Shown here: positions 1 through 64,000 of the stretch, one piece after another
How positions within the stretch are numbered: the stretch's first letter is position 1
How the letters are laid out: every line of letters starts with the position of its first letter
IMG/VR virus record: IMGVR_UViG_3300002092_001784
Span: 1 to 64,000 of that record
Source of the DNA: a virus
Lineage: Duplodnaviria > Caudoviricetes
Length of the DNA stretch: 64,000 nt
Direction: 5' to 3' (one strand)
The notes under the pieces: model-generated
The model's database searches: none
What the model was told of the DNA's origin: nothing
The model's input: only the letters and a program-made list of their open reading frames with translations
Position numbers and translations under genes: made by a program

Positions 1-420
1 ACAAGCGGAAGTAGTGGAACTAGCGGAAGCAGTGGAACATCCGCTACCAACGGAACGGCAGGTAGTGGTGGTTCATCGGGAACATCGGCAACCAACGGAA
101 CGGCAGGTAGTGGTGGTTCATCAGGAACATCGGCAACCAACGGAACAGCAGGGAGTGGAGGTTCAAGCGGAACAAGCGGAAGTAGTGGGACAAGTGGAGT
201 GAGTGGAACTCACGGAAGTGCAGGTTCATCAGGAACTTCGGGTTCAAGCGGAAGCAGTGGTACATCTGCTACCAACGGAACAGCAGGTAGCGGTGGTTCA
301 TCAGGAACATCTGGGACTCGTGGAACAGCAGGTAGTGGTGGATCAAGCGGAACTTCTGGAACATCGGGCATATCGGGGAGCTCAGGAACAAGTGGTACTT
401 CAGGTAGTAGTGGAGTATCC
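1..420 (+). repeat. Coding Gly-X-Y (GSS/GTS/ATN/GTA/GSG) collagen-like repeat tract
   Basis: Triplet-register repeats, with a recurring 15-aa unit SGTSATNGTAGSGGS. Confidence 0.9.
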
Positions 421-2799
421 GCCACAGCAACATGGAGTTTAACGACGGGTGGCGTTATAAATCTTGGATTTTTATATAACTACTATGCAGTACATACAAT
501 AGCAGCTCCTAACGCCCATGTTCCTAATAATACAGAATGGGATGCTTTAATTACTTACTTAGGAGGTAGTAGTGTTGCGGGTGGATATGCAAAAGAAGCT
601 ACGACTGATTGGTGGGATAGTCCTAATACAGGCGCTGATAATTCCAGTGGTCTTACTATGAGAGGTTCTGGGCTTAGAGATACGGATGGTACATTTTATC
701 AAAAGAATCAATCAGGAGCATGCTGGTCAACTAATTCTACTGGTGGAAGCCATTATATATATGGTGTAGGTTATAATAGTACTACATTTTACCAAGATGC
801 AGATACCGATAGTATAGGTTATGCAATTCGTCTAATTATTGATACTCCAAATATTGATAATGGTGATGGGACAGGAATCTATATAGGAAATGACCAGAGG
901 CAGTATAAAATTATTAACATCAATGGAGTTTGGTGGCTTGCTGAAAACTTAGCAGAAACCGCTAATGTATACGGTGAAGATATTCCAAATGTAACAGATA
1001 ATACCGATTGGTCTAATAATGGTAGTGCACCTGTTCCGGGTGCGTATTGTGCTTATAATAATATACCAACATTATCAAATGGTACATCATATACAATGGG
1101 TAATGCTGATACATTAGATTTTAGAGATACAACTAATATTCATTGGACTGGTTCAGTTGGTTCTAGTCTTGGGAGTGGTAATACAATCGAAGCAACGTTA
1201 GTTGGTGAACTTTTTAATGTAGCTACAAATAATAATAATCTTGCAGATTATGGCTATTTATATAATTGGTACACAGTTGATTATGGAATAGCAAAATCAA
1301 ATGCTCACGTACCTTCAACATCAGAATGGAATACATTAATAACTTATTTAGGAGGTAATACCGTTGCTGGCGGTCATCTTAAAGAAACAGGATTCACTTA
1401 TTGGGACTCTCCAAATACAGGAGCTAGTAATGATGTTGGATTTAATTTAAGAGGTGGTGGTATACGATATGCAGGATATACAAACTTTTCTGAATTGAAA
1501 ACTTCAGCATATCTGTGGACATCCGACGGAGGAACTGGTAGTGCTAATATTGCAGGGGGTAATTATTCAAGTGCAGGATTTAATGCAGGAACTGGAGAAA
1601 GTAGTCTAAAATCGGGGTTATCAATCAGATTAATAATAGATACCCCTGATACTAACAATGGAGATGGTACGGGAACATATGTAGGTAATGATGGTAAAAT
1701 TTATCCTATTGTATACATTAATACTCAATGGTGGTTGGCAGAAAATCTTGCAGAAACATTATATTATGATTTAACTCCAATTCCAACAGTAGTTAATAAT
1801 GCAGATTGGGTAGCATTAACAACAGGTGCTAAATCTATATATGAAATATCGGAGCCAATTAAAGTAGATAACAGTATTCATTTTGTAAATAACAATAGTA
1901 TATCTTGGAAAACTACAACCAGTACATTAGAAACTGACGATGTTTATGTGGAGGCTATTATAGATTTATCCTATACAACTTCGGGTACGAGTGGAACTTC
2001 GGGTACGAGTGGAACTTCGGGTACGAGTGGTAAGTCTGGAACAAGCGGAAGTAGTGGAACATCAGGAACATCGGGTTCTAGCGGAACAAGCGGAAGCAGT
2101 GGAACAAATGCGTTTGGACCAGTAAATGTAACCCAAGCATCGCATGGATTTAGTGTAGGCGATGCAATAAAATATAGTTCAAGTCTTTGGGTGAAAACTC
2201 TAGCCACTAGTGCATCTTTGGCAGGAACGTTAGGTGTAGTATCTAGTATATCAAGCTCTAACGATTTTTCGTATATGTACACTGGATTACTTGCTACCGG
2301 TTCTTGGGTGAGTGGTAGTGATTACTTTTTAAGTAATGCGGTGGCAGGAAAAATAATAACAGAACCTAGTTATGTATTTGGACAAGTACGTGAATATATA
2401 GGTACGGCAACTCCAAATGGATTACTGATCAATATTGATGTTGGTGAACAAATACAACCTGTTAGTACGGGTGGTATTTATGCGGCAAATATTGTTACCG
2501 CGCCAACGAGTGGTACATTAACATTATATTATGCAACCGAAACTTACATTGGTACGTTAACAAACAGTAATACATTTACTGTTGCATTACCATCACCAGT
2601 AACTGGAACTGTTAATGAATCCATATTAGTATTCAAAATTGGTGCTAGTTTACCAACCATAACACAACCATCGGGAATAGTATGGAGAGGATCAACACCA
2701 ATATTAGCAATAAATACAAGTTGGACAATCGTATATGAACAAGTAAATACAACTGGTTCAACATATGAAATTTGGGCAACCGCAGTTAAAAACGTATAA
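1..2799 (+). CDS. Tail-fibre/adhesin-like protein, 5'-truncated by the window: Ser/Thr collagen-like repeats, two FISUMP (Fib_succ_major)-like domains, C-terminal beta-rich domains
   Basis: Frame 1 is open from base 1 (TSGSSGTSGSS...) through the listed 199..2799 ORF. Contains (G-X-Y)n S/T repeats and the motifs G(F/Y)LYN(Y/W)Y, VAGG.(A/L)KE, W.SPNTGA.N, WWLAENL. Confidence 0.8.
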   Translation, partial: TSGSSGTSGSSGTSATNGTAGSGGSSGTSATNGTAGSGGSSGTSATNGTAGSGGSSGTSGSSGTSGVSGTHGSAGSSGTSGSSGSSGTSATNGTAGSGGSSGTSGTRGTAGSGGSSGTSGTSGISGSSGTSGTSGSSGVSATATWSLTTGGVINLGFLYNYYAVHTIAAPNAHVPNNTEWDALITYLGGSSVAGGYAKEATTDWWDSPNTGADNSSGLTMRGSGLRDTDGTFYQKNQSGACWSTNSTGGSHYIYGVGYNSTTFYQDADTDSIGYAIRLIIDTPNIDNGDGTGIYIGNDQRQYKIININGVWWLAENLAETANVYGEDIPNVTDNTDWSNNGSAPVPGAYCAYNNIPTLSNGTSYTMGNADTLDFRDTTNIHWTGSVGSSLGSGNTIEATLVGELFNVATNNNNLADYGYLYNWYTVDYGIAKSNAHVPSTSEWNTLITYLGGNTVAGGHLKETGFTYWDSPNTGASNDVGFNLRGGGIRYAGYTNFSELKTSAYLWTSDGGTGSANIAGGNYSSAGFNAGTGESSLKSGLSIRLIIDTPDTNNGDGTGTYVGNDGKIYPIVYINTQWWLAENLAETLYYDLTPIPTVVNNADWVALTTGAKSIYEISEPIKVDNSIHFVNNNSISWKTTTSTLETDDVYVEAIIDLSYTTSGTSGTSGTSGTSGTSGKSGTSGSSGTSGTSGSSGTSGSSGTNAFGPVNVTQASHGFSVGDAIKYSSSLWVKTLATSASLAGTLGVVSSISSSNDFSYMYTGLLATGSWVSGSDYFLSNAVAGKIITEPSYVFGQVREYIGTATPNGLLINIDVGEQIQPVSTGGIYAANIVTAPTSGTLTLYYATETYIGTLTNSNTFTVALPSPVTGTVNESILVFKIGASLPTITQPSGIVWRGSTPILAINTSWTIVYEQVNTTGSTYEIWATAVKNV
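1975..2103 (+). repeat. Coding GTS/GSS collagen-like repeat tract
   Basis: tcgggtacgagtggaact is repeated in tandem. Confidence 0.9.
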
Positions 2800-2801
2800 T
2801 T

Positions 2802-3815
2802 ATGGCATATTATGGAACAAAAATATTAGCAGGGCAGGTTAATTCAAGGACAAGAACGGTTGCTATACCCGCAACTACTGCGCCTGTAACATATATTGGC
2901 ATAAACTTGGATGATTCATTAAATACAACAGGTGCAACAATAAGTGCCGTTAATTTTAATGGTGTTAAAACATTGTGTATTGCAAAAAATAATCCATTAT
3001 GCATGATTGGTTGTATTAATACTGCAAGTACTGATGATGTTGGTGTTTATTCAAGAGATGGTGGCCAAACATGGACAGCAGTTCCATACACTTCATCTTA
3101 TGTATTTGGAGCAGCAATATCGGATGATGGTTCAGCAATGTTTATCATACGAAGTTACTATCTCTACGCAATTTATTATACTTATGATGGTGGATCAACG
3201 TGGAGTTCAAAAACAACAGGATTCGTAGCATTTCAACCAAATTATAGAGGTCCTGCGATTAATTCAACCGCATCATATGTTTTCCTTGTGAATTATGCTT
3301 CGGTAGCAGGAGCAGTAGGAGCGTATTCTACAAATAGTTGTGCAAGTTGGACAGAAATATCACTTCCTTGGTTAAGTGTTTCTACTTGTATGCCATCTGA
3401 TGGGAGTGTTGTTTGGATAGGAAAATATACGGCTGCTGGTGAGTTGCCTGTAAATGTGGCATATTCAACTAATTTTGGTTCTAGTTGGACTACGGTTGTT
3501 GTTGGAACGGGTACAACTAATACTGCTATAAATATTATTAGATGTTCATCAAATGGTGCTATTTTAATTGTTGCCGCAACTAGTGGGGATAATTATGTAA
3601 GTACCAATGCAGGTGTTAATTGGAGTAAAGCCACAGCAACTCCCGAAGCAGTCGATATTAATACCTTATCTATATCATCCGATGGGTCTAAAATTACATT
3701 CGCATCATCGGCAACAAACGGAAGATATTTTGTTAGTTCGGATTATGGAAGTAGCTGGGTTACACATAATTTCTCAGGCGTATCATTCAAATTTGGTGCA
3801 TTGGCTATACAATAA
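2802..3815 (+). CDS. Asp-box/BNR-repeat beta-propeller protein (putative receptor-binding or fibre-associated)
   Basis: Six S/T-x-(D/N)-x-G-x-(T/S/N)-W-like boxes: YSRDGGQTW, YTYDGGSTW, YSTNSCASW, YSTNFGSSW, VSTNAGVNW, VSSDYGSSW. Confidence 0.75.
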   Translation: MAYYGTKILAGQVNSRTRTVAIPATTAPVTYIGINLDDSLNTTGATISAVNFNGVKTLCIAKNNPLCMIGCINTASTDDVGVYSRDGGQTWTAVPYTSSYVFGAAISDDGSAMFIIRSYYLYAIYYTYDGGSTWSSKTTGFVAFQPNYRGPAINSTASYVFLVNYASVAGAVGAYSTNSCASWTEISLPWLSVSTCMPSDGSVVWIGKYTAAGELPVNVAYSTNFGSSWTTVVVGTGTTNTAINIIRCSSNGAILIVAATSGDNYVSTNAGVNWSKATATPEAVDINTLSISSDGSKITFASSATNGRYFVSSDYGSSWVTHNFSGVSFKFGALAIQ

Positions 3816-3831
3816 AATAAAATAAAAATAT

Positions 3832-4254
3832 ATGAATTATAATTTAGGAAAACTTATAAATGGAAATTTAATTTATTTCCAGCAACCTTCGGAAATACTT
3901 GGAGATGCGACTCAATATGCATTAGATAATGGATATAAAGAAGTAATAACAATTGATGGGAATGGTACAATGTATGAAACTGATAATTCTATCATTATTG
4001 AGAGATTACCAGTTATAAATGTACAACAAACATTTTCCAAATTAGAATTTATAAATCGATTTACCGATACGGAATTAGTAAATATTTATACTGCCTCAAA
4101 AACCATCATTGAAATCGAAATTTGGTTAGATAAATTCAAATTAGCAGAATATATTGATATTACTAGTCCAACAACAGTTTCTGGATTACAATCGTTAGAA
4201 TCCAACGGTCTGATTGGTGAAGGTAGGGCTAATCAAATTATAAATGGTAATTAA
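3832..4254 (+). CDS. Hypothetical fibre-associated protein (possible fibre assembly factor)
   Basis: Clean ORF between fibre genes. The C-terminal LEFINRFTD.E...G.IGEGRANQI pattern resembles small phage tail-associated proteins. Confidence 0.5.
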   Translation: MNYNLGKLINGNLIYFQQPSEILGDATQYALDNGYKEVITIDGNGTMYETDNSIIIERLPVINVQQTFSKLEFINRFTDTELVNIYTASKTIIEIEIWLDKFKLAEYIDITSPTTVSGLQSLESNGLIGEGRANQIINGN

Positions 4255-4303
4255 CTATTTTATAATATTTATATAAGAACTTAATGTATTTTTTCAATAT
4301 AGC

Positions 4304-6430
4304 ATGAGTAGAGCTAACAGTAGTGTAATAGTCATATCGCAAGGCACATCTGGTAGTGGTGGATCGAGCGGAAGCAGTGGTACATCAGCAACCAACGGAA
4401 CAGCAGGTAGTGGTGGTTCATCGGGAACTTCTGGTTCAAGCGGAAGTAGTGGTACTAGCGGAACGCGTGGAACGGCGGGTAGCAGTGGAACATCAGGTTC
4501 ATCGGGAACGTCGGGATCATCCGGAACTTCAGGTTCAAGCGGAACTAGCGGAAGTAGTGGTACATCGGCAACTAACGGAACAGCAGGTAGCGGTGGTTCA
4601 TCCGGAACATCTGCTACCAATGGAACAGCAGGTAGTGGTGGTTCGAGTGGAACAAGCGGAAGCAGTGGTACATCGGCAACCAACGGAACAGCAGGTAGTG
4701 GCGGTTCAAGTGGAACGTCAGGTTCTAGCGGAAGTAGTGGAACTAGCGGAAGTAGCGGTACATCTGCTACCAATGGAACAGCAGGTAGTGGAGGTTCGAG
4801 CGGAACAAGTGGAAGTAGTGGTTCATCGGGAACTTCTGGCTCAAGTGGAACATCGGGCTTATTAACTCTTACTGGAACTACCGATGGAGGTATCATTACG
4901 TTAAATGGTACGGCTCCTAACGCATCGGTCGAAAGTAATCTTACATTTGATGGAAGTAATCTACGTGTAACGGGTTCCGTATATGTAAGTTCATCTACCA
5001 CAACTTTGGGACAGTTTGCTGGCAATCAAAATGGATATGTAGAGTTTTCAGTAAGAAACACAAATAATGGAGTATCCGCATCTGGTGATATTGCAATTTA
5101 TGCTGATACCGGTACTGTATTGACTAACTATATCGATATGGGTATCAATAACTCAGGTTTAGATAGTAGTTATTTTTACGGAGGTACTGATTTCGGAAAT
5201 GCTTTAGACTCTTACTTATATAACGTAGGTGGGAATCTACGAATTGGAAACGCTACATCAACAGCCCCATATTCTCAATCCTTATACTTATTTTCAAATC
5301 CATCTGCTACTCCCGATATTACAATAACCGGTAGTAAGGTAGGTATTCGAAATACTACTCCAAACTATACATTGGATGTAACTGGTAACGGAAACTTTAC
5401 AAACGGACTTTCGGTAACTGGAAGTGTCGTTTTAACAGGATCATTAATATTACCAACTTCTGCCCAAAATCCACCGAATGGAAATACTGGCAGTATTTAC
5501 TACAATAGCACTGATACAAATATCTACCGATACAACGGAACAAATTGGGTATCGGGAGCAGGAAGTTCTGGAACTTCGGGTTCAAGTGGAAGTAGTGGTA
5601 CATCGGGTTCATCGGGAACTTCGGGTTCAAGCGGAAGCAGTGGTACATCTGCTACCAACGGAACAGCCGGTAGTGGTGGTTCAAGCGGAAGTAGTGGTAC
5701 TAGCGGAACGCGTGGAACGGCAGGTAGTAGTGGTTCATCAGGAACATCAGGTTCATCAGGTTCATCAGGAACATCGGGTACATCTACTTTAACCGTAGGT
5801 ACTACTGCAATTGCTTCGGGTGCAACAACAAATATTTTATATGATAATGGTGGTGTATTGGGAGAGTATGCAGCCGTTCCTAATACAAAATTACCTAACG
5901 GTATTATTAATATGAATACGTCAGCTCAATCTCAATTAGTTGTATCGGGTACATCGTATTATATTACAAACTCAAATTTGAACTTACCAAATCCACTACA
6001 AGGTGGTATGGTGGTTGGTACTAGATTTATTTGGAGAGTATGGCTATCTAAAGATGCGGCTGGTACTGGTACGTTTCAAATAAAAATATATCGTGGAACT
6101 ATTGGTAGTACATCGGATACAGCAGATGTTACACAAACAATAGGAACACAAACTGCGGTTGTGGATCATATGGTTGTGGATGTTACATTAATAGTCACAA
6201 CGACAGGAGCTACAGGAGCGTATTATTGGTCTATATGCGCAGTACATGCTGCCGCGAGTGCTGCTGGATTTGGTCTTGCTACTGGTAGTACTGCGTTATT
6301 TAGTGGTACGGTATCAAGTGTGGCATTAAATACCGCTTCTTTGAAATTCGGTCTTGGATTTGTAGCCACTACTGGTACTCCTACTATTGGTATTCCACAA
6401 GTACAGGCGCAAGCATTAAACATTAGTTAA
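4304..6430 (+). CDS. Second Ser/Thr collagen-like fibre protein
   Basis: 708 aa with two G-X-Y tracts, fibre-type beta repeats (VGIRNTTPNYTLDVTG) and a C-terminal globular region. Confidence 0.8.
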   Translation: MSRANSSVIVISQGTSGSGGSSGSSGTSATNGTAGSGGSSGTSGSSGSSGTSGTRGTAGSSGTSGSSGTSGSSGTSGSSGTSGSSGTSATNGTAGSGGSSGTSATNGTAGSGGSSGTSGSSGTSATNGTAGSGGSSGTSGSSGSSGTSGSSGTSATNGTAGSGGSSGTSGSSGSSGTSGSSGTSGLLTLTGTTDGGIITLNGTAPNASVESNLTFDGSNLRVTGSVYVSSSTTTLGQFAGNQNGYVEFSVRNTNNGVSASGDIAIYADTGTVLTNYIDMGINNSGLDSSYFYGGTDFGNALDSYLYNVGGNLRIGNATSTAPYSQSLYLFSNPSATPDITITGSKVGIRNTTPNYTLDVTGNGNFTNGLSVTGSVVLTGSLILPTSAQNPPNGNTGSIYYNSTDTNIYRYNGTNWVSGAGSSGTSGSSGSSGTSGSSGTSGSSGSSGTSATNGTAGSGGSSGSSGTSGTRGTAGSSGSSGTSGSSGSSGTSGTSTLTVGTTAIASGATTNILYDNGGVLGEYAAVPNTKLPNGIINMNTSAQSQLVVSGTSYYITNSNLNLPNPLQGGMVVGTRFIWRVWLSKDAAGTGTFQIKIYRGTIGSTSDTADVTQTIGTQTAVVDHMVVDVTLIVTTTGATGAYYWSICAVHAAASAAGFGLATGSTALFSGTVSSVALNTASLKFGLGFVATTGTPTIGIPQVQAQALNIS
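4340..4857 (+). repeat. Coding collagen-like repeat tract (a second tract lies at about 5555-5785)
   Basis: The same 45-nt SGTSATNGTAGSGGS unit occurs as in the first fibre gene. Confidence 0.9.
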
Positions 6431-6482
6431 TTAAAAAAATAAATATTTTTTTATACCGCTACCATTGTATAGAAAATTAAAG

Positions 6483-6510
6483 AAATAGGTGAGTTTTCAC
6501 CTATTTTTTT
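6483..6510 (+). terminator. Intrinsic terminator
   Basis: AAATAGGTGA-GTTT-TCACCTATTT followed by a T run. Confidence 0.85.
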
Positions 6511-6556
6511 TGTGTTTTGGTGATGATGTATATATTTATATATAAAAACATTATAT

Positions 6557-8488
6557 ATGAAAATAGTTACAAAACCTTGGGGTCGTGAAGAATGGCTCGA
6601 ACTTAATGACCGTTATTGCTACAAACGAATTTATATCAATGCCGGTTATAAAACTTCCTATCAATATCATAATTTTAAGAGAGAAACCAATTACATTATA
6701 TCCGGCGAAGCTGAAATATGGTTGGAAAACGATGAAGGCGTTGTTGAAAAGAAAATAATGAGAAGTGGGGAATATTTTAATGTTTCGCCACCAAAAAAGC
6801 ACAGAGTAATCGCTCTTACCGATATAATTTTACAGGAAGTATCCACACCAGAGGTGGATGACGTGATTCGTATCGAAGATGATACCCAACGATTGGATGG
6901 GAAGATAGAAAATGAGCACAAAACGCCGGCCGTATTGATAGTTGCTGCTGGATTGGGTAATCGTTTGGGTGATTTAACCAAATCAATCAATAAAGCTTTA
7001 TTACCTATTGCCAATAAGGCCATAATTTCTCATATTATTGATAAATTTCCAAAAGAATATGATTTTGTAGTTGCGGTTGGATATAAAGGTGAAGCAGTTA
7101 GAGAATATTGCCAACTTTCGCATCCAAATCATAAATTTACATTCGTAGAAATAGATAATATTGATGGTATTGGTTCTGGGCCGGGATATTCGGCATTGCA
7201 ATGTAAGGAACATTTACAACGACCGTTCTATATTACAACATGCGATTGTTTAATTACATCAGAACTACCTTATTTGGCAGGAAATTGGTTAGGTGTATAT
7301 CCAACATCATATCCCGAAAAATATTCAACTGTAAAGGTTGATAAAGATAAAAATGTAATTCAGTTTACCAATAAGAATATAAATGGATTTGATTTGGCTT
7401 TTGTTGGGTTGGCCGGTATATCTGATTATGAAACATTTTGGGCAATATTAGAAAATAATGGTTCTGATGGTGAATTGGTATCCGCATTTATGCAACCATA
7501 TGGGTATTTACCAAATATGAAAGTAAAAGAAGTAAAATGGCTAGATACTGGTAATTTGGATGATTTATCGGTGGCTAAGGCTCATTTTCAAGACAAACCG
7601 TTATCGTTACAAAAAGATAGTAATGAAATCACATATAAAGATGGTAATCGGTTTATAAAATTCTGTCCTGATTTTAATATTTTGAGAAATAGAATAGAAA
7701 GGGCACACTTTCTTAAAAATTTGATTCCAAAGGGTATTACACATACAGATAATTTTATATCATATAATTGGGAAGCGGGTACTACATTATATGAATTAAA
7801 TTCATATGAATTATATACTAAATTTTTAGATAGGTTACATAAAATTATAACTAAAGAATCGACATATCAACACGCAGATTTTGAATATCTTAAATACTTT
7901 TACATTGATAAAACTGATAGTCGTATAAAGTTATTTGTTGATAAATATGGTGACAGGTATATGAAAGATTCGCATAATATTTGTGGAACTGTTTATGAAT
8001 CAATGGATTTATTATTATCTAAAATAGATTATAGTGTTTTATCTAAAACATATTTTTATAGTTTATTTCATGGAGACCTTCAGTTTGATAATATTATATA
8101 TGATGTAAAAACTGATAAATTTACTTATATAGATTGGAGAGAATCATTTGCAGGAAATACTGATGCTGGTGATGTTTATTATGATTTGGCTAAACTATAC
8201 GGTGGAACTATTTTTGCCTATAATGAAATGAAGGATGAAACTAATATTCATTTTGTTGAAGGTTCATATGTTATAGAATACCAATATAACCCAAGTCCAA
8301 AATTAGTAGAATTTAGAAACTTTTATGAAAAATGGATAGTTGATAACGGGTTTGATTTAGATAGGGTAAAATTGATAACTGCACTGATTTATATCAATAT
8401 GTCGCCATTGCATGATGAAAAATTCGGAAAGATGTTATGGTTCAAAGCAATAGAAATGTTAACACAATATATAGATGGAAATAAATAA
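6557..8488 (+). CDS. Three-domain fusion: cupin sugar isomerase + nucleotidyltransferase + APH/choline-kinase-like phosphotransferase
   Basis: Cupin KPWG...YQYH..K.ET...H; NTP-transferase AAGLGNRL..LTKSINKALLP; kinase FHGDLQFDNI...IDWRE...YYDLAKL. Confidence 0.85.
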   Translation: MKIVTKPWGREEWLELNDRYCYKRIYINAGYKTSYQYHNFKRETNYIISGEAEIWLENDEGVVEKKIMRSGEYFNVSPPKKHRVIALTDIILQEVSTPEVDDVIRIEDDTQRLDGKIENEHKTPAVLIVAAGLGNRLGDLTKSINKALLPIANKAIISHIIDKFPKEYDFVVAVGYKGEAVREYCQLSHPNHKFTFVEIDNIDGIGSGPGYSALQCKEHLQRPFYITTCDCLITSELPYLAGNWLGVYPTSYPEKYSTVKVDKDKNVIQFTNKNINGFDLAFVGLAGISDYETFWAILENNGSDGELVSAFMQPYGYLPNMKVKEVKWLDTGNLDDLSVAKAHFQDKPLSLQKDSNEITYKDGNRFIKFCPDFNILRNRIERAHFLKNLIPKGITHTDNFISYNWEAGTTLYELNSYELYTKFLDRLHKIITKESTYQHADFEYLKYFYIDKTDSRIKLFVDKYGDRYMKDSHNICGTVYESMDLLLSKIDYSVLSKTYFYSLFHGDLQFDNIIYDVKTDKFTYIDWRESFAGNTDAGDVYYDLAKLYGGTIFAYNEMKDETNIHFVEGSYVIEYQYNPSPKLVEFRNFYEKWIVDNGFDLDRVKLITALIYINMSPLHDEKFGKMLWFKAIEMLTQYIDGNK

Positions 8489-9092
8489 AGATACACAAAT
8501 TTACGGTTCATTTTCAACTACACCCGGCAACAATGGGTGTATGTTTTTTAATTCAGCCTTTCAGAAGTATGGAATCAATGCTATCTATAAATCATTTTAT
8601 GGTGATAATGCTGAAAAGGTTGTAAACGCAGCCAAAACATTGGGATTTGGTGGATTTGCATTAAGTATGCCACTAAAGATAGAAGTAATGCAGTATTTAG
8701 ATGAAATTGATACTGCTGTACAACAAATTGGAGCAGTGAATACTGTTATACATCACAATGGTTTATTACTGGGATATAATACTGATTGGATTGGAGTACG
8801 TGATTATTTTATGGATGCTATTGATAACTTAACAATTTTAGGAAATGGTGGTTTCAGTAAAGCCGTACAATATGCTTGTATTACTAAAGGTATACCATTT
8901 ACGGTTATAACAAGAAAAGATTGGGCATTGGTATATGATTTAGATGGTTATGTATTTAATGCAACGCCTATTGATATAGTAACCAAAGGAATGTTAATAG
9001 ATGGTAGACCATTTACAGAACAGGGTAAAATTATAGCTAATTTACAAGCTAAAGCACAATTCAAACTTTATACTGGATTCGATTATGAGTGA
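8475..9092 (+). CDS. Shikimate-dehydrogenase-like (SdhL-type) NAD(P)-dependent oxidoreductase, shortened
   Basis: INKDTQ N-terminus, SMPLK, GAVNTV, GYNTD and ILGNGGFSKAV motifs. At 205 aa it is shorter than typical family members. Confidence 0.8.
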   Translation: MEINKDTQIYGSFSTTPGNNGCMFFNSAFQKYGINAIYKSFYGDNAEKVVNAAKTLGFGGFALSMPLKIEVMQYLDEIDTAVQQIGAVNTVIHHNGLLLGYNTDWIGVRDYFMDAIDNLTILGNGGFSKAVQYACITKGIPFTVITRKDWALVYDLDGYVFNATPIDIVTKGMLIDGRPFTEQGKIIANLQAKAQFKLYTGFDYE

Positions 9093-10053
9093 TATTAAGT
9101 ATTTTATATGTCCAATGTCTAAAAATGTAGTAGATGCAGTTTTGGAACTAAATTCTGATAAAATAGGATTATTACCAACACGTCGTCAGATTGATTATGA
9201 TGGTGGGTATGTCAATGGTTGGGATACGGAAGGTTTTTATGAATATGTTCGTTCTAATTATAATAATAGTGATATAGTATTAGAACGTGATCATTCTGGA
9301 CCTAATCAAGGAACTGAACCCGATGATGGTAAGACATCGCATAAAGTGGATTCTACTTATTTTGATATTATCCATATAGACCCATGGAAAGTTTATAGTG
9401 AAAAATACAGAGGAACGAATGAAACAATACGAACTATCCAATATTTGTATAAAATGAATCCGTTGTTAAAATTTGAAGTGGGAACTGAACAAGATATTAC
9501 TGCATTTAGCAATGGAGAACTTCATTCATTTTTGGGATATTTACGAAACAATTTGGCTACTAATGAATGGGATGCCATTGAATATGTTGTAATACAGTCA
9601 GGTGTTTCTTTGGATTTAATAAATAAACGAAATAAAGGTGTATTTGACAGTGACAGATTTCAACGAATGATAAATACTACAAATCGATTTGGTAAAAAGG
9701 CAAAAGAGCATAATGGTGATTATTTATCGGAAGAAGATTATCGATATAGATTTTCTCACGGGTTATCAACTATAAACATTGGACCGGAATTTGCTCAGTT
9801 TGAAACTTCTATTTATTTGGATAATATGACAGAAAATGAAATTGATAATTTTTATAGTGTTTGTCTTTTATCAAATAGGTGGAAACGGTGGGTAGCTAAT
9901 GATGTGTTAGAACTTACCAAAATACAACTTATAGAGGTATGCGGACATTATAATTATTTAGAATATGATTATAGATACGGACTACCAAAAATAGATAATA
10001 TTATTAAACAAAAAATAACAGAAAAACTTAAAACATTACTAACGTATGTCTAA
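9085..10053 (+). CDS. GatZ/KbaZ-like TIM-barrel protein (tagatose-phosphate epimerase/aldolase-related)
   Basis: RRQID..GGY, RDH.GP, HIDP, EVGTE, VVIQSG, KEHNGDY and NIGPEF motifs. Confidence 0.75.
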   Translation: MSDIKYFICPMSKNVVDAVLELNSDKIGLLPTRRQIDYDGGYVNGWDTEGFYEYVRSNYNNSDIVLERDHSGPNQGTEPDDGKTSHKVDSTYFDIIHIDPWKVYSEKYRGTNETIRTIQYLYKMNPLLKFEVGTEQDITAFSNGELHSFLGYLRNNLATNEWDAIEYVVIQSGVSLDLINKRNKGVFDSDRFQRMINTTNRFGKKAKEHNGDYLSEEDYRYRFSHGLSTINIGPEFAQFETSIYLDNMTENEIDNFYSVCLLSNRWKRWVANDVLELTKIQLIEVCGHYNYLEYDYRYGLPKIDNIIKQKITEKLKTLLTYV

Positions 10054-10402
10054 AATTATAGCATTTGATTTAGATGGAACTTTGTGTGACAGGCCTGACG
10101 ATGTAGAACATTTGGGGCCGGATAAATATTTACATTGTATACCAATTTGGCACATGATAGATATTGTTAACGAATTGTATGATAGAGATAATATCATTTA
10201 TATCTATACAGCACGTGGTATGGGGCAATTTGGCGGAAACCAAAGTAAAGTACATATTAAATTGTATGAATTAACTTTGAATAGTTTGCGTAAGTGGGGA
10301 GTGAAGCATCATGGGTTGGTAATGGGAAAATTACATTATGATATGCTTGTAGATGATAAATGTATGAATGTGGATGATATAGACAAAATAAAACAACTTT
10401 AA
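10046..10402 (+). CDS. Capless HAD phosphatase (capsule-biosynthesis-phosphatase type)
   Basis: FDLDGTL, YTARG and GK..YD..VDDK motifs. Confidence 0.85.
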   Translation: MSKIIAFDLDGTLCDRPDDVEHLGPDKYLHCIPIWHMIDIVNELYDRDNIIYIYTARGMGQFGGNQSKVHIKLYELTLNSLRKWGVKHHGLVMGKLHYDMLVDDKCMNVDDIDKIKQL

Positions 10403-10414
10403 TTTAGTATTCTA

Positions 10415-10423
10415 ATATTTATA
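10415..10423 (+). promoter_or_regulatory. Representative copy of putative phage late-promoter motif ATATTTAT(A/T/G)
   Basis: Also at 4265, 6532, 14295, 16802, 16871, 17468, 18502, 28651, 30635, 34202, 37493, 38014, 42867, 45555, 58813 and 61743, each intergenic and upstream of a start codon. Confidence 0.7.
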
Positions 10424-10446
10424 AGAGTATATACAATTATAAATTT

Positions 10447-11643
10447 ATGGAAGCACTAATATATCCCGGTTCATCTTCTTTTTATCCCGGTATGACACCA
10501 TTTGGTATCTATGATGAGGAATATTTATTCCAATCAGATGCGCCAAAATTGGCAATATGGTGTGCTAGACGATTGGGATACCCTATTCAAAATGTGGAAT
10601 TGAGAGATGAAAATTTTTATGCATGTTTTGAAGAAGCCGTTTCAGAATATAGCTCACAAGTAAATCAATGGAATATTCGTAATAATTTAGACTCTCTAAA
10701 GGGTATGCCAGTTGGTACTAATTATACTCAAAAATTAGTGCAAGGTTCTAACTTACCATATTTGATTGGTATATCTGATGCATATGGTACATTGGTCGGT
10801 GTTGGGGGTAATACAAATATAAAATCAGGAAGTATACAATTAGTTCCGGGTCAACAAACTTATGACTTGGATGAGTTATTTGCTAATGTAAGTGAAAGTG
10901 GAAATCGTATTGATGTGACACGAGTATTTTATGAAGTAACACCAGCTATTACCCGTTTCTTTGATCCATATTCAGTAAGTGGACAAGGTACGTTAAATTT
11001 AATTGATGAGTTTGGATTTGGTTCATTTTCACCCGCAGCACAATTTGTATTAATGCCATTATATGAAGACCTTCTTCGTATTCAAGCTATTGAATTAAAC
11101 GATACAATCAGAAAATCAGCAAGTACTTTTAATATTGTTAATAATAAACTAACTATATTTCCAATACCAACCGCACAAAATATGTCAAATTTTAAGAATT
11201 TGTGGTTTGAATATTTTGTTAGAAACGAATTTATAGAAAATTCAACAAATGTTACACCTAATGTAGTATCTGATTATTCTAACATAGGGTATGATTTTAT
11301 GCATTACCATCACATTAATGATGTTGGAAAGCAGTGGATACGAAAATATACATTGGCATTGGTAAAGGAAATATTAGGTGCAATCCGAGAAAAATATTCA
11401 ACTGTTCCAATTCCGGGTTCTGAAATTTCATTAGATGGTGCGGCATTAAGAGCAGAAGCACAGACTGAAAAGGATAACCTAATGACTCAACTCAGAGAAA
11501 CATTGGAAGAATTGAGTAGAACAAAACAATTTGAAAACAGATGGAACGAAGCAAATCAACAACAAGAAATGTTGAGAAAAGTTCCATTGGCAATTTATAT
11601 CGGAGAATTGGCAGCATTAATAACATTAACATCATTTTTATAA
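10447..11643 (+). CDS. Neck/head-tail adaptor protein (T4 gp13-like)
   Basis: RRLGYPIQNVEL N-terminus and W.RKYTLAL.KE.LG..R.KY..VP.PG.EI.LDG C-terminus; first gene of the neck-tail block. Confidence 0.7.
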   Translation: MEALIYPGSSSFYPGMTPFGIYDEEYLFQSDAPKLAIWCARRLGYPIQNVELRDENFYACFEEAVSEYSSQVNQWNIRNNLDSLKGMPVGTNYTQKLVQGSNLPYLIGISDAYGTLVGVGGNTNIKSGSIQLVPGQQTYDLDELFANVSESGNRIDVTRVFYEVTPAITRFFDPYSVSGQGTLNLIDEFGFGSFSPAAQFVLMPLYEDLLRIQAIELNDTIRKSASTFNIVNNKLTIFPIPTAQNMSNFKNLWFEYFVRNEFIENSTNVTPNVVSDYSNIGYDFMHYHHINDVGKQWIRKYTLALVKEILGAIREKYSTVPIPGSEISLDGAALRAEAQTEKDNLMTQLRETLEELSRTKQFENRWNEANQQQEMLRKVPLAIYIGELAALITLTSFL

Positions 11644-11644
11644 T

Positions 11645-12100
11645 ATGCCTCGATTTGCATTAGACCGTGACATTTCATTTTTTGAAGGAATATCAAGAGA
11701 ATTGGTAGAAGTGGTAGTGGAAACCGCAGTTATTCTTTATAAATTAATTATAGATGACACTACTGTTAATTTATATGGTGAATCTACTTCCAAAACCTAT
11801 TATCAAGGTGTAGGTTGTAATGCTATGATTGATCGTGATGAAACTACTACCCAATATGAGGGATTTGGTTCTGATACTACACAAAATGTTGAATTTAGGT
11901 TCAATCGATTTATTTTGGAAGAAAAAGGATTTTACCCAGAGATAGGAGATATTGTATTTCATAATAATGCATATTTTGAAATTGATAATGTTAGAGAAGA
12001 CCAATTAGTGGGTGGACAAGTTGCTAACAGATTCTCTATAATTTGTTCTACATTTATGACAAGAAGAACAACCATTCAAACCGATGAACGTATATTATAA
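11645..12100 (+). CDS. Head-closure/neck protein (T4 gp14-like)
   Basis: LYGES and PEIGDIV...YFEIDNV motifs; follows the gp13-like gene. Confidence 0.65.
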   Translation: MPRFALDRDISFFEGISRELVEVVVETAVILYKLIIDDTTVNLYGESTSKTYYQGVGCNAMIDRDETTTQYEGFGSDTTQNVEFRFNRFILEEKGFYPEIGDIVFHNNAYFEIDNVREDQLVGGQVANRFSIICSTFMTRRTTIQTDERIL

Positions 12101-13161
12101 TGGAACGAAAAGATACAAATAGAGCAAATCAACTTTCGATAGAAAAGCAATACCAAAAGGGTGTTGCACTTATTGATATTGATACTGCTATTTCCGGTTA
12201 TATGAGAGATCATATTATACCAACTGTTCAAGAAAATGGAAAAACGGTAACTGTACCATTAATATATGGAAATGCGGAAAGATGGGAAGGTGCTAGAAAG
12301 CAAGGATACCTAAGAGATCAACGTGGTAAAATACAGATTCCATTAATAATGTTCAAACGAAACTCAATCGAACGGGATCAATCATTACAACATTTTAGGG
12401 AAGTTCTTAGGATGCCCGCATATAAAAAATATACATCAAAAAACAGATACGACAGGTTTACTATGATGACCGCATCTCGACCTGTTATTGAACAATATCA
12501 GGTTGCAATTCCTGCATATGTAACGGTAACATATGAAGTAATGATTTGGACATCATTTACAGAGCATATGAATAAAATCGTAGAAGCATTTCAATATGCT
12601 ACCGATAGATACTGGGGAGATGTTGATGGATATAAATTTAGAACTCGTATTGATTCATTTGATAATCAACAGGAAGTTGGACAGGGTTCTGAGAGAATTA
12701 TTCGTACTACATTTACTATGGCTGTAAATGCATATTTACTTCCCGAAACATTTGATAATCAACCTGTTGTTAAGAAAGAATTATCAGCAAAGAAAGTTGT
12801 ATTTAGTATTGAAACTGATTTATCTGGAAATTTATTATCCAATCCAACTTCGTATGGCGAATATCAAGATGTAATGGATTTCATAGCAATTCGTGGAGCA
12901 AAAGAAGCAACGTATATTAGTACAACTTCTGTAAAACTCACCGATGCCGAATTACCAATTCTTCCAAATGAGTTAATTGGCACTTTTGATACTGAACATT
13001 GGTTTAGTATATACCTAAACGGTAATTTGGTTTCACCTGTCTATTATACATATATCTATGGTGCATCCGTAAATGAAATAGTATTTAATTTTGTGGATTT
13101 ACCAACGGATATTCAATCAACAGATGTAGTATATGTAACCGGAAAATTTATAGAAATATGA
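12100..13161 (+). CDS. Tail terminator/completion protein (gp15-like) with an extra C-terminal beta domain
   Basis: VPLIYG..ERW and P.YVTVTYEV.IWT motifs; position in the neck block. Confidence 0.6.
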   Translation: MERKDTNRANQLSIEKQYQKGVALIDIDTAISGYMRDHIIPTVQENGKTVTVPLIYGNAERWEGARKQGYLRDQRGKIQIPLIMFKRNSIERDQSLQHFREVLRMPAYKKYTSKNRYDRFTMMTASRPVIEQYQVAIPAYVTVTYEVMIWTSFTEHMNKIVEAFQYATDRYWGDVDGYKFRTRIDSFDNQQEVGQGSERIIRTTFTMAVNAYLLPETFDNQPVVKKELSAKKVVFSIETDLSGNLLSNPTSYGEYQDVMDFIAIRGAKEATYISTTSVKLTDAELPILPNELIGTFDTEHWFSIYLNGNLVSPVYYTYIYGASVNEIVFNFVDLPTDIQSTDVVYVTGKFIEI

Positions 13162-13478
13162 TTGCCAAACAATTAAAAGATATATTAAAACAGATAAACC
13201 AGCCTAACACATTTCAGTTGGAATCTTATGATTTGACAAATCCGATATATTGGATTTTTGTAGCAAAAGGTGTTAGAATTAAAGATTTGGTAAGTTCCTA
13301 TAAATCAATTCGTAGTTATCGGTTTGATGTTTTTATAAATGATGTGCTTATACCTGATACTGATTATATAGTCATACAGGATACCAATCTTTATATTAAA
13401 TTTTTGAAAGAAAATATACCCTATACATTACATGAATATGATACTGTTATAATAACAGGAGATGTAGAAAAAAAATAA
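13158..13478 (+). CDS. Hypothetical virion protein (beta-rich)
   Basis: Overlaps the previous stop; resembles the C-terminal domain of 12100..13161. Confidence 0.55.
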   Translation: MIAKQLKDILKQINQPNTFQLESYDLTNPIYWIFVAKGVRIKDLVSSYKSIRSYRFDVFINDVLIPDTDYIVIQDTNLYIKFLKENIPYTLHEYDTVIITGDVEKK

Positions 13479-13481
13479 AAA

Positions 13482-13859
13482 ATGAGAAGAAAATCATATA
13501 TAACAGTTGAGGTAGCTGAGAACAAAGATACAACGAATGAGTTTGTGTTGGGTGCTATAAAAGATAGTTTTATTAGAAGTTATACACCTGCTCAGTTAAC
13601 ACTTTCAGACCCAGATAATTTTTTCATATTATATATGCCAAACAAACGGTTAGTTATGGATATTGAGGGATTGCCAGATTATTCCGAATATGTAGATGTA
13701 TATCTATATGGTAAAAAACAACTTAATTCTACATATGGTGTAGTTTCGGACGGTATTGATATTACAATTACATTTAACCAAAGCATAATTAGTAATCCGT
13801 TTGATGTAGTAAATACAGACTTTATTGTGAAAGCAAATATTTGTGAAATACCTCAATAA
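13482..13859 (+). CDS. Hypothetical virion protein (beta-rich)
   Basis: Tightly packed ORF with the same beta-domain pattern. Confidence 0.55.
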   Translation: MRRKSYITVEVAENKDTTNEFVLGAIKDSFIRSYTPAQLTLSDPDNFFILYMPNKRLVMDIEGLPDYSEYVDVYLYGKKQLNSTYGVVSDGIDITITFNQSIISNPFDVVNTDFIVKANICEIPQ

Positions 13860-13877
13860 TACTTAAAATTAAAAGAT

Positions 13878-14240
13878 ATGGGATTTTTATTATGGTTTGT
13901 ATCGATTATCGCTAAATTGATTGTGTATCCAATAGCGTTTATCACAACTTTTGCTAAAGAGTTTTATCATACGCATTTCAATAGAGCATTGGCTAAAGTC
14001 GATCAACAGTTTATGGATATTGCCGTAGCAAATGATGCGACATCAAATGTAGTATGTGATGACCTTTTTAATCTTATAATGATTAAATCAAACGGTTATC
14101 AGTTTGGAAATAGAAAGGAAACAATTTCTTCCGCATTTGGTAAGAATTTGGAAAACGGTACATTGACTTGGTTTGGTAAAGTCATAGTATTTTTACTAAC
14201 TAAAAAACATTGTATAGATAGTATAGATAATTTGGTTTAG
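13878..14240 (+). CDS. Hypothetical membrane protein
   Basis: Hydrophobic N-terminus and a GN.KETISS.FGKN motif. Confidence 0.5.
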   Translation: MGFLLWFVSIIAKLIVYPIAFITTFAKEFYHTHFNRALAKVDQQFMDIAVANDATSNVVCDDLFNLIMIKSNGYQFGNRKETISSAFGKNLENGTLTWFGKVIVFLLTKKHCIDSIDNLV

Positions 14241-14360
14241 TTCTATAAATTATCACTTATTTTCATATAAATTTACGGTTTGGACTTTTTTGTTATATTT
14301 ATATGTGTATTTTGATGCTCTATCAAAATTATAACGTAAAATCATTAAATTCTAAACAAT

Positions 14361-16718
14361 ATGGCAGAAAGAATCGTATCGCCCGGCGTATTTACTAGAG
14401 AAAACGATATGTCATACCTTGCACAAGGTGTAGGACAAATCGGAGCCGCTTTTATCGGTCCTTTTAAGCAAGGACCTGCATTTATTCCAACCATCGTAAG
14501 ATCACAATCCGAATTTCAACAAATTTTCGGAGTGCCTGATGGTACTTACTATACCGAATATGCGGTACAGAACTATCTACAAGAAACCGGTCTTGCAACT
14601 ATTGTAAGGGTAGCTGGTATCGGTGGATACAAACAAGAAGCACCTCTTGCTATTTTAGCAGGAATCGATGGAGGACCAAACCCACAAATTGTTGGAGTTT
14701 TATACTCAACTAACGGTGGAGAGCAATCAGTTGGATTTCCAGATGCAAACATTTTTGCACTAGCTGAATCGGGTTCATTTGTAGTTACTTCATCTTTTGG
14801 AGAAGTATCGGCATCTATTTTACCATCATCACCCAATGACTTAAATGATGTGTTTGGTGAATCTCCATTCGGACAAAAAACTGCATATGCTTACACTTAT
14901 TTTGAAAATGCAGCTAGCAGCTATACTGGTAGTTTTATTGGTCCTGGTGGACATGTTACCGGTTCTGCTCCTATTTATGTTGATTATATCGTATTACCTG
15001 AGCAAAATTTCACATATGATGCAACCGAAGCAGAAACACCTACTGTGAAATCACAATTGATAAGTGGTGAAAGGTATGACCTATTCCATTTTGTAACTCT
15101 TGGACACGGTAACCCATACAATACTATGTTTAAGATTGGAATTTCAAATGTTAAAGAAGCAGGTGAAGACCCATCAACTAACTATTCTACATTTACAGTA
15201 ACAGTTCGTAAATATGATGATACTGATAAGAGAAAATCTGTACTTGAGACATTCTCCAATGTTAACCTTGATGTAAATTCTGCTAACTATATTGCTCGTA
15301 GAATCGGTGACAAATATATTACTATTGATAACGCAGGTAAGATTACCGAAAATGGTGATTATTCAAACAAATCATCTTATATCAGAGTTGTTGTATCTGA
15401 ACCGGGTTCGTTCCCAATGTCAGCAGCACCGTTTGGACACGCTGCATATGTTAACCCATTTGCAACTGAAGATGGTGATGCTATTTTAGTTCCACCTGCT
15501 GTATTACAATTAGGTTCTACCGAAAATACAGCAGCTTCTAACATCTATTATAGTGGATTTGATTTTGAAACTACTGGAGTTGCGAATGATAATACTTTTT
15601 ATCTAAACCCACTTCCTGATACTGGTGTTCATTTACAAACCGGTTCAAATGCTGTTTTTGGATTTGATTCTCAATTATCATATGAGATGACCGGTTCGGC
15701 ATTGGATGATATGGCTAAGAGACAATTTATATTGGCATTCCAAGGTGGATTTGATGGTATGAGCCCAACAATCAAAATTGGAAAAGGAAATGTTGATACT
15801 AACCTAAATAATGGTTGGGGACCTTCTAATACACAGGGATTCGATTGTAGTACTTCTACCGCATCTGGTTCAGTTGGATATGTGAAAGCAATTAACGCAA
15901 TATCTAACCCTGATGAGTGGGATATTAATATGGTTGTAACTCCGGGTATCGTAAGAAGTGAACACCCATCGGTTACTACCGCAGCAATTGATATGTGTGA
16001 AGCAAGACAAGATTGTTTTTACATTGCAGATTTTAGTAACGTAACCGCTACTATTACAGAAGCAGTAGATCAAGCAACCGCAGTAGATTCTAACTATGTT
16101 GGAACATACTATCCTTGGATGAAAACAATCGATACAAACACAAATAAACTAATGCAAGTTCCACCTTCGGTATTACTTCCTGCTGTTTACGCATCATCTG
16201 ACCGTTTGGCAGCTGAATGGTACGCACCTGCTGGTTTGAACCGTGGTGGTATAACTGGAGCAGTTAGTGTATTGAATCGTTTAACACACGCAGAGCGTGA
16301 CGTTCTTTATGAAGGTAAGGTAAATCCAATCGCAGCATTCCCTGGACAAGGTATTGTGGCATTTGGACAGAAAACACTTCAAACAAGAGCATCAGCACTT
16401 GATAGGATTAACGTAAGAAGATTGTTAATTAACCTTAAAAAGTTTGTAGCAAGCACATCTCGTTATTTGGTATTTGAACAAAATACAGCACAGACTCGTA
16501 ATAGATTTATCAATACTGTAAAACCATATTTGGAAGCAGTTCAACAAAAGCAAGGTCTTTACGCATTCAAAGTTGTAATGGATGAAACCAATAACACACC
16601 TGATGTAATTGATAGAAACATATTAGCAGGTTCTATTTTCTTACAACCGGCTAAAACGGCAGAGTTCATCGTAATTGATTTCAACATCATGCCGACAGGG
16701 GCGAGTTTCTCCGCATAA
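14361..16718 (+). CDS. Contractile tail sheath protein (gp18-like)
   Basis: SPGVFTREND N-terminus; W.APAGLNRG, LYEGKVNPI, GQKTL and RINVRRL C-terminal motifs. Confidence 0.95.
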   Translation: MAERIVSPGVFTRENDMSYLAQGVGQIGAAFIGPFKQGPAFIPTIVRSQSEFQQIFGVPDGTYYTEYAVQNYLQETGLATIVRVAGIGGYKQEAPLAILAGIDGGPNPQIVGVLYSTNGGEQSVGFPDANIFALAESGSFVVTSSFGEVSASILPSSPNDLNDVFGESPFGQKTAYAYTYFENAASSYTGSFIGPGGHVTGSAPIYVDYIVLPEQNFTYDATEAETPTVKSQLISGERYDLFHFVTLGHGNPYNTMFKIGISNVKEAGEDPSTNYSTFTVTVRKYDDTDKRKSVLETFSNVNLDVNSANYIARRIGDKYITIDNAGKITENGDYSNKSSYIRVVVSEPGSFPMSAAPFGHAAYVNPFATEDGDAILVPPAVLQLGSTENTAASNIYYSGFDFETTGVANDNTFYLNPLPDTGVHLQTGSNAVFGFDSQLSYEMTGSALDDMAKRQFILAFQGGFDGMSPTIKIGKGNVDTNLNNGWGPSNTQGFDCSTSTASGSVGYVKAINAISNPDEWDINMVVTPGIVRSEHPSVTTAAIDMCEARQDCFYIADFSNVTATITEAVDQATAVDSNYVGTYYPWMKTIDTNTNKLMQVPPSVLLPAVYASSDRLAAEWYAPAGLNRGGITGAVSVLNRLTHAERDVLYEGKVNPIAAFPGQGIVAFGQKTLQTRASALDRINVRRLLINLKKFVASTSRYLVFEQNTAQTRNRFINTVKPYLEAVQQKQGLYAFKVVMDETNNTPDVIDRNILAGSIFLQPAKTAEFIVIDFNIMPTGASFSA

Positions 16719-16740
16719 CTAATAACTTAAATAAATTAAA

Positions 16741-16768
16741 GGGAACTTTGAAAGAAGTTCCCTTTTTT
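16741..16768 (+). terminator. Intrinsic terminator
   Basis: GGGAACTT-TGAAAG-AAGTTCCC-TTTTTT. Confidence 0.9.
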
Positions 16769-16899
16769 ATGTTCGATTTTTTTGTTTTTTTGATATGCAT
16801 GATATTTATTAATGTATTCGGACACTAAGAGTATAAATCGAAATAAAAATATTGGTTTTTCAAAAGTTTAATATTTATTATAAATAAAACAACATAATT

Positions 16900-17388
16900 A
16901 TGGCAGAAATATTATCATTCACAGACATGTTCTATACGGAGTTTGAACCGAAAATGAAGAACCGTTATAAGATGGAGTTCAACGGTATAGACGCATACTT
17001 GGTTAAAACAGCCGCAAGACCATCTATTCAATTTGAAAAAGTAACATTGGATCATATCAATGTGAAACGTCACATTAAGGGAAAGGGTGAATGGCAAGAC
17101 ATAACCGTAACTTTATACGATCCTATTGTACCTTCTGCTGCACAAGCAGTTATGGAATGGATTCGTTTATCACATGAATCAATTACAGGTAGAGATGGGT
17201 ATTCTGATTTCTACAAACAAACTATTAACTTCTTTTCTTTAGGACCGGTTGGTGATAAAATCGAACAATGGACACTTAAAGGAGCATGGATTCAAAGTTC
17301 AAATTTTGGAGATGTTGATTTTAGTAGTAATGACCCAATGACAATCGAACTCACCTTGACCTACGACTATGCTATACTTGAGTTTTAA
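16900..17388 (+). CDS. Tail tube protein (gp19-like)
   Basis: Follows the sheath; W.DITVTLYD and TIELTLTYDY motifs. Confidence 0.9.
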   Translation: MAEILSFTDMFYTEFEPKMKNRYKMEFNGIDAYLVKTAARPSIQFEKVTLDHINVKRHIKGKGEWQDITVTLYDPIVPSAAQAVMEWIRLSHESITGRDGYSDFYKQTINFFSLGPVGDKIEQWTLKGAWIQSSNFGDVDFSSNDPMTIELTLTYDYAILEF

Positions 17389-17415
17389 TTCTTACATACG
17401 ATTACGCTATATTAC

Positions 17416-17449
17416 AAAATCCTTCAATTTATTGGGGGATTTTTTTTGT
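17416..17449 (+). terminator. Intrinsic terminator
   Basis: AAAATCCTTCAAT-TT-ATTGGGGGATTTT followed by a T run. Confidence 0.8.
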
Positions 17450-17502
17450 CATTTTTTTTATTTCTATATATTTATATATGAACACTTAAAACTATTAAAG
17501 TT

Positions 17503-18273
17503 ATGGCTGACCAAAAATTTGATTTTCCTACTGAAATTATTGAGCTACCTTCCCGTGGATTGGTTTACCCTGAGGGGCATCCACTTAGAAAAGGTACTTG
17601 TGAAATTAAGTATATGACTGCACGTGAAGAAGATATTCTTGCATCACAAAGTTTAATTAAAAAGGGTATCGTTTTAGATAAATTATTTGAATCCGTAGTT
17701 GTCGAAAAAGGATTAAATATAAACGACGTATTTATTGGAGATAAAAACGCTATTCTACTTGGAACTCGAGTACTGGGTTATGGTGCGGGATATGAAGTAG
17801 AGATAACCGATCCATTTACTCAAGAAAAACAAACCGTAAACATTGATTTATCTAAAGTACAAACAAAGGATATAGATTATGATTTACTTAATGAAAAAAA
17901 TGTATATACATTCACACTACCAAAAAGTGGTAAAGTAATTGAGTTCAAATTACTAACACATAAAGATGAAACTGATATATCCAAAGATATTCAATCATTG
18001 GACAGGGTTAGTAAAAACGCAGTAACTGCCGCAGATGTAACAACTCGTTTCCGTTATATGATTCTTTCGGTTGATGGAAATACAGATAGAGCATTTATTA
18101 ATAAATGGATTCAGAATCAATTCTTAGCACAGGATACAAAAGCATTCCGTAAGTATGTAAAGGAGATTTCACCGGATTTGGATTTACGATTTACGTTTGT
18201 TTCTGAAATTACGGGCGAATCGGAGGCGCTTGATATCCCGTTTGGGATTAACTTTTTTTACCCTTCCAACTGA
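17503..18273 (+). CDS. Baseplate hub/tail assembly chaperone (T4 gp26-like)
   Basis: IELPSRGLVY, IKYMTAREEDIL and a C-terminal INFF; lies between tube and tape measure. Confidence 0.75.
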   Translation: MADQKFDFPTEIIELPSRGLVYPEGHPLRKGTCEIKYMTAREEDILASQSLIKKGIVLDKLFESVVVEKGLNINDVFIGDKNAILLGTRVLGYGAGYEVEITDPFTQEKQTVNIDLSKVQTKDIDYDLLNEKNVYTFTLPKSGKVIEFKLLTHKDETDISKDIQSLDRVSKNAVTAADVTTRFRYMILSVDGNTDRAFINKWIQNQFLAQDTKAFRKYVKEISPDLDLRFTFVSEITGESEALDIPFGINFFYPSN

Positions 18274-18475
18274 TTATTCACTTCAGCTTCATACCCAGAT
18301 TTGGGAAATGGTTGAATTTGGTAATGGGTTTAATTGGCATGAAGTTTACTTCTTAATGCCGGTACACATTCGGAGATTTTATTTCAATAAATTGGTTGAC
18401 TTGAAGAAAAGAGAAGCAGAACAGGCTAAAAAGTCCCAATCAGCTTCTAACCCATCTAAAGTGAGGATACGGTAA
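18254..18475 (+). CDS. gp51-like short assembly ORF; probable +1 frameshift extension of the upstream chaperone
   Basis: The +1 frame is open across the T7 run at 18253-18259 and encodes LHTQIWEMVEFGNGFNWHEVYFLMPVHIRRFY. An independent ATG at 18308 is also possible. Confidence 0.55.
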   Translation, partial: FFTLPTDYSLQLHTQIWEMVEFGNGFNWHEVYFLMPVHIRRFYFNKLVDLKKREAEQAKKSQSASNPSKVRIR

Positions 18476-18494
18476 AATGTTCCTCACTTTTTTG
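18460..18494 (+). terminator. Intrinsic terminator
   Basis: AAAGTGAGGA...TCCTCACTTT followed by a T run. Confidence 0.75.
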
Positions 18495-18536
18495 TTTTTA
18501 GATATTTATATTAAATAACACCAATATATTGAAGTC

Positions 18537-18764
18537 ATGCGTATTAAACGAAGTAAATTAAGGGAAGCTGGGAAACTCAATGAAGGACTTTTTGCAAAAT
18601 TTATTGATAATCTTGTCGATGCATATAAAAGAGGGGTAGAAGACCAATTTATAGAAAAATCAAGAAAAGCAAACCCATATTTAGCAAAAGCATTGGATGA
18701 CACTATTGAAGACCTTGACCGTTTAGATAAAATACTAAACGATATGATGAAATCTCAAAAATAA
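18537..18764 (+). CDS. Small protein with LRE/LNE leader (putative head-packaged protein)
   Basis: MRIKRSKLREAGKLNEG; has its own ATATTTATA motif upstream. Confidence 0.55.
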   Translation: MRIKRSKLREAGKLNEGLFAKFIDNLVDAYKRGVEDQFIEKSRKANPYLAKALDDTIEDLDRLDKILNDMMKSQK

Positions 18765-18767
18765 TGA

Positions 18768-21700
18768 ATGGACAATTCTGATAAAATAAAATTTACTAAT
18801 AGTCTAGCTCAAGCCACAGAAAATCTTACAAGAAAAACGGAAGAACTTAGGGCTAAAAGGCAAGAATTGGATGATTTGGATGAGAGAATTTCAATCAACA
18901 GCTCCAATTACAGTAATGAGCAATTAGAAGCCGAAAAACAAAAAAAGAAAGCGGCAGAAGAATATATTGTCGTTACCGAACGTCAAATTAAAAAAATAGA
19001 GAGATTTATATCAGCTTCGGCTGATATTAAAAAATCAGGTAAAGAGTTCAGAGAACTTAATGCTAATATAAAAGAATCTACAAATTCTACGGATACTCTT
19101 ATTGGTAGTATATCTGCTATGGGTAAGGAAGCAATTAAAACTGCTAGAACTTCCATAAAAATAGGTCCGGATGATACTTCTATTGGATTTGCACAAAAAT
19201 TAACAGAAACCATTACGGGCATACAAAAGGCTCAGTTGGGAGTTCTTGGTGCGCAGAGTGGAACTAATGATGAGTTACAAACTGCAACAAATGTACTACA
19301 ACAGCAAATGGGTATTTATTACCAATTACTGGATAGTCAATCCGCATTTATATCAGGTAATAAAACCGTTGCAAGGGGTATTAATGAAATCACACAACAG
19401 GCAAAAGAAGCCAATACTGAATTAAGTTTAATTGGTGTAGTACCTATTCAAAATTCAATAGATGCATTTAAGCAGACAAGTACTATACTTTCCTCAAACG
19501 TATTGGCAGGAAAAGAAATGTCACAAACCATGCGTAATATTGGGTATGATATTTCTAAATTGGGTGAGATACAATCCGATGTTTTTGGTAATACTGGCAA
19601 AGAATCAAGAATAATTGATTCCATCGCAGAAGCCACCGTTGCTAGAGGACAGGCAATGGTACAATTTATGAATGCCATTGCAAGCGGAGATGTGAAGCAA
19701 CAAGAAGAATCATTAAAGGTATTAAAACAAAGAGAGGCTAACTATAATTCCATCTTAACCACATATGGTAGTGAGATACGTTCTTCTGAAATGTTATCAA
19801 AAACAGTAAATAATTTAAGTAGTGAATTTGATAATCTAAAAGGTAAGATAACGGAAGTTAGTAATACCAATCCGTTTGATAGAATGAAAGATTCAGCTAT
19901 ATCGTTGAGTAATACTATATCTGATATAAAAATGTCTCAAAGTTCGACTAAAGATATGGGTGCTGGATTATCTTCAATTTCATCTGGTTCAAAATCAATT
20001 ACAACGAATGCGAAGGCGGGAAAATATGATGACAGGCAATTGGCATTTGCAGTTAAAATACAGGATGCAGCAGAAAAATACGCTCAAGCTCAAAAGGAGA
20101 ATTTTAATTCAGCGGGTAAGACCAAAGAAGAACAAAAAGAGACTGCAGATATTCTAATTCAAGCTGAAAAAATATGGGCATCGATCATAAAAGAAATGCA
20201 AGATGGTGATGCTAAATTAAAGCAATTCGCAGGTAGTGTAAATACTATGAATACCGGTTTCAAAAATGTTTCAAAGGAAATGAGAATTGTTCATGGGTTA
20301 ACCGAAGATGAAGTTACACAATTAAAAAAATTAACATCGGCCGCAGACGAGTTTGGTATAAAAATGAAAGCAATAGGTTCGACAATTAGCCTTATACGGA
20401 AAAGACCATTGGTTTTGCTTGGTTTGGGAATTATGGCGGCGGGTAAGGCTATGAGTTATCTTACCGATACCGTCAAACAGATGGGTGGTTATATTGAAGG
20501 TACTACACTAGCTACTGCAGGATTGAGTGTTTTTTTCAAAGATGCGGTCGGACAGGCAATATCACTTTCCGACCAATTTGGTGGCATTCGAAACGTATCA
20601 AATGCCACACAGTTAAATGCCAATTTATTAGCTTCTAATCTAAACCTATCCAGTGATGAAACCGCTAAATTGATTGGTGGATTTGCCCGATTAAGTGATG
20701 GTACAGCAGAAAGTGCTGAAAACTTAATGGCCGGAAGTGCAGAATTGGCAAAAGTGAATGGGTTAATACCTTCTGTTGTTATGAAGGATTTGGCAGGAAG
20801 TACTGAGCAATTTGCAATGTGGGGTGGTAAAGGTGGTGAAAATGTATTAAAAGCAGCAGTTGCCGCCGGTAAATTGGGTATTAACATGCAGAAGGTGAGC
20901 CAAGCAACTGACAAACTTCTTGATTTTGATAGTTCAATGTCAGATGAGTTAGAAGCTCAATCTATGTTAGGTAGAAATATAAATTTATCACGTGCACGTT
21001 CATTGGCATATGAGGGTAAGCGTGGCGAAGCACTTAAAGAAGAAATTACACAATTAGGTGGTATTGATCAGTGGAATAAAGCAGATTACTATGGTAAGCA
21101 AGAAATTCTTAAAATAACAGGCTTAACCGCAGAAGATTATCAGAAAGCGGCTTCAAACTTGAGTTTAATAAATGATAAGGGTGAGGTAATGGTTGAACAT
21201 GCCGAAGCCTCAAATAAGCAATTCAGTCAGGCAGACGAATTACTGAAAAATATGGCACTCAATGCCGGACCTAAAGCAGTAGAAGCTGCTGGTGGATTTA
21301 TGACATTATTAGGTGCAGCTGGAGGTATTGGGCAGGCAATTGGTGGGGCTGGTACAATAATTGGTGGAATTGGTAAACTATTTGGAAAGGGTAAAGGTGC
21401 GGAGGGTACAACGCCAACTGAAGCATCAATTCCAACAACCACTACTACGATACCGCAAGCAACTACCAATATTGGAGAAGAAGCTAAGAATATAATGGCT
21501 GAAAATGCAGCAGAAAACTTAGCCGGTAAATCAAAAATTCCTAATGTTGGTGAGGAAGTTGGAAACGTTGGTAAAGTTGAGAAAGGAGCTGAAGCTGCTA
21601 CTTCAAGCGGTGGTATCGGTGGCGCATTGAAAAATTTAGCAAGTGGATTGGAAGCAATGGGAACTGGTAAGGTTGCTATTGGTATATTAAATCTTGGATT

Positions 21701-23396
21701 GATTGCATTGGTTTTTGCTGGTGCAATGATAGCGGCAGCATATGGGTTTAACCAATTCGCTAATGTGGATTGGCAATCTATGGCAAAGGGCGGCGCTACA
21801 TTGGTTGGACTTGGTGTAATCGCATGGGGTATTTCTAAAATAGAAGGCGATATACTGAAAGGTGCCGCCGCAATTGCATTGTTAGGGCTGGCTATGATAC
21901 CGTTTGCATACGGATTGAGTTTATTAAAAGGTATAGATTTTGATACGGTAGGTGCGGCGGCTGAAGCATTATTGGTATTCGCCGCAGCGGCAGTTGTGTT
22001 CACTGCATTATCTGAAGTAATGTTGCCGGGTATTGCTATATTGGCATTATTGGGTATTGGAATTGCCGCATTTGGTGCTGGGTTGGAAATACTCGGTGGG
22101 GGTATAAAATCAGTTATATCATCATTGGGTGAAATGTCAACTCAATTAATTACATTATCTGGTATTGATTATACAAAAATATTGGGATTAGGCGCTTCTC
22201 TTGGCGTGTTGGCACTTTCACTTGGAGGATTTGCGATAACGGGATTATTGGCATTACCTGCATTGGTATCTGTGTCAGCCGGATTCAGTGTAATGGGTGT
22301 TGCTATGTTGGTAATGGGTGCTGGATTATCTGTATTATCAATGGGATTATCTTCGGTAGTGAATCAACTATCTACGTTGGCTCAGTTGGGTTTTGCTGGA
22401 ATCTTAGGGTTGGCAACTTCAATAGGATTATTATCACTTTCACTTGGTGGGTTTGCAGTAGCTGGTTTATTGGTATTACCTGCATTGGTTTCAGTTTCAG
22501 CCGGATTGTTGTTAATGGGAGCCGCATTATCTGTAATGGGGATGGGTGTATCCGTATTATCAACTTCGTTATCTACAATCGTAACTCAAATATCTGCTCT
22601 ATCACAAATCGGGTTTGCTGGGATTATGGGATTGGCCACTTCCATTGGATTATTAGCTCTTTCGCTTGGAGCATTTTCTGTGACAGGTTTATTAGTACTA
22701 CCTGCAATGGTTTCCGTTTCGGCTGGATTGGTGTTGGTTGGATTGGCACTCGGTGGTGTTGGTAGCGGATTATCTATATTATCAACCGGAGTATCTGCTA
22801 TTGTGACTCAATTATCTACTCTTTCACAAATAGGTTTTACTGATATATTAGGATTGGCTGGCTCTATGGGTATGTTGGGACTTTCATTGGGGGGATTTGC
22901 TATAAGTGGATTATTAGCAATACCTGCATTATTTGGTGTTGGTGTTGGGGTAATGGCAATGGGTGCAGCATTTACCGTAATGGGTGCTGGATTATCGGTT
23001 TTATCAACCGGATTGCCTATGGTAGTAGATCAGTTATCAGCCTTATCTCAAATAAGTTTTCTTCCAATTTTAGGATTAGCATCGGCAATAGGAACATTAT
23101 CTCTTGCTATGGTAGCATTTACAGCAGCTGGTTTATTGGCATTACCTATATTAAGTGGTGTTACGGCAGTAGGTTCGTTAATGGGTATAAATTCCAACAA
23201 TACTACTACAACTAATACTACTAAAACAGATAACGCAATACCTGCTGTGATGACGGATGTACTAAATGAAATTAAAGGATTACGAGGTGATTTGAACGCA
23301 GGAAAGATAGCAGTATATATGGATGGTGTAAAAGTTACAACGGGTGTAAATAGAGTAGTGGACAGAACTACTACAAATTATTATTCACATACATAA
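18768..23396 (+). CDS. Tape measure protein
   Basis: 1542 aa, helical and Ala/Gly-rich with a hydrophobic C-terminal half, located after tube and chaperone. Confidence 0.9.
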   Translation: MDNSDKIKFTNSLAQATENLTRKTEELRAKRQELDDLDERISINSSNYSNEQLEAEKQKKKAAEEYIVVTERQIKKIERFISASADIKKSGKEFRELNANIKESTNSTDTLIGSISAMGKEAIKTARTSIKIGPDDTSIGFAQKLTETITGIQKAQLGVLGAQSGTNDELQTATNVLQQQMGIYYQLLDSQSAFISGNKTVARGINEITQQAKEANTELSLIGVVPIQNSIDAFKQTSTILSSNVLAGKEMSQTMRNIGYDISKLGEIQSDVFGNTGKESRIIDSIAEATVARGQAMVQFMNAIASGDVKQQEESLKVLKQREANYNSILTTYGSEIRSSEMLSKTVNNLSSEFDNLKGKITEVSNTNPFDRMKDSAISLSNTISDIKMSQSSTKDMGAGLSSISSGSKSITTNAKAGKYDDRQLAFAVKIQDAAEKYAQAQKENFNSAGKTKEEQKETADILIQAEKIWASIIKEMQDGDAKLKQFAGSVNTMNTGFKNVSKEMRIVHGLTEDEVTQLKKLTSAADEFGIKMKAIGSTISLIRKRPLVLLGLGIMAAGKAMSYLTDTVKQMGGYIEGTTLATAGLSVFFKDAVGQAISLSDQFGGIRNVSNATQLNANLLASNLNLSSDETAKLIGGFARLSDGTAESAENLMAGSAELAKVNGLIPSVVMKDLAGSTEQFAMWGGKGGENVLKAAVAAGKLGINMQKVSQATDKLLDFDSSMSDELEAQSMLGRNINLSRARSLAYEGKRGEALKEEITQLGGIDQWNKADYYGKQEILKITGLTAEDYQKAASNLSLINDKGEVMVEHAEASNKQFSQADELLKNMALNAGPKAVEAAGGFMTLLGAAGGIGQAIGGAGTIIGGIGKLFGKGKGAEGTTPTEASIPTTTTTIPQATTNIGEEAKNIMAENAAENLAGKSKIPNVGEEVGNVGKVEKGAEAATSSGGIGGALKNLASGLEAMGTGKVAIGILNLGLIALVFAGAMIAAAYGFNQFANVDWQSMAKGGATLVGLGVIAWGISKIEGDILKGAAAIALLGLAMIPFAYGLSLLKGIDFDTVGAAAEALLVFAAAAVVFTALSEVMLPGIAILALLGIGIAAFGAGLEILGGGIKSVISSLGEMSTQLITLSGIDYTKILGLGASLGVLALSLGGFAITGLLALPALVSVSAGFSVMGVAMLVMGAGLSVLSMGLSSVVNQLSTLAQLGFAGILGLATSIGLLSLSLGGFAVAGLLVLPALVSVSAGLLLMGAALSVMGMGVSVLSTSLSTIVTQISALSQIGFAGIMGLATSIGLLALSLGAFSVTGLLVLPAMVSVSAGLVLVGLALGGVGSGLSILSTGVSAIVTQLSTLSQIGFTDILGLAGSMGMLGLSLGGFAISGLLAIPALFGVGVGVMAMGAAFTVMGAGLSVLSTGLPMVVDQLSALSQISFLPILGLASAIGTLSLAMVAFTAAGLLALPILSGVTAVGSLMGINSNNTTTTNTTKTDNAIPAVMTDVLNEIKGLRGDLNAGKIAVYMDGVKVTTGVNRVVDRTTTNYYSHT
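22143..23160 (+). repeat. About 4.6 tandem copies of a 74-aa (222-nt) hydrophobic unit in the tape measure
   Basis: Units start at 22143, 22365, 22587, 22809 and 23031 (Q(L/I)xxL...ILGL...LSLGGF...GLL.LPA). Confidence 0.9.
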
Positions 23397-25444
23397 TGGG
23401 AAAGACAATATTAGAATTATTTCAATCGAAGCAATTACCACAAGAATCTGGAAAAACTGCCCAGCAGGCGTATGATATACATAATAGTAAGGCTCATAGG
23501 AATGAATCACAATCCCCATTAATAAATTTGGTAGGATTTCCTGCACAGCAAGCACTTAGAAACGCAGTATCATCAAGAACTTCTGAAACTCGATTAGAAG
23601 AAGAATTATCAGGTATTCAACCACTTACGATGGTAAGTACTCCGTTTTTATATGGTACTGATATTATTAGATTAAAAACAAAAACTACATCCGAAAAGGA
23701 TGATATGGTAAATGATGTAAACACATCAGGTGGCAGTAATGGGTTGATTGGTGGTGCATTGAAAAGTCTTGCATCGGGTGTTAACTCATTGTTGGGTATG
23801 CCTGTTGATATTATACCAACAAGATTAAAACTTGATTCTAAATTCAAAAATGCAAATGCTTGGGAATATACTACGGTATTACCACAAGTAAAAAAAGATG
23901 CAGCTGGGAGTATAATAGGACAATTTTTGAAAAAAAATGGAGTAAGTGGTAATCCAAGTCAAATAGCACAGGCGGCACTTGGTGGTCTTATTAATACAGC
24001 AACAAGTGCGGTATCTGGTCTTATAATGGGTACGCCAAAAACAGTTGTATTACCATATCCAACATTGAAAGGTAATTATATAACTACAATTGGACAGCCA
24101 GACGATGGTGGGGGTTCTATGTTTTTGATGGCTGGTCTTCCAGTAACATATCCTTTTTATGGATCAGGTGGTGATCCCGGTGCATATGCAATTCAACATC
24201 TTCATTATGGCGACCCTTCCAGTGGTGGTGCAAATTATTCAATAACAATATCGAAAGATAATTTAGCAACTGCGGATAGAAATGATTTATCCACACTGAT
24301 GCAAGTTTATGGTAAATCTATTTTACCGAACGATATTGATCCAGAACGTATTCTGAAAACAAGAAGATATTCAAGTACAGTAAGTACTGATGATTATGGT
24401 GGAAAATCCGATGAATCGTATGGTAAATGGTTCATAGATAAATCAGATAATAGTTCGTATATGATAGAAACCTATCAACGGACTAGTACTATAATGGGTA
24501 AGCAAAATAAACAGTTTGATAAAACCAAAGGGGATGAATGGGAATATGATTTTATTGATTTGATTTTTAAGTCAGTTTTCACAGGAAAGTTTATTCAATT
24601 TGCAGCAACCGTAACTGGGTTGAGTGAAACGTTTTCTCCGGGATGGGATTCTGCTCAATTTATTGGTTCACCTTATAAATATTACACCTATGGTAGTATT
24701 GAACGTAGTGTTACTTTTGATTTCAAAGTATTTGCCAGAAATGAAAGAGAGCATATGAATAATTGGGATAGACTTCAAGTATTGGCAAATATGGTATATC
24801 CGCAAGGAGTAACCAATGCTGGGTCTATACAACCACCAATATTACAATTAACATTGGGAACTTTATACTATTACAGTTATGGTTTTATTGAAAATTTATC
24901 ATATACTATTGATGATAATACGCCATGGGAGTTAGGATTGCCATATAGTGAAGCTGAAAATTATACAGGAGATATTGATCAATATTCAAATGATTTAGTA
25001 AATTATGTTACACCTAAAATAATTACAGTTGCGGTTACCTTTAAGTTATTACAATCTGCGGCTACATCAAATGTGTATCCATTTCCTAACCGTAAAGCAG
25101 CTCCACCACCGGCACCTGCAGCAGCTACACCTGCATATGATAAAAATTCTTTACCATCTGCTGGAGCTGGTGGTACAACTGGAGCTACACCAGCATTGGC
25201 GACACGAACAGGAACATTCGCTCAACCAGCCGAATTGATAAGACCATTTGGGCCTGAAAGTGGTGAAGATTTTGGTTTGCCAAATCCTTCAGCAGTGAGA
25301 GCACCAAGTCCGTCTCTTATGAACCCGAATTTACCGAGTGTACCAAGTTCACAACTTGCTAATATGGATCGTACCGTTACGGTAACTACCACACAAACTG
25401 GGTTACCGGTACAGTCACCGCTTACTTTACCAAAACCAAAATAA
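23396..25444 (+). CDS. Baseplate/tube-initiator-type protein with Pro/Ala-rich C-terminal tail
   Basis: Coupled to the tape measure gene (TAATG). GLSETFSPGW...IG...YTY...ERSVTFDF...PP..QLTLG is typical of tube-initiator domains. Confidence 0.6.
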   Translation: MGKTILELFQSKQLPQESGKTAQQAYDIHNSKAHRNESQSPLINLVGFPAQQALRNAVSSRTSETRLEEELSGIQPLTMVSTPFLYGTDIIRLKTKTTSEKDDMVNDVNTSGGSNGLIGGALKSLASGVNSLLGMPVDIIPTRLKLDSKFKNANAWEYTTVLPQVKKDAAGSIIGQFLKKNGVSGNPSQIAQAALGGLINTATSAVSGLIMGTPKTVVLPYPTLKGNYITTIGQPDDGGGSMFLMAGLPVTYPFYGSGGDPGAYAIQHLHYGDPSSGGANYSITISKDNLATADRNDLSTLMQVYGKSILPNDIDPERILKTRRYSSTVSTDDYGGKSDESYGKWFIDKSDNSSYMIETYQRTSTIMGKQNKQFDKTKGDEWEYDFIDLIFKSVFTGKFIQFAATVTGLSETFSPGWDSAQFIGSPYKYYTYGSIERSVTFDFKVFARNEREHMNNWDRLQVLANMVYPQGVTNAGSIQPPILQLTLGTLYYYSYGFIENLSYTIDDNTPWELGLPYSEAENYTGDIDQYSNDLVNYVTPKIITVAVTFKLLQSAATSNVYPFPNRKAAPPPAPAAATPAYDKNSLPSAGAGGTTGATPALATRTGTFAQPAELIRPFGPESGEDFGLPNPSAVRAPSPSLMNPNLPSVPSSQLANMDRTVTVTTTQTGLPVQSPLTLPKPK

Positions 25445-25465
25445 TAAATTAAATTCATAAAAAAT

Positions 25466-25762
25466 ATGAATAGTAGATATAAAATGAAGAGTACAAAAAC
25501 ATCGACAGATGGTAGAGTAGTATATCGAAGTACAATATTACCGGATATACCATTGCGTAGTGATGATGTATATGTTGCGGTTGAAACTGGTGATAGATTG
25601 GATACGTTGGCATATCAATATTATAACGATCAAACTCTTTGGTGGATAATCGCATCTGCAAATAATATACATAATGCCTGTTTTGGATTAAAAGATGGGA
25701 CAGTAATACGAATACCTCAAAATTATTTAGAAATTTTAGCAAATACATTAAAATTAAATTAA
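25466..25762 (+). CDS. LysM-like baseplate wedge protein (gp53/P2 gpX-like)
   Basis: GDRLDTLAYQYYND..LWWIIA.AN motif. Confidence 0.85.
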   Translation: MNSRYKMKSTKTSTDGRVVYRSTILPDIPLRSDDVYVAVETGDRLDTLAYQYYNDQTLWWIIASANNIHNACFGLKDGTVIRIPQNYLEILANTLKLN

Positions 25763-25768
25763 ACAGTT

Positions 25769-28264
25769 ATGTCAGCATTTCCAAATTTTTCAAACATATT
25801 ACCGTATGTTCAGACAACAATGAACAGTAGAAAGAACAATATGTTCATTTCTGAATTAGATTGTTGGGTACGTGTCGTATCTGCGGTTGGTAACGGTGCA
25901 GTTTTACTTTCAAATCCAAAAGCAAGTTTGTTTGGTGCTAAAGGTATATATGGTATTCGGGCCGGTGGTATGTTGGGTTATAATTGGCAAGGCGGTATAT
26001 TACAATATACAAATACTAATAATGATGACCTAGCCGGCCGTCCATTACCAGTAGTTACAAGTTTTGAAGTTGATGAAGGTACGGCTAGTACTAATTCTAT
26101 CACACGAAAGGCAAAATTTACAATAAAATGTTTTACACCTGCACAATTACATGATATTTGTGAATATTATTTAGAACCGGGGTTTTCGGTATTCCTAGAA
26201 TGGGGATGGAACACTGCGGCATCTGTGGGTTCTGTTACTAAATTAGATGTTGAAACTATTGCGGCATATCAGAATTTTGAAAAGGTTCATGATAAGAGAA
26301 AAATGAGTAATGCAGAGAGTGATGTATTTTTAGGATTTATCACGGGTGGTACTATACAATCATCAGGCACAACATGGGAAGTTAATGTAGATTGTCATGG
26401 ATTTCCTGAATTGCCCGCATATTTTATGAATGCTGATAGTCATCGGCAGTTGGATATACATGGTAATCTTGTAAAGGAAGATGGTTCTGCTAAAACTGGA
26501 ATGAGATATGAACCAAAAGATATAGATAATGCAGCGGATTTAGATGCAAAACGGTTTATGATGGCATTTAACGCATTACCATCCAATATGCAAACCTACG
26601 AAGTTTCAAGATTGTTGGGAGATGTTGATGTTGCCAATATTATGAATTTTATAAACTATGATGAATCAGTGGCAGCAGCTGCTAACGCTAAAGCACCGGG
26701 TTATATTAATGATTATGCAAACAATCAAGAAATAATAAAGAGTACACGTGGATTATCAGCAAATATTCCTTCAAAATCAAATGATGCCAACAAACCAATC
26801 GGTGATGAGAAATTTATTAGATTTGGGGCATTGGTAAAAATGATGAACGCAAAAGCAGCAAAAGGTTACGCAATTGGTAATGATCAATGTGTCTTATTTG
26901 AAATAGATACAACAACAAGTGTAATTTCTGCATTTCCTAAAATTTTTAGTACCGATAAATCAAAATTATTCATTCCAAACCCACAAACACCACATCCTAC
27001 ATTTGTAAGTGCAACTGGAACAACCGATCAGGTAAAATTTGGCGATCCAATAGATAATACGGTTAAAGGTACTAAAGCCTTTACCAATAAACTTGATAAG
27101 GTTACCTTTCCAATGAATGCACCGATTAAAGATGGCATGTGGAATGGTATTGCTTTAACATATACTGATGAATCCAAAGGAATACCGGGAATTGATAAAG
27201 AAGAAAATCAATGGGGTTTCTTAAATGATTTATATGTTAATGCTGATTTTGCGAAAGGTATACTTGATACCAAAAACTTTGTAATAAAAGATGCATTATA
27301 TCAAATCCTAAATGGGTTATCATCTGCGGCCGGTGGTATGTGGGATTTCCAAATTGAATCAGTACCGATTGCGGCTGATACTGATGTAAAATCCGCAGGT
27401 ATTGTGGTTGCTAAAATGAAAAAGGGGGATACTATATTGAAAGTAGTTGATTTGAATTTCATTCCAATACACAAAGATGATCCGATTTATACGTTTGAAT
27501 TGCAAGGTATACATTCTATTTTTATGCAAGCATCGTTTGATATGAATATTAGTGGGGCACGTATGAATCAAATTATTGCACAACGTAATAATGTTGCACA
27601 GAACTCATCAATGTCTGCTGCATCATATGGAAAATTGTTCTCTGGAAAGCAAGATATGATTTTGCAAAAAATATATGGTATGCAGGATAACGCTCAGGCT
27701 GCTGCTGGTACACCACCACCTGCTGCAAAAACCAAACCATCACCGGAGGATGAGGCAAAAAAGAAAAAAATATTTAATGATAAGTTGGCAATGTATCCGC
27801 ATGTGAAAGATGATAAAACTGCTCCTGATTTTGGTGATGACCCATTTATTAATTATTATTTGGGGGCATACTCCGATTCTAACTTTTTTGAATCGTTTAA
27901 GCTTGAAAACCAAGGAGATCAAAAGGCGCAGAAATTGGTTACACCACCTATGGGGATAAAATTTAATTTTACAATACATGGGGTTTCTGGACTTAACAGA
28001 GGTGATAAATTCAAAGTACATGGTATACCTAAAGATTATTATGATAGTGGATTTTTTCAAATACGAGGAATAAAACATACATTGGAAGGTATGTTATGGA
28101 AAACGGAAGTAACTGGAGAATATAGACGTATATATGATTCAATAAGTACGTTTGACGCAACTGAAGTTCACGTTCCGGATTCAATTTCTGCATCAACCAA
28201 ACCATCACAAACATTCAATGCGGAGGCGGTTGTTAATAATACGTTTAACGTTAAATCTGAATAA
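25769..28264 (+). CDS. Baseplate hub protein (gp27/gpD-like)
   Basis: Follows the LysM-like gene; PG.SVFLEWGW and C-terminal GI..GD.F...GIP...F.I..I.H..W.TEV.G motifs. Confidence 0.65.
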   Translation: MSAFPNFSNILPYVQTTMNSRKNNMFISELDCWVRVVSAVGNGAVLLSNPKASLFGAKGIYGIRAGGMLGYNWQGGILQYTNTNNDDLAGRPLPVVTSFEVDEGTASTNSITRKAKFTIKCFTPAQLHDICEYYLEPGFSVFLEWGWNTAASVGSVTKLDVETIAAYQNFEKVHDKRKMSNAESDVFLGFITGGTIQSSGTTWEVNVDCHGFPELPAYFMNADSHRQLDIHGNLVKEDGSAKTGMRYEPKDIDNAADLDAKRFMMAFNALPSNMQTYEVSRLLGDVDVANIMNFINYDESVAAAANAKAPGYINDYANNQEIIKSTRGLSANIPSKSNDANKPIGDEKFIRFGALVKMMNAKAAKGYAIGNDQCVLFEIDTTTSVISAFPKIFSTDKSKLFIPNPQTPHPTFVSATGTTDQVKFGDPIDNTVKGTKAFTNKLDKVTFPMNAPIKDGMWNGIALTYTDESKGIPGIDKEENQWGFLNDLYVNADFAKGILDTKNFVIKDALYQILNGLSSAAGGMWDFQIESVPIAADTDVKSAGIVVAKMKKGDTILKVVDLNFIPIHKDDPIYTFELQGIHSIFMQASFDMNISGARMNQIIAQRNNVAQNSSMSAASYGKLFSGKQDMILQKIYGMQDNAQAAAGTPPPAAKTKPSPEDEAKKKKIFNDKLAMYPHVKDDKTAPDFGDDPFINYYLGAYSDSNFFESFKLENQGDQKAQKLVTPPMGIKFNFTIHGVSGLNRGDKFKVHGIPKDYYDSGFFQIRGIKHTLEGMLWKTEVTGEYRRIYDSISTFDATEVHVPDSISASTKPSQTFNAEAVVNNTFNVKSE

Positions 28265-28272
28265 TAACTATT

Positions 28273-28629
28273 ATGAATACGACACGATATACTGATGTGG
28301 CAAAACTATCCAGAGAATATGATTTGAATGTAATAAAACCATTTATACCAACCACAAATCAAAATGATTACAATAGGGGGTATATTACACGGTTTTTTAC
28401 ACAAAAATCAAATGATTCGGCATCTACCGTATATGAGATACATTCATCTACATATTCCAAACTATCCAATAACCCATTTTTTAATACTGTGAGTTTGGAC
28501 TGGCAAATAATAGGTACAGAGGAAAAAATAAAGGATGTTAACAAACGTTCAATACAGTTTGCAGCAAAGACGTTGCCGGCAGTTCAACTTTATTTACCAA
28601 ATCTGTTACAGTTCAGAAAAACTTCTTAA
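28273..28629 (+). CDS. Hypothetical baseplate-adjacent protein
   Basis: Clean 118-aa ORF at the end of the baseplate operon. Confidence 0.6.
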   Translation: MNTTRYTDVAKLSREYDLNVIKPFIPTTNQNDYNRGYITRFFTQKSNDSASTVYEIHSSTYSKLSNNPFFNTVSLDWQIIGTEEKIKDVNKRSIQFAAKTLPAVQLYLPNLLQFRKTS

Positions 28630-28692
28630 AATAATCTTTTTTTTGAACATATATTTATTACTAACAATTTAACAATTTTTTAACATTAAAAA

Positions 28693-28724
28693 TTTGGAAA
28701 CTGATAAAAAATATAGTATATTTG
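28693..28724 (+). promoter_or_regulatory. Bacteroidota-type housekeeping promoter (-33/-7)
   Basis: TTTG-N20-TATATTTG. Confidence 0.8.
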
Positions 28725-28750
28725 AATATAATTAATTAAATAGTATAATT

Positions 28751-29248
28751 ATGAAACAATTTATTTTGAAAGATTCACCGTTTAGAGTAGGTAGCCTGGT
28801 TAATGAGGCAACAGAGACTAAAGACCCTATGGATATTTACAAAGCCAGTAGGGATATTTTGAAACAAAAAAAAGAGTTAGAATCCAAATTAGATTCAATG
28901 CAAACGGAATACGAATCTTTAATTAAAAATCAATTCAATGATAAATTGGACGAATTGGTAGTTACTCTTAAAAAAGTTTATCCTAAAGCAAAGAGTATAA
29001 AACGAGTAGATAAACAATCAGCATATGATGGTGATGTTTTAGTACTGTTTTCAACTGGGAATGAGGTAACCGATCAGGTTTCCGAGAAAAAGAAAATAGA
29101 AGATGCGTTTGGAGAAAAAACTTCGATTGTTGCCAATGGCATCTATGTTAAACCCGATCCTAAATCATCTAAGTATCTATATGGGGGATTAGCCTTACGG
29201 TTTACAAAAGCATATCAAAATAAAATAAGAAATTTCCCAGAATTTTAA
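28751..29248 (+). CDS. Hypothetical protein with LVNE-type leader
   Basis: 165-aa ORF flanked by a promoter and a terminator. Confidence 0.6.
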   Translation: MKQFILKDSPFRVGSLVNEATETKDPMDIYKASRDILKQKKELESKLDSMQTEYESLIKNQFNDKLDELVVTLKKVYPKAKSIKRVDKQSAYDGDVLVLFSTGNEVTDQVSEKKKIEDAFGEKTSIVANGIYVKPDPKSSKYLYGGLALRFTKAYQNKIRNFPEF

Positions 29249-29276
29249 TAATGTAAATATCGAAATAAATGCAATA

Positions 29277-29303
29277 GGGAGAACTAAAAATTCTCCCTTT
29301 TTT
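29277..29303 (+). terminator. Intrinsic terminator
   Basis: GGGAGAA-CTAAAAA-TTCTCCC-TTTTTT. Confidence 0.9.
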
Positions 29304-29304
29304 A

Positions 29305-29336
29305 TTTGGCGATTTGGACTATTTTTCGTATATTTG
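29305..29336 (+). promoter_or_regulatory. Bacteroidota-type promoter
   Basis: TTTG-N20-TATATTTG, immediately before ATG 29342. Confidence 0.8.
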
Positions 29337-29341
29337 TTTCG

Positions 29342-30628
29342 ATGAAAATAGTAGAGACCCAAATAGAATTAGACCTTCTCAAATCCACATTAGAGGAGGA
29401 TATATCCATTATCTTCCCGATGTGGATAGATGATGAATTGCATCCAAATAACACCGTATTATCGTTCCTATTCGTAAGAGTGGGGGGTTCTGATTACATT
29501 GTAAGCTCACAACATTGTGATACTCTATCACTTACGAAATCGGACATCGAAGATATGATGAATACCGCTGGTGACAAGTTTGTATTTCAAAAAAAGAAGT
29601 TGATTCAATCGTTGGATATTCACACCAATCTATACGATATTGAAACGGCAATCTTCCTAAAGACCGGACAGACATTAGACTATACCGAACCATTTAAGGG
29701 TTTGGTGACACCATTGTATAGAATGGGGTATCGTGATAATTTAATCCAATCTATACCAATATTAAAGTTGGGCGAAGTAATACAGCAATTTATTTCTAAA
29801 CATTCGGATTTTCATATTACCGATTATAACTATAAATGGTACAACGATATATTCATACCAACCTTATCGAAGATAGAGAAATATGGGATTCGGGTCGATA
29901 GAAAAAAATTTACAGATAGATTTAGCCAATCAGCCAAACAGCTTTCCACCGATAACCTCATTTTTACCGAATACAATCCATACACCGTAACCGGCCGCCC
30001 ATCAAATCGACATGGTGGTGTGAATTTTTCGGCTCTTAACAAATCGGATGGTACGCGTGATGTGTTCGTTTCGGATGGGATATTCTTACAAATGGATTAT
30101 GATGCCTATCACCCACGTCTTATCGGTGAACTTATCGGATACACACTTCCCAAAACTTCGGTTCATCGTTGGTTGGCTGAACAATATGGGTGTAGTTACG
30201 AAGAAGGAAAGGCCGTAACATTTCAATTACTTTATGGTGGTATAGATGATGAATTTCGTCAAATACCGTATTTTAATGGAGTGGCTGATTATATAATTGA
30301 ATTGTGGAAGGCCGTATCTGCGGTGGGGTATCTTCAAACTCGTTATCGGAGAATACCGCTGAGTTGGATTGCAGACCCTAATCCACAAAAGGTATTTAAT
30401 TACCTTTTACAGGCGTTGGAAACTGAAATCAATATGGATATAGTTGGAGAGGTATTGGAATACATTAAAGATACCGATATAAAGTTATCGTTATATGTTT
30501 ATGATTCATTTCTGTTTGATTACCCAATAGATGCCGATACTGAACTTGCTAAGGGGTTGAAAGCAATAATAGAGAGTAAAGGGTTTCCGATAAAGGCCAG
30601 TTGGGGTACAGATTATGGAAAAGTTTAA
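29342..30628 (+). CDS. Minimal, divergent family A DNA polymerase
   Basis: TVTGRPS, motif A QMDYDAYHPR, motif B KAVTFQLLYGG, NYLLQALET, motif C YVYDS. Start moved to ATG 29342 because the listed start overlaps the promoter. Confidence 0.8.
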   Translation: MKIVETQIELDLLKSTLEEDISIIFPMWIDDELHPNNTVLSFLFVRVGGSDYIVSSQHCDTLSLTKSDIEDMMNTAGDKFVFQKKKLIQSLDIHTNLYDIETAIFLKTGQTLDYTEPFKGLVTPLYRMGYRDNLIQSIPILKLGEVIQQFISKHSDFHITDYNYKWYNDIFIPTLSKIEKYGIRVDRKKFTDRFSQSAKQLSTDNLIFTEYNPYTVTGRPSNRHGGVNFSALNKSDGTRDVFVSDGIFLQMDYDAYHPRLIGELIGYTLPKTSVHRWLAEQYGCSYEEGKAVTFQLLYGGIDDEFRQIPYFNGVADYIIELWKAVSAVGYLQTRYRRIPLSWIADPNPQKVFNYLLQALETEINMDIVGEVLEYIKDTDIKLSLYVYDSFLFDYPIDADTELAKGLKAIIESKGFPIKASWGTDYGKV

Positions 30629-30672
30629 GGGTTTATATTTATATACAATGAAAACTTAAAATCATAATTGCT

Positions 30673-30753
30673 ATGATAAAACAGGAGATATTTTACGGTA
30701 AACCACCGAAAGCAAAACCAAAGGGTCAACCAAAACCAAAAGTAAGAACATAA
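30673..30753 (+). CDS. Possible 26-aa basic, Pro/Lys-rich peptide
   Basis: MIKQEIFYGKPPKAKPKGQPKPKVRT lies between the late motif at 30635 and the next gene. Confidence 0.35.
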   Translation: MIKQEIFYGKPPKAKPKGQPKPKVRT

Positions 30754-30755
30754 CT

Positions 30756-31235
30756 ATGAAACTACACGAATTTAAGAAGATACTTCGAGAAGAAGTTCGC
30801 AATGTATTGAGAGAAGATACTCAATTATTTAATGATCCAGATCAACTTCAAATGTCATCTGCCGCAACTGAAGCGTTTAATACTATTGATAAAGTTGTAA
30901 ATGTAGTTATGAAAAAATCTCTTACACTCAATAATGATGATTCGGAAGTAAACCGTTATTGGACATTTGATTTGAAATTATCTGGTAATGCACATATTTC
31001 TATGTGGGTAACCATATTTAATGACGGTCGAATTAAATTTCCAATATTAAGATTTACAGAGTTTTCAAACCGCAAATCTGATAAAAAAATTACCAAAAAT
31101 GATATAAAATGGTTGGTGAATTTATTGGAGATTGATAATGATAAATATAATGGACCTTATGGTAAAAAATTATCATCATTCAAAAATCAAACAGATGCCA
31201 TTGAATGGCTTAAAACCGTAGATTTAATAAAATGA
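30756..31235 (+). CDS. Putative internal head protein (LREE/LRED leader)
   Basis: MKLHEFKKILREEVRNVLRED. Confidence 0.6.
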   Translation: MKLHEFKKILREEVRNVLREDTQLFNDPDQLQMSSAATEAFNTIDKVVNVVMKKSLTLNNDDSEVNRYWTFDLKLSGNAHISMWVTIFNDGRIKFPILRFTEFSNRKSDKKITKNDIKWLVNLLEIDNDKYNGPYGKKLSSFKNQTDAIEWLKTVDLIK

Positions 31236-31615
31236 AACTGAAAGAGATTAAACAGATAATTCGAGAAGAATTGAGAGCCGTATTAAGAGAAGATGCGGAT
31301 GAATACATTGGCCATACGAAGATTAAAGATGGTATATTATATGTAGATTCAAATCTGGTCAATAAAACCAATACTCTTAATTTGGGATTGGATCATTTGG
31401 GTATGGGTGATTTTGGGACAAAGAAACCATTGGAACTGCCGGGGTTTGGTGGAGTAACATTACAGTTTTTGCGTAAATCTGAAACGATACCGGGTTTTGT
31501 AGGTAGGGCTCATAAAGTGATTATTGAAAACGAAGATGGCGAACGTATCAATACTGATATGAAAGCCGTAGCCCAGTTGGTTAAAATATTCAAACAAAAA
31601 GGATTAGTAAAATAA
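31232..31615 (+). CDS. Putative internal head protein (IREE/LRED leader)
   Basis: MKLKEIKQIIREELRAVLRED. Confidence 0.6.
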   Translation: MKLKEIKQIIREELRAVLREDADEYIGHTKIKDGILYVDSNLVNKTNTLNLGLDHLGMGDFGTKKPLELPGFGGVTLQFLRKSETIPGFVGRAHKVIIENEDGERINTDMKAVAQLVKIFKQKGLVK

Positions 31616-31635
31616 CCAGTAATATAACTAAAAAA

Positions 31636-32370
31636 ATGAAGAAAATCAGTCTAAAAGAACTTATTCGTGAAGAATATAGGAAAGTCATAAAAGAGAATGC
31701 TCTTTTGACCGAAATGGATTTTGCAACGCAAAAATCATTTGATGCTTATAATAAAGCACATAAACTTCGTCCATCAACGAAAGTAACCATTGCAGGTAAA
31801 CCAACAACTGCAGGTCAAGCAGCAGGTAAATCAGCACCTACGAATGCACCGATTAAAGGGGCAGATATGTTTAAGCAGGATACTCCGACTAAATCTTCGG
31901 GTGCGTTAACTTCTAAACAATTGCGTAACAAATATACTGATGCGGATTGGGATGCGGCAAAGAAAAATGCAAAATACGGTGGTACTAACTGGGATACATC
32001 TGAAATAGATAAAATTGATACTAGCTCATGGAATATTGAAGATGGTGTCACATATGATCAGTCTGATGAAATCCAATCAATACTTAATAAAGCCATTGGA
32101 AATGATAATGGGTTTGCACAAGTAAATGATGAGGGGGCAGTCGAATATATGGTTGGTAATGGTAGTGATGGTGATCCAGAATACACTTTATATATGGGAC
32201 CTGACGATAACGGTAAAGGTTGGACTGTAAGTATGGGTGCTAATGGAGATGACCCATCTGAACTTGATGGTAAATATTGGAAAACATTTAGAAATCCAAA
32301 AGATGGTATAAAATATATGGCTACGATAGCTAAAAAGCATAAGAAAGATTTGGAATTGGATAATGCTTAA
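31636..32370 (+). CDS. Putative internal head protein (leader + HKL.P.TKVT module + acidic domain)
   Basis: MKKISLKELIREEYRKVIKENALLTE. Confidence 0.6.
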   Translation: MKKISLKELIREEYRKVIKENALLTEMDFATQKSFDAYNKAHKLRPSTKVTIAGKPTTAGQAAGKSAPTNAPIKGADMFKQDTPTKSSGALTSKQLRNKYTDADWDAAKKNAKYGGTNWDTSEIDKIDTSSWNIEDGVTYDQSDEIQSILNKAIGNDNGFAQVNDEGAVEYMVGNGSDGDPEYTLYMGPDDNGKGWTVSMGANGDDPSELDGKYWKTFRNPKDGIKYMATIAKKHKKDLELDNA

Positions 32371-32393
32371 TCATAAAAATTAAATAATAATAA

Positions 32394-34160
32394 ATGTTTC
32401 CAAACTTTGAAGAAATACTAACAGAATTAAGTTATAGAATACCGGAAGGTGTGGTTGATTTAAGAAATCCATCACATATTACCGAACTTGCGAATATATT
32501 GCGTGAGTTCGGTATTTCTGATGCTTACGAACTTGCTGAATCGGCCGGTTTGGTTTTTGAGCAGTTGGTCGAAGATGTGATGGTGCAGAACAAAAACTCA
32601 GGCAAAGTATATAGTGTTAAAAATTTTAACCCAGATAATCACGTTAAGGTAGATACAAATACTGCACACACATCTGATAAATCTAAAACTCCGGCAGCAA
32701 ACCCGCCTAAAGGAGATGCCAATGTAGATTCTACCCATAACTCAGGTGATACCATAATTAATGGGAAAGACAAGAGTTTGGAATCTAAAGACCCATTAAG
32801 TACATCGGTATATACTTCCGAGTTATCACCAGATGATACTGATTTTGATGCAAAAAATAAAAAGTTTGCAAATCCGATACCACCACCACCATTTAAGTTT
32901 CCCAAATCTATTAGTAGTAATCCAAAATATCCAAAAAAATATATAAAACTTTTGGAAAGAATGATGAACACACAACAGATTGGAGATGCTAAAAAAATAT
33001 CGCATTATTGCGATATGAAGGCAGGGCAGGGGGCTATATCGGCTCAGGCCGGTGAGTTAATGACTATGATGGCAGTAACGATGGATGATAAAGAATTTGC
33101 AGAATTTAAAAAATCAATTTCAACACACATAGACTCGTTAACAAAACCAAAAAGAGTAGTAAGTGATACATCTCGAATTATTACTAAAAAATGGTTAACT
33201 GCCGCAGAAGGTAATCGAAAGGGTATATTGAAACGGATAGCTAAGCAATATCCGGGGTATCATATCGTTGCATCGGCTTGGGATACTAAATCTGATGTTG
33301 AGGCTTTGGGTATGAAAGATTATTCGAATAAAGGGGGTACTACCGATGTATATTTGAGATTGGAAAACGATAAAGGTGAAGCAAAATTAGATGAATTATC
33401 ACTGAAGCAAAGTTTGATCGCAAATTTACTTAATTCAGGAGTAGGAAAATTTGATGAATGGATGGGTAAAAACGGAGTTCCAGACAGTATCAATCAGCAT
33501 GTATATGCCCAGAACCAAAGAAGTGTTTTATCAAAATTCTGTAAAGATAATATAGAAAATATTAAAAAATTGGTAAATTCTGATGATGAATTACGGAGAG
33601 TAATGGAGGCGAAGCATCTTGATTTTGAAACGGCGTTGAATGATACCTTAAACGGTAAAGGAAATAGACATAAGTCTAAAGTACTTATTGAAGCAGTAGC
33701 TGCATTACAACGAAATGGTGATAAATCGGCTACTAAGTTAATATCCGATATGGATGCTGCTCATTCCAAATTCGTTTCAAATTGTATTACTGCCATCACC
33801 ACCGATGAGAAGTTAAAGGAGGGTATGCTGAATGAAATAAAATCAGAATTTCCATTAAAATCGGTGGCAGATAGTGAAGAAAGTGTTGTGTTTGGTGAAT
33901 ATGTTCTTGATAAGAGTACTATGAAACAAATATTTGGAACAAGTGATTTTAACCAATTTAAGCAAGGGTTGGTATCCGAACCGGGACCACCACCGTATAT
34001 TGCATACAAAGTTAAGACTGGTGGCAGAATTATACCTATTGCAAACATAGCAGTTAGAGAGGATGGTCGAAATTATGGGGGGATTTTCAAATTTGAAATG
34101 ACACTTAATAAAGAATTGGCTAATGAGATTATAAAAGCAAACAAAGAAGTTTACGGATAA
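32394..34160 (+). CDS. Large hypothetical protein; shared N-terminal module plus possible PD-(D/E)xK nuclease fold
   Basis: N-terminal NPSHITELANILREFG; internal AGELM...TDVYL...ELSLK. Confidence 0.5.
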   Translation: MFPNFEEILTELSYRIPEGVVDLRNPSHITELANILREFGISDAYELAESAGLVFEQLVEDVMVQNKNSGKVYSVKNFNPDNHVKVDTNTAHTSDKSKTPAANPPKGDANVDSTHNSGDTIINGKDKSLESKDPLSTSVYTSELSPDDTDFDAKNKKFANPIPPPPFKFPKSISSNPKYPKKYIKLLERMMNTQQIGDAKKISHYCDMKAGQGAISAQAGELMTMMAVTMDDKEFAEFKKSISTHIDSLTKPKRVVSDTSRIITKKWLTAAEGNRKGILKRIAKQYPGYHIVASAWDTKSDVEALGMKDYSNKGGTTDVYLRLENDKGEAKLDELSLKQSLIANLLNSGVGKFDEWMGKNGVPDSINQHVYAQNQRSVLSKFCKDNIENIKKLVNSDDELRRVMEAKHLDFETALNDTLNGKGNRHKSKVLIEAVAALQRNGDKSATKLISDMDAAHSKFVSNCITAITTDEKLKEGMLNEIKSEFPLKSVADSEESVVFGEYVLDKSTMKQIFGTSDFNQFKQGLVSEPGPPPYIAYKVKTGGRIIPIANIAVREDGRNYGGIFKFEMTLNKELANEIIKANKEVYG

Positions 34161-34252
34161 CTTAAAAATAGTTCGTAAAATACTGAAAAAGATAAAAATT
34201 TATATTTATAGCAATAAAACAATCACGCTATAAATATAAATTTTTTCATTAT

Positions 34253-36211
34253 ATGAAAGTATCTAAACTGATAAATGATATTGTTGCAGAATGGGCATAC
34301 CGAGTACACGATGGTAAGCCAAATCCAAAGAATAAATCACATATTACCGAGTTATCCGCAATCCTGTCCGAAATGGGGTTGAGTGGTATCAAACACGAAT
34401 TAATCCAAAATCTTACAGAAGCGGATGAAAAGCAATTTTCAAATCCGGTTCTTAATAAAAAAATACGGTATAAAAACGAAAAAGGTGAAGACCGTGTTGG
34501 TATTGTTGGAAATCTATTAAGACTACCAAAAACTGCAAAGGGAAGAATTGCCGCAGAAAAGGTAATTCCTAAAGATGATACACCGGAACGTAGGGCAATT
34601 AATAAGGATTTAGGTAAAGAGAAAAAAGGTAGAAACCAATCCATAACAGTACCAAAGAAAGGTGAAGACCAAGAATCACCGGAAGGTGGTCAGCAACCAC
34701 AACAACCATCACCATCCGTAATGTATACAGCAGACCCTGCAATGCAAGCTAGGATGGATACCGAAAAGAAAACATTAGCAAAGATTACCGCCAAAAAGAA
34801 AGAAGCAGAAAAGGCAGCAACTGAAAAGCCGGAAAAGGAAGATATGGATTTCAATCCGATAAACCCGCAGGATATTCACAAGGAAATGCCACATGCTGAT
34901 CCTGATACATTTAGTGGAGATTCTGATATTCCGGAACGAGTTCCACAAGATGAAGCAAGAAAAATCTCAATGAGAATTGATGATTTGGCAAAAGCAACTG
35001 CCGATGCTAAAGCAAAAGGAGAGAAAGCACCGAACTTCAATTTATGTAAGATTACCGTTCCCGGTACTAACTTATATTGTGATGGGAATTTGGGTATACC
35101 AAGAGAAGATATGCCACAATTCAAAGGTAAACCACAACCGGGTTCACCTGCATCAAAAATGCCAACCGATGAAAACGGTGAAGTAGATACTGAAGGGTTA
35201 TTCAAAAAAATGTTGAAAGATAAAGGAATTAAAGTACTTGATACTGAAATCCCATCCGATCAACTAAAAGCAACTCAATCAGAGTTAGTAGGTTCTAAAG
35301 TAGCTGGTATGGCTAAGGCATTGGATAAAGACCCAAACAATCCGGGTATTACAGCACCTATTTATGTAAGTAGAGATGGATATGTTGTAGATGGTCATCA
35401 CAGATGGGCAGCAGTAACATCAAACGCAATTACTCAAGGAAAACCGGCAATAATGAAGGTTCATGTTATTGATGCCGATGCTAAAGATATTATACCGATG
35501 GCAAACAAATTTGCCGAAAACATAGGTGTTGCCGCTAAAAAGGCAGATGCAAACCAAGAAGGACCAAAAGGTGAAGAAGAAACCAACCATGTGAAACGCG
35601 TACATAAAAAAATTGTAAAAGGTATAGAACATTTTTCAAATGAAAACAAAGAATGGTTCTTAAAAAAACAATATGCTCAAAAATCCAAAGAAAGAAGAAC
35701 AATGTCCGAAGCAGTAATGCATAAGGTTAGAGGTTCTTGGGATTCGATTAAACACCACCTAAAAGAAGAAGGTGAAGTATTTAAGCACGCAAGTGTAGGT
35801 GCAGCTAAATTCTTCAGTGGTAAAAAATTGGAAAACCACGAAAAGAAAGCATTAAAATCCGTTGCTGTTAAGGTTGTTATGGGTGCGGCAACTGCGGCAC
35901 TTACTGGTGGGATAGGACACGGTATATCTGCATTTGCACACCATGTTGTTATAAATATGATACCAGATACGATACAGGAATCAATCGCAAAAGGAATTGG
36001 TAAAGCAGCCCTATTTGCTGGAGAAGAAGATGAATCAAAATATATGTTGAAGTTCATAGAAATGATAATAGAAAAATTAAGTACTATGAAAATCACACCG
36101 GATATGATGCTAAAGTATGTAGATTCATTCAATGAAAAGCAAGGAATAAAGGAAGCAAAAGAAATACAGTTAACATCTATGTTAGCTAAGTCATCATTAA
36201 AATACAGATAA
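34253..36211 (+). CDS. Protein with ParB/Srx-like domain and shared N-terminal module
   Basis: LKATQSEL...PIYVSRDGYVVDGHHRWAA. Confidence 0.7.
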   Translation: MKVSKLINDIVAEWAYRVHDGKPNPKNKSHITELSAILSEMGLSGIKHELIQNLTEADEKQFSNPVLNKKIRYKNEKGEDRVGIVGNLLRLPKTAKGRIAAEKVIPKDDTPERRAINKDLGKEKKGRNQSITVPKKGEDQESPEGGQQPQQPSPSVMYTADPAMQARMDTEKKTLAKITAKKKEAEKAATEKPEKEDMDFNPINPQDIHKEMPHADPDTFSGDSDIPERVPQDEARKISMRIDDLAKATADAKAKGEKAPNFNLCKITVPGTNLYCDGNLGIPREDMPQFKGKPQPGSPASKMPTDENGEVDTEGLFKKMLKDKGIKVLDTEIPSDQLKATQSELVGSKVAGMAKALDKDPNNPGITAPIYVSRDGYVVDGHHRWAAVTSNAITQGKPAIMKVHVIDADAKDIIPMANKFAENIGVAAKKADANQEGPKGEEETNHVKRVHKKIVKGIEHFSNENKEWFLKKQYAQKSKERRTMSEAVMHKVRGSWDSIKHHLKEEGEVFKHASVGAAKFFSGKKLENHEKKALKSVAVKVVMGAATAALTGGIGHGISAFAHHVVINMIPDTIQESIAKGIGKAALFAGEEDESKYMLKFIEMIIEKLSTMKITPDMMLKYVDSFNEKQGIKEAKEIQLTSMLAKSSLKYR

Positions 36212-36639
36212 TGCAAAATACATGCCTACTATGTACATTTTCTAATGCTGATGGATTGGATAGTACACTTCAACAGATTAGAGATACATATCATATAGTT
36301 TATTCGTACATATATGTTTTACAAAACAAAGTAAATGTGGACGACCTGTTTATTACATATAATATAGATACTACCTATCAGGTAGATACTCCATTGTATA
36401 ATACTATTTTGATTCACCGCAAAAAGGAATCTAATACCATTTATACTATAAATGCACTTAATCAATTAGTGAGAGAGGAAAATAGTGGAATTATGGACTC
36501 TTCATTCGTATTGGATTGGCAGAAGTATAAAAATTCTATAATTCTGACAACAGCAGGTGGTTTGAAGAAAATTCAAACTAAAGTATACGATATTATATCG
36601 TTTTCACAGTCTGATATTGATAATTATTATAATCGTTAA
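36211..36639 (+). CDS. Hypothetical protein
   Basis: Coupled ORF (TAATG) with a HRKKESNTIYTINALN motif. Confidence 0.6.
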   Translation: MQNTCLLCTFSNADGLDSTLQQIRDTYHIVYSYIYVLQNKVNVDDLFITYNIDTTYQVDTPLYNTILIHRKKESNTIYTINALNQLVREENSGIMDSSFVLDWQKYKNSIILTTAGGLKKIQTKVYDIISFSQSDIDNYYNR

Positions 36640-36642
36640 ATT

Positions 36643-37245
36643 ATGGACTTAACTAAACTTACGGGTGAAATCCCCGATGAAGTTCTATCTCAATTACAAG
36701 ATAGTAATTTTGAAGAATTTAGTATCAACACACCATTAAGAGTTGCTCATTTTTTGGCACAATGTGACCATGAAAGTGGTGGATTTACGTTGGTGCGTGA
36801 AAATCTAAATTATTCCGTCAAAGGGTTAATGAGTGTATTTGGTAAATATTTTCCAACCATTGAAATTGCCGGTCAATACGCAAGACAGCCGGAAAAGATA
36901 GCAAACCGTGTTTATGCGGACAGAATGGGTAATGGTGATGAAGCAAGTGGCGATGGGTGGAAGTACAGAGGACGTGGATATATTCAGTTGACTGGACATG
37001 ATAATTATGAAGCGTTTGGTGAGGAAATTGGTGTAGATTTATCAGAGAATACAGATTTGGTAGCAACTGATTATCCATTACTATCTGCGGCATGGTTCTT
37101 TAAGAAAAACAGTATTTTGGTAATATGTGATAGAGGTAGTGGATTGGATGTAGTAACTTCGGTAACAAAACGTGTAAACGGAGGTACAAACGGATTAGAC
37201 CAAAGATGGGTTAATTTCCAAAAATATTACAATTTATTAACCTAA
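36643..37245 (+). CDS. Glycoside hydrolase family 19 (endolysin-like)
   Basis: HFLAQC.HES, ENLNYS, YRGRGYIQLTG..NY and NGG.NGL motifs. Confidence 0.9.
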   Translation: MDLTKLTGEIPDEVLSQLQDSNFEEFSINTPLRVAHFLAQCDHESGGFTLVRENLNYSVKGLMSVFGKYFPTIEIAGQYARQPEKIANRVYADRMGNGDEASGDGWKYRGRGYIQLTGHDNYEAFGEEIGVDLSENTDLVATDYPLLSAAWFFKKNSILVICDRGSGLDVVTSVTKRVNGGTNGLDQRWVNFQKYYNLLT

Positions 37246-37249
37246 CTTA

Positions 37250-37281
37250 TTTGGTAATTCCAATTATTTTCTTTATATTTG
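37250..37281 (+). promoter_or_regulatory. Bacteroidota-type promoter
   Basis: TTTG-N20-TATATTTG. Confidence 0.8.
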
Positions 37282-37288
37282 TAAACCG

Positions 37289-37486
37289 ATGATAAAACTA
37301 AAATCACTTCTCATAAAGGAAGACCTAATATTCAAAAATAAGGATGAGTTTGACGAATATAATAAAATTCATAAATTACCACCAAATACCAAAGTAACGG
37401 TGTGTGGTAAGAATATGACAGCAGTGGAAGCAGAAACAACACCATTGCCATGTAGTTACATAATACCGCATTGGCAAAATTATTGA
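37289..37486 (+). CDS. Small protein: leader + stand-alone HKL.P.TKVT module
   Basis: MIKLKSLLIKE; shares a module with 31636..32370. Confidence 0.6.
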   Translation: MIKLKSLLIKEDLIFKNKDEFDEYNKIHKLPPNTKVTVCGKNMTAVEAETTPLPCSYIIPHWQNY

Positions 37487-37516
37487 TATTCGATATTTAT
37501 ATAAAAATACAAAGAA

Positions 37517-37831
37517 ATGATAAAATTAAAACGACTACTTAAAGAAGCAAAGAAGCCGGAAATGGATACTTATTTTGATTCATTCACTTCAGCCGCACAA
37601 GCCGCAAGAAATATGGCAGAAAAGAAAGGATATGAAATCGATGAAGAAAGCTGGCAAGATGAAGTGGCAATGGGTGGTAAGAATTTACGTTCAAGACCAA
37701 GTGTTGGAAAATATACCAAATTCAGTGTTAGTTTAATTAAAAATGGAAAACCACAAAAGAACAGAGCATTGTTCTTTACAGTGTATGGTATGCCAAGTGG
37801 TAAGTATGAATTAACCGCATATATATCTTAA
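37517..37831 (+). CDS. Small protein with LKE leader
   Basis: MIKLKRLLKEA; late motif at 37493. Confidence 0.65.
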   Translation: MIKLKRLLKEAKKPEMDTYFDSFTSAAQAARNMAEKKGYEIDEESWQDEVAMGGKNLRSRPSVGKYTKFSVSLIKNGKPQKNRALFFTVYGMPSGKYELTAYIS

Positions 37832-37853
37832 AATTAAAACTCTTAAAAAGAAA

Positions 37854-37880
37854 GGAAGAACTAAAAATTCTTCCTTTTTT
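37854..37880 (+). terminator. Intrinsic terminator
   Basis: GGAAGAA-CTAAAAA-TTCTTCC-TTTTTT. Confidence 0.9.
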
Positions 37881-37881
37881 A

Positions 37882-38003
37882 TTTGGTAAAACCAAAAATT
37901 ATTCGTATCTTTGTAACGTATACAAATACAAAAAATCGGAAATAATAAACAAAAAAAAATATCAAAAAAAGTTTGTTTTTATCGAAAATTTGTTGTATAT
38001 TTG
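37882..38003 (+). promoter_or_regulatory. Two tandem Bacteroidota-type promoters
   Basis: TTTG-N20-TATCTTTG (37882-37913) and TTTG-N20-TATATTTG (37972-38003). Confidence 0.8.
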
Positions 38004-38095
38004 TAGAACTGTTATATTTATATATGTAACGGCGTGTAGGACAGACACGTAAATAAAACCATAAACTCATAAAACAATTTAAAACTTAAAAGAAG

Positions 38096-38926
38096 ATGGC
38101 TATTAACTTAGATGCAATCAGAGGTAGACTGAACAAACTACAAACGACCACAAGGACATCGGTGGAAACTTGGAAACCCGCACCGGGAAAATATCAAATC
38201 CGATTAGTTCCGTATAAGTTCAACAAAGAAAATCCATTCATTGAACTTTACTTTCACTACAACATCAACAACAAAACGTATCTGTCACCAATTTCATTTG
38301 GTAGACCAGACCCTATTGTTGAGTTCGCTGAAAAACTGAAAAGAATGGGTGACAAAGAAGATTGGAAGGCCGCAAAGAAAATGGAGCCGAAACTTCGGAC
38401 ATTCGTACCTGTATTGGTAAGGGGTGAAGAAGGTGAAGGAGTTCGTTTTTGGGGATTTGGAAAAACCGTATACCAAGACCTGCTTGGGTACATTGCTGAT
38501 CCCGATTATGGTGATATTACTGATCCAGAAACAGGTAGGGATATTATCGTTGAAATTGTATCAGCTGAAGATTCTGGTACTTCGTATCAGCAAACCAACA
38601 TTAGGGTTAAACCTAAAGAAACACCATTATCGGAAAAAGCAGAAGATGCCAAACGGTTTCTTGATTCACAAAAAGAGATTACTGAAATGTATTCTGAATT
38701 AACATATTCAGAATTAAAAGGTATTCTTGAAGGTTGGTTAAATCCATCGTCTGAATCTGATGATACTGATGTGCCATCACCATCGGCTGAAGTGTTATCT
38801 TCAAAACCGGCTGAAACCGCTAAAGCAACTCACGTTGCAAATGAAACCGCAAATTCAACACCTACATCTAATAACAAAAAATTAGATGATGTTGGTTCTG
38901 CGTTTGATGAACTGTTTAACAAATAA
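38096..38926 (+). CDS. Single-stranded DNA-binding protein (T4 gp32-like)
   Basis: WKP...IRLVP, FWGFGKTVY, DYGDITDP..GRD motifs and an acidic tail ending AFDELF. Confidence 0.85.
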   Translation: MAINLDAIRGRLNKLQTTTRTSVETWKPAPGKYQIRLVPYKFNKENPFIELYFHYNINNKTYLSPISFGRPDPIVEFAEKLKRMGDKEDWKAAKKMEPKLRTFVPVLVRGEEGEGVRFWGFGKTVYQDLLGYIADPDYGDITDPETGRDIIVEIVSAEDSGTSYQQTNIRVKPKETPLSEKAEDAKRFLDSQKEITEMYSELTYSELKGILEGWLNPSSESDDTDVPSPSAEVLSSKPAETAKATHVANETANSTPTSNNKKLDDVGSAFDELFNK

Positions 38927-38935
38927 AAACCTTAA

Positions 38936-40039
38936 ATGGCAAAAAAAGAACTTGATTTAGCAGAAGTTCTAGCCGATTCCTTAAACAAACAGTCTAAAGA
39001 TCAAACAATCGCATACTTTTTAGATGCCGGAGATTCACCCGCTAATATAGCAGGGTGGATTTCCACCGGCGCATCTACTTTGGATATTGCGATTTCTAAT
39101 AGACCGTATGGTGGGTTTCCGGTTGGAAGAATTTCTGAGATTACTGGGTTGGAGCAGAGTGGAAAATCGTTACTTTCTGCTCATGCTTTGGCTGAAACTC
39201 AAAAATTAGGTGGGGTAGCTGTAATGATAGATACCGAAGCGGCAGTAAGTAGAGAATTTCTAACTGCCATTGGTGTAGATGTGAGTAAACTATTGTATGT
39301 ATCTACCGATTCTGTTGAACAGATTTTTGAATCAATCGAAACTATTATTGAAAAAGTTAGATTGGCTTCAAAAGATAGGTTTGTTACTATTGTGGTGGAT
39401 TCCGTTGCAGCAGCATCAACTAAGAAAGAGTTGGAAGCTGATTATGGTAAGGATGGATATGCAACTGATAAATCGATTATCATTTCCAAAGCAATGCGGA
39501 AGATTACAAATATGATAGCGAAACAGAAGATTGCAGTAATATTCACAAATCAGTTACGACAGAAAATGAACGCTATGCCGTTTTCAGACCCTTGGACTAC
39601 TTCGGGTGGTAAAGCATTGGCATTTCACGCATCAGTACGGTTACGGTTGAAAACTACTGGAAACATTAAGGTGGGTGACAGAATTGTAGGTATTAAAGTA
39701 CGATGTCAGGTTGTTAAAAACAGAATGGGACCACCGTTACGGTCTGCTGATTTTGATATATTCTTTGATAGGGGTATTGATAACTACGGTGCGTGGATAG
39801 CAATAATGAAAGAATCTGATTTACTGAAGCAGGGTGGTGCGTGGTATACTTATGTTGATACCGATACGGGAGAGGAAATTAAATTCCAAGCGAAGGATTT
39901 TGTAAGTATACTAAATAGTAGACCCGAAATCAAAGAACAGATGTACAATAGAATGTGTGAATGTCAAATAGTTCTTTATAAAAAGAACGGTGAGGCTGAA
40001 CTCATTGAAGATACGGATGTTGTTATTGACGAAGATTAA
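38936..40039 (+). CDS. uvsX: RecA/UvsX-like recombinase
   Basis: GLEQSGKS Walker A, IDTE, VVDSVA and GGKAL.F.AS.R motifs. Confidence 0.9.
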   Translation: MAKKELDLAEVLADSLNKQSKDQTIAYFLDAGDSPANIAGWISTGASTLDIAISNRPYGGFPVGRISEITGLEQSGKSLLSAHALAETQKLGGVAVMIDTEAAVSREFLTAIGVDVSKLLYVSTDSVEQIFESIETIIEKVRLASKDRFVTIVVDSVAAASTKKELEADYGKDGYATDKSIIISKAMRKITNMIAKQKIAVIFTNQLRQKMNAMPFSDPWTTSGGKALAFHASVRLRLKTTGNIKVGDRIVGIKVRCQVVKNRMGPPLRSADFDIFFDRGIDNYGAWIAIMKESDLLKQGGAWYTYVDTDTGEEIKFQAKDFVSILNSRPEIKEQMYNRMCECQIVLYKKNGEAELIEDTDVVIDED

Positions 40040-40054
40040 AACAAAAAATGTTAC

Positions 40055-41098
40055 ATGAAAGAACTTTATAAAAAGTTATTAACTGAAGTTACTACGGAGC
40101 ATGATACAAATGTATCACGCAACCGTAACGGTAAGGTTCTTGTTATTGACGGCACGAACACCTTCATCCGTTGTTGGACAACCAATCCTAGTATGAACGA
40201 AGATGGTGACCATACGGGTGGGGTTGTTGGTTCGTTAAACTCCATTGGAGCAATAATTAGACAATTTAACCCAACACGAGTAATTTTAGTATTCGATGGT
40301 AAGGGCGGTTCTGATTCAAGAAAAAAGATATTTGAAGGATATAAAGCAGGTAGAACTAAAAACAGATTTAGGGTAAACCGTCAGTATCCGGAAATGATGA
40401 ATGAAGAAGAAGAACACATTTCTATGAGACGGCAATTCGTTTGGTTGGCGGACATATTAGATAGTTTACCAATCACAACGATGGTATATGATGGGATAGA
40501 AGCAGATGATGTAATTAGTTATATTCCTATGGAATTGTTATCTGAAACAGATGAATGTATTATCAATTCAACTGATAAGGACTTTTTACAGCATATCAAT
40601 GACAACATAACCATATATTCCCCAACAAAAAAGAAATTATATACCAAAGATGTATTCTTTGAAGAATTTGGTATGTATCCTCAAAACTTTCTATTGTTTA
40701 GAACATTGGATAGTGATGCATCGGATAACATACCGGGAGTTAAGGGGGTTGGATTGAAAACATTTCTGAAACGATTTCCAGAATTTTCTGAAGATAGACT
40801 TATCACTTTTGATGAGTTTTTTAGTCTATGCGAACAACGTAAGGGTACATATAAAATTTATGATGATATTTTGGAACATAAGAATGATGTACTGCGTAAC
40901 AAAAAAATTATGCAGTTATCTGATTCCGTAATATCGGTTGATCAAAAACTTAAAATTTTGGATAGATTTAATGAACCAAATAAACGGTTTGATAAAATGA
41001 ATTTTCTTAGAGCAGGTTCTAAATATAAAATTCTTCAAAACTGGCGTGATATCAACGACTGGCTAAATTCCACATTTAATAACATTATAGTACAATAA
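40055..41098 (+). CDS. 5'-3' exonuclease/RNase H (FEN family)
   Basis: VIDG.N, VFDG, YKAGR, EADD, STDKDF and D.SDNIPGVKGVG motifs. Confidence 0.9.
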   Translation: MKELYKKLLTEVTTEHDTNVSRNRNGKVLVIDGTNTFIRCWTTNPSMNEDGDHTGGVVGSLNSIGAIIRQFNPTRVILVFDGKGGSDSRKKIFEGYKAGRTKNRFRVNRQYPEMMNEEEEHISMRRQFVWLADILDSLPITTMVYDGIEADDVISYIPMELLSETDECIINSTDKDFLQHINDNITIYSPTKKKLYTKDVFFEEFGMYPQNFLLFRTLDSDASDNIPGVKGVGLKTFLKRFPEFSEDRLITFDEFFSLCEQRKGTYKIYDDILEHKNDVLRNKKIMQLSDSVISVDQKLKILDRFNEPNKRFDKMNFLRAGSKYKILQNWRDINDWLNSTFNNIIVQ

Positions 41099-41099
41099 G

Positions 41100-42491
41100 A
41101 TGGCTCAATTGGATACATTAGAGAAATATGGTCATAGTTTTCAAGCAAAGGTATTAAGTGCTTTGCTCACCGATGCCAAATTGCTGGACACACTCGAAGA
41201 TATTGTTCATAAAAAGTTCTTTGAATCTGAAGTAAATAAATGGATAGTTGAGAGGATTAAAGAATATTACGAACAGTACAGAAAACCACCAACACTTGAT
41301 GTATTTAAGGTTGAGCTTGAGAAAGAACAAAATCCAACTCTTAAAAAAACAGTAGTAGAACAACTGAGAGTAATATATACTCAAATAGGGCAAGATGACT
41401 TACAATATGTAAAGGATGAATTTTCAGCATTTTGTATAAATCAAAACTTAAAGGAGGCTATAATACAATCCGTTGATTTACTAAAAGCTGGTAATTACGA
41501 TAAGATAAAGGACTTGGTTGACCGTGCTATGAAGGTGGGTAATGAACTACATTTAGGGCATGATTATATTAAGGATTATCTACTTCGAATTAATGAAGCC
41601 GATAGAAATACGGTAAGTACCGGTTGGGATGCTATTGATGAACTGATGGATGGTGGATTGGGGCCGGGAGAATTGGCAGTAATCGTAGCACCGTCTGGAG
41701 TTGGGAAAACTTGGGCATTGGTTGCATTAGGTGCGGCAGCGGTTAGAGCAGGTAAGAGTGTTGTTCATTATAGTTTGGAATTATCTGAGTATTATGTGGC
41801 TCAACGATATGATACGGTTTTTACACATATTCCATCTGCCGAATTGAAAGATAAAACAGATGAGGTGTATAGTAAAATACAAAAGTTATCGGGTAATCTG
41901 TTAATAGAGTATCTTGCCCCAAAAAGTGTATCATCGAAAAAGATACAGATGCATATTGAGCAGATGATAGCAGCCGGAAACAGACCGGATTTAATCATCA
42001 TAGATTACGCAGATTTACTTCTTTCACATTCCAATAAATCAGAAAGTACCTACGGAGAGCAAGGTGGTGTTTATATTGATTTGAGAGGTATGGGTGGTGA
42101 ATTGGGTATACCAATTTGGACGGCATCTCAAACCAATCGTTCTGGTATCGATAGTGAAATTATTGAAGCTGATAAGATTGCGGACAGTTATGCTAAAGTA
42201 ATGAACGCTGACTTTATTATGAGTATTAGTAGAAAGGCAAATGATAAATTGAATAATACTGCTCGTATTCATATAATGAAAAACAGATTCGGTCCTGATG
42301 GTCTTACATATCCATCAAAAATGGATACTAATAAAGGAATATTGGAAGTGTACGACTCCGCTTCAGCTGATGGTATGCTTGCACAAAAAGAAAGCAAAAA
42401 TGGGGTTGAAATGGAACGACAACTATTACATAAAAAATATGTAGAGGTTATGCCTTCCAAAACAGCACCACGTGTTGATGGCATGGGATAA
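41100..42491 (+). CDS. Replicative DnaB/gp41-like helicase
   Basis: APSGVGKT, YSLEL, IIDYADL, TASQ.NR and KNRFG motifs. Confidence 0.92.
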   Translation: MAQLDTLEKYGHSFQAKVLSALLTDAKLLDTLEDIVHKKFFESEVNKWIVERIKEYYEQYRKPPTLDVFKVELEKEQNPTLKKTVVEQLRVIYTQIGQDDLQYVKDEFSAFCINQNLKEAIIQSVDLLKAGNYDKIKDLVDRAMKVGNELHLGHDYIKDYLLRINEADRNTVSTGWDAIDELMDGGLGPGELAVIVAPSGVGKTWALVALGAAAVRAGKSVVHYSLELSEYYVAQRYDTVFTHIPSAELKDKTDEVYSKIQKLSGNLLIEYLAPKSVSSKKIQMHIEQMIAAGNRPDLIIIDYADLLLSHSNKSESTYGEQGGVYIDLRGMGGELGIPIWTASQTNRSGIDSEIIEADKIADSYAKVMNADFIMSISRKANDKLNNTARIHIMKNRFGPDGLTYPSKMDTNKGILEVYDSASADGMLAQKESKNGVEMERQLLHKKYVEVMPSKTAPRVDGMG

Positions 42492-42601
42492 TTGATATAC
42501 TTACTATTTATATTTAATGTATATAGTTGGATTGAATATCAATCCTTAAAAAATATTTTTACATAATGTAAAAATCAAGTTAAATTAAAAAAATAAAGAT
42601 T

Positions 42602-42778
42602 ATGGAAACAACAGAAAGTCAAAAATTATTTGAGCAGATTACAGCGTTATTTACGGAGTTCGAACGGGCTCATAACTCAACCAAAAAAGTTGATAAAGCA
42701 AAAGCCAGAAAGGCAATTGGTTCTATTAAAAAATTAGTAACCGATTATAATAAAGCATCCGTAGCAGAAAATAAGTAA
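42602..42778 (+). CDS. Small basic histone-H1/Hc1-like nucleoid protein (58 aa, absent from the ORF track)
   Basis: METTESQKLFEQITALFTEFERAHNSTKKVDKAKARKAIGSIKKLVTDYNKASVAENK; the ARK...(I/L)KKL...Y.KAS pattern resembles Hc1-type proteins. Confidence 0.55.
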   Translation: METTESQKLFEQITALFTEFERAHNSTKKVDKAKARKAIGSIKKLVTDYNKASVAENK

Positions 42779-42810
42779 CACAGTATCGTTATTTGTGGTA
42801 AATGTTAAAA

Positions 42811-42900
42811 TTTCGAGAAAATCCCAGTTTCTACTCAAAAAATGAGTAGTTTTATGATTCGACATGATATTTATGTTAGTATTTTGGGATTTTCTCGGAA
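42811..42900. other. Three-way-junction inverted-repeat structure upstream of the RNR gene
   Basis: A 16-bp outer stem (42811-26/42885-900) encloses CTACTCA-AAAAA-TGAGTAG and a second weak hairpin. Confidence 0.7.
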
Positions 42901-42937
42901 TATTTTTTTTACCACAAAACTAAAAAATTTACACATT

Positions 42938-44794
42938 ATGGACATTTCAACGCAAATTTTATCGGATGTGACCGTGTATATGAAGTACGCGAAATACAAA
43001 CCGGAGTTACAAAGAAGAGAAACATGGGAAGAGTTGGTTACCCGAAATATGGAGATGCATATTAAAAAATATCCAAATTTAGAACAAGAAATTAGAGAGA
43101 ACTATAAATACGTTTACAATAAAAAAGTTCTACCGTCAATGAGGTCGATGCAATTTGCAGGAAAACCTATTGAAATATCCCCAAATCGAATTTACAATTG
43201 CGCATTTGCTCCGATAGATGATTGGAGAGTATTCTCAGAAATTATGTTCCTATTGTTAGGTGGTACTGGGGTTGGGTATTCAGTTCAAAAACACCACGTA
43301 GAACAATTACCTGAAATCCGTAAGCCATCGATAGAAAAGACACGTAGATTTTTAATAGGTGATAGTATTGAAGGTTGGGCAGATGCAATATCGGTATTGA
43401 TTAAAGCATATTTCTTCGGAGGATCGAAACCTGTATTTGATTTTAGAGATATTCGTGTTAAAGGCGCAAGATTAGTTACTTCTGGTGGTAAGGCTCCCGG
43501 TCCTCAACCGTTAAAAGAATGTTTGATTAAAATCGAAGGTATTTTAGAATCCAAAAAGAATGGTGATAAACTTAAACCGATTGAAGTACATGATATTGTT
43601 TGTCACATTGCAGATGCAGTATTGGCAGGTGGTATTCGTAGAGCAGCATTGATTTCTTTATTTAGTGCAGATGATCAGGAAATGATTTCATGTAAATCTG
43701 GAGATTGGTGGGAACAAAACCCACAAAGAGGTAGAGCAAACAATTCAGCAGCACTGGTTAGGCATCGTATTACCAAAGAGTTCTTTATGGAACTATGGCA
43801 ACGTATTGAAGCAAGTGGCGCAGGTGAGCCGGGAATTTATCTTACAAATGATAAAGATTGGGGAACTAATCCTTGTGCCGAAATTTCATTAAGACCATTC
43901 CAATTTTGTAATCTATGTGAAGTAAACGTATCTGATGTTGAAACGCAAGAAGATTATAACAACAGAGTTAAAGCAGCAACATTTATCGGTACACTACAAG
44001 CTGGATATACTGATTTTCATTATCTACGTGATATTTGGAAACGTACAACTGAAAAAGACGCCTTAATTGGTGTTTCGATGACAGGTATTGGTAGTGGGGC
44101 AGTTCTAAAATTAGATATGAAGGCCGCAGCAAAAGCAGTAAAAGATGAAAATGCAAGAGTTGCAGAAATTTTGGGTATCAATAAGGCCGCAAGATTATCA
44201 ACTGTTAAACCCGCCGGAACAACTTCATTGGCATTGGGAACATCTTCTGGTGTGCATGCTTGGCACAATGATTATTACAAACGTAGAGTAAGGGTGGGTA
44301 AAAATGAATCAATCTATCATTATTTGGCGGTTAATCACCCAGAATTGGTTGAAGATGAATACTTCCGTCCACATGATACAGCAGTTATCACAATTCCACA
44401 AAAAGCACCAGAGGGAGCAATATTGAGAACTGAAAGTCCTTTCCAACTATTAGAACGTATAAAAAGAATACACGGTGAATGGATTAAACCCGGTCATAGA
44501 ACTGGTAGTAATTCACATAATGTATCGGCTACGGTATCGGTTAGGTCACATGAGTGGAAAGCAGTTGGTGAATGGATGTGGGAGAATCGGGATCATTACA
44601 ACGGTCTTTCGGTATTACCATTTTCAGACCACAGTTATAAACAAGCTCCTTTTGAGGATTGTACCAAAGAAGAATACGATGAATTGGTGAAATCTTTGAA
44701 AAATATCGATTTATCTCAAATAGTAGAGATTGAAGATTTAACTGATTTGAGTGGAGAAATTGCCTGTGGCGCTGATGGATGTGAGGTAAAATGA
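42938..44794 (+). CDS. nrdJ: Class II (B12-dependent) ribonucleotide reductase, monomeric type
   Basis: LPSMRSMQFAG, YNCAF, NPCAEI, CNL, VKPAGT and C-terminal CGADGC motifs. Start moved to MDISTQILSD. Confidence 0.85.
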   Translation: MDISTQILSDVTVYMKYAKYKPELQRRETWEELVTRNMEMHIKKYPNLEQEIRENYKYVYNKKVLPSMRSMQFAGKPIEISPNRIYNCAFAPIDDWRVFSEIMFLLLGGTGVGYSVQKHHVEQLPEIRKPSIEKTRRFLIGDSIEGWADAISVLIKAYFFGGSKPVFDFRDIRVKGARLVTSGGKAPGPQPLKECLIKIEGILESKKNGDKLKPIEVHDIVCHIADAVLAGGIRRAALISLFSADDQEMISCKSGDWWEQNPQRGRANNSAALVRHRITKEFFMELWQRIEASGAGEPGIYLTNDKDWGTNPCAEISLRPFQFCNLCEVNVSDVETQEDYNNRVKAATFIGTLQAGYTDFHYLRDIWKRTTEKDALIGVSMTGIGSGAVLKLDMKAAAKAVKDENARVAEILGINKAARLSTVKPAGTTSLALGTSSGVHAWHNDYYKRRVRVGKNESIYHYLAVNHPELVEDEYFRPHDTAVITIPQKAPEGAILRTESPFQLLERIKRIHGEWIKPGHRTGSNSHNVSATVSVRSHEWKAVGEWMWENRDHYNGLSVLPFSDHSYKQAPFEDCTKEEYDELVKSLKNIDLSQIVEIEDLTDLSGEIACGADGCEVK

Positions 44795-44801
44795 AAATGA
44801 T

Positions 44802-45002
44802 ATGATTAAAGTATGGGGATATCCGGGGGTTTCGTTTGAGAGCCCCCGTTGGGCGGAAGAGGATGAAAATCCAAGAGTTGAAACCGGTGATTGGGTAGTT
44901 TGTGATGGGGTATTGGTACAATATGATGATAATTTTTATCAGAAAATGCCTAATTACGGTTCAATGGTTAAAGTTAAAAAACCAAATTGGAAACACATAT
45001 AA
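44802..45002 (+). CDS. Hypothetical protein
   Basis: 66-aa ORF filling the gap between RNR and thioredoxin. Confidence 0.5.
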   Translation: MIKVWGYPGVSFESPRWAEEDENPRVETGDWVVCDGVLVQYDDNFYQKMPNYGSMVKVKKPNWKHI

Positions 45003-45006
45003 AATT

Positions 45007-45267
45007 ATGGTAACAGTAAAGAAATTTTCAGCAAGTTGGTGTGCCCCATGTAGGGTTTTAGCACCAATAATACAACAAGTAAAATCAGAAGTATCAGGTG
45101 TTCATTTTATGGATATTGATGTGGATGATAATCAAGAAATAACAGCAAAGTACGGAGTTCGTTCTGTACCTGTTGTTGTGATTGAAAAAGATGGAACTGA
45201 AGTTGCACGATTTGCAGGAGTTCAATCTAAATTGGCATACGTGAACGCAATTAATGCGGTTCTGTAA
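45007..45267 (+). CDS. trxA: Thioredoxin
   Basis: WCAPC active site and the cis-Pro VP motif; start ATG 45007. Confidence 0.9.
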   Translation: MVTVKKFSASWCAPCRVLAPIIQQVKSEVSGVHFMDIDVDDNQEITAKYGVRSVPVVVIEKDGTEVARFAGVQSKLAYVNAINAVL

Positions 45268-45289
45268 ACAAACTTAAAGGTTATACCAA

Positions 45290-45493
45290 ATGGGAGTGTT
45301 AAGAGGTGAGTCTCATCCGTCAGCAAAGTTGACGGATGAGCAGGTTTTGCAAATAAGAAAGTTATGGAATATGGGGCATCGAAACCTAAAAGTGATTGCC
45401 CGTAATAATCATGTATCGCCTGCAAATATTATGAAGATTATCCATTTCAAAACTTGGACACATCTAAATGAATTTTGGTCTGGAAGTTTATAA
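45290..45493 (+). CDS. Small DNA-binding protein resembling HNH-associated HTH domains
   Basis: GESHPSAKLTDEQV.QIR motif. Confidence 0.65.
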   Translation: MGVLRGESHPSAKLTDEQVLQIRKLWNMGHRNLKVIARNNHVSPANIMKIIHFKTWTHLNEFWSGSL

Positions 45494-45508
45494 GTTATAA
45501 AAAATAAT

Positions 45509-45547
45509 ATGAGTTACAAAGGACAAATAAAATTAATGTTTTTGTAA
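45509..45547 (+). pseudogene. Orphaned 5' fragment of the methyltransferase gene
   Basis: MSYKGQIKLMFL* versus MNYKGQIKLILGD at 46190; 22 of the first 24 nt are identical. Confidence 0.7.
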
Positions 45548-45603
45548 TTTCCTTATATTTATTTATGAAACAGTTTATATACTTTTAATTTTATAAATAA
45601 TAT

Positions 45604-46227
45604 ATGGAAACCGATAAACGCAAATTGTACAATCAAAGCTGGGAAAACCTAAAACTAGGACCAATTGGTGCATCTGAAAAGGCTAAAATCAATGGTATAT
45701 ATAAAAATTGTTTGAATTGTAACAAAGAATTTAGAGTATCACATTCTACCAGCAAAAAGAAATTTTGTAGTAAAGAATGTAAAGCAATAGGTCAATCATC
45801 TGGATTAACTGCACCAATGAGGTATGGAACAGGTAGAACAGCCATTCAAAAAATTATAGCTAATAAATATAATAGATATGTTTCGAAAGATGGTAATATC
45901 GGAATAAGTCGAACTGATTTTATTAAACTGATAGAAAGTGGAGAATGTTATTATTGTGGGTCTACCGTAACTGAAACTTTAGGATTTGATAGAATAGATA
46001 ATACAAAAGGTCATATAATTGGTAATGTCCTTATTTGCTGTGAGTTGTGTAATACAACAAAAGGGCATCGCTATTCAGTCGAACAAATGAAACAGTTGGG
46101 AAATTTAATAAAAACATTTAATTTGGATGGCTGGAGAACAATGGGTGAGTTACAATTGACAAAAATGAAAAAAACAAACGAAACGTTATATGAATTACAA
46201 AGGACAGATAAAACTGATATTGGGTGA
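45604..46227 (+). CDS. Free-standing His-Me-finger (HNH-like) homing endonuclease with zinc finger
   Basis: CLNC...FCSKEC; CYYCG...GFDRIDN..G...N...CCELCN..KG. Confidence 0.8.
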   Translation: METDKRKLYNQSWENLKLGPIGASEKAKINGIYKNCLNCNKEFRVSHSTSKKKFCSKECKAIGQSSGLTAPMRYGTGRTAIQKIIANKYNRYVSKDGNIGISRTDFIKLIESGECYYCGSTVTETLGFDRIDNTKGHIIGNVLICCELCNTTKGHRYSVEQMKQLGNLIKTFNLDGWRTMGELQLTKMKKTNETLYELQRTDKTDIG

Positions 46228-47587
46228 TTGTTTAGATAAGCTAAAAGAATTAGATGACAATTCCGTAGATAGTATCGTTACAGACCCACCATATGGATTG
46301 TCAGCAGCCAAAAATAGTGGTAACTCTTCGAAAGGTGGCTTTATGGGAAAATTGTGGGATTATGATGTCCCAACACAGGCCATTTGGGAGGAATGTCTAC
46401 GTGTATTAAAACCCGGAGGTCACCTATTGGCATTTGCAGGTAGTAGAACTTATCACCGAATGGCAGTTAGAATTGAAGATGCTGGGTTTGAAATCCGAGA
46501 TCAGATAATGTGGATATATGGAAGTGGATTTCCTAAGTCTATGGATATATCAAAACAGATTGATAAAAAGGCAGGAGTAGAAAGAGAAGTTATTGGACAA
46601 AAAATTAGAGGAAGTGTTGATTTGGCAAAACAATCTGGATCAACCTACGCCGTAGCAGATGCTAACAAGAATAATAAAGCTATATTTGGATATGGTGTGG
46701 AAAATTTAACTAAACCCGCAACCGATGGCGCAAAGAAATGGGAAGGTTGGGGTACTGCTCTTAAACCGGCACACGAACCAATAGTAATGGCACGCAAACC
46801 GATAGAAGAAAATACTGTTGCTGATAATGTACTAAAGTACGGAACTGGTGGTATAAATATAGATGGGTGTCGTGTTGAAACTGATGATAAATTAGATGGT
46901 GGCGCTACAAATGGTTCTGTATTGGATATTGATGGATTTGACAGACCGTGGATGCATGATGATGAAAAGATGATTGAGTTTCAACAAAAAATGCAAGATA
47001 AGGTCGAACATGCACAGAATTTAGGTAGGTTTCCCGCTAATGTTATTTTGGATGATGTTGCGGGCGAAATAATGGATGAACAAAGTGGTGTTACAAAAAG
47101 TGGAAAAATAAAGGAAGATAAATCGGCATATGATGGAGAATCAACCACTGGATTTTTAAGAGGTGTTAGTAATAGTACCAATCAGCATGGAGATACCGGC
47201 GGAGCATCTCGATTCTTCTATTGCCCAAAAGTATCAAAATCCGAAAGAAACGAAGGATTGGGTGGATTTGAACTAACTTCGGTTGAACCAAAACAAAACT
47301 TTCATCCTACCGTGAAACCAACAGACCTAATGGCATATTTGATTAGATTAGTGACACAACGTGGTGGTATCGTTTTAGACCCATTTATGGGTAGTGGTAG
47401 TACTGGTAAGGCAGCGGTGCGTGAAGGTATGAATTTTATTGGAATTGAAATGGAGCAGGATTATTTTGAACTTGCTGAAGCTAGGATTGATTGGGAAACT
47501 GAAAATCCGATGAAACCGAATAAAAAGAAATCAAATCCATTACTACCAACACCAACAAATAACACAGTTGAAACCGATTATTGGTAA
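46190..47587 (+). CDS. N6-adenine/N4-cytosine DNA methyltransferase, beta class, with large insertion
   Basis: TDPPYG precedes DPFMGSGSTG; HPTVKP motif. Confidence 0.92.
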   Translation: MNYKGQIKLILGDCLDKLKELDDNSVDSIVTDPPYGLSAAKNSGNSSKGGFMGKLWDYDVPTQAIWEECLRVLKPGGHLLAFAGSRTYHRMAVRIEDAGFEIRDQIMWIYGSGFPKSMDISKQIDKKAGVEREVIGQKIRGSVDLAKQSGSTYAVADANKNNKAIFGYGVENLTKPATDGAKKWEGWGTALKPAHEPIVMARKPIEENTVADNVLKYGTGGINIDGCRVETDDKLDGGATNGSVLDIDGFDRPWMHDDEKMIEFQQKMQDKVEHAQNLGRFPANVILDDVAGEIMDEQSGVTKSGKIKEDKSAYDGESTTGFLRGVSNSTNQHGDTGGASRFFYCPKVSKSERNEGLGGFELTSVEPKQNFHPTVKPTDLMAYLIRLVTQRGGIVLDPFMGSGSTGKAAVREGMNFIGIEMEQDYFELAEARIDWETENPMKPNKKKSNPLLPTPTNNTVETDYW

Positions 47588-47591
47588 TTAA

Positions 47592-47623
47592 TTTGGTAAT
47601 GTGAAATATTTTTTGTATATTTG
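47592..47623 (+). promoter_or_regulatory. Bacteroidota-type promoter
   Basis: TTTG-N20-TATATTTG. Confidence 0.8.
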
Positions 47624-47638
47624 AATAAATTATACAAT

Positions 47639-47935
47639 ATGGCAAAACAAGCTGATAACAGTAAAGACAAGTATGAATTAATTTTTGAAGATGAACAAGC
47701 CGTTTCCATTTGGAAATATGATCTGTCCAAAACTAAAGGTGGACCAATATCAGTAGAGTACAAATGGAAGGCCAGTTTCTTGAAAGAAGTAGAAGCAATT
47801 CGGAAAGCAGAAAGAGATGCTAAGAAAACGAAAAAATCAACTTTAGAGTTGGCAAGAGAAGCTAAGAAAAAGAAATCATCCGCAGAAAAAAAGCAAGAAA
47901 AGAAAGATAAATTTGACAAAAAGTTTTGGGCATGA
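47639..47935 (+). CDS. Hypothetical protein, Lys-rich tail ending KFWA
   Basis: ATG at 47639 follows the promoter. Confidence 0.65.
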   Translation: MAKQADNSKDKYELIFEDEQAVSIWKYDLSKTKGGPISVEYKWKASFLKEVEAIRKAERDAKKTKKSTLELAREAKKKKSSAEKKQEKKDKFDKKFWA

Positions 47936-48732
47936 GAGAAGATGGTAAGAATTATTGTGATGTTTCAAAAGTGTATATTGCTCCAATAGCCAAAAACATT
48001 GCCAAAGATATTATTGTACAAAAGCATTACACACATGCGTGGACAGCATGCCGATACGCATTGGGTATTTACTATAAAGCAGAAGATTCATATACTTTTG
48101 GTGGTGATAAATTGATAGGGTGTCTTATTTACGGATTTCCTGTTGGAGTTCAAGCAGCAACTTCGATTTGTGAAGGACTTAGTAAGGATAATGCATTAGA
48201 ATTAACCCGTTTATATTGTGATGATGGTTATGGCTCAAATATTGAATCATACGCAATCGGACAATCATTCAAATGGCTGAAAGAAAATGATAAAAACATC
48301 AAACTACTTTTATCATATGCAGATGCAGGACAAGAACATTTAGGTGGTATCTATCAGGCTACCAACTGGATATATCAGGGAACATCAGCAGATATAGCAT
48401 TAATGCCTAATTGGAGAATATCATTACACAATGACCCATATGATTGGATTCACAGTAGGACTGTATTCTCAATGTGGGGTAGTGGTAATTTAGACCACCT
48501 AAAAAGGGAGATCGGTAAGCAAGGGTATAAAGAGTTCTGGCGAAAAATGGAATCGCCTAAACACCGTTATATTCAAATACTTGCGCAAGATAAAAAAGAA
48601 AAGAAGGAATTGATGAAGAAACTCAAACACGAAATCAAACCTTATCCAAAGAGTACCGATGAATTTAATACTGAAATAGTTCATCATTTAACAACATACG
48701 AAGTGCCTGCTGGGGCTGAAAACTTTTGGTAA
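47932..48732 (+). CDS. Mom-like GNAT-fold DNA modification protein
   Basis: KHY, LELTRL, SYAD..Q.H.G.IYQATNW.Y.G motifs; ATGA overlap with the previous gene. Confidence 0.8.
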   Translation: MREDGKNYCDVSKVYIAPIAKNIAKDIIVQKHYTHAWTACRYALGIYYKAEDSYTFGGDKLIGCLIYGFPVGVQAATSICEGLSKDNALELTRLYCDDGYGSNIESYAIGQSFKWLKENDKNIKLLLSYADAGQEHLGGIYQATNWIYQGTSADIALMPNWRISLHNDPYDWIHSRTVFSMWGSGNLDHLKREIGKQGYKEFWRKMESPKHRYIQILAQDKKEKKELMKKLKHEIKPYPKSTDEFNTEIVHHLTTYEVPAGAENFW

Positions 48733-48759
48733 CATTTAACATTAACTTAACATTAAAAG

Positions 48760-48791
48760 TTTGGAAAGTCAAAATAAATGTTGTATATTTG
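48760..48791 (+). promoter_or_regulatory. Bacteroidota-type promoter
   Basis: TTTG-N20-TATATTTG. Confidence 0.8.
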
Positions 48792-48812
48792 AATATAATC
48801 ATTGGGAGTTAT

Positions 48813-49739
48813 ATGGATCATGAATTTTTAAGATTAAGTTACGAAGAACAACAACGATATGTTAATATGGTGGCTGGCTATCTACTGAGCGCTATAAAGC
48901 GTAGTGCAAAGGGTGCAAAAGATAAAGATCGAACTTCTGGTCGAATGGATGCTTTGGCCATTACAATTACATTAGATGATTTAAAAAATAAATTATGGAA
49001 ATCAAATTGCTGTTGTTCCATTACTAGAAAGCCGTTTCCAATTGTAGATAGTTCTGTATATTTTTCGAAGTCCAAGGCACGTTCAATTGGAAACTGTGGG
49101 TTAGAATCTCCATCGGCAGACCGAATTGATTCGGCTGGATTTTATTCAAACGAAAATGTTCAGATAACATATAGGTCAATAAATCTATTAAAATCAACGT
49201 ATTCCAACGAAGAAACAAATACTCATTTATTAAAAATAAACACAAACCCTATGAACGTAAATCAGTTAAAAACAAACACAAATCGTATGAATCATCCAGA
49301 AGTTTTAAGAGAATTGGTATTAACTTTACCATTTGAACAACAAACCCAAGTCATAACTTTAATCGGTCGAAATGATATTGAAAACGCTGATTTTGTGAAT
49401 GGTATGAAAAAGTTGTTTGGTTATATTGGTGTGAATGTAAATCGAATTACTTCGAATGTAACCAATACACATATTAAAAAGTATAAATCAAAAGATGTAA
49501 AACCGATTGTCCGATATATGGAAGACAACTCCAAATTAATATCTAATATTGATAATTCTTATATTAATGTTTCCAAATTACATGTGGGGAAGAACGGTAC
49601 TGATAAATACAGATTGGCATCATCAAAAATAGGTAATCTGATTATGGAAAATAAACCACAACTATTCAAAATTTGGGCAACTAACAATAAATTTGATTTT
49701 TTAATCAAAAAATCAGATTATGATATTTTAATTGGCTGA
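48813..49739 (+). CDS. His-Me-finger-like endonuclease domain + unknown C-terminal domain
   Basis: C.IT...F...PSADRIDS...Y...NVQI...IN..K. Start moved to ATG 48813, downstream of the promoter. Confidence 0.55.
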   Translation: MDHEFLRLSYEEQQRYVNMVAGYLLSAIKRSAKGAKDKDRTSGRMDALAITITLDDLKNKLWKSNCCCSITRKPFPIVDSSVYFSKSKARSIGNCGLESPSADRIDSAGFYSNENVQITYRSINLLKSTYSNEETNTHLLKINTNPMNVNQLKTNTNRMNHPEVLRELVLTLPFEQQTQVITLIGRNDIENADFVNGMKKLFGYIGVNVNRITSNVTNTHIKKYKSKDVKPIVRYMEDNSKLISNIDNSYINVSKLHVGKNGTDKYRLASSKIGNLIMENKPQLFKIWATNNKFDFLIKKSDYDILIG

Positions 49740-49768
49740 TACTAAACTAAAACAATTATGAAATATTG

Positions 49769-50884
49769 ATGAATTTTTGGGAAGGTCAAATTAGTAAAGA
49801 TGCTAGAAAAGTGTTGGTGATACCGAATATCACCAACTCTAGCAATATAGAGAAAGATTCATTCGTAGATGTTATTTACAACCACATAAAGGGGTTAGAG
49901 CAATACGGTGAATACTTTTGGAATATCATATTGCCAGAACCGGTTAAGAAGTTGAATTTACCCAATGTAAAGCAACATGTCTTACCATTTTCTGGTGATA
50001 TGATAAAAATGCGTACATATCCACCTGATATGAATCGTATTCTTGAGCAAGTAGACTATGATGTAATATATTCACATTTACCCGATTGGCCGCAGGTTGG
50101 TAGATACCGAAACAATTTTGATACAAAAATAATTGGGTATTGTCATTGGTGGGAAATGAAAACTTGCAATGCGGAAGATCGAAAGAATAAATGGCGATGG
50201 TTACCAGTTGAATTGTTAGGTATATCACAAATGGAAACTTGTTATTTGAATACTCAAGATCAAAAGAATAGAGTTTTAGCCGAAGCAAGTGATACTTTCA
50301 ATAGTGAGTTTGTTGCTAAATTAGACTCAATATTAACAGTATGGAATTTGGGATTACCAAAAGATAAAATAGTTGATAACGCATCAAATGATAAATCTAA
50401 CATAATCGTATTCAATCATAGAGCAGCTGCATATAAGGGATATCCTGATTTTATTAAGTTGATGGTAGAGTATCGTGAAAAAAGACAAGATTTTAGCGTA
50501 TGGGTGCCTCAATTAAATGGTACTCCATCTGAAAATTGGATTGATAATACGAAGATGCCAAAGCATGAATATTATAAACGATTACAGCAATGTAAGGTTG
50601 GTGTGCAGATGAGGCAAACTAATTACGGTTGGAGTGTATCGGGTACAGATTGCATGATGAACGGTACACCTATGATTTTTCAAGATTCCCTTTGTTATAG
50701 AGAAATAGACCCAAATGGTATGTTTTTCAAATACAAAAAAGACTTTTTCGAAATGTTGGACAAAATGTTAGATGATGAATCTTTCAGAAAAGAACATGAA
50801 GTTAGGAGTATAAATAGAGCAATCGAACTTTCAGCCAATGAAGGTATAATGCTTGCTGAATTACACAAAAAACTAAATAGCTAA
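49769..50884 (+). CDS. GT-B fold glycosyltransferase (GT4-like)
   Basis: IVFNHR...YKG, YYKRLQQC.VG and GWS.S.TD.MM.GTP (variant of the EX7E region); starts MNFW. Confidence 0.7.
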   Translation: MNFWEGQISKDARKVLVIPNITNSSNIEKDSFVDVIYNHIKGLEQYGEYFWNIILPEPVKKLNLPNVKQHVLPFSGDMIKMRTYPPDMNRILEQVDYDVIYSHLPDWPQVGRYRNNFDTKIIGYCHWWEMKTCNAEDRKNKWRWLPVELLGISQMETCYLNTQDQKNRVLAEASDTFNSEFVAKLDSILTVWNLGLPKDKIVDNASNDKSNIIVFNHRAAAYKGYPDFIKLMVEYREKRQDFSVWVPQLNGTPSENWIDNTKMPKHEYYKRLQQCKVGVQMRQTNYGWSVSGTDCMMNGTPMIFQDSLCYREIDPNGMFFKYKKDFFEMLDKMLDDESFRKEHEVRSINRAIELSANEGIMLAELHKKLNS

Positions 50885-53406
50885 TGGCATATCAAAACAT
50901 TTATTTTCAGAGAAATCAAAATCTAATGCACATTTGGGATGATCATCGGGGATATAGGACATTTCCGTATTCTCGTTATGCATATCAAAAAGACCCAAAT
51001 GGACAATTTACGTCTTTATATGGCGATAAACTTACTAAAATTTTCAAATTTTCAAAGGATGATCCAAATTTATTCGAATCCGATGTCCCAGAAACTACAC
51101 GGGTTTTGGTAGATACATATACGGATAGTGATTTACCATCGGAAGGACATATCATTTTAACATATGATATTGAGGTTGAAATGGATTCCGGTCTTCCTGA
51201 TGTTCAGAAGGCTGAAAATGAAATAACTGCTATTGGTTTGCATGATTCTGCTACAAACCATTATTGGGTATTGATTATGGATAAAGCCGGTAAGATGGAT
51301 GGTGTTGAAACTGGAAACCGAACCGTTATACCGTTTAGATACGAAGATGATTTATTATTAAAATACATTGATTTGTATGAGGAAATAAATCCAACAATCG
51401 TTACTGGATGGAATATTGATAATTTTGATACTCCGTTTTTATACAATAGAATAAAAAGATTATTGGGTGAGAAGCAAGCCAATCGTTTATCGCCGATTGG
51501 TGAGGTGTTCTGGTCACCATATCGTAAACGATATTTTATTGCCGGTGTATCTTATTTGGATTACATTGAATTGTATAAGAACTTTACATATTCGGAGTTA
51601 GCAAATTACCGCTTGGACAGTATTGCTAATATCGAATTGGGTAGAGGAAAACTTGAGTATACTGGAAATTTGGATAACCTGTTTAAGACAGACCCTAATA
51701 AGTTTATAGAATACAACATTACTGACGTTGAGTTGGTGGTTAGTATGGATGCTAAATTACAATTCATTGATTTGTGTAGAGGTATATGCCATGCAGGCCA
51801 CGTTCCGTATGAAGATTTTGTATATTCATCGAAATACCTTGAAGGCGCTATTCTTTGTTATTTGAAACGAAGGGGTATTGTTGCTCCTAACAAACCTGCG
51901 GATAGGCAGGAAAGGATGCAGGCTCTTAAAGATAATGAGCAAGAAAAGTTCATTGGTGCATATGTGAAGGCACCGATAGTTGGTAAGTATGAATGGGTGT
52001 ATGACTTAGACTTAACATCGCTATATCCATCTATCATTATGGGTGTAAATATATCACCGGAAACCAAAGTTGCTAAGATTTCGAATTGGGACTCTTCAAA
52101 GTATATGAAGGGCGAGATTGATACATTTAATATTGATGGACAATCCATTACCAACGATAACCTTAAACTGATGTTGCAAGAGGAAAAATATACTATTTCA
52201 TCAAACGGTGTATTATATCGGACAGATAAAGTAGGTTGTATACCTGATATTTTGGATTTATGGTTCAATCAGCGTGTTGAATTTCGTAAGTTAGAAAAGA
52301 AATACGGTGAAGAAGGTGATAAGGTACAACATGCATTTTATAAAAGGAGACAGCATGTTCAGAAGATTTTGCTTAATTCACTTTATGGTGTATTAGGTTT
52401 GCCAGCGTTTCGTTTCTACGATGTTGATAATGCAGAAGCAGTTACAACTTCTGGGCAGATGGTTATTAAATCAACTGCGGATATGGCTAACATCAAATAT
52501 AACAAAGAATTGGGAACGGGTGATGCAGATTATAATATTTACATCGATACGGATTCCATTTTCTTTAGTGCAGTGCCGATTTTGGATTTCCGATATGCGG
52601 ATTGGAGAAGTGGTACTCAAGAAGATATAGCAAAATTGGTTGATACTGTTGCAGGTGAAACGCAAGATTATCTGAATAATTTTTATAACATTTTAGCGGA
52701 GAGGGTATTTAATATTCCAAAAGGTAAACATCGTTTTCAGATTAAGAAAGAGTTTGTATCCAGAAGTGCAATTTGGTTAGCTAAGAAACGATATGCTATG
52801 GCAATTGTAGCTGAAAATGGATTACCAATAAATAGGTTGGATGTAAAGGGATTAGACGTTGTACGTTCATCATATCCTGCACAGTTCCGTAAATTTATGA
52901 GTGAGGTATTGATTGATATTCTGAATGGTAAAACAGAAAATGAGTTGAGTGATAAGATATATTACTTTAAGTTGGACCTTAGAAATATGGATGCCGTTTC
53001 AATAGCTAAAAATTCGGCAGTAAAAGAATTATCGAAGTATATTCCGAAAGGAAAGCAAACGGCAATGTTTCGATTTAATTCCGGTACTCCTGCGCATGTG
53101 AAGGCGGCAATTGCATTTAATCAATTAATTAAACATTTTAATTGTCCTACAAGTATTGAACCAATGCGTGATGGTGATAAGATAAAATGGATGTATCTGA
53201 AACAAAATCCGTATGGGTTGGATGCCGTTGGGTTTAAGGGATACGAAGACCCGACAGAAATAATTGAGTTCATAAAAACATATGCTGATTATGATGAAGT
53301 ATTTGAACGTGAACTTCTAGGTAAGTTGGAAGATTTCTATACCGCATTGAAGTGGGGTTCGCCGTTAGGTAGCACGAAAGTCTCAGAACAATTTTTTCAA
53401 TTTTAA
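50884..53406 (+). CDS. Family B DNA polymerase (gp43-like)
   Basis: Exonuclease YDIEV/GWN...FD; DLTSLYPS, KILLNSLYG, YIDTDS motifs. Confidence 0.95.
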   Translation: MAYQNIYFQRNQNLMHIWDDHRGYRTFPYSRYAYQKDPNGQFTSLYGDKLTKIFKFSKDDPNLFESDVPETTRVLVDTYTDSDLPSEGHIILTYDIEVEMDSGLPDVQKAENEITAIGLHDSATNHYWVLIMDKAGKMDGVETGNRTVIPFRYEDDLLLKYIDLYEEINPTIVTGWNIDNFDTPFLYNRIKRLLGEKQANRLSPIGEVFWSPYRKRYFIAGVSYLDYIELYKNFTYSELANYRLDSIANIELGRGKLEYTGNLDNLFKTDPNKFIEYNITDVELVVSMDAKLQFIDLCRGICHAGHVPYEDFVYSSKYLEGAILCYLKRRGIVAPNKPADRQERMQALKDNEQEKFIGAYVKAPIVGKYEWVYDLDLTSLYPSIIMGVNISPETKVAKISNWDSSKYMKGEIDTFNIDGQSITNDNLKLMLQEEKYTISSNGVLYRTDKVGCIPDILDLWFNQRVEFRKLEKKYGEEGDKVQHAFYKRRQHVQKILLNSLYGVLGLPAFRFYDVDNAEAVTTSGQMVIKSTADMANIKYNKELGTGDADYNIYIDTDSIFFSAVPILDFRYADWRSGTQEDIAKLVDTVAGETQDYLNNFYNILAERVFNIPKGKHRFQIKKEFVSRSAIWLAKKRYAMAIVAENGLPINRLDVKGLDVVRSSYPAQFRKFMSEVLIDILNGKTENELSDKIYYFKLDLRNMDAVSIAKNSAVKELSKYIPKGKQTAMFRFNSGTPAHVKAAIAFNQLIKHFNCPTSIEPMRDGDKIKWMYLKQNPYGLDAVGFKGYEDPTEIIEFIKTYADYDEVFERELLGKLEDFYTALKWGSPLGSTKVSEQFFQF

Positions 53407-53409
53407 TAT

Positions 53410-54372
53410 ATGAAAGTTACAGTTGTAATTAGAACATATAATAGGACTGATTTTTTGAAGCAGTGTCTTGCTTCAGTGAAGTTGCAAACACATACCGATT
53501 GGGAAGTTTTAATATTTGATGATGGTGGTAGTGATGCTAATTTTGAAATATACAATAAATTTAAGGCAGAAAATTCCGATAAACGAATAGTATATCTAAC
53601 AACACACACTGCGTATGAACTATTTTGTAATTCATGGTTACTTGCTCCCAATTTGGCAACGGGTGATATTATGGTTAGGTTGGATGATGATGATCTATTA
53701 GCAGAAGATTGTTTGAGTTACATATCCGATTTATATGAACGAAATGAAGATTTAGATTTCACATACGGAACTGCGGTTACATTTGATGGTGATAATCTTA
53801 TGACTATGATGGATACAATGAATCCACAAGAAGCACCTAAAACTCAAACTGCATGGGCTGGTTATACTATACCAAATAATCATCCATGGAGAGACCCGTT
53901 TTGTTGGTATGAGAATTATTATGAAGAACCTCAACCATTTACATCTATAATCCATTGTAGTAAATCGAATATAATGTGCATTTATCATTTATATTCAATG
54001 AGAACTGAATCGGTCAGACGTGTGAAGGATAAGATTACAGTAACTTCTAAATATGTAGATGATTTGGAATTTTTAGGAAGTTTGGATTATTTGGGATTAA
54101 CACATACATCAATACATAAAATACTTTCTTATGTTAGAGAGCATGATACAGGTAGGGTATCTGATAGGGGTAAGTTAACCGATGGTACTACATTGTGGGA
54201 TGATATACTGAGAATTAGAGATAAAGTAGATTATTTAAGACCTGCTGGATTTCAATCAAGAGTAATACCAATCAACGCAACCAATAATACCAATAACGGT
54301 ATTACCTATGAGTTACAAAATACGTTCTCACACTATTATAGTAGAATAAAATTCAAATCTTTAGTATATTAA
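53410..54372 (+). CDS. GT-A fold glycosyltransferase (GT2-like)
   Basis: VVIRTYNR, FDDGG.D and RLDDDD motifs. Confidence 0.85.
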   Translation: MKVTVVIRTYNRTDFLKQCLASVKLQTHTDWEVLIFDDGGSDANFEIYNKFKAENSDKRIVYLTTHTAYELFCNSWLLAPNLATGDIMVRLDDDDLLAEDCLSYISDLYERNEDLDFTYGTAVTFDGDNLMTMMDTMNPQEAPKTQTAWAGYTIPNNHPWRDPFCWYENYYEEPQPFTSIIHCSKSNIMCIYHLYSMRTESVRRVKDKITVTSKYVDDLEFLGSLDYLGLTHTSIHKILSYVREHDTGRVSDRGKLTDGTTLWDDILRIRDKVDYLRPAGFQSRVIPINATNNTNNGITYELQNTFSHYYSRIKFKSLVY

Positions 54373-54404
54373 TTTGGAAATACGAATAATTTTTCGTATA
54401 TTTG
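54373..54404 (+). promoter_or_regulatory. Bacteroidota-type promoter
   Basis: TTTG-N20-TATATTTG. Confidence 0.8.
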
Positions 54405-54439
54405 TACAGAATATAAAATTTAACAATAAACTTTGAAAC

Positions 54440-55135
54440 ATGAAAAGAGCAAAACTCGATGGTTTTATTAATCGTTACAATTTGGGTGGCGAAATTGAGT
54501 CTGTTATGATTAAATCAACAGATGAAAAATTATCAGTCCGTATGATTTCGGATGATAAAACATTATTGGGAACAGTATCTATGTTGGATACTGAATTTCC
54601 TACGGGAGAATTTGGAATTTATACAACTTCCCAATTGAAGGGATTACTGAATGTATTGGATGATGGCATCACCGTAGAGGAAGTTACAGGTGCATTAAAA
54701 TTTTCGGATAAGAAAACCAAAATGCAATATATGTTGGCAGCGCCATCGGTTATTCCATCCGTACCAGAACTTAAAGCATTACCTGCATTTGAAGCAGAAA
54801 TTGCATTGAATGATGAATTTGTAAATAAGTTCATTAAATCTACCGGAGCATTATCTGATTCTCTTACATTTACATTCACCTACAAAAAAGGTGTTGGTGA
54901 GATTATTTTAGGATATTCATCTATCAATTCAAATCGTATTGCTATTGATACTGATACGAAATCGGAAGTTGATATTGAACCAATTGCGTTTTCATCAAAA
55001 TATCTGAAAGCTATTCTTAATGCAAATCGGGGTGCTAAAACATCTTCATTGAAGATTTCATCTAAGGGGTTGGCAGCTGTTTCATTTGAGGCAGATGAAT
55101 ATACTACCCAGTATTATCTTGTTGAAGTAAAATAA
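54440..55135 (+). CDS. Sliding clamp (gp45/PCNA-like)
   Basis: 231 aa two-domain alpha/beta pattern, FGIY...L..LL and F...YL..IL motifs; lies near PolB and the clamp loader. Confidence 0.7.
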   Translation: MKRAKLDGFINRYNLGGEIESVMIKSTDEKLSVRMISDDKTLLGTVSMLDTEFPTGEFGIYTTSQLKGLLNVLDDGITVEEVTGALKFSDKKTKMQYMLAAPSVIPSVPELKALPAFEAEIALNDEFVNKFIKSTGALSDSLTFTFTYKKGVGEIILGYSSINSNRIAIDTDTKSEVDIEPIAFSSKYLKAILNANRGAKTSSLKISSKGLAAVSFEADEYTTQYYLVEVK

Positions 55136-55150
55136 TTAAAATCATAAAGT

Positions 55151-56365
55151 ATGAATTTTTGGGATACTGAACCACAAACACCTGTTTTTGATTTTGATAT
55201 TGAAAAACAGAAATTGATTGAAAATATGGATTATCTGTTTGCAATGTCCGTTCAAGAACAGACACTTTATAAAAAATGGGTGGAGCTCCAAGAACCTACC
55301 ATGCAGAAAGATAAATCCCAAATATCCACATATTATGATATGCAATGGAAACCAACCGATATCAATAATAAGGAACTAACGATTGCCGAAATTCAATCGT
55401 TAGAACCTTATGTTGAGATTGTGGATGATAATGCTGCCGAATCTACCAAATGGGCTCAAATCCGTAGAATGATTCATACAATGGATTTTACGGCAAACCC
55501 CGGTAGAAATGTGAAAATCAATGTAAAGGATAGAAAGACGGGTAAGTTATTGGGTCAAATTTCTCTTGCATCGGATGTTACATCATTGGGGGTGCGTGAT
55601 GAATATATTGGGTGGACTAAGGATGACAAATTCAAAAAAGGTAAACTGAATCACACTACCATTGCATCTACTATTGTATGTACACAGCCATTGGGATATA
55701 ACTTTTTGGGTGGTAAACTGATAGCTATGATGTGTACTGTACCTGAAGTTAGAGAACATTGGAAGAAAAAATACGATAATACTTTAATCGCAGTTGGAAC
55801 AACTTCGTTATATGGTATCAATTCTCAGTACACAGGCCTTCCACTTTTCAAAACTTTGGGTGAAAGTAAAGGTAAGATCAGTATAAAACCTGATGATAAA
55901 TTTTATGATCCATGGCACCAATGGTTAAAAGAAAATCGTACAGAGTGGTATAAGAAAAACATAACAGAAGAGCGTGAACGAAATGGCGCTAATATGGGTT
56001 ATGAACGAAATGGACCTGTTAGTGGCATCAAACAAAAGATTCTTACACAAATTTTCAAAGAGTGTGGTATTAAAGCAAATGAATATCATCACGGATTTAA
56101 GCGTGGAATTTATTTGGCTATGATGTACGAAAATGGTAATGATTTTCTTTGTGATAAAATTGGTGAAGACCAACTAAAACTTAGAGATAAGTTTGTGAAG
56201 GGAACAGATTATATTATGGAGTGGTGGAAACGACACGCTATTAGTAGATATACCAAGCTACATACAGAGGGACGTTTGAAACCGGATCATCTTTTTTACA
56301 TCAATGGTATAGGACAAGATTGGGATAGCTTTAAGGCCGAATACTTAGGAGAAGTTGGACGTTAA
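55151..56365 (+). CDS. DUF4338/DruA-like protein
   Basis: PGRN...V.D..TGK.LG.I.L.SD...L..RD.YIGW, P.GYNFLGGKL.A and TTSLYG..SQY motifs; starts MNFW. Confidence 0.7.
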   Translation: MNFWDTEPQTPVFDFDIEKQKLIENMDYLFAMSVQEQTLYKKWVELQEPTMQKDKSQISTYYDMQWKPTDINNKELTIAEIQSLEPYVEIVDDNAAESTKWAQIRRMIHTMDFTANPGRNVKINVKDRKTGKLLGQISLASDVTSLGVRDEYIGWTKDDKFKKGKLNHTTIASTIVCTQPLGYNFLGGKLIAMMCTVPEVREHWKKKYDNTLIAVGTTSLYGINSQYTGLPLFKTLGESKGKISIKPDDKFYDPWHQWLKENRTEWYKKNITEERERNGANMGYERNGPVSGIKQKILTQIFKECGIKANEYHHGFKRGIYLAMMYENGNDFLCDKIGEDQLKLRDKFVKGTDYIMEWWKRHAISRYTKLHTEGRLKPDHLFYINGIGQDWDSFKAEYLGEVGR

Positions 56366-56376
56366 AAACAATAATT

Positions 56377-56556
56377 ATGAAACAGTATGTCAGACTATGG
56401 GGTGATGCTAGTGAGCAATATTTATGGTCATATTTAGAAGATTTGGTTAACAAAGGTTATACGATTATTTCAGTAACTCCAACTGAATGGTATACAAAAC
56501 CATTTAGACCAGACCACTATCAGGTAGTTGAAGCAGTCATTATAGTAAGTAAGTAA
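56377..56556 (+). CDS. Hypothetical 59-aa protein (absent from the ORF track)
   Basis: MKQYVRLWG...VIIVSK* fills the gap exactly. Confidence 0.5.
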   Translation: MKQYVRLWGDASEQYLWSYLEDLVNKGYTIISVTPTEWYTKPFRPDHYQVVEAVIIVSK

Positions 56557-56561
56557 AACGT

Positions 56562-56873
56562 ATGAAAATGGAAGAAACGATAAAAAAATATACAGATTTA
56601 GGAGTACTGCCTGAGAAAGTAGTATATACGCCGCTTTCCTCATTATGTATATGGTCTATAAGTAGAAAGTGTTTAGTTGGGAGTGATGCGAAGTATCCTG
56701 CCGAAGAGTTGGTTAAGGACGGTAAAAACTATAAAATTACTTATGAAAATAACCGTATGGTATCATTACATATTCATACTACTATAAATGCCGATGAGAT
56801 CAATAAATCGGAAGGTATTATAGTTACAGAGTGTGATACATTTTTTCGTTATGAATTTATACCTACAAAATAA
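56562..56873 (+). CDS. Hypothetical protein
   Basis: 103-aa ORF within the operon. Confidence 0.55.
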   Translation: MKMEETIKKYTDLGVLPEKVVYTPLSSLCIWSISRKCLVGSDAKYPAEELVKDGKNYKITYENNRMVSLHIHTTINADEINKSEGIIVTECDTFFRYEFIPTK

Positions 56874-56890
56874 AAATTAAGAAATTAAAT

Positions 56891-57316
56891 ATGAAAGTAA
56901 AAATAAAAAAACTATCAAATACAGCAGTAATACCAACATATTCAAAACCCGGAGATGCTGGATTGGATTTAACCGCAACTGGAATTATAAGTAATACGAC
57001 TTTCGAAATTACATATGGAACTGGTATTGCATTACAAATCCCAGACGGATATGTTGGATTGATATTTCCTCGTTCATCTATACGAAAATACGAATTACAA
57101 CTGAGTAATTCAGTTGGTGTAATAGATAGTGGATACAGGGGAGAGATACAGTTTACATTTAATAAAACAAACAAACTTGATTCGTTCTCGTATCGTGTAG
57201 GTGATAGAATCGGGCAGATTATAATATTACCATATCCACAAATTGAATTTGAAGAAACGGATGAACTATCTGATACGGAAAGAGGTGATGGTGGGTTTGG
57301 GCATACTGGAAAATAA
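56891..57316 (+). CDS. dut: Trimeric dUTPase
   Basis: AGLDL, RSS, GVIDSGYRGEI and RG.GGFGHTG motifs. Confidence 0.95.
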   Translation: MKVKIKKLSNTAVIPTYSKPGDAGLDLTATGIISNTTFEITYGTGIALQIPDGYVGLIFPRSSIRKYELQLSNSVGVIDSGYRGEIQFTFNKTNKLDSFSYRVGDRIGQIIILPYPQIEFEETDELSDTERGDGGFGHTGK

Positions 57317-57324
57317 TACGAATT

Positions 57325-57858
57325 ATGAGTCAAACAATTAAATTATTAAAAGAAGCATTAAAAGATATAGCCGGAGATACTACCGGCTATAAAATTTACT
57401 GTGATATGGATGGTGTTCTTACGGATTTTGATAAACAATTCAAAGATATAACAGGTATACCTGCTAATGAATTTGAAAAAACACATTCTCAAACTGAATT
57501 TTGGGGAGAAGTTGAAAAGGGCGGATTGGAATATTGGACAAAAATGGAATGGATGCCGGGTGGAAAGCAGTTATGGAATTTTATTAAGAACTATGATGTT
57601 GAAATTCTATCAGCTCCATCAAAATCTAAACTTTCAATTATTGGTAAAAAGCAATGGGTATCTGAAAACCTATCACCTAAACCTAAATTGAATTTGGTTA
57701 GAGCCAAAGAAAAACAGAAGTTTGCAAATTCACACGCAATACTAATCGATGATAGACCACAAAATTTAGAACAATGGAAAGCAGCCGGTGGTATTGCAAT
57801 AAAATGTGTGAATGGTGAGGTTAGTTCAGTAATAGATAAATTAAAAAAATATGTTTGA
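57325..57858 (+). CDS. HAD 5'(3')-deoxyribonucleotidase-like protein
   Basis: CDMDGVLTDF, ILSAP and LIDDR..N motifs. Confidence 0.85.
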   Translation: MSQTIKLLKEALKDIAGDTTGYKIYCDMDGVLTDFDKQFKDITGIPANEFEKTHSQTEFWGEVEKGGLEYWTKMEWMPGGKQLWNFIKNYDVEILSAPSKSKLSIIGKKQWVSENLSPKPKLNLVRAKEKQKFANSHAILIDDRPQNLEQWKAAGGIAIKCVNGEVSSVIDKLKKYV

Positions 57859-58792
57859 AACAGTAAACGAAAAGAAAAACAACAGTTTATGGACTGAGTC
57901 ATACCGACCAACCAAATTGGCGGATTACATCGGAAATGAACACTTAAAATCAAAAGTAGAGGGGTATTTGGAATCGGGCGATATACCTCATTTACTGTTA
58001 TATGGCAAAGCTGGAACTGGTAAGACTACATTGGCTAAATTGATTGTAAATTCAATCGATTGTGATATGATGATTATCAACGCATCTGATGAAAACAATG
58101 TTGAAACAGTTAGAACAAAGGTGAAGAACTTTGCATCGTCTATGGGATTCAAACCATTTAAGATTGTTATTTTGGATGAGTTTGATTATATGACTGCAAA
58201 CGCACAGGCGATTCTTCGTAACTTAATGGAAACATTTTCACAGCATTGCCGGTTTATCTTAACGTGTAATTATGTTGAAAAGGTAATTGAACCAATTCAG
58301 AGCAGATGTCAGACATTTCAAATCGTACCGCCAACTAAAAAAGATGTTGCAATTCGGATAAGTCAAATATTGAAAGACCAGAACATAAAGTTTGAGTTGA
58401 AGGATTTGGTTCCTGTTATTGATGCAGCATATCCTGATATTCGTAAGATTATTAATACCTGTCAACTTAATTCTATTAAAGGTGAATTGAAGGTTGATGT
58501 TCAAAATCTGTTAGAGAATGATTATAAGACCAAAATTGTGGACATTCTTACATCTAAAAATGATAAAAGAAATAAGTACATGCAATGCAGGCAAACTCTT
58601 ATTGATTCAAAGGTTACAGATTTTACCGAACTATATACGTTACTTTACGATAAAGTTGACGAATACGGCGGTGAAAATACAGCTAATATCATTTTGATAT
58701 TAGGGGAGAGTGTATATAAGAGTGCGTTGGCAATCGACAAAGAAATCATTGCTGCGGCGACAATTATTAGTATCATTAATCTGATAGGATAA
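57851..58792 (+). CDS. Clamp loader AAA+ subunit (gp44/RFC-small-like)
   Basis: W.E.YRP, GKAGTGKTT, INASD, LDEFD and SRC motifs. Confidence 0.92.
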   Translation: MFETVNEKKNNSLWTESYRPTKLADYIGNEHLKSKVEGYLESGDIPHLLLYGKAGTGKTTLAKLIVNSIDCDMMIINASDENNVETVRTKVKNFASSMGFKPFKIVILDEFDYMTANAQAILRNLMETFSQHCRFILTCNYVEKVIEPIQSRCQTFQIVPPTKKDVAIRISQILKDQNIKFELKDLVPVIDAAYPDIRKIINTCQLNSIKGELKVDVQNLLENDYKTKIVDILTSKNDKRNKYMQCRQTLIDSKVTDFTELYTLLYDKVDEYGGENTANIILILGESVYKSALAIDKEIIAAATIISIINLIG

Positions 58793-58821
58793 TCTACTTT
58801 TTTAATTTGGTAATATTTATA

Positions 58822-58904
58822 TATGTAGGGTCACAGCTACATAAATAACGAATTAAAATATACCCATTGGTGAGTAGAGACTGTGACCTCGAAAGCCTAT
58901 GGGT
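58822..58904 (+). ncRNA. Putative structured RNA: two hairpins with complementary (kissing) loops in the endonuclease 5' UTR
   Basis: TATGTAG/CTACATA stem with loop GGTCACAG, the exact complement of CTGTGACC (58881-88) inside the ACCCATTGG/CCTATGGGT hairpin. Confidence 0.6.
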
Positions 58905-58915
58905 TTTTTATTAAG

Positions 58916-59737
58916 ATGGCATATGTTTATAAACACACACGGTTAGACACTAACGAAGTATTTTATATTGGTATTGGTAACGATTTGGAATATAAAAGAG
59001 CATACGATGTTCGTAATGGGAGAAACGCACATTGGAAACGGGTTATTAATAAAACAGAATATACGGTAGAAATTATTGAGGATTGTATTGATAGAGAAAT
59101 CGCATGTGAACGTGAAAAATATTGGATTAATTTCTATGGTAGACGAGACCTGAATGAAGGAACTTTGGTAAATATGACTGATGGAGGAGACGGTGGGGAT
59201 ACCATTACCGGTCACCCAAATCGAATTGAAATATTGAAAAAGAAATCTGATTCCGCTAAGGGGCGTGTTGTGTCGGATGAGATAAGACTCAAAATATCAA
59301 AAGCACATAAGGGAATTTCAATGATAGATAAATATGGTGAAGAACGTGCTTTGGAAATGAAGAGGAAAATGGCAGAAGCATCTACCGGCCGCATCATCTC
59401 AGAAGAAACCCGCCGTAAACTAAGTGAAGCGAGTAAAAATATATCCGAAAAGACTCGAAGTAAACTAAGTGAAGCCAGTAAATTGTGGCACTCAAATAAC
59501 GAATGTCCAATGACAGGAAAAACTCATTCTGATGAAACTAAACAGAAAATGAGTGATTCTCATAAAGGATATATTAAAAGTGAAGAGCATCGAAAGCATT
59601 TGAGTGAATCCAGAATTGGAATGAAGTTTTCAGACCAGCATATACAAAAATTAAAAGAGTCTCATACTGGTAAGACCGCATCGGAGGAAACAAAACGAAA
59701 AATGAGTGAATCACAAAAAAACAGATATAAAAAATAA
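58916..59737 (+). CDS. GIY-YIG homing endonuclease with NUMOD3 repeats
   Basis: AYVYKH...FYIGIG...RA, E...I..YGR, N.TDGG.G and repeated (H/S)EET(K/R).K(M/L)S. Start moved to ATG 58916. Confidence 0.9.
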   Translation: MAYVYKHTRLDTNEVFYIGIGNDLEYKRAYDVRNGRNAHWKRVINKTEYTVEIIEDCIDREIACEREKYWINFYGRRDLNEGTLVNMTDGGDGGDTITGHPNRIEILKKKSDSAKGRVVSDEIRLKISKAHKGISMIDKYGEERALEMKRKMAEASTGRIISEETRRKLSEASKNISEKTRSKLSEASKLWHSNNECPMTGKTHSDETKQKMSDSHKGYIKSEEHRKHLSESRIGMKFSDQHIQKLKESHTGKTASEETKRKMSESQKNRYKK

Positions 59738-59744
59738 ATAAATT

Positions 59745-60047
59745 ATGGGAAATTTAATAGGAGCCGGCGATACGCCGAATCAACAACAGAAAAAAATAAT
59801 GGCAGACCTTTCGGCATCCAAACCGATGTTATGTGTAGGATGTGGATATGATGTATTCTTACCCGCAATTAAACTACGAAAAATATCCAAACTGATGATA
59901 GGCAGTACAGCAGATCAGATATTACCATTGGATGTGTTTGTATGTGGAAACTGTGGCGCAGTGAACGAAGAACTGTTACCAATTCAAATTAGAACATTAG
60001 AAGCAGCAGAGAAACAACAAAAATCTTCAGTAATCGAACCTGAGTAA
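59745..60047 (+). CDS. Zinc-ribbon protein
   Basis: CVGCG...CGNCG. Confidence 0.65.
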   Translation: MGNLIGAGDTPNQQQKKIMADLSASKPMLCVGCGYDVFLPAIKLRKISKLMIGSTADQILPLDVFVCGNCGAVNEELLPIQIRTLEAAEKQQKSSVIEPE

Positions 60048-60536
60048 ATGGCTAAAACTGTAAAGGAAAAAAAAGAAGTTATAAAAACAACAAAAACGTT
60101 GTTCGATCATATTAAAGCGGTTACCAACGATCAAAATCCCAAATATTGGGAAAGTTTGGACGAATCGGATAAAAAGACGTGGTCGAACTATATGATTATA
60201 CGATTTATGACTATGAATCCGGATTGGGTTGAGTTGATTTCTGAAGTACAACCGTATTTGCAAGAAGCTCCGCCTAAAGCAGTTTATAAGGCATTGATTG
60301 GTGTAATACCTAAAAGTAGGGCGTTTTTGAAGTATATGAAAGCCGCATCATCGGAAACCTATGAACAATGGGTAGTTGATTTGGTAGCTAAGTATTATGG
60401 TGTGAGTCTTATGGAAGCAGAAGATTATTTACATATTTTGTATAAGAGCCATACTGGAAAACTTCATATTAAAGAGATAGCTGAATCATTTGGAACTGAT
60501 ACCAAAAGTATCACAAAACTAAAATTAGGAGTATAA
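60048..60536 (+). CDS. Clamp loader small subunit (gp62-like)
   Basis: Y.I.RF...D, IPK...F.KY.K and LVAKYY.VS..EA..Y motifs; two genes after the gp44-like gene. Confidence 0.7.
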   Translation: MAKTVKEKKEVIKTTKTLFDHIKAVTNDQNPKYWESLDESDKKTWSNYMIIRFMTMNPDWVELISEVQPYLQEAPPKAVYKALIGVIPKSRAFLKYMKAASSETYEQWVVDLVAKYYGVSLMEAEDYLHILYKSHTGKLHIKEIAESFGTDTKSITKLKLGV

Positions 60537-60571
60537 TAATTGAATTATTTTTGTTAAAATATCCGGGTAAA

Positions 60572-60603
60572 TTTGTTTATTCGGATATTTTTTTGTATCT
60601 TTG
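60572..60603 (+). promoter_or_regulatory. Bacteroidota-type promoter overlapping a terminator-like hairpin (about 60557-60594)
   Basis: TTTG-N20-TATCTTTG; the TTTG is the loop of the ATATCCGGGTAAA/TTTATTCGGATAT hairpin. Confidence 0.75.
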
Positions 60604-60625
60604 TAATACAAATTAAAAACATAAT

Positions 60626-61492
60626 ATGGCTAAGGTATCGTTTTCGCAGTATAGTACGTTTTCATCATGCCCTCAACAATATAAGTTGAGATATATCGAT
60701 AAATTAGGAGAAAGTTCATCCAATATTCATACGATTTTCGGTTCTTCCATGCATGAAACGATTCAACACTATCTTTCGGTAATGTATGGTGAATCTAAAA
60801 AAGCAGCAGAAGATGTGAATTTAGATAAAATGCTATTAGAACAACTTAAAATAAATTTTTCCAAAGAGAAGGAAAAGATGAGTGAAGGTACTCCCTGTAC
60901 TCAAATTGAGTTGGAAGAGTTTTATGGTGATGGTAGGAGAATGTTGGCTTGGTTTACAAAACACATTAGTAAGTTCTATTCAAAATCAGGTTATCAGTTG
61001 GTGGGTATAGAAATTCCATTAAATGCTGAAGTTAAATCCGGTGTTAGTTTTATCGGATATATTGATGTTGTGATTAAAGATGTAGCAGAAGATTCGATTA
61101 TTATTATTGACTTAAAAACTTCAACCGCTGGTTGGAACAAATATCAAAAGGAAGATAAGTTAAAAAACTCACAGTTATTACTTTATAAAAAATACTATTC
61201 AGAGTTATTTAGCATACCACTTTCCAAAATTAGAATTGAGTATCAGATTTTGAGAAGAAAGATACCCGAAGATACACCATACCCGATTCCTTATGTATCA
61301 AAGCACGTTCCTTCAAATGGAGCTCCATCTGTAAATAAAGTGTACGGTGAGTTTATGGAATTTATCAATTCGGTGTTTGATGATGAGGGTAACTACAAAG
61401 AGGTAGAGTACCCAAAACAACCGGGTAACAATAAAAAGAACTGTAAGTGGTGTGAGTTTAATACCCGAAACATTTGTGATGGCAAAAATTAA
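60626..61492 (+). CDS. PD-(D/E)xK RecB/Cas4-like exonuclease
   Basis: CP..Y...Y, G..MH, GYID, IIDLKT and C.WC.F...C motifs. Confidence 0.85.
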   Translation: MAKVSFSQYSTFSSCPQQYKLRYIDKLGESSSNIHTIFGSSMHETIQHYLSVMYGESKKAAEDVNLDKMLLEQLKINFSKEKEKMSEGTPCTQIELEEFYGDGRRMLAWFTKHISKFYSKSGYQLVGIEIPLNAEVKSGVSFIGYIDVVIKDVAEDSIIIIDLKTSTAGWNKYQKEDKLKNSQLLLYKKYYSELFSIPLSKIRIEYQILRRKIPEDTPYPIPYVSKHVPSNGAPSVNKVYGEFMEFINSVFDDEGNYKEVEYPKQPGNNKKNCKWCEFNTRNICDGKN

Positions 61493-61503
61493 GTAAAAAA
61501 TAT

Positions 61504-61713
61504 ATGGGACAGCGAGATTTACAATTATTTGAAATTAAAGAAAAATTACAGGCCATACAAGAGGCACTTAGCATTGTAAAACAACTTGCTGATAGTAAGT
61601 TAGCAGACACTGATTGTGAAACTGAATACCCAATCGATGATATTGATGAAATCCAACGATTGATAATTAAAGCAAGGGGGGTGATTGCTAGTAGGGGTTG
61701 GGGCTGGTTATAA
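61504..61713 (+). CDS. Hypothetical protein
   Basis: 69-aa ORF. Confidence 0.5.
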   Translation: MGQRDLQLFEIKEKLQAIQEALSIVKQLADSKLADTDCETEYPIDDIDEIQRLIIKARGVIASRGWGWL

Positions 61714-61777
61714 TAAAAAATATTGGTTTTTTTGATTTGTATATATTTATATATAAATTAATTAACCCAATATTATT

Positions 61778-61978
61778 ATGACTCAAGACAACACAAAATT
61801 AACAACTGTAAAGATACTTAAAGATGTTTATTCCGGCTTCAAACGTGTATCGTTTGATTCCGATGTGACTTTACAAAAATTAGTAAATAGAACCGTTGAA
61901 CGATATGTAACGGATGATATGTTTCGTAAGGAAATGAATGAATATTTGAAATTACAAATTAGCGGTTCTCAATTTTAA
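61778..61978 (+). CDS. Small ribbon-helix-helix-like DNA-binding protein
   Basis: A beta strand (TTVKI) followed by two helices (TLQKLVNRTVERY). Confidence 0.55.
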   Translation: MTQDNTKLTTVKILKDVYSGFKRVSFDSDVTLQKLVNRTVERYVTDDMFRKEMNEYLKLQISGSQF

Positions 61979-61982
61979 TGTT

Positions 61983-62558
61983 ATGAAATTAAAGAAGTTA
62001 TTACCCAAAGACATGTTAGTGGAAAGTAGTGGAGTGCATAATTATGGTTGTGCTATGATGTATTTTGATTTTCCTGCATTGTTTAAGTTGCAAGATGCTA
62101 TAAATCCAAAACACATCTACGAAGACCCAAACGATACGAGTTATGGGTTGGAAGATGAACCACATATTACATTATTATATGGGTTGCATGATGGAGTAAC
62201 TGTTGATGATGTATCTCATATTGTACAGAAGTTTGTATTTACTGAATGTGTTTTATACAATCCATCATTATTTCAGAATGAAAACTATGATGTATTAAAA
62301 TTTGATGTGAGGTATCCAACTAAAGGCGGGGCATTTTTACATAAATGTAATAGGCAATTATGTGAATTACCAAATACAAATTCGTATCCCGATTACCATC
62401 CGCATATGACAATTGCTTATTTGAAACCGGGTATGGGACAACAATATTCAGACCATTTTAATAAAATCGAACCAAACGGATATACATTAGTTCCATCACA
62501 TGTAGTTTACTCCGAACCAAATGGAGAAAAGACAGTAATTAAAATCAGAACAAATTAA
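61983..62558 (+). CDS. 2H phosphoesterase (T4 57B/Acb1-like candidate) with leader
   Basis: Two HxT motifs: EPHITLLYG and YHPHMTIAY. Confidence 0.8.
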   Translation: MKLKKLLPKDMLVESSGVHNYGCAMMYFDFPALFKLQDAINPKHIYEDPNDTSYGLEDEPHITLLYGLHDGVTVDDVSHIVQKFVFTECVLYNPSLFQNENYDVLKFDVRYPTKGGAFLHKCNRQLCELPNTNSYPDYHPHMTIAYLKPGMGQQYSDHFNKIEPNGYTLVPSHVVYSEPNGEKTVIKIRTN

Positions 62559-62564
62559 TAAGTT

Positions 62565-64000
62565 ATGACAGAATATAAAGTAGGAGACATTAGAAACGGT
62601 AGTGAGGTAATACCTGCGGAGCAGAGAAAGAAGATATTACTTCTATCTGATGATTTGAGAATGGCGAGCGGTATTGCTACAATGTCCAAAGAATTTGTAT
62701 TAGGTACAATTCATAGGTATAATTGGTTTCAAGTTGGTAGTGCTATCAACCACCCAGACCAAGGAAAGATTTTGGATGTAAGCGCTGATACAAAGAACGT
62801 AACCGGTATATCTGATGCAAATCTAAAAATTTTACCGTGGAATGGATATGGAAATGCAGATTTACTACGGCAATTGATTAACGCAGAACGGCCGGATGCT
62901 ATACTTCATTTTACAGACCCACGATATTGGACATGGTTATATGATATTGAACATGAGATAAGACAAAATGTTCCAATCTTATACTACTCAATTTGGGATG
63001 ATTTACCTGACCCAATGTACAATCGTAATTTTTATGAAAGTTGTGATTGGATCGGTTGTATTTCCAGACAGACTTATGGCATTACCAAAAGAATGATGTC
63101 TAAAGCAGATAAATCAACATGGAAACCATTTAAGGAATGGCAAGCAAATTATGTACCACATGGTATCAATACTGATGTTTACAGACCAATAACTGTACCT
63201 GATGAATTTAGAAAAGAAATTTTGGGAGATAAAGAATATGATTTCGTATTATATTGGTCTAACAGAAACATTCGTAGGAAACAACCAGCCGATGTTATTT
63301 ACGCTTTCAAGCTTTTTTGTGATAAAATTGGAAAAGAACAGGCAGATAAGGTTTGTTTATTAATGCACACACAACCTGTGGATGAAAATGGAACAGATTT
63401 ACCAGCAGTTATTGCCGCAGTTGCACCTGATTGTAATATCATTTTTTCGGACAAACGAAGAGGTACTGATCAATTAAATCTACTATATAACATAGCAGAT
63501 GTAACTATTAACATTGCTAATAATGAAGGATTTGGATTAACTACGGCTGAAAGTGTAATGGCAGGTACTCCAATTATAGTAAATGTTACTGGTGGATTGC
63601 AAGATCAATGTGCATTTACTGTAAAAGGTAAGTTATTAACAGCAGAAGATTACATTGAAATCGGTTCTTTACACAACTGGAGAAAGTGGAAATCAAAAGT
63701 TAAGTGGGGTGAGTGGGTAACTCCAATTTGGCCAAAAGCACAATCATTGGCAGGTTCAATCCCAACACCGTATATTTGGGATGATCGCGTTGATATTGAG
63801 GATGTGGCTGAAGCCATTTTAGAGGTATACAAAGTTCCAAGTCCAGAACGAAAAACTGCTGGTCTTAAAGGTAGGGAAGCATTCATTACCAAAATGGGAT
63901 TAAACACTGAAAATATGTGTAAAACAATGGCGGATGGTATTGATACTACTCTTAAAAATTGGAAGCCAAGAGAACGTTATGAACTTTTCAAAATTAGATA
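62565..64000 (+). CDS. GT-B glycosyltransferase (GT4-like), runs off the window end
   Basis: Open frame from MTEYKV...: KILLLSDDL...SG, VPHGI, NRNIRRKQP, NEGFGL...ES..AGTPII. Not in the ORF track because no stop falls inside the window. Confidence 0.85.
   Translation, partial: MTEYKVGDIRNGSEVIPAEQRKKILLLSDDLRMASGIATMSKEFVLGTIHRYNWFQVGSAINHPDQGKILDVSADTKNVTGISDANLKILPWNGYGNADLLRQLINAERPDAILHFTDPRYWTWLYDIEHEIRQNVPILYYSIWDDLPDPMYNRNFYESCDWIGCISRQTYGITKRMMSKADKSTWKPFKEWQANYVPHGINTDVYRPITVPDEFRKEILGDKEYDFVLYWSNRNIRRKQPADVIYAFKLFCDKIGKEQADKVCLLMHTQPVDENGTDLPAVIAAVAPDCNIIFSDKRRGTDQLNLLYNIADVTINIANNEGFGLTTAESVMAGTPIIVNVTGGLQDQCAFTVKGKLLTAEDYIEIGSLHNWRKWKSKVKWGEWVTPIWPKAQSLAGSIPTPYIWDDRVDIEDVAEAILEVYKVPSPERKTAGLKGREAFITKMGLNTENMCKTMADGIDTTLKNWKPRERYELFKIR

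What the first reader, a model, noticed from the sequence alone, without database searches (positions are those of the whole stretch)
6557..10402. Self-contained pathway for an unusual activated sugar or polyol between the fibre and neck genes
Seen: four overlapping genes between a terminator plus late motif and the next late motif: cupin-nucleotidyltransferase-kinase fusion, SdhL-like dehydrogenase, GatZ/KbaZ-like barrel, HAD phosphatase. Known: kinase, phosphatase and nucleotidyltransferase is the logic of NDP-sugar synthesis; the SdhL substrate is not established. Inference: isomerise/epimerise, reduce, phosphorylate and activate steps make a non-standard NDP-sugar, polyol or cyclitol. A shikimate-dehydrogenase-like enzyme in such a pathway is unexpected.
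Basis: partly seen in the sequence, partly recalled or inferred. Interest (0 to 1): 0.8.

Follow-up and report, generated by a model that had tools for sequence, protein, structure and literature searches.

The report
Phage rare-sugar activation gene cassette
A large freshwater phage carries a compact four-gene set, shared with thousands of uncultured phages and ultra-small bacteria and archaea, that most likely builds an unusual activated sugar for coating the virus or its host, but the sugar itself is still unknown.

Summary
Four overlapping + strand genes (6557-10402) lie between a terminator plus promoter-like motif and the next copy of that motif. They encode:
- a fusion of PMI-like cupin, nucleotidyltransferase (NTase) and APH-type kinase;
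- a shortened SdhL-type dehydrogenase;
- a GatZ/KbaZ-like zinc barrel;
- a small HAD phosphatase.

The set is co-conserved. In 82 phage loci, the barrel travels with NTase-kinase in 81 and with the cupin in 77. All 46 loci with a fused cupin carry the short SdhL, against 2 of 36 others. The HAD is present in 37.

CPR bacteria, DPANN archaea and some marine bacteria hold the same module. There a classical SDR often replaces SdhL, and a KdsC-like HAD replaces the small one. So the redox and phosphatase steps look integral.

Phage copies sit among glycosyltransferases and sugar-tailoring genes.

Most likely mechanism, inferred and not shown:
1. a ketose phosphate is C4-epimerised or aldol-remodelled;
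2. it is isomerised to an aldose;
3. the phosphate is moved to C1 by phosphatase plus kinase, with no mutase;
4. the sugar is nucleotide-activated.

The position of the redox step is unknown. The product is unidentified; an NDP-talose-type hexose, a heptose or a CDP-polyol remain open. I class this as an uncharacterised variant of nucleotide-sugar synthesis.

The parts
6479..6510 (+). Intrinsic terminator closing the upstream fibre gene
   Evidence: 14-bp stem, 4-nt loop and T-run found by the scan; sequence read.
6532..6540 (+). Promoter-like motif ATATTTATA, 17 nt before the cassette's start codon
   Evidence: 18 copies in the window against 5.6 expected. 31 of 45 genome copies lie 0-40 nt before ORF starts, including structural genes.
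6557..6901 (+). Domain 1 of the fusion: type II phosphomannose-isomerase-like cupin (residues 1-115)
   Evidence: PF01050 at 29.9 bits against cut-off 23.6; TIGR01479 C-terminal PMI part. Q36, H38, E43 and H82 plus the C-terminal DDVIRxxDxxxR are invariant in 20 homologues. It is a separate ~115-aa gene in about 31 other phage loci.
6929..7567 (+). Domain 2 of the fusion: sugar/alcohol-phosphate nucleotidyltransferase (residues ~125-337)
   Evidence: PF00483 at 30.5 bits against cut-off 21.2. The family profile hits LicC 1jyk (4e-14), RmlA-like enzymes, HddC 5xhw, PntC and IPCT. The GxGxR loop and K146 are conserved.
7568..8488 (+). Domain 3 of the fusion: APH/choline-kinase-fold small-molecule kinase (residues 338-643)
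   Evidence: AF2 model pLDDT 91. Foldseek hits: APH(3')-Ia, ethanolamine/choline kinases, MTR kinase, maltokinase; LicA homologues and AmgK in Swiss-Prot models. H505-G-D507...N512 and D526 are invariant.
8475..9092 (+). Shortened SdhL-type shikimate-dehydrogenase-family oxidoreductase (205 aa)
   Evidence: PF08501 at 57 bits; 1npy HI0607 at 6.9e-26; PRK12550 at 4e-34 but below its cut-off. K68, N89, D104, the GxGG motif, R147 and Q191/Q195 are kept, with three deletions in the Rossmann domain relative to 270-aa cellular relatives. At least 1359 clusters of ~200-216 aa exist, labelled viral where known.
9085..10053 (+). GatZ/KbaZ-like class II aldolase-fold zinc barrel (322 aa), probably a ketose-phosphate 4-epimerase or aldolase
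   Evidence: AF2 pLDDT 94. Foldseek 2fiq E 9e-12, TM 0.75, then class II FBP/TBP aldolases. hhalign to GatZ/KbaZ-annotated proteins gives E 1e-30. D69-H70, E135 and H209 align with the Asp87/His88/Glu171/His257 site of E. coli GatZ and are invariant.
10046..10402 (+). Small HAD-superfamily phosphatase (118 aa)
   Evidence: DLDGT motif at residues 8-12. PDB 9iqw 'capsule biosynthesis protein' 1.8e-11 and 1xpj. Weak TIGR01689 and TIGR01681 hits; phrog_1238 at 7e-24. Present in 37 of 82 phage loci.
10415..10423 (+). Next copy of the ATATTTATA motif, 24 nt before the neck gene; marks the end of the cassette unit

Best explanation
The four genes form one transcription unit, probably late, that makes a nucleotide-activated rare sugar from a central ketose phosphate. 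It uses no phosphomutase.

Proposed order (every chemical step is inferred):
1. The GatZ-like zinc barrel epimerises C4 of a ketose 6-phosphate or 7-phosphate by retro-aldol/aldol chemistry, for example fructose-6-P to tagatose-6-P. Alternatively it builds the ketose phosphate by aldol addition.
2. The PMI-like cupin isomerises that ketose phosphate to the aldose phosphate with manno-type C2, for example talose-6-P.
3. The HAD phosphatase and the APH-type kinase together move the phosphate to the anomeric carbon. The order is either phosphatase then 1-kinase, as in MupP/AmgK/MurU, or 1-kinase then distal phosphatase, as in HddA/GmhB.
4. The NTase domain couples the sugar-1-phosphate to an NMP.
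5. The short SdhL-type enzyme carries out one NAD(P)-dependent oxidation, reduction or epimerisation on an intermediate. Its place in the order is unknown.

The product would feed the phage's own glycosyltransferases (cluster at 64-78 kb) to glycosylate virion parts such as the neighbouring fibre, or the infected cell's surface.
For: Shown:
- All six catalytic units have intact signature residues.
- The barrel is a GatZ/KbaZ relative by fold and profile, and it keeps the Zn/Asp site. GatZ/KbaZ are fructose-6-P/tagatose-6-P 4-epimerases (PMC11907403).
- The cupin keeps the Q/H/E/H set and passes the PF01050 cut-off.
- Co-conservation in 82 phage loci: barrel 82, NTase-kinase 81, cupin 77. Barrel-NTase-kinase fusions occur in L049, L054 and L060.
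- SdhL is present in 46 of 46 fused-cupin loci against 2 of 36 others.
- The same module occurs in CPR, DPANN, Pelagibacter, Prochlorococcus and gammaproteobacterial contigs. There it has an SDR, an SdhL or an unknown 274-aa protein, plus a KdsC-like HAD.
- The NTase profile is nearest to LicC, RmlA and HddC; MurU appears only among weaker NCBIfam hits. The kinase fold is nearest to LicA, AmgK, APH and maltokinase.
- Neighbours in phage loci: GT-A-like DUF7796 (42 loci), SDR epimerases (52), RmlC-like, DegT, GT1/GT2, methyl- and carbamoyl-transferases.
- The phage's own genome has five or more glycosyltransferase-like genes at 64-78 kb. One of them, a GT2, sits behind the same motif.

From established knowledge: MupP/AmgK/MurU and GmhA/HddA/GmhB/HddC are known mutase-free routes to NDP-sugars.
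Against: - No biochemical or expression data exist. No RNA run holds the locus.
- The kinase is not specifically close to any characterised kinase (TM 0.4-0.5). The best NTase and kinase matches, LicC and LicA, act on a phospho-alcohol, not a sugar.
- The barrel differs from E. coli GatZ at two substrate-contact positions (E44 becomes L30, K279 becomes N231), so its substrate may not be fructose-6-P.
- The role of the dehydrogenase is unexplained by the scheme.
- The HAD is missing from 45 of 82 phage loci, and the SdhL from 34.
- In this genome the glycosyltransferases lie about 54 kb away, not next to the cassette.
- A marine Flavobacteriaceae clade keeps the barrel alone, without NTase-kinase, so the barrel can work outside the pathway.
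Confidence: 0.5

Rival explanations
1. CDP-polyol or CDP-ketose donor. The barrel supplies a ketose phosphate such as tagatose-6-P. The dehydrogenase reduces it, either before or after cytidylylation, to a hexitol or other polyol phosphate. The LicA-like kinase and LicC-like NTase activate a phospho-alcohol. The product is transferred as a phosphodiester-linked polyol, as with CDP-ribitol, CDP-glycerol or CDP-6-D-glucitol.
For: - The NTase family profile's best solved match is LicC (4e-14), and IPCT, PntC and TarI-type enzymes also score.
- The kinase model's best Swiss-Prot matches are LicA homologues.
- A dehydrogenase is integral to the module.
- There is precedent for cytidylylating fructose-6-P and then reducing it (PMC10918830).
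Against: - A PMI-like isomerase is unnecessary for reducing a ketose to a polyol, yet it is in 77 of 82 loci.
- No LicD-, TagF- or CDP-alcohol-transferase family turned up among the frequent neighbours examined. The commonest neighbour looks like a GT-A glycosyltransferase.
- A phosphatase has no clear role in this scheme.
Confidence: 0.2
2. A non-orthologous NDP-heptose, or higher-sugar, pathway. The cupin replaces GmhA on sedoheptulose-7-P or on its C4 epimer made by the barrel. The APH-type kinase replaces HddA/HldE, the HAD replaces GmhB, and the NTase is HddC-like.
For: - HddC is among the NTase hits (NF049965 at 2e-7; 5xhw and 6jq8 at about 1e-8).
- The cellular modules use a KdsC-like phosphatase, a family that removes the distal phosphate of 8- and 9-carbon sugars.
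- The genome has no SIS-type GmhA although it carries an HldE-like adenylyltransferase domain at 229.7 kb.
- The step logic is identical to the known GDP-heptose route (established knowledge).
Against: - Nothing distinguishes a C7 from a C6 substrate.
- The dehydrogenase is again unexplained.
- HldE-like genes are not among the frequent neighbours of the cassette in other phages.
Confidence: 0.12
3. The activated sugar is made as in the best explanation but is used to hypermodify phage DNA bases rather than proteins or envelope glycans.
For: - Phage glycosyltransferases that decorate DNA with diverse glycans are known (cited within PMC12619734).
- An earlier unchecked note places a candidate DNA-modification set with a GT-B enzyme at 46-56 kb of this window.
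Against: - The cassette shares its upstream motif with the fibre, neck and baseplate genes, not with obvious replication genes.
- In other phages it lies beside large virion-type proteins and terminase.
- CPR and DPANN cells, which do not glycosylate DNA, keep the same module.
Confidence: 0.08
4. The genes are separate auxiliary metabolic genes that redirect host sugar-phosphate or shikimate metabolism, and do not form one pathway.
For: - The barrel occurs alone in a marine Flavobacteriaceae clade, beside sdhCAB.
- The automatic annotation of the 205-aa family is 'shikimate dehydrogenase'.
Against: - The genes are in tight translational overlap, domain fusions exist between them, and they are co-conserved across phages, bacteria and archaea.
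- An NTase fused to a kinase has no role in central catabolism.
- The SdhL-type enzyme has a changed substrate motif and a cut-down cofactor domain.
Confidence: 0.04

Closest known systems
MupP / AmgK / MurU route to UDP-MurNAc (Pseudomonas peptidoglycan recycling)
   Same: A HAD sugar-6-phosphatase, an APH-fold anomeric kinase and a small NTase together convert a sugar-6-P to an NDP-sugar without a mutase. AmgK is among the structural matches of the kinase, and MurU models are among the NTase hits.
   Different: There is no orthology: TM is about 0.5, and E-values are 5e-5 or weaker. Here the kinase and NTase are fused, and an epimerase/aldolase-type barrel, an isomerase and a dehydrogenase come before them. 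The substrate is not MurNAc.
GDP-D-glycero-alpha-D-manno-heptose pathway (GmhA, HddA, GmhB, HddC)
   Same: The order of chemistry is the same: ketose-phosphate isomerase, 1-kinase, HAD distal phosphatase, NTase. HddC-like similarity of the NTase was seen.
   Different: The isomerase is a cupin rather than SIS, and the kinase is APH-fold rather than GHMP. The HAD is of another subfamily. A GatZ-like barrel and a dehydrogenase are extra.
Type II PMI-GMP enzymes (ManC/AlgA/XanB) of GDP-mannose synthesis
   Same: A PMI cupin and an NTase sit on one polypeptide. The cupin matches the C-terminal PMI part of TIGR01479 and PF01050 and keeps the metal ligands.
   Different: The domain order is reversed. 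A kinase is fused on, and a kinase/phosphatase pair stands where phosphomannomutase would act. The NTase is LicC/RmlA/HddC-like rather than ManC-like.
GatZ/KbaZ fructose-6-P/tagatose-6-P 4-epimerases (E. coli GatZ, A. tumefaciens and S. meliloti enzymes)
   Same: The fold is the same (2fiq, 3txv) and so is the Asp-His / Glu / His zinc site. There is strong profile similarity to GatZ/KbaZ-annotated proteins of Klebsiella and Sinorhizobium plasmids.
   Different: It is about 100 residues shorter and falls below the Pfam and NCBIfam cut-offs. Two substrate-contact residues differ. It lies in a biosynthetic NTase context rather than a catabolic galactitol or GalNAc context.
SdhL (HI0607) subgroup of shikimate dehydrogenases, and the SDH-family 5-ketofructose reductase (7cok)
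   Same: HI0607 is the best solved match, and the INKDT start and the Lys/Asp pair are shared. 7cok is also matched (8.9e-12), which shows that the family can act on keto-sugars.
   Different: The phage form lacks about 60 residues of the cofactor domain. The natural substrate of SdhL is unknown. In cellular modules a classical SDR takes its place.
CDP-6-D-glucitol pathway of Campylobacter jejuni HS:5 (PMC10918830)
   Same: An NTase plus an NAD(P)H reductase act on a ketose-6-phosphate skeleton to make an unusual activated donor.
   Different: That pathway has two enzymes only, with no kinase, phosphatase, cupin or aldolase-fold enzyme. Its reductase is of another family.

Membership tests
GatZ/KbaZ-like (PF08013, class II aldolase superfamily) | Class II aldolase-type TIM barrel fold close to solved GatZ-type structures | tested here: met
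   AF2 pLDDT 94. Foldseek 2fiq E 9e-12 with TMq 0.75, and 3txv at 2e-11.
GatZ/KbaZ-like (PF08013, class II aldolase superfamily) | Catalytic Asp and Zn ligands His/Glu/His (Asp87, His88, Glu171, His257 in E. coli GatZ, per PMC11907403) | tested here: met
   D69-H70, E135 and H209 align to them and are invariant in 21 homologues. The alignment to E. coli GatZ itself is weak (E 0.005), but the register is supported by the E 1e-30 alignments.
GatZ/KbaZ-like (PF08013, class II aldolase superfamily) | Score above the curated Pfam or NCBIfam family cut-offs | tested here: not met
   PF08013 scores 19.6 bits against 26.7; TIGR02810 scores 15.1 against 568.8. It is a distant subfamily, not an equivalog.
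GatZ/KbaZ-like (PF08013, class II aldolase superfamily) | GatZ-specific substrate-contact residues Glu44 and Lys279 | tested here: not met
   They are replaced by L30 and the invariant N231.
GatZ/KbaZ-like (PF08013, class II aldolase superfamily) | Fructose-6-P/tagatose-6-P 4-epimerase activity | not testable with these tools
   Needs an enzyme assay.
Shikimate dehydrogenase family, SdhL subgroup | N-terminal substrate-binding domain with the catalytic Lys/Asp pair | tested here: met
   PF08501 at 57 bits against 27. K68 and D104 are invariant. Best PDB match is 1npy at 6.9e-26.
Shikimate dehydrogenase family, SdhL subgroup | Complete NAD(P)-binding Rossmann domain (PF01488) and full length of about 270 aa | tested here: not met
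   No PF01488 hit. Three deletions relative to the 270-aa relatives, although GxGG and R147 remain. The PRK12550 score of 118 is below the cut-off of 306.
Shikimate dehydrogenase family, SdhL subgroup | Activity on shikimate or quinate | not testable with these tools
   Needs an assay. The pathway context argues against it.
Type II phosphomannose isomerase cupin (PF01050) | Pfam cut-off passed and the Gln/His/Glu/His metal site present | tested here: met
   29.9 bits against 23.6. Q36, H38, E43 and H82 are invariant.
Sugar/alcohol-phosphate nucleotidyltransferase (PF00483) | Pfam cut-off passed and the N-terminal GxGxR(L) loop present | tested here: met
   30.5 bits against 21.2. AAGLGNRLG at residues 130-138; G132, G134 and R136 are nearly invariant. 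No equivalog model is reached, so the nucleotide and the substrate are unassigned.
APH / choline-kinase-like small-molecule kinases (PF01636) | Bilobal kinase fold with the HxD...N catalytic loop and the Mg-binding Asp | tested here: met
   Foldseek probability 1.0 to APH(3')-Ia, ethanolamine/choline kinase, MTR kinase and maltokinase. H505/D507/N512/D526 are invariant.
APH / choline-kinase-like small-molecule kinases (PF01636) | Pfam cut-off, or a close relationship to a kinase of known substrate | tested here: not met
   19.4 bits against 23.2. The profile finds no PDB chain at E below 0.1. TM is only 0.4-0.55.
HAD phosphatase superfamily | Motif I DxDxT and the downstream Thr, Lys and Asp-Asp motifs | tested here: met
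   FDLDGTL, YTARG and GK...VDDK read directly from the sequence. 9iqw at 1.8e-11.
HAD phosphatase superfamily | Membership of a characterised subfamily (EcbF/BcbF TIGR01689, GmhB, KdsC) | tested here: not met
   TIGR01689 scores 20.9 bits against 162. No GmhB or KdsC model was hit.
Mutase-free NDP-sugar routes (MupP/AmgK/MurU; HddA/GmhB/HddC) | Co-occurrence of phosphatase, anomeric-type kinase and NTase in one conserved unit | tested here: met
Mutase-free NDP-sugar routes (MupP/AmgK/MurU; HddA/GmhB/HddC) | Phosphorylation at the anomeric carbon and formation of an NDP-sugar | not testable with these tools
   Needs reconstitution with LC-MS/NMR.

The most novel reading that the evidence does not exclude
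The cassette is the phage copy of a previously unrecognised, very widespread route to a rare nucleotide sugar, for example an NDP-D-talose-type hexose or a C4-epimeric heptose. Aquatic phages, CPR bacteria and DPANN archaea share it. It would give the first physiological job to SdhL-type dehydrogenases and to the short 'KEHNGDY' branch of GatZ proteins. The phage would use it late in infection to glycosylate its own fibres or capsid.
Probability: 0.3. Interest if true: 0.75.

Novelty: new variant of a known kind. Interest (0 to 1): 0.6.

Why it matters
If the scheme is right, it defines a new enzyme combination for making an activated sugar. More than a thousand sequence clusters were found for each family searched: the barrel, the short SdhL and the cellular NTase-kinase. 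All of them are annotated 'hypothetical', 'NTP transferase' or 'shikimate dehydrogenase'.

It would do three things:
- Assign a natural role to SdhL, whose substrate has never been established, and to a short GatZ branch.
- Point to a surface glycan shared by ultra-small symbiotic bacteria and archaea and by the phages of aquatic bacteria.
- Add a likely case of a phage making its own rare sugar on the same apparent schedule as its virion genes, which bears on how phages shield or target their fibres.

The pathway can be tested directly with four recombinant proteins.

Tried and rejected
- DNA search of the cassette against cultured phages found nothing. A protein search found only one marine single-cell virus record and distant Listeria records. 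The nearest cultured relatives, Microcystis phage Mel-JY01 and the Flavobacterium 'immuto' phages, were not among those hits. In Mel-JY01 the annotated genes just upstream of the neck gene are phoH and capsid, with no sugar cassette.
- A single-sequence locus search in viral contigs failed. An alignment-based search was needed.
- Idea: the lone flavobacterial barrel replaces fructose-bisphosphate aldolase. Rejected, because all three genomes tested have a canonical class II aldolase. They also lack the NTase-kinase.
- Neither sequence search nor fold search singled out a kinase of known substrate for the kinase domain.
- A literature hit for 'GatZ' in a Campylobacter HS:19 paper was an author's name. 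Searches for DUF7796, 9IQW and BcbF/EcbF gave nothing useful. No paper describing this gene set was found.
- PHROG labels 'cysteine dioxygenase' for the cupin and 'phosphoheptose isomerase' for the HAD were judged to be mis-transferred names, given the Pfam and motif evidence.
- The cyclitol reading was considered and given low weight, because no sugar-phosphate cyclase is in or near the module.
- No RNA-seq run holds the locus, so expression timing could not be checked.

Full report
**What is there**

The window is the first 64 kb of a 266,153-bp, 34% GC, single-contig virus record that is found in freshwater metagenomes. It is a distant T4-like myovirus:
- a gp15-like sheath stabiliser at 12100;
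- a baseplate hub at 17503;
- a neck gene at 10447, 50% identical to that of Microcystis phage Mel-JY01 and 40% identical to Flavobacterium phages.

Between a collagen-repeat fibre gene (4304-6430) and that neck gene lie four + strand ORFs overlapping by 14, 8 and 8 nt. A stem-loop terminator (6479-6510) closes the fibre gene.

The 9-mer ATATTTATA stands 17 nt before the first ORF and again 24 nt before the neck gene. It is three-fold enriched in the window (18 against 5.6). In the whole genome, 31 of 45 + strand copies lie within 40 nt of an ORF start, including fibre, neck, baseplate hub, homing endonucleases and a glycosyltransferase. 'Late' remains an inference.

**The proteins**

*ORF1 (643 aa)* is a three-domain fusion.
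- Residues 1-115 pass the Pfam cut-off for the type II phosphomannose-isomerase cupin. Across 20 homologues they keep Q36, H38, E43 and H82 and a C-terminal DDVIRxxDxxxR block.
- Residues ~125-337 are a short nucleotidyltransferase (NTase). A family profile hits LicC best (4e-14), then RmlA-like enzymes, HddC, PntC and inositol-phosphate cytidylyltransferase. No NCBIfam equivalog is approached, so the nucleotide and the substrate are open.
- Residues 338-643 fold with confidence (pLDDT 91) into an APH/choline-kinase-type kinase with an invariant HGD...N loop and Mg-binding Asp. The structural neighbours are LicA homologues, ketoamine kinases, AmgK, maltokinase, MTR kinase and APH(3'). All lie at TM 0.4-0.55, so none assigns a substrate.

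*ORF2 (205 aa)* is an SdhL-type member of the shikimate dehydrogenase family.
- It matches HI0607 at 6.9e-26 and starts with the same INKDT motif.
- It keeps the Lys/Asp pair, GxGG and Arg147.
- It has three deletions that remove about 60 residues of the cofactor domain.
- The short form is not an accident. At least 1359 sequence clusters of 200-216 aa exist, and they are labelled viral where the taxon is known.

*ORF3 (322 aa)* scores only weakly against the GatZ/KbaZ models. Stronger evidence places it in that superfamily:
- The model (pLDDT 94) matches solved GatZ-type structures (2fiq, TM 0.75), then class II aldolases.
- Profile-profile comparison with GatZ/KbaZ-annotated proteins gives E 1e-30.
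- The Asp-His, Glu and His that form the proposed zinc site of E. coli GatZ, shown to be a fructose-6-P/tagatose-6-P 4-epimerase (PMC11907403), align with invariant D69-H70, E135 and H209.
- Two substrate-contact residues differ.

*ORF4 (118 aa)* is a minimal HAD phosphatase with all four motifs. It resembles a solved 'capsule biosynthesis protein' (9iqw, 1.8e-11).

**Is it a pathway? Co-conservation**

The barrel family has more than 1600 clusters, all unnamed. I analysed 82 phage loci.

| Component | Loci of 82 |
|---|---|
| Barrel | 82 |
| NTase-kinase | 81 |
| Cupin (fused in 46, otherwise a separate ~115-aa gene) | 77 |
| Short SdhL | 48 |
| Small HAD | 37 |

- Most absences of the core genes are at contig ends.
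- In three loci the barrel itself is fused to NTase-kinase.
- The SdhL gene is present in 46 of 46 loci with the fused cupin and in 2 of 36 others, so there are two cassette types.

Cellular genomes also hold relatives.
- CPR bacteria, DPANN archaea, and single Pelagibacteraceae, Prochlorococcus and gammaproteobacterial contigs have barrel + NTase-kinase + cupin.
- These modules also carry a dehydrogenase: a full-length SdhL-type enzyme (4 loci), a classical short-chain dehydrogenase (9-11 loci) or an unknown 274-aa protein (4 loci).
- A KdsC-like HAD phosphatase accompanies them in 19 loci.

Replacement of both the dehydrogenase and the phosphatase by unrelated enzymes of the same class is good evidence that a redox step and a dephosphorylation step belong to the pathway. 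The cellular NTase-kinase is 63-79% identical between CPR and DPANN lineages and bears only generic names.

**Context**

In other phages the cassette sits among:
- extended SDR epimerase/dehydratases (52 loci);
- a ~258-aa DUF7796-type protein directly upstream (42 loci), whose Atlas model resembles GT-A glycosyltransferases and a Campylobacter capsule protein;
- RmlC-like, DegT, GT1, GT2, TylF-like, carbamoyltransferase and split TPP enzymes.

This genome has homologues of several of these at 64.0-78.4 kb, just past the window. That cluster holds one GT1, three GT2, a DUF7796-like gene, a UDP-GlcNAc 2-epimerase, a HAD-NTase fusion and an SDR. One GT2 sits behind the same ATATTTATA motif.

The closest cultured relative has phoH and capsid genes just upstream of the neck gene, where this phage has the cassette. 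Protein searches with the barrel did not hit these relatives. The cassette therefore looks like a lineage-specific insertion.

**Mechanism**

Shown:
- domain identities;
- intact catalytic motifs;
- co-conservation;
- the glycan-gene context.

Inferred: the chemistry. The most economical scheme uses known activities of each family.
1. A GatZ-type retro-aldol/aldol step acts on a ketose phosphate.
2. A PMI-type step isomerises the ketose phosphate to the aldose phosphate.
3. A phosphatase/kinase pair places the phosphate on C1 without a mutase. MupP/AmgK/MurU and HddA/GmhB are precedents.
4. The NTase activates the sugar-1-phosphate.

Fructose-6-P would then give an NDP-talose-type sugar. Sedoheptulose-7-P would give a heptose. 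The dehydrogenase's position is not explained, which is the main weakness. An SDH-family 5-ketofructose reductase (7cok, matched at 8.9e-12) shows that the family can handle keto-sugars.

The leading rival is a CDP-polyol or CDP-ketose donor. The LicC and LicA resemblance favours it, and so does the CDP-6-glucitol precedent. The near-universal isomerase argues against it, as does the absence of phospho-alcohol transferase families among the neighbours examined.

Use of the product for DNA modification is possible but less likely, given the structural-gene motif and the module's presence in cells.

**Side result on the barrel**

A clade of uncultured marine Flavobacteriaceae keeps a 41-46% identical barrel alone, next to sdhCAB.
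- It does not replace their class II aldolase.
- Their genomes lack the NTase-kinase.
- In a quick maximum-likelihood tree, this clade (SH-aLRT 97) nests inside the phage sequences, while the CPR/DPANN module forms a separate clade (SH-aLRT 100). The careful tree search did not finish, and the root is at the midpoint only.

**Verdict**

This is a real, strongly conserved and uncharacterised nucleotide-sugar-type module. It is a new enzyme combination for a known kind of pathway, and its product is unknown.

Noticed in passing
G000:C1:64008-78390 (locus L135), just beyond the window's end: A second glycan cluster of about 18 co-directional ORFs. It holds one GT1, three GT2, a DUF7796-like GT-A-type protein, a UDP-GlcNAc 2-epimerase, a DegT-like fragment, a HAD(beta-PGM-type)-NTase fusion and an SDR. 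The GT2 at 65842 sits behind the ATATTTATA motif. These are likely users of the cassette's product.
   Followed up: partly
L083-L097, L100, L103, L129 (uncultured marine Flavobacteriaceae chromosomes): A lone barrel gene, 41-46% identical to the phage one, sits in a conserved housekeeping region next to sdhCAB. There is no NTase-kinase anywhere in three genomes tested, and a normal class II aldolase is present. In a quick tree the clade nests within the phage sequences, which suggests a phage-derived gene fixed in a host lineage.
   Followed up: partly
L049:7959-10583, L054:373-2910, L060:7926-10541: Single ORFs of about 850-875 aa fuse the GatZ-like barrel to the NTase-kinase. This is a Rosetta-stone link between the two.
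   Followed up: no
L133:4016-7492 (Sinorhizobium plasmid pSS05631a): A GatZ-like 'tagatose-6-phosphate kinase', a PMI-like cupin, a DegT aminotransferase and a HAD-IA hydrolase lie in a row next to a DeoR regulator. The barrel-cupin-phosphatase trio is here combined with an aminotransferase instead of a dehydrogenase.
   Followed up: no
whole genome G000, + strand: ATATTTATA occurs 45 times, and 31 copies lie 0-40 nt before an ORF start. It precedes structural genes, several homing endonucleases and a 3477-aa ORF at 215536. It is a candidate late promoter of this phage group.
   Followed up: partly
G000:C1:229699-229983 and 230928-231341: Two cytidylyltransferase-like (HldE C-terminal type) domains are present, yet the genome has no SIS-type GmhA.
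   Followed up: partly
P0241-P0360: The cellular NTase-kinase is 63-79% identical across CPR bacteria (Falkowbacteria, Komeilibacteria, Yanofskybacteria) and DPANN archaea (Woese-, Pace-, Nanoarchaeota, Diapherotrites). That is unusually high for such distant hosts and suggests recent exchange.
   Followed up: no
window 4001-6000 against 6001-12000: The collagen-like fibre gene region is 41% GC, while the cassette and neck region is 30-33% GC. The fibre gene carries four collagen-repeat stretches.
   Followed up: no
L132:2335-6223 (Klebsiella plasmid pCAV1016-90): The GatZ/KbaZ-annotated protein most like the phage family, sharing the KEHNGDYL motif, lies between a fructose-type PTS and a transaldolase. 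This hints that the sub-branch acts on ketose phosphates in catabolism too.
   Followed up: no

Follow-up and report, generated by a model that had tools for sequence, protein, structure and literature searches.

Exchangeable N-terminal leaders ending in hydrophobic-x-Glu on unrelated proteins of a distant T4 relative: candidate capsid-targeting tags

Tagged genes of the window and their genome

The window, the whole stretch of DNA that was analysed, covers the initial 64 kb of a phage genome of 266 kb that belongs to the T4 superfamily. The phage is a distant relative of T4, and its host probably belongs to the Flavobacteria (Bacteroidota). Several proteins of the window begin with a short leader of one of two classes. 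Class A leaders have the form M-I-K-L-K-x-L-L-x-E and 10 residues (range 9-11); class B leaders have the form MKxxxLKxIIREE..VLRE, about 20 residues (range 19-26) and two or three sites. Both classes terminate in hydrophobic-x-Glu, the T4 gp21 cleavage motif, with the L/I of the leader end occasionally V, M or F. Genes are named here by their first coordinate, and an arrow marks the junction after Glu.

18537..18764, + strand: 75-aa protein beginning MRIKRSKLRE↓A; N-terminus confirmed, leader PSSM p=0.017, ambiguous
28751..29248, + strand: 165-aa basic protein, 19-residue leader ending ..GSLVNE↓A, supported by homologue junctions
30756..31235, + strand: 159-aa protein, class B leader MKLHEFKKILREEVRNVLRE↓D with two sites, ILRE and VLRE↓D
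31232..31615, + strand: 127-aa protein, class B leader MKLKEIKQIIREELRAVLRE↓D with sites IIRE and VLRE↓D
31636..32370, + strand: 244-aa protein, 26-residue class B leader MKKISLKELIREE..ALLTE↓M with three sites, the last LLTE↓M; PSSM p<2e-4
32394..34160, + strand: 588-aa protein beginning MFPNFEEILTE↓LSYR, which fits the T4 spacing rule
34253..36211, + strand: 652-aa protein beginning MKVSKLINDIVAE↓WAYR; phrog_2859, weak ParB-like central domain
37289..37486, + strand: 65-aa protein, class A leader MIKLKSLLIKE↓D; PSSM p<2e-4, short paralog of the mature start of 31636
37517..37831, + strand: 104-aa basic protein, class A leader MIKLKRLLKE↓A; matched by the class A regex, PSSM p<2e-4
57325..57858, + strand: NT5C-type 5'(3')-deoxyribonucleotidase, leader MSQTIKLLKE↓A, then a linker and the DMDG core
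61983..62558, + strand: 2H phosphoesterase, 14-residue leader MKLKKLLPKDMLVE↓S, two H-x-T motifs

Within the window the cargo includes two enzymes, the 5'-nucleotidase and the 2H phosphoesterase, as well as a pair of large paralogs carrying a ParB-like domain and several small proteins without a recognised fold. An earlier sequence-only reading of this DNA cited nine of these N-termini, all of which were found in place on the + strand; 32394 and 34253 were absent from its list. Comparative evidence upholds a shared leader for eight of the nine and leaves 18537 ambiguous. The downstream parts, described in that reading as unrelated, are unrelated by all-against-all BLASTP (E<0.01, with the leader and 15 further residues trimmed off first) except for 31636 and 37289, the sole linked pair among the nine. 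Outside the window, two head-module proteins match each other in the same comparison. PHROGs and Pfam give no family for most of the cargo, including 30756 and 31232, and beyond its leader 31232 is linked by BLASTP to none of its neighbours. PADLOC run on eight cargo proteins gave no match, nor did GenBank phages searched with window positions 28000-40000 (megablast) or with 37517 (tblastn).

The gene 18537 is flanked by a baseplate-hub-like gene and the tape-measure gene, and this position inside the tail module counts against its product being head cargo. The one ortholog that was found (L132) begins MKLKENKAVLSE↓G, with a Glu that aligns with a second site of the window protein, KLNE↓G; a search of IMG/VR found no relatives. 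18537, one of the nine, may not belong to the leader set.

In the 266-kb genome as a whole, about two dozen unrelated proteins bear tags. Seven tagged genes form a tandem block at 139784-143151, and some tagged proteins belong to the head module. 57325 and 61983 are located among replication genes, which counts against their being head cargo. On the coding strand the T4 late promoter TATAAATA shows no enrichment (30 versus 52). A strand-specific TATATTTATAT box lies upstream of 18537, 37517 and 139784. Its reading as a late promoter shared with structural genes was dropped on two grounds: it looks like the -7 box of a host-type Bacteroidota promoter, with TTTG farther upstream, and it is found in front of replication and homing-endonuclease genes as well.

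The genome encodes GroES, GroEL and, at 249260-249859, a T4-type Peptidase_S77 prohead protease (PF03420, E=8.4e-28, 94 bits, above cut-off; phrog_207 head maturation protease, E=1.6e-52). The protease begins MQPKLLIE↓T (T4 gp21, MNEPQLLIE↓T), an acidic scaffold-like protein of pI 4.1 begins MASSKLLKE↓A (T4 gp22, MLKEQLIAE↓A), and the major capsid protein begins MANFDLSKLME↓G..VMLAE↓T, with its PHROG capsid match from residue 23 on. These site types (LLIE↓T in the protease, LLKE↓A in the scaffold-like protein, KLME↓G and MLAE↓T in the capsid protein) are kept in orthologs and parallel those of T4 gp21, gp22 and gp24. A Cys-Ntn hydrolase fold was recognised in the head-module protein 251419 (Z 15-19), whose Cys8 aligns with the first mature residue of NAAA, acid ceramidase, isopenicillin N acyltransferase, penicillin V acylase and bile salt hydrolase. 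Residues E7-C8 are invariant in six orthologs, the nucleophile Cys standing right after the Glu of L-x-E. Ntn hydrolases are mostly self-processing, and the E↓C junction of 251419 therefore need not be a prohead-protease cut.

Leaders as exchangeable modules

A bare (L/I/V)-x-E is too frequent to carry meaning by itself. A motif search over the N-termini of the genome, proposed earlier as a check, revealed enrichment: a T4-derived rule (hydrophobic residues at 4, 7 and 8 and Glu at 10, a shift of one tolerated) fitted 11 of the 367 N-termini, where 2.2 would be expected (P = 2e-5). The strict class A regex applied to all six frames gave nine matches, eight of which are real ORF starts, and hh-x-E occurs inside the first 16 residues of 35/362 proteins (9.7%) versus 4.1% of internal windows. 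A tenth match in the window, the flap endonuclease 40055, was rejected as chance; its ortholog in Flavobacterium phage immuto lacks the motif. With a leader PSSM trained on a cluster lying outside the window, 37517, 37289 and 31636 are individually significant and no other of the nine is. 57325, 18537 and 30756 reach p values of about 0.02-0.05 only and depend on comparative evidence.

Such evidence is provided by homologues, across which the junction after Glu is retained even where the leader has been exchanged, extended or dropped. In five cargo families (2H, NT5C, 31636, 28751 and 34253) the leader changes and the Glu junction stays. Two homologues of 28751 have different leaders, MIRLKKILKE↓A (P0300) and MKKSQLKQIIKEELDVVINE↓A (P0301), and share E↓A ahead of the aligned mature part. 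Homologues of 31636 retain the mature module (I/M)DF..FDAYNK.HKLRP, although their leaders measure 9, 11, 18, 20 or 26 residues. The leader of 30756 is similar to those of 31636, the head-module protein 247926 and the orthologs of 247926. The junction type of 32394 is common to 34253 and to homologues in L052, L017 and L117, and in the 34253 family E↓W(A/S)YR is kept in immuto, L017, L052 and L117 despite variable leader length. The central domain of 34253 is also found behind canonical MIKLK leaders (L030, L121, L043). Homologues of 37517 with a leader occur in L025, L053, L059, L064 and L123; in multi-domain cargo (L089, L076, L114) 37517 is an internal domain with h-x-E↓A directly before it. 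The AF2 model of 37517 has low confidence for residues 1-17 and a fold from about residue 18, and searching the PDB for the fold of this family produced no hit at E<=0.001.

The nucleotidase recognised by the earlier reading is confirmed, as 57325 scores 35.1 bits against Pfam PF06941 (NT5C; gathering cut-off 24.8) and carries the HAD motif as YCDMDGVLT at residues 25-33. An extension of 8-35 residues precedes 108 of 114 NT5C homologues, with h-x-E in 105 of these, and the canonical MIKLK leader heads NT5C in L083, L103 and L107. A syntenic subgroup with 66-69% identity is leaderless, indicating that packaging of NT5C would be optional at most.

The identification of 61983 as a 2H phosphoesterase also stands. 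Its HIT and HMT motifs are invariant in 47 homologues, the domain has about 170 residues, and the score against Pfam 2_5_RNA_ligase2 (25.9 bits) falls slightly short of the cut-off of 27. P0004-P0009 back the start at M1; M11 is called in one source. A pre-domain peptide is present in 118/118 homologues, with hh-x-E in 105/118 versus 2.4% of internal windows, and the junction Glu is at least 90% conserved in the family. In other lineages some homologues begin with MKHIKLFEEFLNE, a leader closer to T4 MKTYQEFIAE. The only isolates with the 2H enzyme are the Maribacter phages Molly and Colly, both without the leader. 61983 resembles T4 Acb1 (7T26) in its pair of H-x-T motifs and in a size typical of small phage 2H phosphoesterases, and Acb1 is its best Pfam neighbour after 2_5_RNA_ligase2. 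Membership of 61983 in Acb1 is not established, since the scores are sub-threshold: 21.7 bits against PF23474 (cut-off 27) and, for the family profile against the PDB, E=0.11 for 7T26 as the best match and E=0.25 for 9Q2G. T4 Acb1 is not known to be packaged or to carry a capsid-targeting sequence (CTS).

Class A leaders open at least 125 complete ORFs in at least 120 IMG/VR loci, with very diverse cargo, and 134 of the 140 listed IMG/VR matches to the class A DNA pattern stand at the start of an ORF of 40 aa or more. Among the matches listed, tagged proteins include an ADP-ribosyltransferase (ART-PolyVal), lysozyme and P-loop kinases. At least 88 unrelated cargo families share the leader, and conservation stops abruptly after position 10. 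Each leader codon position varies synonymously, conservation ends past Glu10, and the mean column identity after the tag is 7% in 60 tagged IMG/VR proteins. Leader-bearers of the 266-kb genome are basic (median pI 9.1 versus 5.8 for the genome, Fisher P=1.3e-5), and the tagged IMG/VR proteins among the matches listed have a pI of 9.2 versus 6.9. At the level of sequence, these comparisons demonstrate tags that are modular, under protein-level selection and terminated by a conserved junction.

Head-module homologues were detected in 51 of 120 listed loci of about 9 kb each, a raw count without a matched background control. S77 is encoded in 18 of 32 tagged records, most of them 12-77% complete fragments, also without a matched background control. 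Complete tagged records encode S77 in three of four cases; a search for S77 in a complete tagged record of 207 kb was negative, which counts against the packaging reading.

Capsid targeting and its alternatives

The CTS of T4 internal proteins is reportedly the subject of work by Mullaney and Black in 1996. The CTS on IPII/IPIII (MKTYQEFIAE), IPI and Alt is removed by gp21 (PMC9026906, PMC3012670), which cleaves after L/I-X-E, the propeptides having 10-19 residues (PMC9026906). The T4 precedent invoked by the sequence-only reading, removal by gp21 after (I/L)-x-E, matches this source. The first 10 residues of IPIII are enough for targeting, with positions 4 and 7 serving targeting and positions 8 and 10 processing (PMC9026906). 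MKTYQEFIAE was checked in the T4 record, and class A has the same spacing (hydrophobic 4, 7 and 8, Glu 10). Among 115 leaders gathered through cargo homology, which were chosen without the leader pattern but with Glu10 fixed by selection, Leu occupies position 4 in 77 and position 7 in 76, and position 8 is L/I in 109.

It seems likely, with a probability of roughly 0.7, that the leaders are T4-type capsid-targeting propeptides that load cargo into the head. The short amphipathic leader would carry its protein into the scaffolding core during prohead core assembly, by means of the hydrophobic residues at 4, 7 and 8, the flanking lysines and Glu at about 10; class B would be a multi-site version of about 20 residues. 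Peptidase_S77 would then cut after the Glu of hydrophobic-x-Glu, releasing the mature protein within the head, and the mature cargo would probably exit together with the DNA at infection. We infer targeting, cleavage and ejection by analogy with T4, and a role of the cargo as effectors for injection would likewise be an extrapolation from T4. The modular capsid-targeting label proposed earlier is consistent with the S77 protease, the sites of the head proteins, the T4 spacing, the swapping of leaders and the linkage to head genes, all of which agree. Capsid targeting is supported in that every test made on sequences came out as it predicts. A predicted complex of the protease with residues 1-45 of 37517 scored 0.00, with a partner pLDDT <50, a result that speaks for binding no more than against it.

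Alternatively, the leaders may be propeptides that a protease removes and that have no address function, serving to keep enzymes inactive or to mark a single cut, with nothing injected. The cutter would be the prohead protease or a host Glu-specific protease, and head entry, if any, would depend on other features. The heptapeptide of the Ntn hydrolase must go to expose Cys8, an activation logic for which targeting is not required, and internal h-x-E↓A between domains points to cutting rather than sorting. However, the prohead protease is thought to work inside the prohead, so its substrates must be there, and the basic charge of the cargo agrees with internal proteins associated with DNA. A bare L-x-E cut does not call for the conserved positions 4 and 7, and in T4 the same 10 residues serve both roles (PMC9026906). 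Propeptides without an address are improbable.

More improbable still is an amphipathic helix used in some other process, such as membrane association, recognition by GroEL/GroES, an N-terminal stability signal or the action of another modifying enzyme. The peptide is short and basic-hydrophobic, a brief helix is predicted with low confidence, GroES/GroEL are encoded and several tagged genes are distant from head genes, all in keeping with such a helix. Yet it is the Glu and the junction that are invariant and not the amphipathicity, the capsid protein, scaffold-like protein and protease have the same ending, and the linkage is to S77 and head genes. The absence of a hydrophobic stretch after the leader indicates that it is not a signal peptide, and a non-systematic look revealed no other co-occurring enzyme.

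It is highly implausible that the tag is a by-product of tandem duplication with divergence, of a DNA-level recombination site for cassette exchange or of a preference for A+T-rich codons at gene starts in a genome that lacks Shine-Dalgarno sites: the G+C content of about 35%, the frequent MK../MIK.. starts, the often tandem tagged genes and the shuffling of T-even internal-protein loci would suit it, but residues are retained although all leader codons vary synonymously, A+T does not explain Glu10, conservation ends abruptly after position 10 over the at least 88 cargo families, the same cargo is headed by leaders of different class, and chance accounts for about two matches expected and about two observed (40055 plus one or two).

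Relation to known systems and possible use

The idea of a capsid-targeting tag is that of T4; the lineage, the consensus and the much larger enzyme cargo are new here. As in T4, a short N-terminal peptide ending in L/I-x-Glu, with positions 4/7/8/10 in common, heads unrelated and basic proteins, the S77 protease is homologous, and the scaffold, vertex/capsid protein and protease begin with the same kind of site. An ADP-ribosyltransferase is tagged in related contigs, as Alt is in T4. Unlike in T4, the consensus is MIKLKxLLxE, sharing the pattern alone and no residue identity, and an additional longer class has two or three sites. T4 tags a handful of proteins, whereas about two dozen are tagged in this genome, and the cargo includes NT5C, a 2H phosphoesterase, P-loop kinases, a Cys-Ntn hydrolase and multi-domain proteins with internal junctions. 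The host, too, differs, being probably a member of the Bacteroidota, and the system is known here from sequence alone.

In phiKZ, 201phi2-1 and SPN3US, head and ejection propeptides are processed by diverged gp21 homologues (PMC5694885 and PMC7411985, as summarised in PMC9026906). These phages resemble the present one in their large genomes, many head-internal proteins, short motif followed by Glu and gp21-related protease. They differ in S/A/G-x-E-type motifs, long multi-site propeptides and very diverged proteases, and they are not known to have a short shared N-terminal decapeptide, in contrast to the clear S77 member and fixed decapeptide found here.

If the tags act as in T4, they would be a sequence-readable label for proteins that travel inside the capsid. 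The proteins delivered with DNA by uncultured phages would then become a list checkable by mass spectrometry, and a packaging tag would be available for protein delivery by phages beyond the enterobacterial T4 system. With its length and its many enzymes (nucleotidase, 2H phosphoesterase, kinases, ADP-ribosyltransferase, lysozyme, Ntn hydrolase), such a list would be a promising source of first-minute counter-defence and host take-over functions in Bacteroidota phages. A more speculative and rather doubtful extension is that the head is preloaded with an enzyme kit injected with the DNA, in which an Acb1-like 2H enzyme and the 5'-nucleotidase destroy cyclic-nucleotide immune signals or nucleotide pools before phage transcription, and the prohead protease also switches cargo on, for instance by uncovering the nucleophile of a packaged Cys-Ntn hydrolase. 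In such a case, because the tag is readable from sequence, the injected proteome of an uncultured aquatic T4-like lineage could be listed from metagenomes alone.

No tagged isolate whose virion proteome has been determined was found, a cluster look-up giving metagenomic members only, and a literature search for the string MIKLK returned unrelated papers only. Flavobacterium phage immuto is a cultured tagged relative, with MIKLIDLLTE and other leaders.

Leader peptides and the proteins that carry them

Nine N-termini in the window, each ending in a hydrophobic residue, any residue and Glu, had been proposed from sequence alone to be capsid targeting sequences (CTS) like those on T4 internal proteins, which prohead protease gp21 removes in T4. 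All nine match the text quoted for them. The cargo proteins are indeed unrelated; BLASTP without the leader and 15 further residues links only 31636 and 37289 within the window (window genes are named by their start; the nine lie on the + strand). The two enzymes had also been named correctly, 57325 encoding an NT5C nucleotidase and 61983 a 2H phosphoesterase in which the two H-x-T motifs are present.

The leaders are of three forms. Class A is the decapeptide M-I-K-L-K-x-L-L-x-E, present on 37289 and 37517, with looser forms on 57325 and 61983. Class B is longer, at about 20 residues, contains two or three hydrophobic-x-Glu sites and is found on 30756, 31232 and 31636, as a variant on 28751, and on the head-module proteins 247083 and 247926 (genome coordinates). 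The third form, on the large paralogs 32394 and 34253, ends at a conserved Glu-Trp or Glu-Leu junction. Class A also opens a tandem block outside the window:

Genome 139784-143151 (genome piece L002, 785-4152): seven small genes with no relatedness beyond the leader

The sixth gene of this block (142509) is concealed within an over-extended ORF starting at 142428. Just upstream, at genome 136444-139386, is a tandem array of approximately nine paralogs, each 78-88 residues long and beginning MT.EQR(K/R)..L..FL. Including head proteins, roughly 25 genes bear a leader, a larger membership than first listed.

A bare (L/I/V)-x-E is too common to count as evidence, but the fuller patterns are not. 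The strict class-A expression has nine matches in six frames of the whole genome, eight of which are real gene starts. In the motif search over genome N-termini suggested by the sequence-only reading, a spacing rule derived from T4 (hydrophobic at 4, 7 and 8, Glu at 10) fits 11 of 367 against 2.2 expected (P = 2e-5). Approximately two matches are expected by chance. The flap endonuclease 40055 was rejected as a leader-bearer; it is a chance match because its ortholog in Flavobacterium phage vB_FspM_immuto lacks the motif. Gene 18537 is flanked by a baseplate-hub gene and the tape measure, and the one ortholog found for it has a related yet different start. It may simply encode a tail protein.

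Tagged proteins are basic: their median pI is 9.1, that of the genome 5.8, and a pI of at least 8 is reached by 17 of 22 tagged proteins as opposed to 94 of 316 (P = 1.3e-5). The tagged set in IMG/VR is likewise basic. T4 IPI* has basic faces (PMC3012670).

Leader exchange on constant cargo

The leader is modular: one cargo is found behind different leaders with the junction unchanged. The best 120 of 662 homologues of the 2H phosphoesterase were examined. Within these, a pre-domain peptide is present in all 118 with a recognisable core, and 105 of the 118 peptides contain hh-x-E, versus 2.4% of internal windows. The leader Glu, mostly at residues 9-11, is at least 90% conserved in the same set, and leader sequences vary from MIKLKDLITE to MKHIKLFEEFLNE. 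In one public gene call for 61983 (window 61983-62558), P0003 of 181 aa, the start is set at Met11 and the leader is thereby lost from view; close homologues place the conserved start at Met1.

Other families behave similarly. Leaders of 9 to 26 residues precede one mature module in the 31636 family, and in homologues of 28751 the leader is of class A or class B and the E/A junction that follows is constant (the slash marks the predicted cut after Glu). Leaders of phage immuto, which is cultured on Flavobacterium sp. LMO8, include MIKLIDLLTE, MKLDLLKKLIKE and others, and its NT5C has ..LLLE/E. Most NT5C homologues have a leader. In a leaderless syntenic subgroup (66-69% identity), the protein opens directly with the catalytic core and the reading frame is closed by a stop just before it; on the contig with leaderless NT5C, the 2H gene retains MIKLKELIKE. 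In Maribacter phage Molly the S77 match is only marginal, and the 2H enzyme is without such a leader. When the 37517 domain is internal in longer tagged proteins, h-x-E/A again precedes it:

L089, 9822-11030 (related contig): multi-domain tagged protein, hydrophobic-x-Glu/Ala before a 37517-type domain
L076, 9140-9757 (related contig): the same arrangement
L114, 7224-7775 (related contig): the same arrangement

The pattern looks as if these were small polyproteins that would be cut into pieces.

Searched with a degenerate DNA version of the class-A decapeptide, IMG/VR yields at least 120 loci. Among the matches listed, 134 of 140 begin an ORF encoding 40 residues or more that has a stop codon a short distance (a few codons) before it. 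Synonymous variation is seen at each codon of the leader, and conservation ends abruptly after Glu10. Of 125 complete tagged ORFs among these matches, 88 encode proteins of 100 residues or longer that are dissimilar to one another. S77 is encoded by 18 of 32 searchable records of at least 40 kb and by three of four complete tagged records, as raw fractions among the matches listed, most records being 12-77% complete. Head-gene homologues of this phage occur in 51 of 120 loci (mean 9 kb) and the prohead protease itself in 30 of 120, again as raw fractions among the matches listed.

The head module and comparison with T4

The virus record is 266,153 bp, of which the window is the first quarter, with G+C of approximately 35% and nearly all genes on the + strand. 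Its major capsid protein shares 50-54% identity with those of phage immuto, a 484-kb uncultured phage and Microcystis phage Mel-JY01, and 40% with that of Rhodothermus phage RM378; thousands of T4-like phages are more distant relatives. Terminase, portal, core proteins, protease, scaffold-like protein and capsid protein form the head module, which includes:

Genome 249260-249859: T4-type prohead protease (Peptidase_S77)
Genome 251419-252246 (genome piece L003, 10420-11247): protein with a Cys-Ntn hydrolase fold (Z 15-19)

T4 gp21 cleaves after L/I-X-E, and T4 internal-protein propeptides are 10-19 residues long (PMC9026906). In IPIII, residues 1-10 are enough for packaging; positions 4 and 7 are important for targeting, and 8 and 10 for processing (PMC9026906). 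Class-A leaders likewise have Leu at 4, 7 and 8 and Glu at 10, as do leaders gathered by cargo homology, independently of the leader pattern. MKTYQEFIAE is present twice in the T4 record, which also holds gp24 MAKINELLRE/S. The protease starts MQPKLLIE/T in this phage and MNEPQLLIE/T in T4 gp21, and an acidic scaffold-like protein starts MASSKLLKE/A, compared with MLKEQLIAE/A in T4 gp22. The capsid protein starts MANFDLSKLME/G..VMLAE/T, and its PHROG capsid match begins at residue 23. The CTS was already suggested as a general protein-loading route for T4-like phages (PMC9026906; PMC3012670), and the underlying principle is that of T4. The novelty lies in the consensus, a second leader class, cargo that is numerous and enzymatic, junctions inside proteins and the host group; no mention of the leader was found in the literature searched.

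The 251419 protein matches no Pfam or PHROG family. Its fold matches are NAAA, acid ceramidase, penicillin V acylase and bile salt hydrolase, and Cys8 aligns with mature residue 1 of these enzymes and of isopenicillin N acyltransferase. This nucleophile directly follows Glu7 of a prohead-protease-type site, and six orthologs keep the Glu7-Cys8 pair without exception, behind L-x-E. For activity, the N-terminal peptide must be removed exactly at the predicted site, which may occur by self-processing.

Upstream boxes and other genes

A promoter-like box, TATATTTATAT, is biased in strand, its 11-mer having 25 copies on the + strand versus two on the - strand:

Window 4265, 6532, 14296, 17468, 18501, 30635, 37492, 38014, 58813 and 61743, with approximately 25 further genome sites: TATATTTATAT box

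It lies 6-30 bases before start codons, often with TTTG about 20 bases upstream, and precedes three tagged genes and also replication genes. The box resembles a host-type Bacteroidota sigma-A -33/-7 promoter and is consistent with a Bacteroidota host. As it is also present before replication genes, it is uninformative on late expression. The T4 late box is not enriched in this genome.

GroES and GroEL homologues are encoded at genome 87654-89578, as they are in phage immuto. Two large proteins (window 199-2799 and 4304-6430) open with long Gly/Ser/Thr-rich collagen-like repeats (GSSGTSG..) and are probably fibre or decoration proteins. A syntenic relative (L130, 1249-4874) has a NUMOD3 homing-endonuclease gene interrupting the gene for its family-B DNA polymerase; the polymerase gene of the window (50884-53406) is unsplit. 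Adjoining the polymerase is a 404-aa protein (window 55151-56365) whose syntenic ortholog has Pfam DruA, a family that takes its name from a defence protein of Druantia.

What the first reader, a model, noticed from the sequence alone, without database searches (positions are those of the whole stretch)
29342..30628. A stripped-down family A polymerase alongside a complete family B replisome
Seen: about 428 aa. Catalytic Asp residues are kept in motif A (DYDAYHPR) and motif C (YDS). The conserved motif A Glu of DYSQIELR is replaced by His, only about 25 aa separate GIRVD from TGRPS where the thumb normally lies, and no ExoI DxE is evident. It has its own host-type promoter. PolB, clamp, loader, helicase and SSB are encoded separately. 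Inference: a non-replicative role such as gap filling, handling modified bases, priming or untemplated synthesis. No primase is visible in this window.
Basis: partly seen in the sequence, partly recalled or inferred. Interest (0 to 1): 0.7.

Follow-up and report, generated by a model that had tools for sequence, protein, structure and literature searches.

The report
Thumbless second phage polymerase (divPolA1)
This gene encodes a shrunken family A DNA polymerase with a dead proofreading domain and almost no thumb; large aquatic phages carry it beside their main replication polymerase, the family was named divPolA1 from computer analysis in 2024, and its job has not been tested.

Summary
Its AlphaFold model (pLDDT 96) superposes on the Bst/Klenow Pol I large fragment (Z 27.8, about 400 of 428 residues). 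The thumb is cut from 117 residues to 30, and both ExoI carboxylates are replaced (Pro26, Trp28).

In 139 cluster representatives the two metal-binding Asp residues, the motif B Lys and Tyr, and the DNA minor-groove contacts are invariant or nearly so. Three pocket residues are consistently changed: Glu710 to His (138/139), Arg754 to mostly Tyr, and Glu883 to Ser, Ala or Gly.

It is not new in kind. It is 30% identical (E 1e-50) to gp1 of Flavobacterium phage immuto, an exemplar of divPolA1 (Yutin et al. 2024, PMC11348598), and shares its gene order. This scan has reached the same verdict on other genomes.

Added here:
- The family has about 1000 clusters at 50% identity.
- The gene has a Bacteroidota-type promoter that ends 5 nt before the ATG.
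- A 135-150-aa unknown protein is almost always encoded downstream.
- A DnaG primase lies elsewhere in the 266-kb genome, which weakens the priming idea.

The most likely role is distributive short-patch DNA synthesis beside the PolB replisome. That role is inferred, not shown.

The parts
29276..29298 (+). Terminator-like GC hairpin followed by a T-run, closing the upstream gene (28751-29248)
   Evidence: 8-pair stem with 4 GC pairs, then a TTTTTATTT tail
29305..29336 (+). Bacteroidota-type promoter: -33 TTTG at 29305-29308 and -7 box TATATTTG at 29329-29336. The ATG follows 5 nt later, so the mRNA is probably leaderless or nearly so.
   Evidence: 52 TTTG-N17-21-TAnnTTTG sites on the + strand against 4.65 in shuffles, most of one 32-nt form.: the same box lies 4-7 nt before the ATG in at least 21 related loci. 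The naming of the consensus rests on established knowledge of Bacteroidota promoters.
29342..30628 (+). divPolA1-type family A polymerase gene, 428 aa (P0001)
29342..29836 (+). Vestigial 3'-5' exonuclease-fold domain (about residues 1-165). ExoI Asp and Glu are replaced by Pro26 and Trp28.
   Evidence: the whole model, 1-428, aligns to the exo+pol large fragments; P26=D355, W28=E357, H58=H387
29900..29989 (+). Thumb stub: 30 residues (187-216, two short helices) where E. coli Pol I has 117
30095..30118 (+). Motif A, DYDAYHPR: catalytic Asp252, and His257 at the steric-gate position
30197..30238 (+). Motif B (O-helix): Tyr286 in place of Arg754; Lys290, Phe294 and Tyr298 kept
30494..30511 (+). 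Motif C, YVYDSF: Tyr387 for His881, catalytic Asp388, Ser389 for Glu883
36211..36639 (+). Conserved 142-aa protein of unknown function ('cluster 1'), inherited together with the polymerase gene
38096..42491 (+). Conserved downstream module: gp32-like SSB (38096-38926), UvsX (38936-40039), Pol I-type 5' nuclease (40055-41098), DnaB helicase (41100-42491)
50884..58792 (+). The regular replicase set: PolB (50884-53406), sliding clamp (54440-55135), clamp loader (57851-58792)

Best explanation
The gene encodes a member of the divPolA1 family. It is a Klenow-type large fragment reduced to 428 residues, with an exonuclease-fold domain that has lost its ExoI metal ligands and a thumb cut to a 30-residue stub. 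It keeps every residue needed for two-metal, template-directed nucleotide addition.

It is transcribed from a host-type (Bacteroidota -33/-7) promoter of the same kind that precedes the phage's replication genes. It opens a conserved block: polymerase, variable genes, a 135-150-aa unknown protein, SSB, UvsX, 5' nuclease, DnaB.

The phage also has a full PolB, clamp and loader set and a DnaG primase. The enzyme is therefore most likely an accessory, distributive, error-tolerant DNA polymerase for short stretches. Candidate jobs are filling gaps left after primer removal by the neighbouring 5' nuclease, or extending recombination intermediates made by UvsX.

The consistent changes around the incoming nucleotide (Glu710 to His, Arg754 to Tyr, Glu883 to Ser/Ala/Gly, plus an invariant Glu360) suggest changed nucleotide selectivity, of unknown kind.

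What is shown: fold, family membership, residue conservation, synteny, promoter motif. What is inferred: catalytic activity, low processivity, the biological role. My confidence in family membership is about 0.9. My confidence in the short-patch role is about 0.4.
For: Fold:
- AF2 model pLDDT 96, pTM 0.92.
- Foldseek top hits are Pol I, Klenow and Pol theta, TM by query 0.71-0.76.
- VIA-align against the Bst large fragment gives Z 27.8, with 399-407 of 428 residues aligned at rmsd 3.5-4.

Sequence:
- The family profile hits Klenow at E 9e-13 and skips the thumb.
- hhalign gives Klenow E 2e-11, T7 DNAP 0.024, T7 RNAP 0.38.

Membership:
- 30% identity, E 1e-50, to immuto gp1, which PMC11348598 names as a divPolA1 exemplar.
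- The gene order downstream of the polymerase is the same as in immuto.

Conservation in 139 representatives:
- D252, D388, K290, R219, Q357, E360 and Y387 are 139/139.
- H257 and Y298 are 138/139.

Other replication genes:
- PolB, clamp and loader are in the window.
- PolB is present in 4 of 4 larger related contigs.
- A DnaG primase is present in this genome and in immuto.
- The conserved module contains a Pol I-type 5' nuclease, PF02739 plus PF01367.

Promoter: it belongs to a set of about 40 near-identical promoters confined to the non-structural region.
Against: - No activity of any divPolA1 has been measured. Only the 2024 paper and its preprint mention the name.
- Pfam PF00476 does not detect the protein.
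- Loss of Glu883 and Arg754 would cripple Klenow, so the enzyme may work differently from a standard DNA polymerase.
- The authors of divPolA1 read the conserved replication context as a sign that it may itself take part in replication.
- A 5' nuclease is common in phages without any PolA, so its presence nearby is weak support for a 'split Pol I'.
Confidence: 0.5

Rival explanations
1. It is a polymerase with relaxed or switched sugar selectivity that makes RNA or mixed primers, that is, a primase-like or RNA-polymerase-like enzyme derived from PolA.
For: - The steric-gate Glu is replaced by an invariant His.
- Motif C reads Y-D-S-F, like the H-D-S-F read from the T7 RNA polymerase sequence here, and unlike the H-D-E of Klenow and T7 DNAP.
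- There is a precedent for a minimal PolA acting as a primase: CCPol-MP (PMC7581432).
Against: - His is as bulky as Glu and could still block a 2'-OH.
- Phe294 and Tyr298 are of the Pol I type.
- hhalign against T7 RNAP gives only E 0.38 over 26 columns, and PF00940 finds nothing in the genome.
- The genome and immuto both encode a DnaG primase.
- The early region carries about 40 host-type promoters, so no phage RNA polymerase is called for there.
Confidence: 0.12
2. It is a core replication enzyme of this phage lineage and works with an unidentified processivity partner that stands in for the thumb. The 'regular' polymerase would then have another task.
For: - In 80 IMG/VR loci the gene holds a fixed place at the head of the SSB-UvsX-nuclease-DnaB block.
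- The published relatives carry different regular polymerases (A, B or C) while divPolA1 stays constant, and the authors raise this possibility.
- A 135-150-aa protein is encoded downstream in 52 of 53 loci.
Against: - In this window PolB sits among genes that include the clamp and the clamp loader, the normal T4-type arrangement.
- A replicase for a 266-kb genome with no proofreading and no thumb would be unusual.
- These loci all come from related phages with shared gene order, so the co-occurrence is not independent evidence.
Confidence: 0.12
3. It is a specialised lesion-bypass or modified-template polymerase that copies the phage's own modified DNA, or damaged DNA, where PolB stalls.
For: - There is no proofreading, the thumb is reduced and the nucleotide pocket is altered.
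- The window encodes DNA methyltransferase-like, Mom-like and glycosyltransferase-like proteins next to PolB.
Against: - The related loci fetched here reach only 8 kb either side of the gene, so whether relatives share these modification genes was not examined.
- Minor-groove checking residues are fully conserved, as in accurate Pol I enzymes.
Confidence: 0.15
4. It is a catalytically dead polymerase fold kept for a structural or DNA-binding role.
For: Glu883 and Arg754, both important in Klenow, are missing.
Against: Both metal-binding Asp residues, the motif B Lys and Tyr, and the primer-template contacts are invariant or nearly so across sequences down to about 30% identity. That pattern is what a working active site is expected to show.
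Confidence: 0.03

Closest known systems
divPolA1 (Yutin, Tolstoy, Mutz, Wolf, Krupovic, Koonin 2024, Virol J 21:200; PMC11348598); exemplar gp1 of Flavobacterium phage vB_FspM_immuto
   Same: Homologous over the full length (30% identity, E 1e-50). Truncated thumb, inactivated exonuclease fold and conserved palm residues. Present in addition to a regular polymerase. The same downstream order: small protein, SSB, recombinase, 5' nuclease, DnaB.
   Different: It is only 30% identical to the exemplar. The genome is larger (266 kb against 155-190 kb), and 5.6 kb of extra genes separate the polymerase from the small conserved protein. The paper lists 14 phages. The searches here find about 1000 clusters at 50% identity and at least 577 IMG/VR stretches. 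The section of the paper read here does not mention the His at the steric gate, the losses of Arg754 and Glu883, or the invariant Glu360.
Bacterial Pol I large fragment with a vestigial exonuclease domain (Bst and Taq large fragments)
   Same: Same two-domain fold (Z 26-28) with an exonuclease-fold domain; here the ExoI ligands are replaced, and the Bst and Taq large fragments are known, by established knowledge not tested here, to lack 3'-5' activity. Same TGR motif and same layout of motifs A, B and C.
   Different: About 150-170 residues shorter, mostly the thumb (87 residues). Glu710, Arg754, His881 and Glu883 are all replaced. There is no fused 5' nuclease; one is encoded separately at 40055-41098.
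CCPol-MP primase-polymerase of SCCmec and related PolA-SSB pairs (PMC7581432; bioRxiv 10.1101/2022.12.02.518924)
   Same: A minimised family A polymerase on a mobile genome, encoded near a helicase and small proteins. It shows that a stripped PolA can gain priming activity through a partner.
   Different: CCPol has no exonuclease domains at all and has an adjacent OB-fold partner. Here the exonuclease fold is kept. The conserved small neighbour has a ferredoxin-like N-terminal half, not a recognised OB fold. A DnaG primase is present.
divPolA2 of barbaviruses (same 2024 paper)
   Same: A second, divergent PolA beside a regular PolB, without exonuclease activity.
   Different: divPolA2 has a novel N-terminal globular domain, sits in variable gene neighbourhoods and matches RNA polymerase structures. 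The protein here matches DNA polymerase I large fragments over its full length.

Membership tests
divPolA1 | Sequence homology to a published exemplar (immuto gp1) | tested here: met
   BLASTP 30% identity over 418 residues, E 1e-50; tblastn E 3e-42
divPolA1 | Thumb subdomain truncated | tested here: met
   30 residues against 117 in E. coli Pol I between the flanking motifs; HMMER skips Klenow chain residues 234-312
divPolA1 | 3'-5' exonuclease fold present but catalytic acidic residues replaced | tested here: met
   The whole model aligns to exo+pol large fragments. ExoI D355 and E357 correspond to P26 and W28 (a weak alignment with E 0.14). These columns show no acidic residue among the five commonest in 139 sequences. 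ExoII and ExoIII were mapped by motif likeness only.
divPolA1 | Palm catalytic residues conserved | tested here: met
   D252 and D388 are 139/139
divPolA1 | Encoded in addition to a regular DNA polymerase | tested here: met
   PolB at 50884-53406; PolB in 4 of 4 larger related contigs
divPolA1 | Conserved replication genes downstream | tested here: met
   The order SSB, UvsX, 5' nuclease, DnaB is shared with immuto and with IMG/VR loci
Family A DNA polymerase (Pfam PF00476) | Match to the Pfam model above its cut-off | tested here: not met
   No PF00476 hit at E up to 1 for the protein or the genome
Family A DNA polymerase (fold and motifs) | Klenow-type fold with the TGR motif and motifs A, B and C in order | tested here: met
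   Z 27.8; profile against Klenow E 9e-13; phrog_17 E 3e-11
CCPol-MP type PolA primase | Polymerase domain only, no exonuclease fold | tested here: not met
   Residues 1 to about 165 align to the exonuclease domain of Pol I large fragments
CCPol-MP type PolA primase | Adjacent small OB-fold ssDNA-binding partner | tested here: inconclusive
   The conserved small neighbour (36211-36639) shows only generic ferredoxin-like matches, Z about 5.5. The two ORFs directly downstream have no family hits.
T7-like single-subunit RNA polymerase | Overall similarity to the family (PF00940 or T7 RNAP) | tested here: not met
   PF00940 finds nothing in the genome, but it rang in no control genome either, so that search is weak. 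hhalign against T7 RNAP gives E 0.38 over 26 columns, against E 2e-11 for Klenow.
T7-like single-subunit RNA polymerase | Small residue (Gly542) five positions after the motif A Asp, leaving room for the 2'-OH | tested here: not met
   The position holds His in 138/139 sequences. T7 RNAP has Gly there in DGSCSG.

The most novel reading that the evidence does not exclude
The consistent rewiring of the nucleotide pocket (His for the steric-gate Glu, Tyr for Arg754, Ser for Glu883, a new invariant Glu360) together with loss of the thumb may mark a change of chemistry, not mere decay. Under this reading divPolA1 would be a widespread phage PolA that uses ribonucleotides or starts chains de novo, possibly with the co-inherited 135-150-aa protein. 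That would make it a third lineage of PolA-derived primase or RNA polymerase, after T7-type RNAPs and CCPol-MP.
Probability: 0.12. Interest if true: 0.8.

Novelty: new member of a known kind. Interest (0 to 1): 0.42.

Why it matters
divPolA1 is abundant. The searches here find about 1000 clusters at 50% identity, in aquatic phages that probably infect Bacteroidota, yet no member has been assayed.

It is a natural experiment in how far a Pol I-type enzyme can be reduced: no thumb, no proofreading, and three 'essential' pocket residues swapped, while it stays under strong selection.

Knowing its substrate preference and partners would show why phages with a complete replisome keep a second polymerase. 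It could also yield a compact polymerase with unusual nucleotide tolerance. A cultured host-phage pair exists for genetics (Flavobacterium phage immuto).

Tried and rejected
- Pfam and phmmer against PDB with the single sequence found nothing useful. The family profile was needed.
- Megablast of the region against GenBank phages found no match.
- Complex prediction of the polymerase with the conserved 142-aa neighbour gave 'no answer' (score 0.00). This is not evidence either way.
- The 142-aa neighbour remains unexplained. The ESM Atlas has no usable hit. Foldseek PDB has nothing at E up to 0.001. VIA-align wide gives only generic ferredoxin/ACT-like matches at Z about 5.5 for residues 1-68. 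Pfam and PHROGs find nothing.
- A global hhalign to Klenow misaligned the N-terminal domain because of the thumb deletion, so the N-terminal part was realigned alone (weak).
- Searching four related contigs for the primase found nothing. They are 63-81% complete fragments, so this is uninformative.
- The look-up of sequencing runs listed only freshwater DNA metagenomes and no RNA holder. Expression and the proposed leaderless start were therefore not tested, and read laying was not used.
- Genome contigs returned only 13 loci, all in records titled MAG (six named as Bacteroidota lineages, others Pelagibacter, Nitrosopelagicus and so on). These may be phage contigs binned into MAGs, which was not checked, so they give at most a host hint.
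- A full phylogeny against the 19 published PolA subfamilies was not built. The only proxy is profile E-values: Klenow 2e-11, T7 DNAP 0.024, T7 RNAP 0.38.
- Model coordinates are not exposed to scripts, so the spatial positions of His257, Glu360 and Ser389 relative to the metal site could not be examined.

Full report
**What is there.**
The window is the first 64 kb of a 266,153-bp IMG/VR phage record that CheckV rates complete. It comes from freshwater metagenomes.

The window encodes:
- tail fibres, a sheath and baseplate proteins up to about 28.6 kb;
- then a non-structural region with a gp32-like SSB, UvsX, a Pol I-type 5' nuclease, DnaB, ribonucleotide reductase, DNA-modification genes, PolB, a sliding clamp and a clamp loader.

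The finding is the ORF at 29342-30628(+), 428 aa, P0001. The database version starts at a TTG at 29306. That start lies inside the promoter, and the N-termini of homologues do not support it.

**Is it a family A polymerase?**
Pfam does not see it, and the single sequence finds nothing in the PDB. PHROGs places residues 184-426 in phrog_17, 'DNA polymerase', at E 3e-11.

A profile of 56 diverse homologues hits the Klenow fragment at E 9e-13 in two pieces and skips Klenow chain residues 234-312.

An AlphaFold2 model built on that alignment is very confident (pLDDT 96, pTM 0.92):
- Foldseek returns only family A polymerases, TM by query up to 0.76.
- VIA-align superposes 399-407 of the 428 residues on the Bst Pol I large fragment, Z 27.8, rmsd 3.5-4 Å.

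So the N-terminal 165 or so residues have the 3'-5' exonuclease fold, and the rest is palm plus fingers.

By profile-sequence comparison the family is much nearer to bacterial Pol I (E 2e-11) than to T7 DNA polymerase (0.024) or T7 RNA polymerase (0.38).

**Residue map.**
The map comes from the HMMER and hhalign alignments to E. coli Pol I, with Pol I numbering checked on the MG1655 sequence.

| P0001 | E. coli Pol I |
|---|---|
| R219 | R668 |
| R239 | R690 |
| D252 | D705 |
| H257 | E710 |
| R259 | R712 |
| H275 | H734 |
| Y286 | R754 |
| K290 | K758 |
| F294 | F762 |
| Y298 | Y766 |
| N353 | N845 |
| Q357 | Q849 |
| Y387 | H881 |
| D388 | D882 |
| S389 | E883 |

Conservation in 139 full-length representatives of 50%-identity clusters, about 30-84% identical to P0001:
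- D252, D388, K290, R219, Q357, Y387 and a family-specific E360 are 139/139.
- H257 and Y298 are 138/139, and F294 is 136/139.
- The Arg754 position is Tyr in 109 and is basic in only 2.
- The Glu883 position is Ser in 114, Ala in 22 and Gly in 3. It is never acidic.

The thumb is 30 residues (187-216, two short helices) against 117 in Pol I.

In the exonuclease-fold domain, a weak (E 0.14) but topologically consistent alignment puts Pro26 at Asp355 and Trp28 at Glu357. These are the two residues mutated in the classical exo-minus Klenow, which is established knowledge. His58 matches Pol I His387. Neither ExoI column shows an acidic residue among its five commonest in the family.

The only corrections are 30 residues rather than 25, and the start codon.

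**It is a known family.**
A literature search led to Yutin et al. 2024 (PMC11348598). That paper describes 'divPolA1' in 14 phages related to Flavobacterium phage vB_FspM_immuto. It is a second PolA beside a regular A, B or C family polymerase. It has a truncated thumb, an inactivated exonuclease domain, conserved palm residues and conserved replication genes downstream.

P0001 is 30% identical to immuto gp1 over 418 residues (E 1e-50). The gene orders also match:
- Immuto: divPolA1, 151-aa protein, 171-aa protein, SSB, RecA-like, 5'-3' exonuclease, DnaB, RNR.
- This window has the same order, with 5.6 kb of extra genes between the polymerase and the small conserved protein.

No paper other than that study and its preprint mentions the name, so the activity is untested. 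Earlier follow-ups in this scan reached the same identification on other genomes.

*Size of the family.*
- 1866 proteins among 90%-identity clusters match at E 0.001 or better.
- 984 representatives of 50%-identity clusters match at E 0.001 or better, 483 of them at 1e-30 or better, nearly all 410-470 aa.
- At least 577 IMG/VR stretches encode a relative.
- There is one AlphaFold DB cluster.
- Among prokaryote genomes, the 13 matches are all in records titled MAG. Six are named as Bacteroidota lineages.

*Synteny in 80 IMG/VR loci.* The order is five baseplate-region genes, then the polymerase, then variable large proteins, a 135-150-aa protein, SSB, UvsX, the 5' nuclease and DnaB.
- The small protein lies downstream in 52 of 53 loci that extend at least 5 kb. 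It is directly adjacent (20 nt) in the closest case.
- It is 45% identical between this phage and immuto, more conserved than the polymerase itself.
- Its model is confident (pLDDT 92.6) but matches no solved structure beyond a generic ferredoxin-like half.
- These phages are all related, so the co-occurrence is a lead and not proof of partnership.

*Regulation.*
- A terminator-like hairpin (29276-29298) is followed by TTTG-N-TATATTTG at 29305-29336, with the ATG 5 nt later.
- The pattern TTTG-N17-21-TAnnTTTG occurs 52 times on the coding strand against 4.65 in shuffles. About 40 copies share one 32-nt form.
- 49 of the 52 lie between 28.7 and 183 kb. The 28 kb of structural genes hold only one degenerate copy.
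- The pattern matches the Bacteroidota -33/-7 promoter consensus, which is established knowledge. It supports a Bacteroidota host and early expression by the host RNA polymerase, alongside the SSB, clamp and nuclease genes.
- The 4-7-nt spacing between the box and the ATG recurs in at least 21 related loci. This suggests a leaderless mRNA, which was not tested.

*Primase.* A 310-aa DnaG-type primase lies at genome position 211207-212139 (phrog_47, E 1e-40). Immuto has one too.

*Other polymerases.* The genome has no other PolA and no T7-type RNA polymerase hit. PolB is present in all four larger related contigs examined.

**How it most likely works.**
The metal ligands, the Lys and Tyr of the O-helix, and the Arg, Asn and Gln that read the minor groove of the primer-template are all conserved. 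This points to a working, template-directed polymerase, and it argues against a terminal transferase or a dead protein.

Without ExoI ligands it cannot proofread by the usual two-metal mechanism. Without a thumb it should hold duplex DNA poorly and act distributively unless a partner helps. That follows from established knowledge of Klenow thumb deletions and is not tested here.

The phage has a PolB holoenzyme and a primase. The most economical role is therefore short-patch DNA synthesis: gap filling after primer removal by the module's Pol I-type 5' nuclease, or extension of UvsX-made recombination intermediates.

The coordinated replacement of Glu710, Arg754, His881 and Glu883, together with the new invariant Glu360, is the strangest feature. 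Motif C (Y-D-S-F) resembles the H-D-S-F of T7 RNA polymerase. However, the steric-gate position holds a bulky His rather than T7's Gly, and overall similarity to RNA polymerases is absent. Altered sugar or base selectivity is possible, but the sequence cannot settle it.

**Verdict.**
It belongs to a family published in 2024 and already met by this scan, so it is a new and rather distant member of a known kind. The open question is biochemical: what does a thumbless, exo-dead, rewired PolA do beside a full replisome?

Noticed in passing
window 36211-36639 (+): A 142-aa protein with a very conserved core (invariant N51, H69, R70, K72, N75, Y78, N81, L83, N84, W103). It lies downstream of the polymerase in 52 of 53 related loci and is adjacent to it in immuto. 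The AF2 model is confident, but there is no Pfam, PHROG or PDB match beyond a generic ferredoxin-like N-terminal half.
   Followed up: partly
genome 28693-183172 (+), e.g. window 28693-28724, 37250-37281, 47592-47623, 48760-48791, 54373-54404, 60572-60603: About 40 near-identical 32-nt Bacteroidota-type promoters (TTTGGAAA...TTTTCGTATATTTG) are confined almost entirely to the non-structural part of the genome. The structural module at 1-28 kb holds only one degenerate copy.
   Followed up: partly
window 30756-31235, 31232-31615, 31636-32370 (+): Three consecutive small ORFs just after the polymerase share a roughly 20-aa N-terminal motif (MKL.E.K.I.REE.R.VLRE). They are the only three in the genome with it. 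They have no family hits, and the motif is not found in the related loci.
   Followed up: partly
window 32394-34160 and 34253-36211 (+): Two paralogous large proteins of unknown function (phrog_2859; weak SAP-domain hint). Relatives of very variable length (about 150-2100 aa) occupy the same slot between the polymerase and the 142-aa protein in most related loci.
   Followed up: no
window 55151-56365 (+): A 404-aa protein matching Pfam DruA (the Druantia defence protein family, E 1.3e-21), encoded between the sliding clamp and the clamp loader of a phage.
   Followed up: no
window 61983-62558 (+): A 2H phosphoesterase-like protein with weak matches to the 2'-5' RNA ligase family and to anti-CBASS Acb1. 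It may be an anti-defence nuclease for cyclic nucleotides.
   Followed up: no
window 46190-50884, 53410-54372 and 62565-63998 (+): A cluster of DNA methyltransferase-like, Mom-like modification and glycosyltransferase-like genes around PolB. This suggests the phage DNA is modified.
   Followed up: no
window 58883-59737 (+): A homing endonuclease gene (phrog_314) inserted directly after the clamp loader gene.
   Followed up: no
genome 215536-225969 (+), outside the window: A single 3477-aa ORF about 3.4 kb downstream of the DnaG primase gene. It was not analysed.
   Followed up: no
window 29306-29341: The public protein record for this gene (P0002, 440 aa) starts at a TTG inside the promoter. 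The ATG at 29342 fits the homologues and the promoter, so the database start is probably 12 codons too early.
   Followed up: yes
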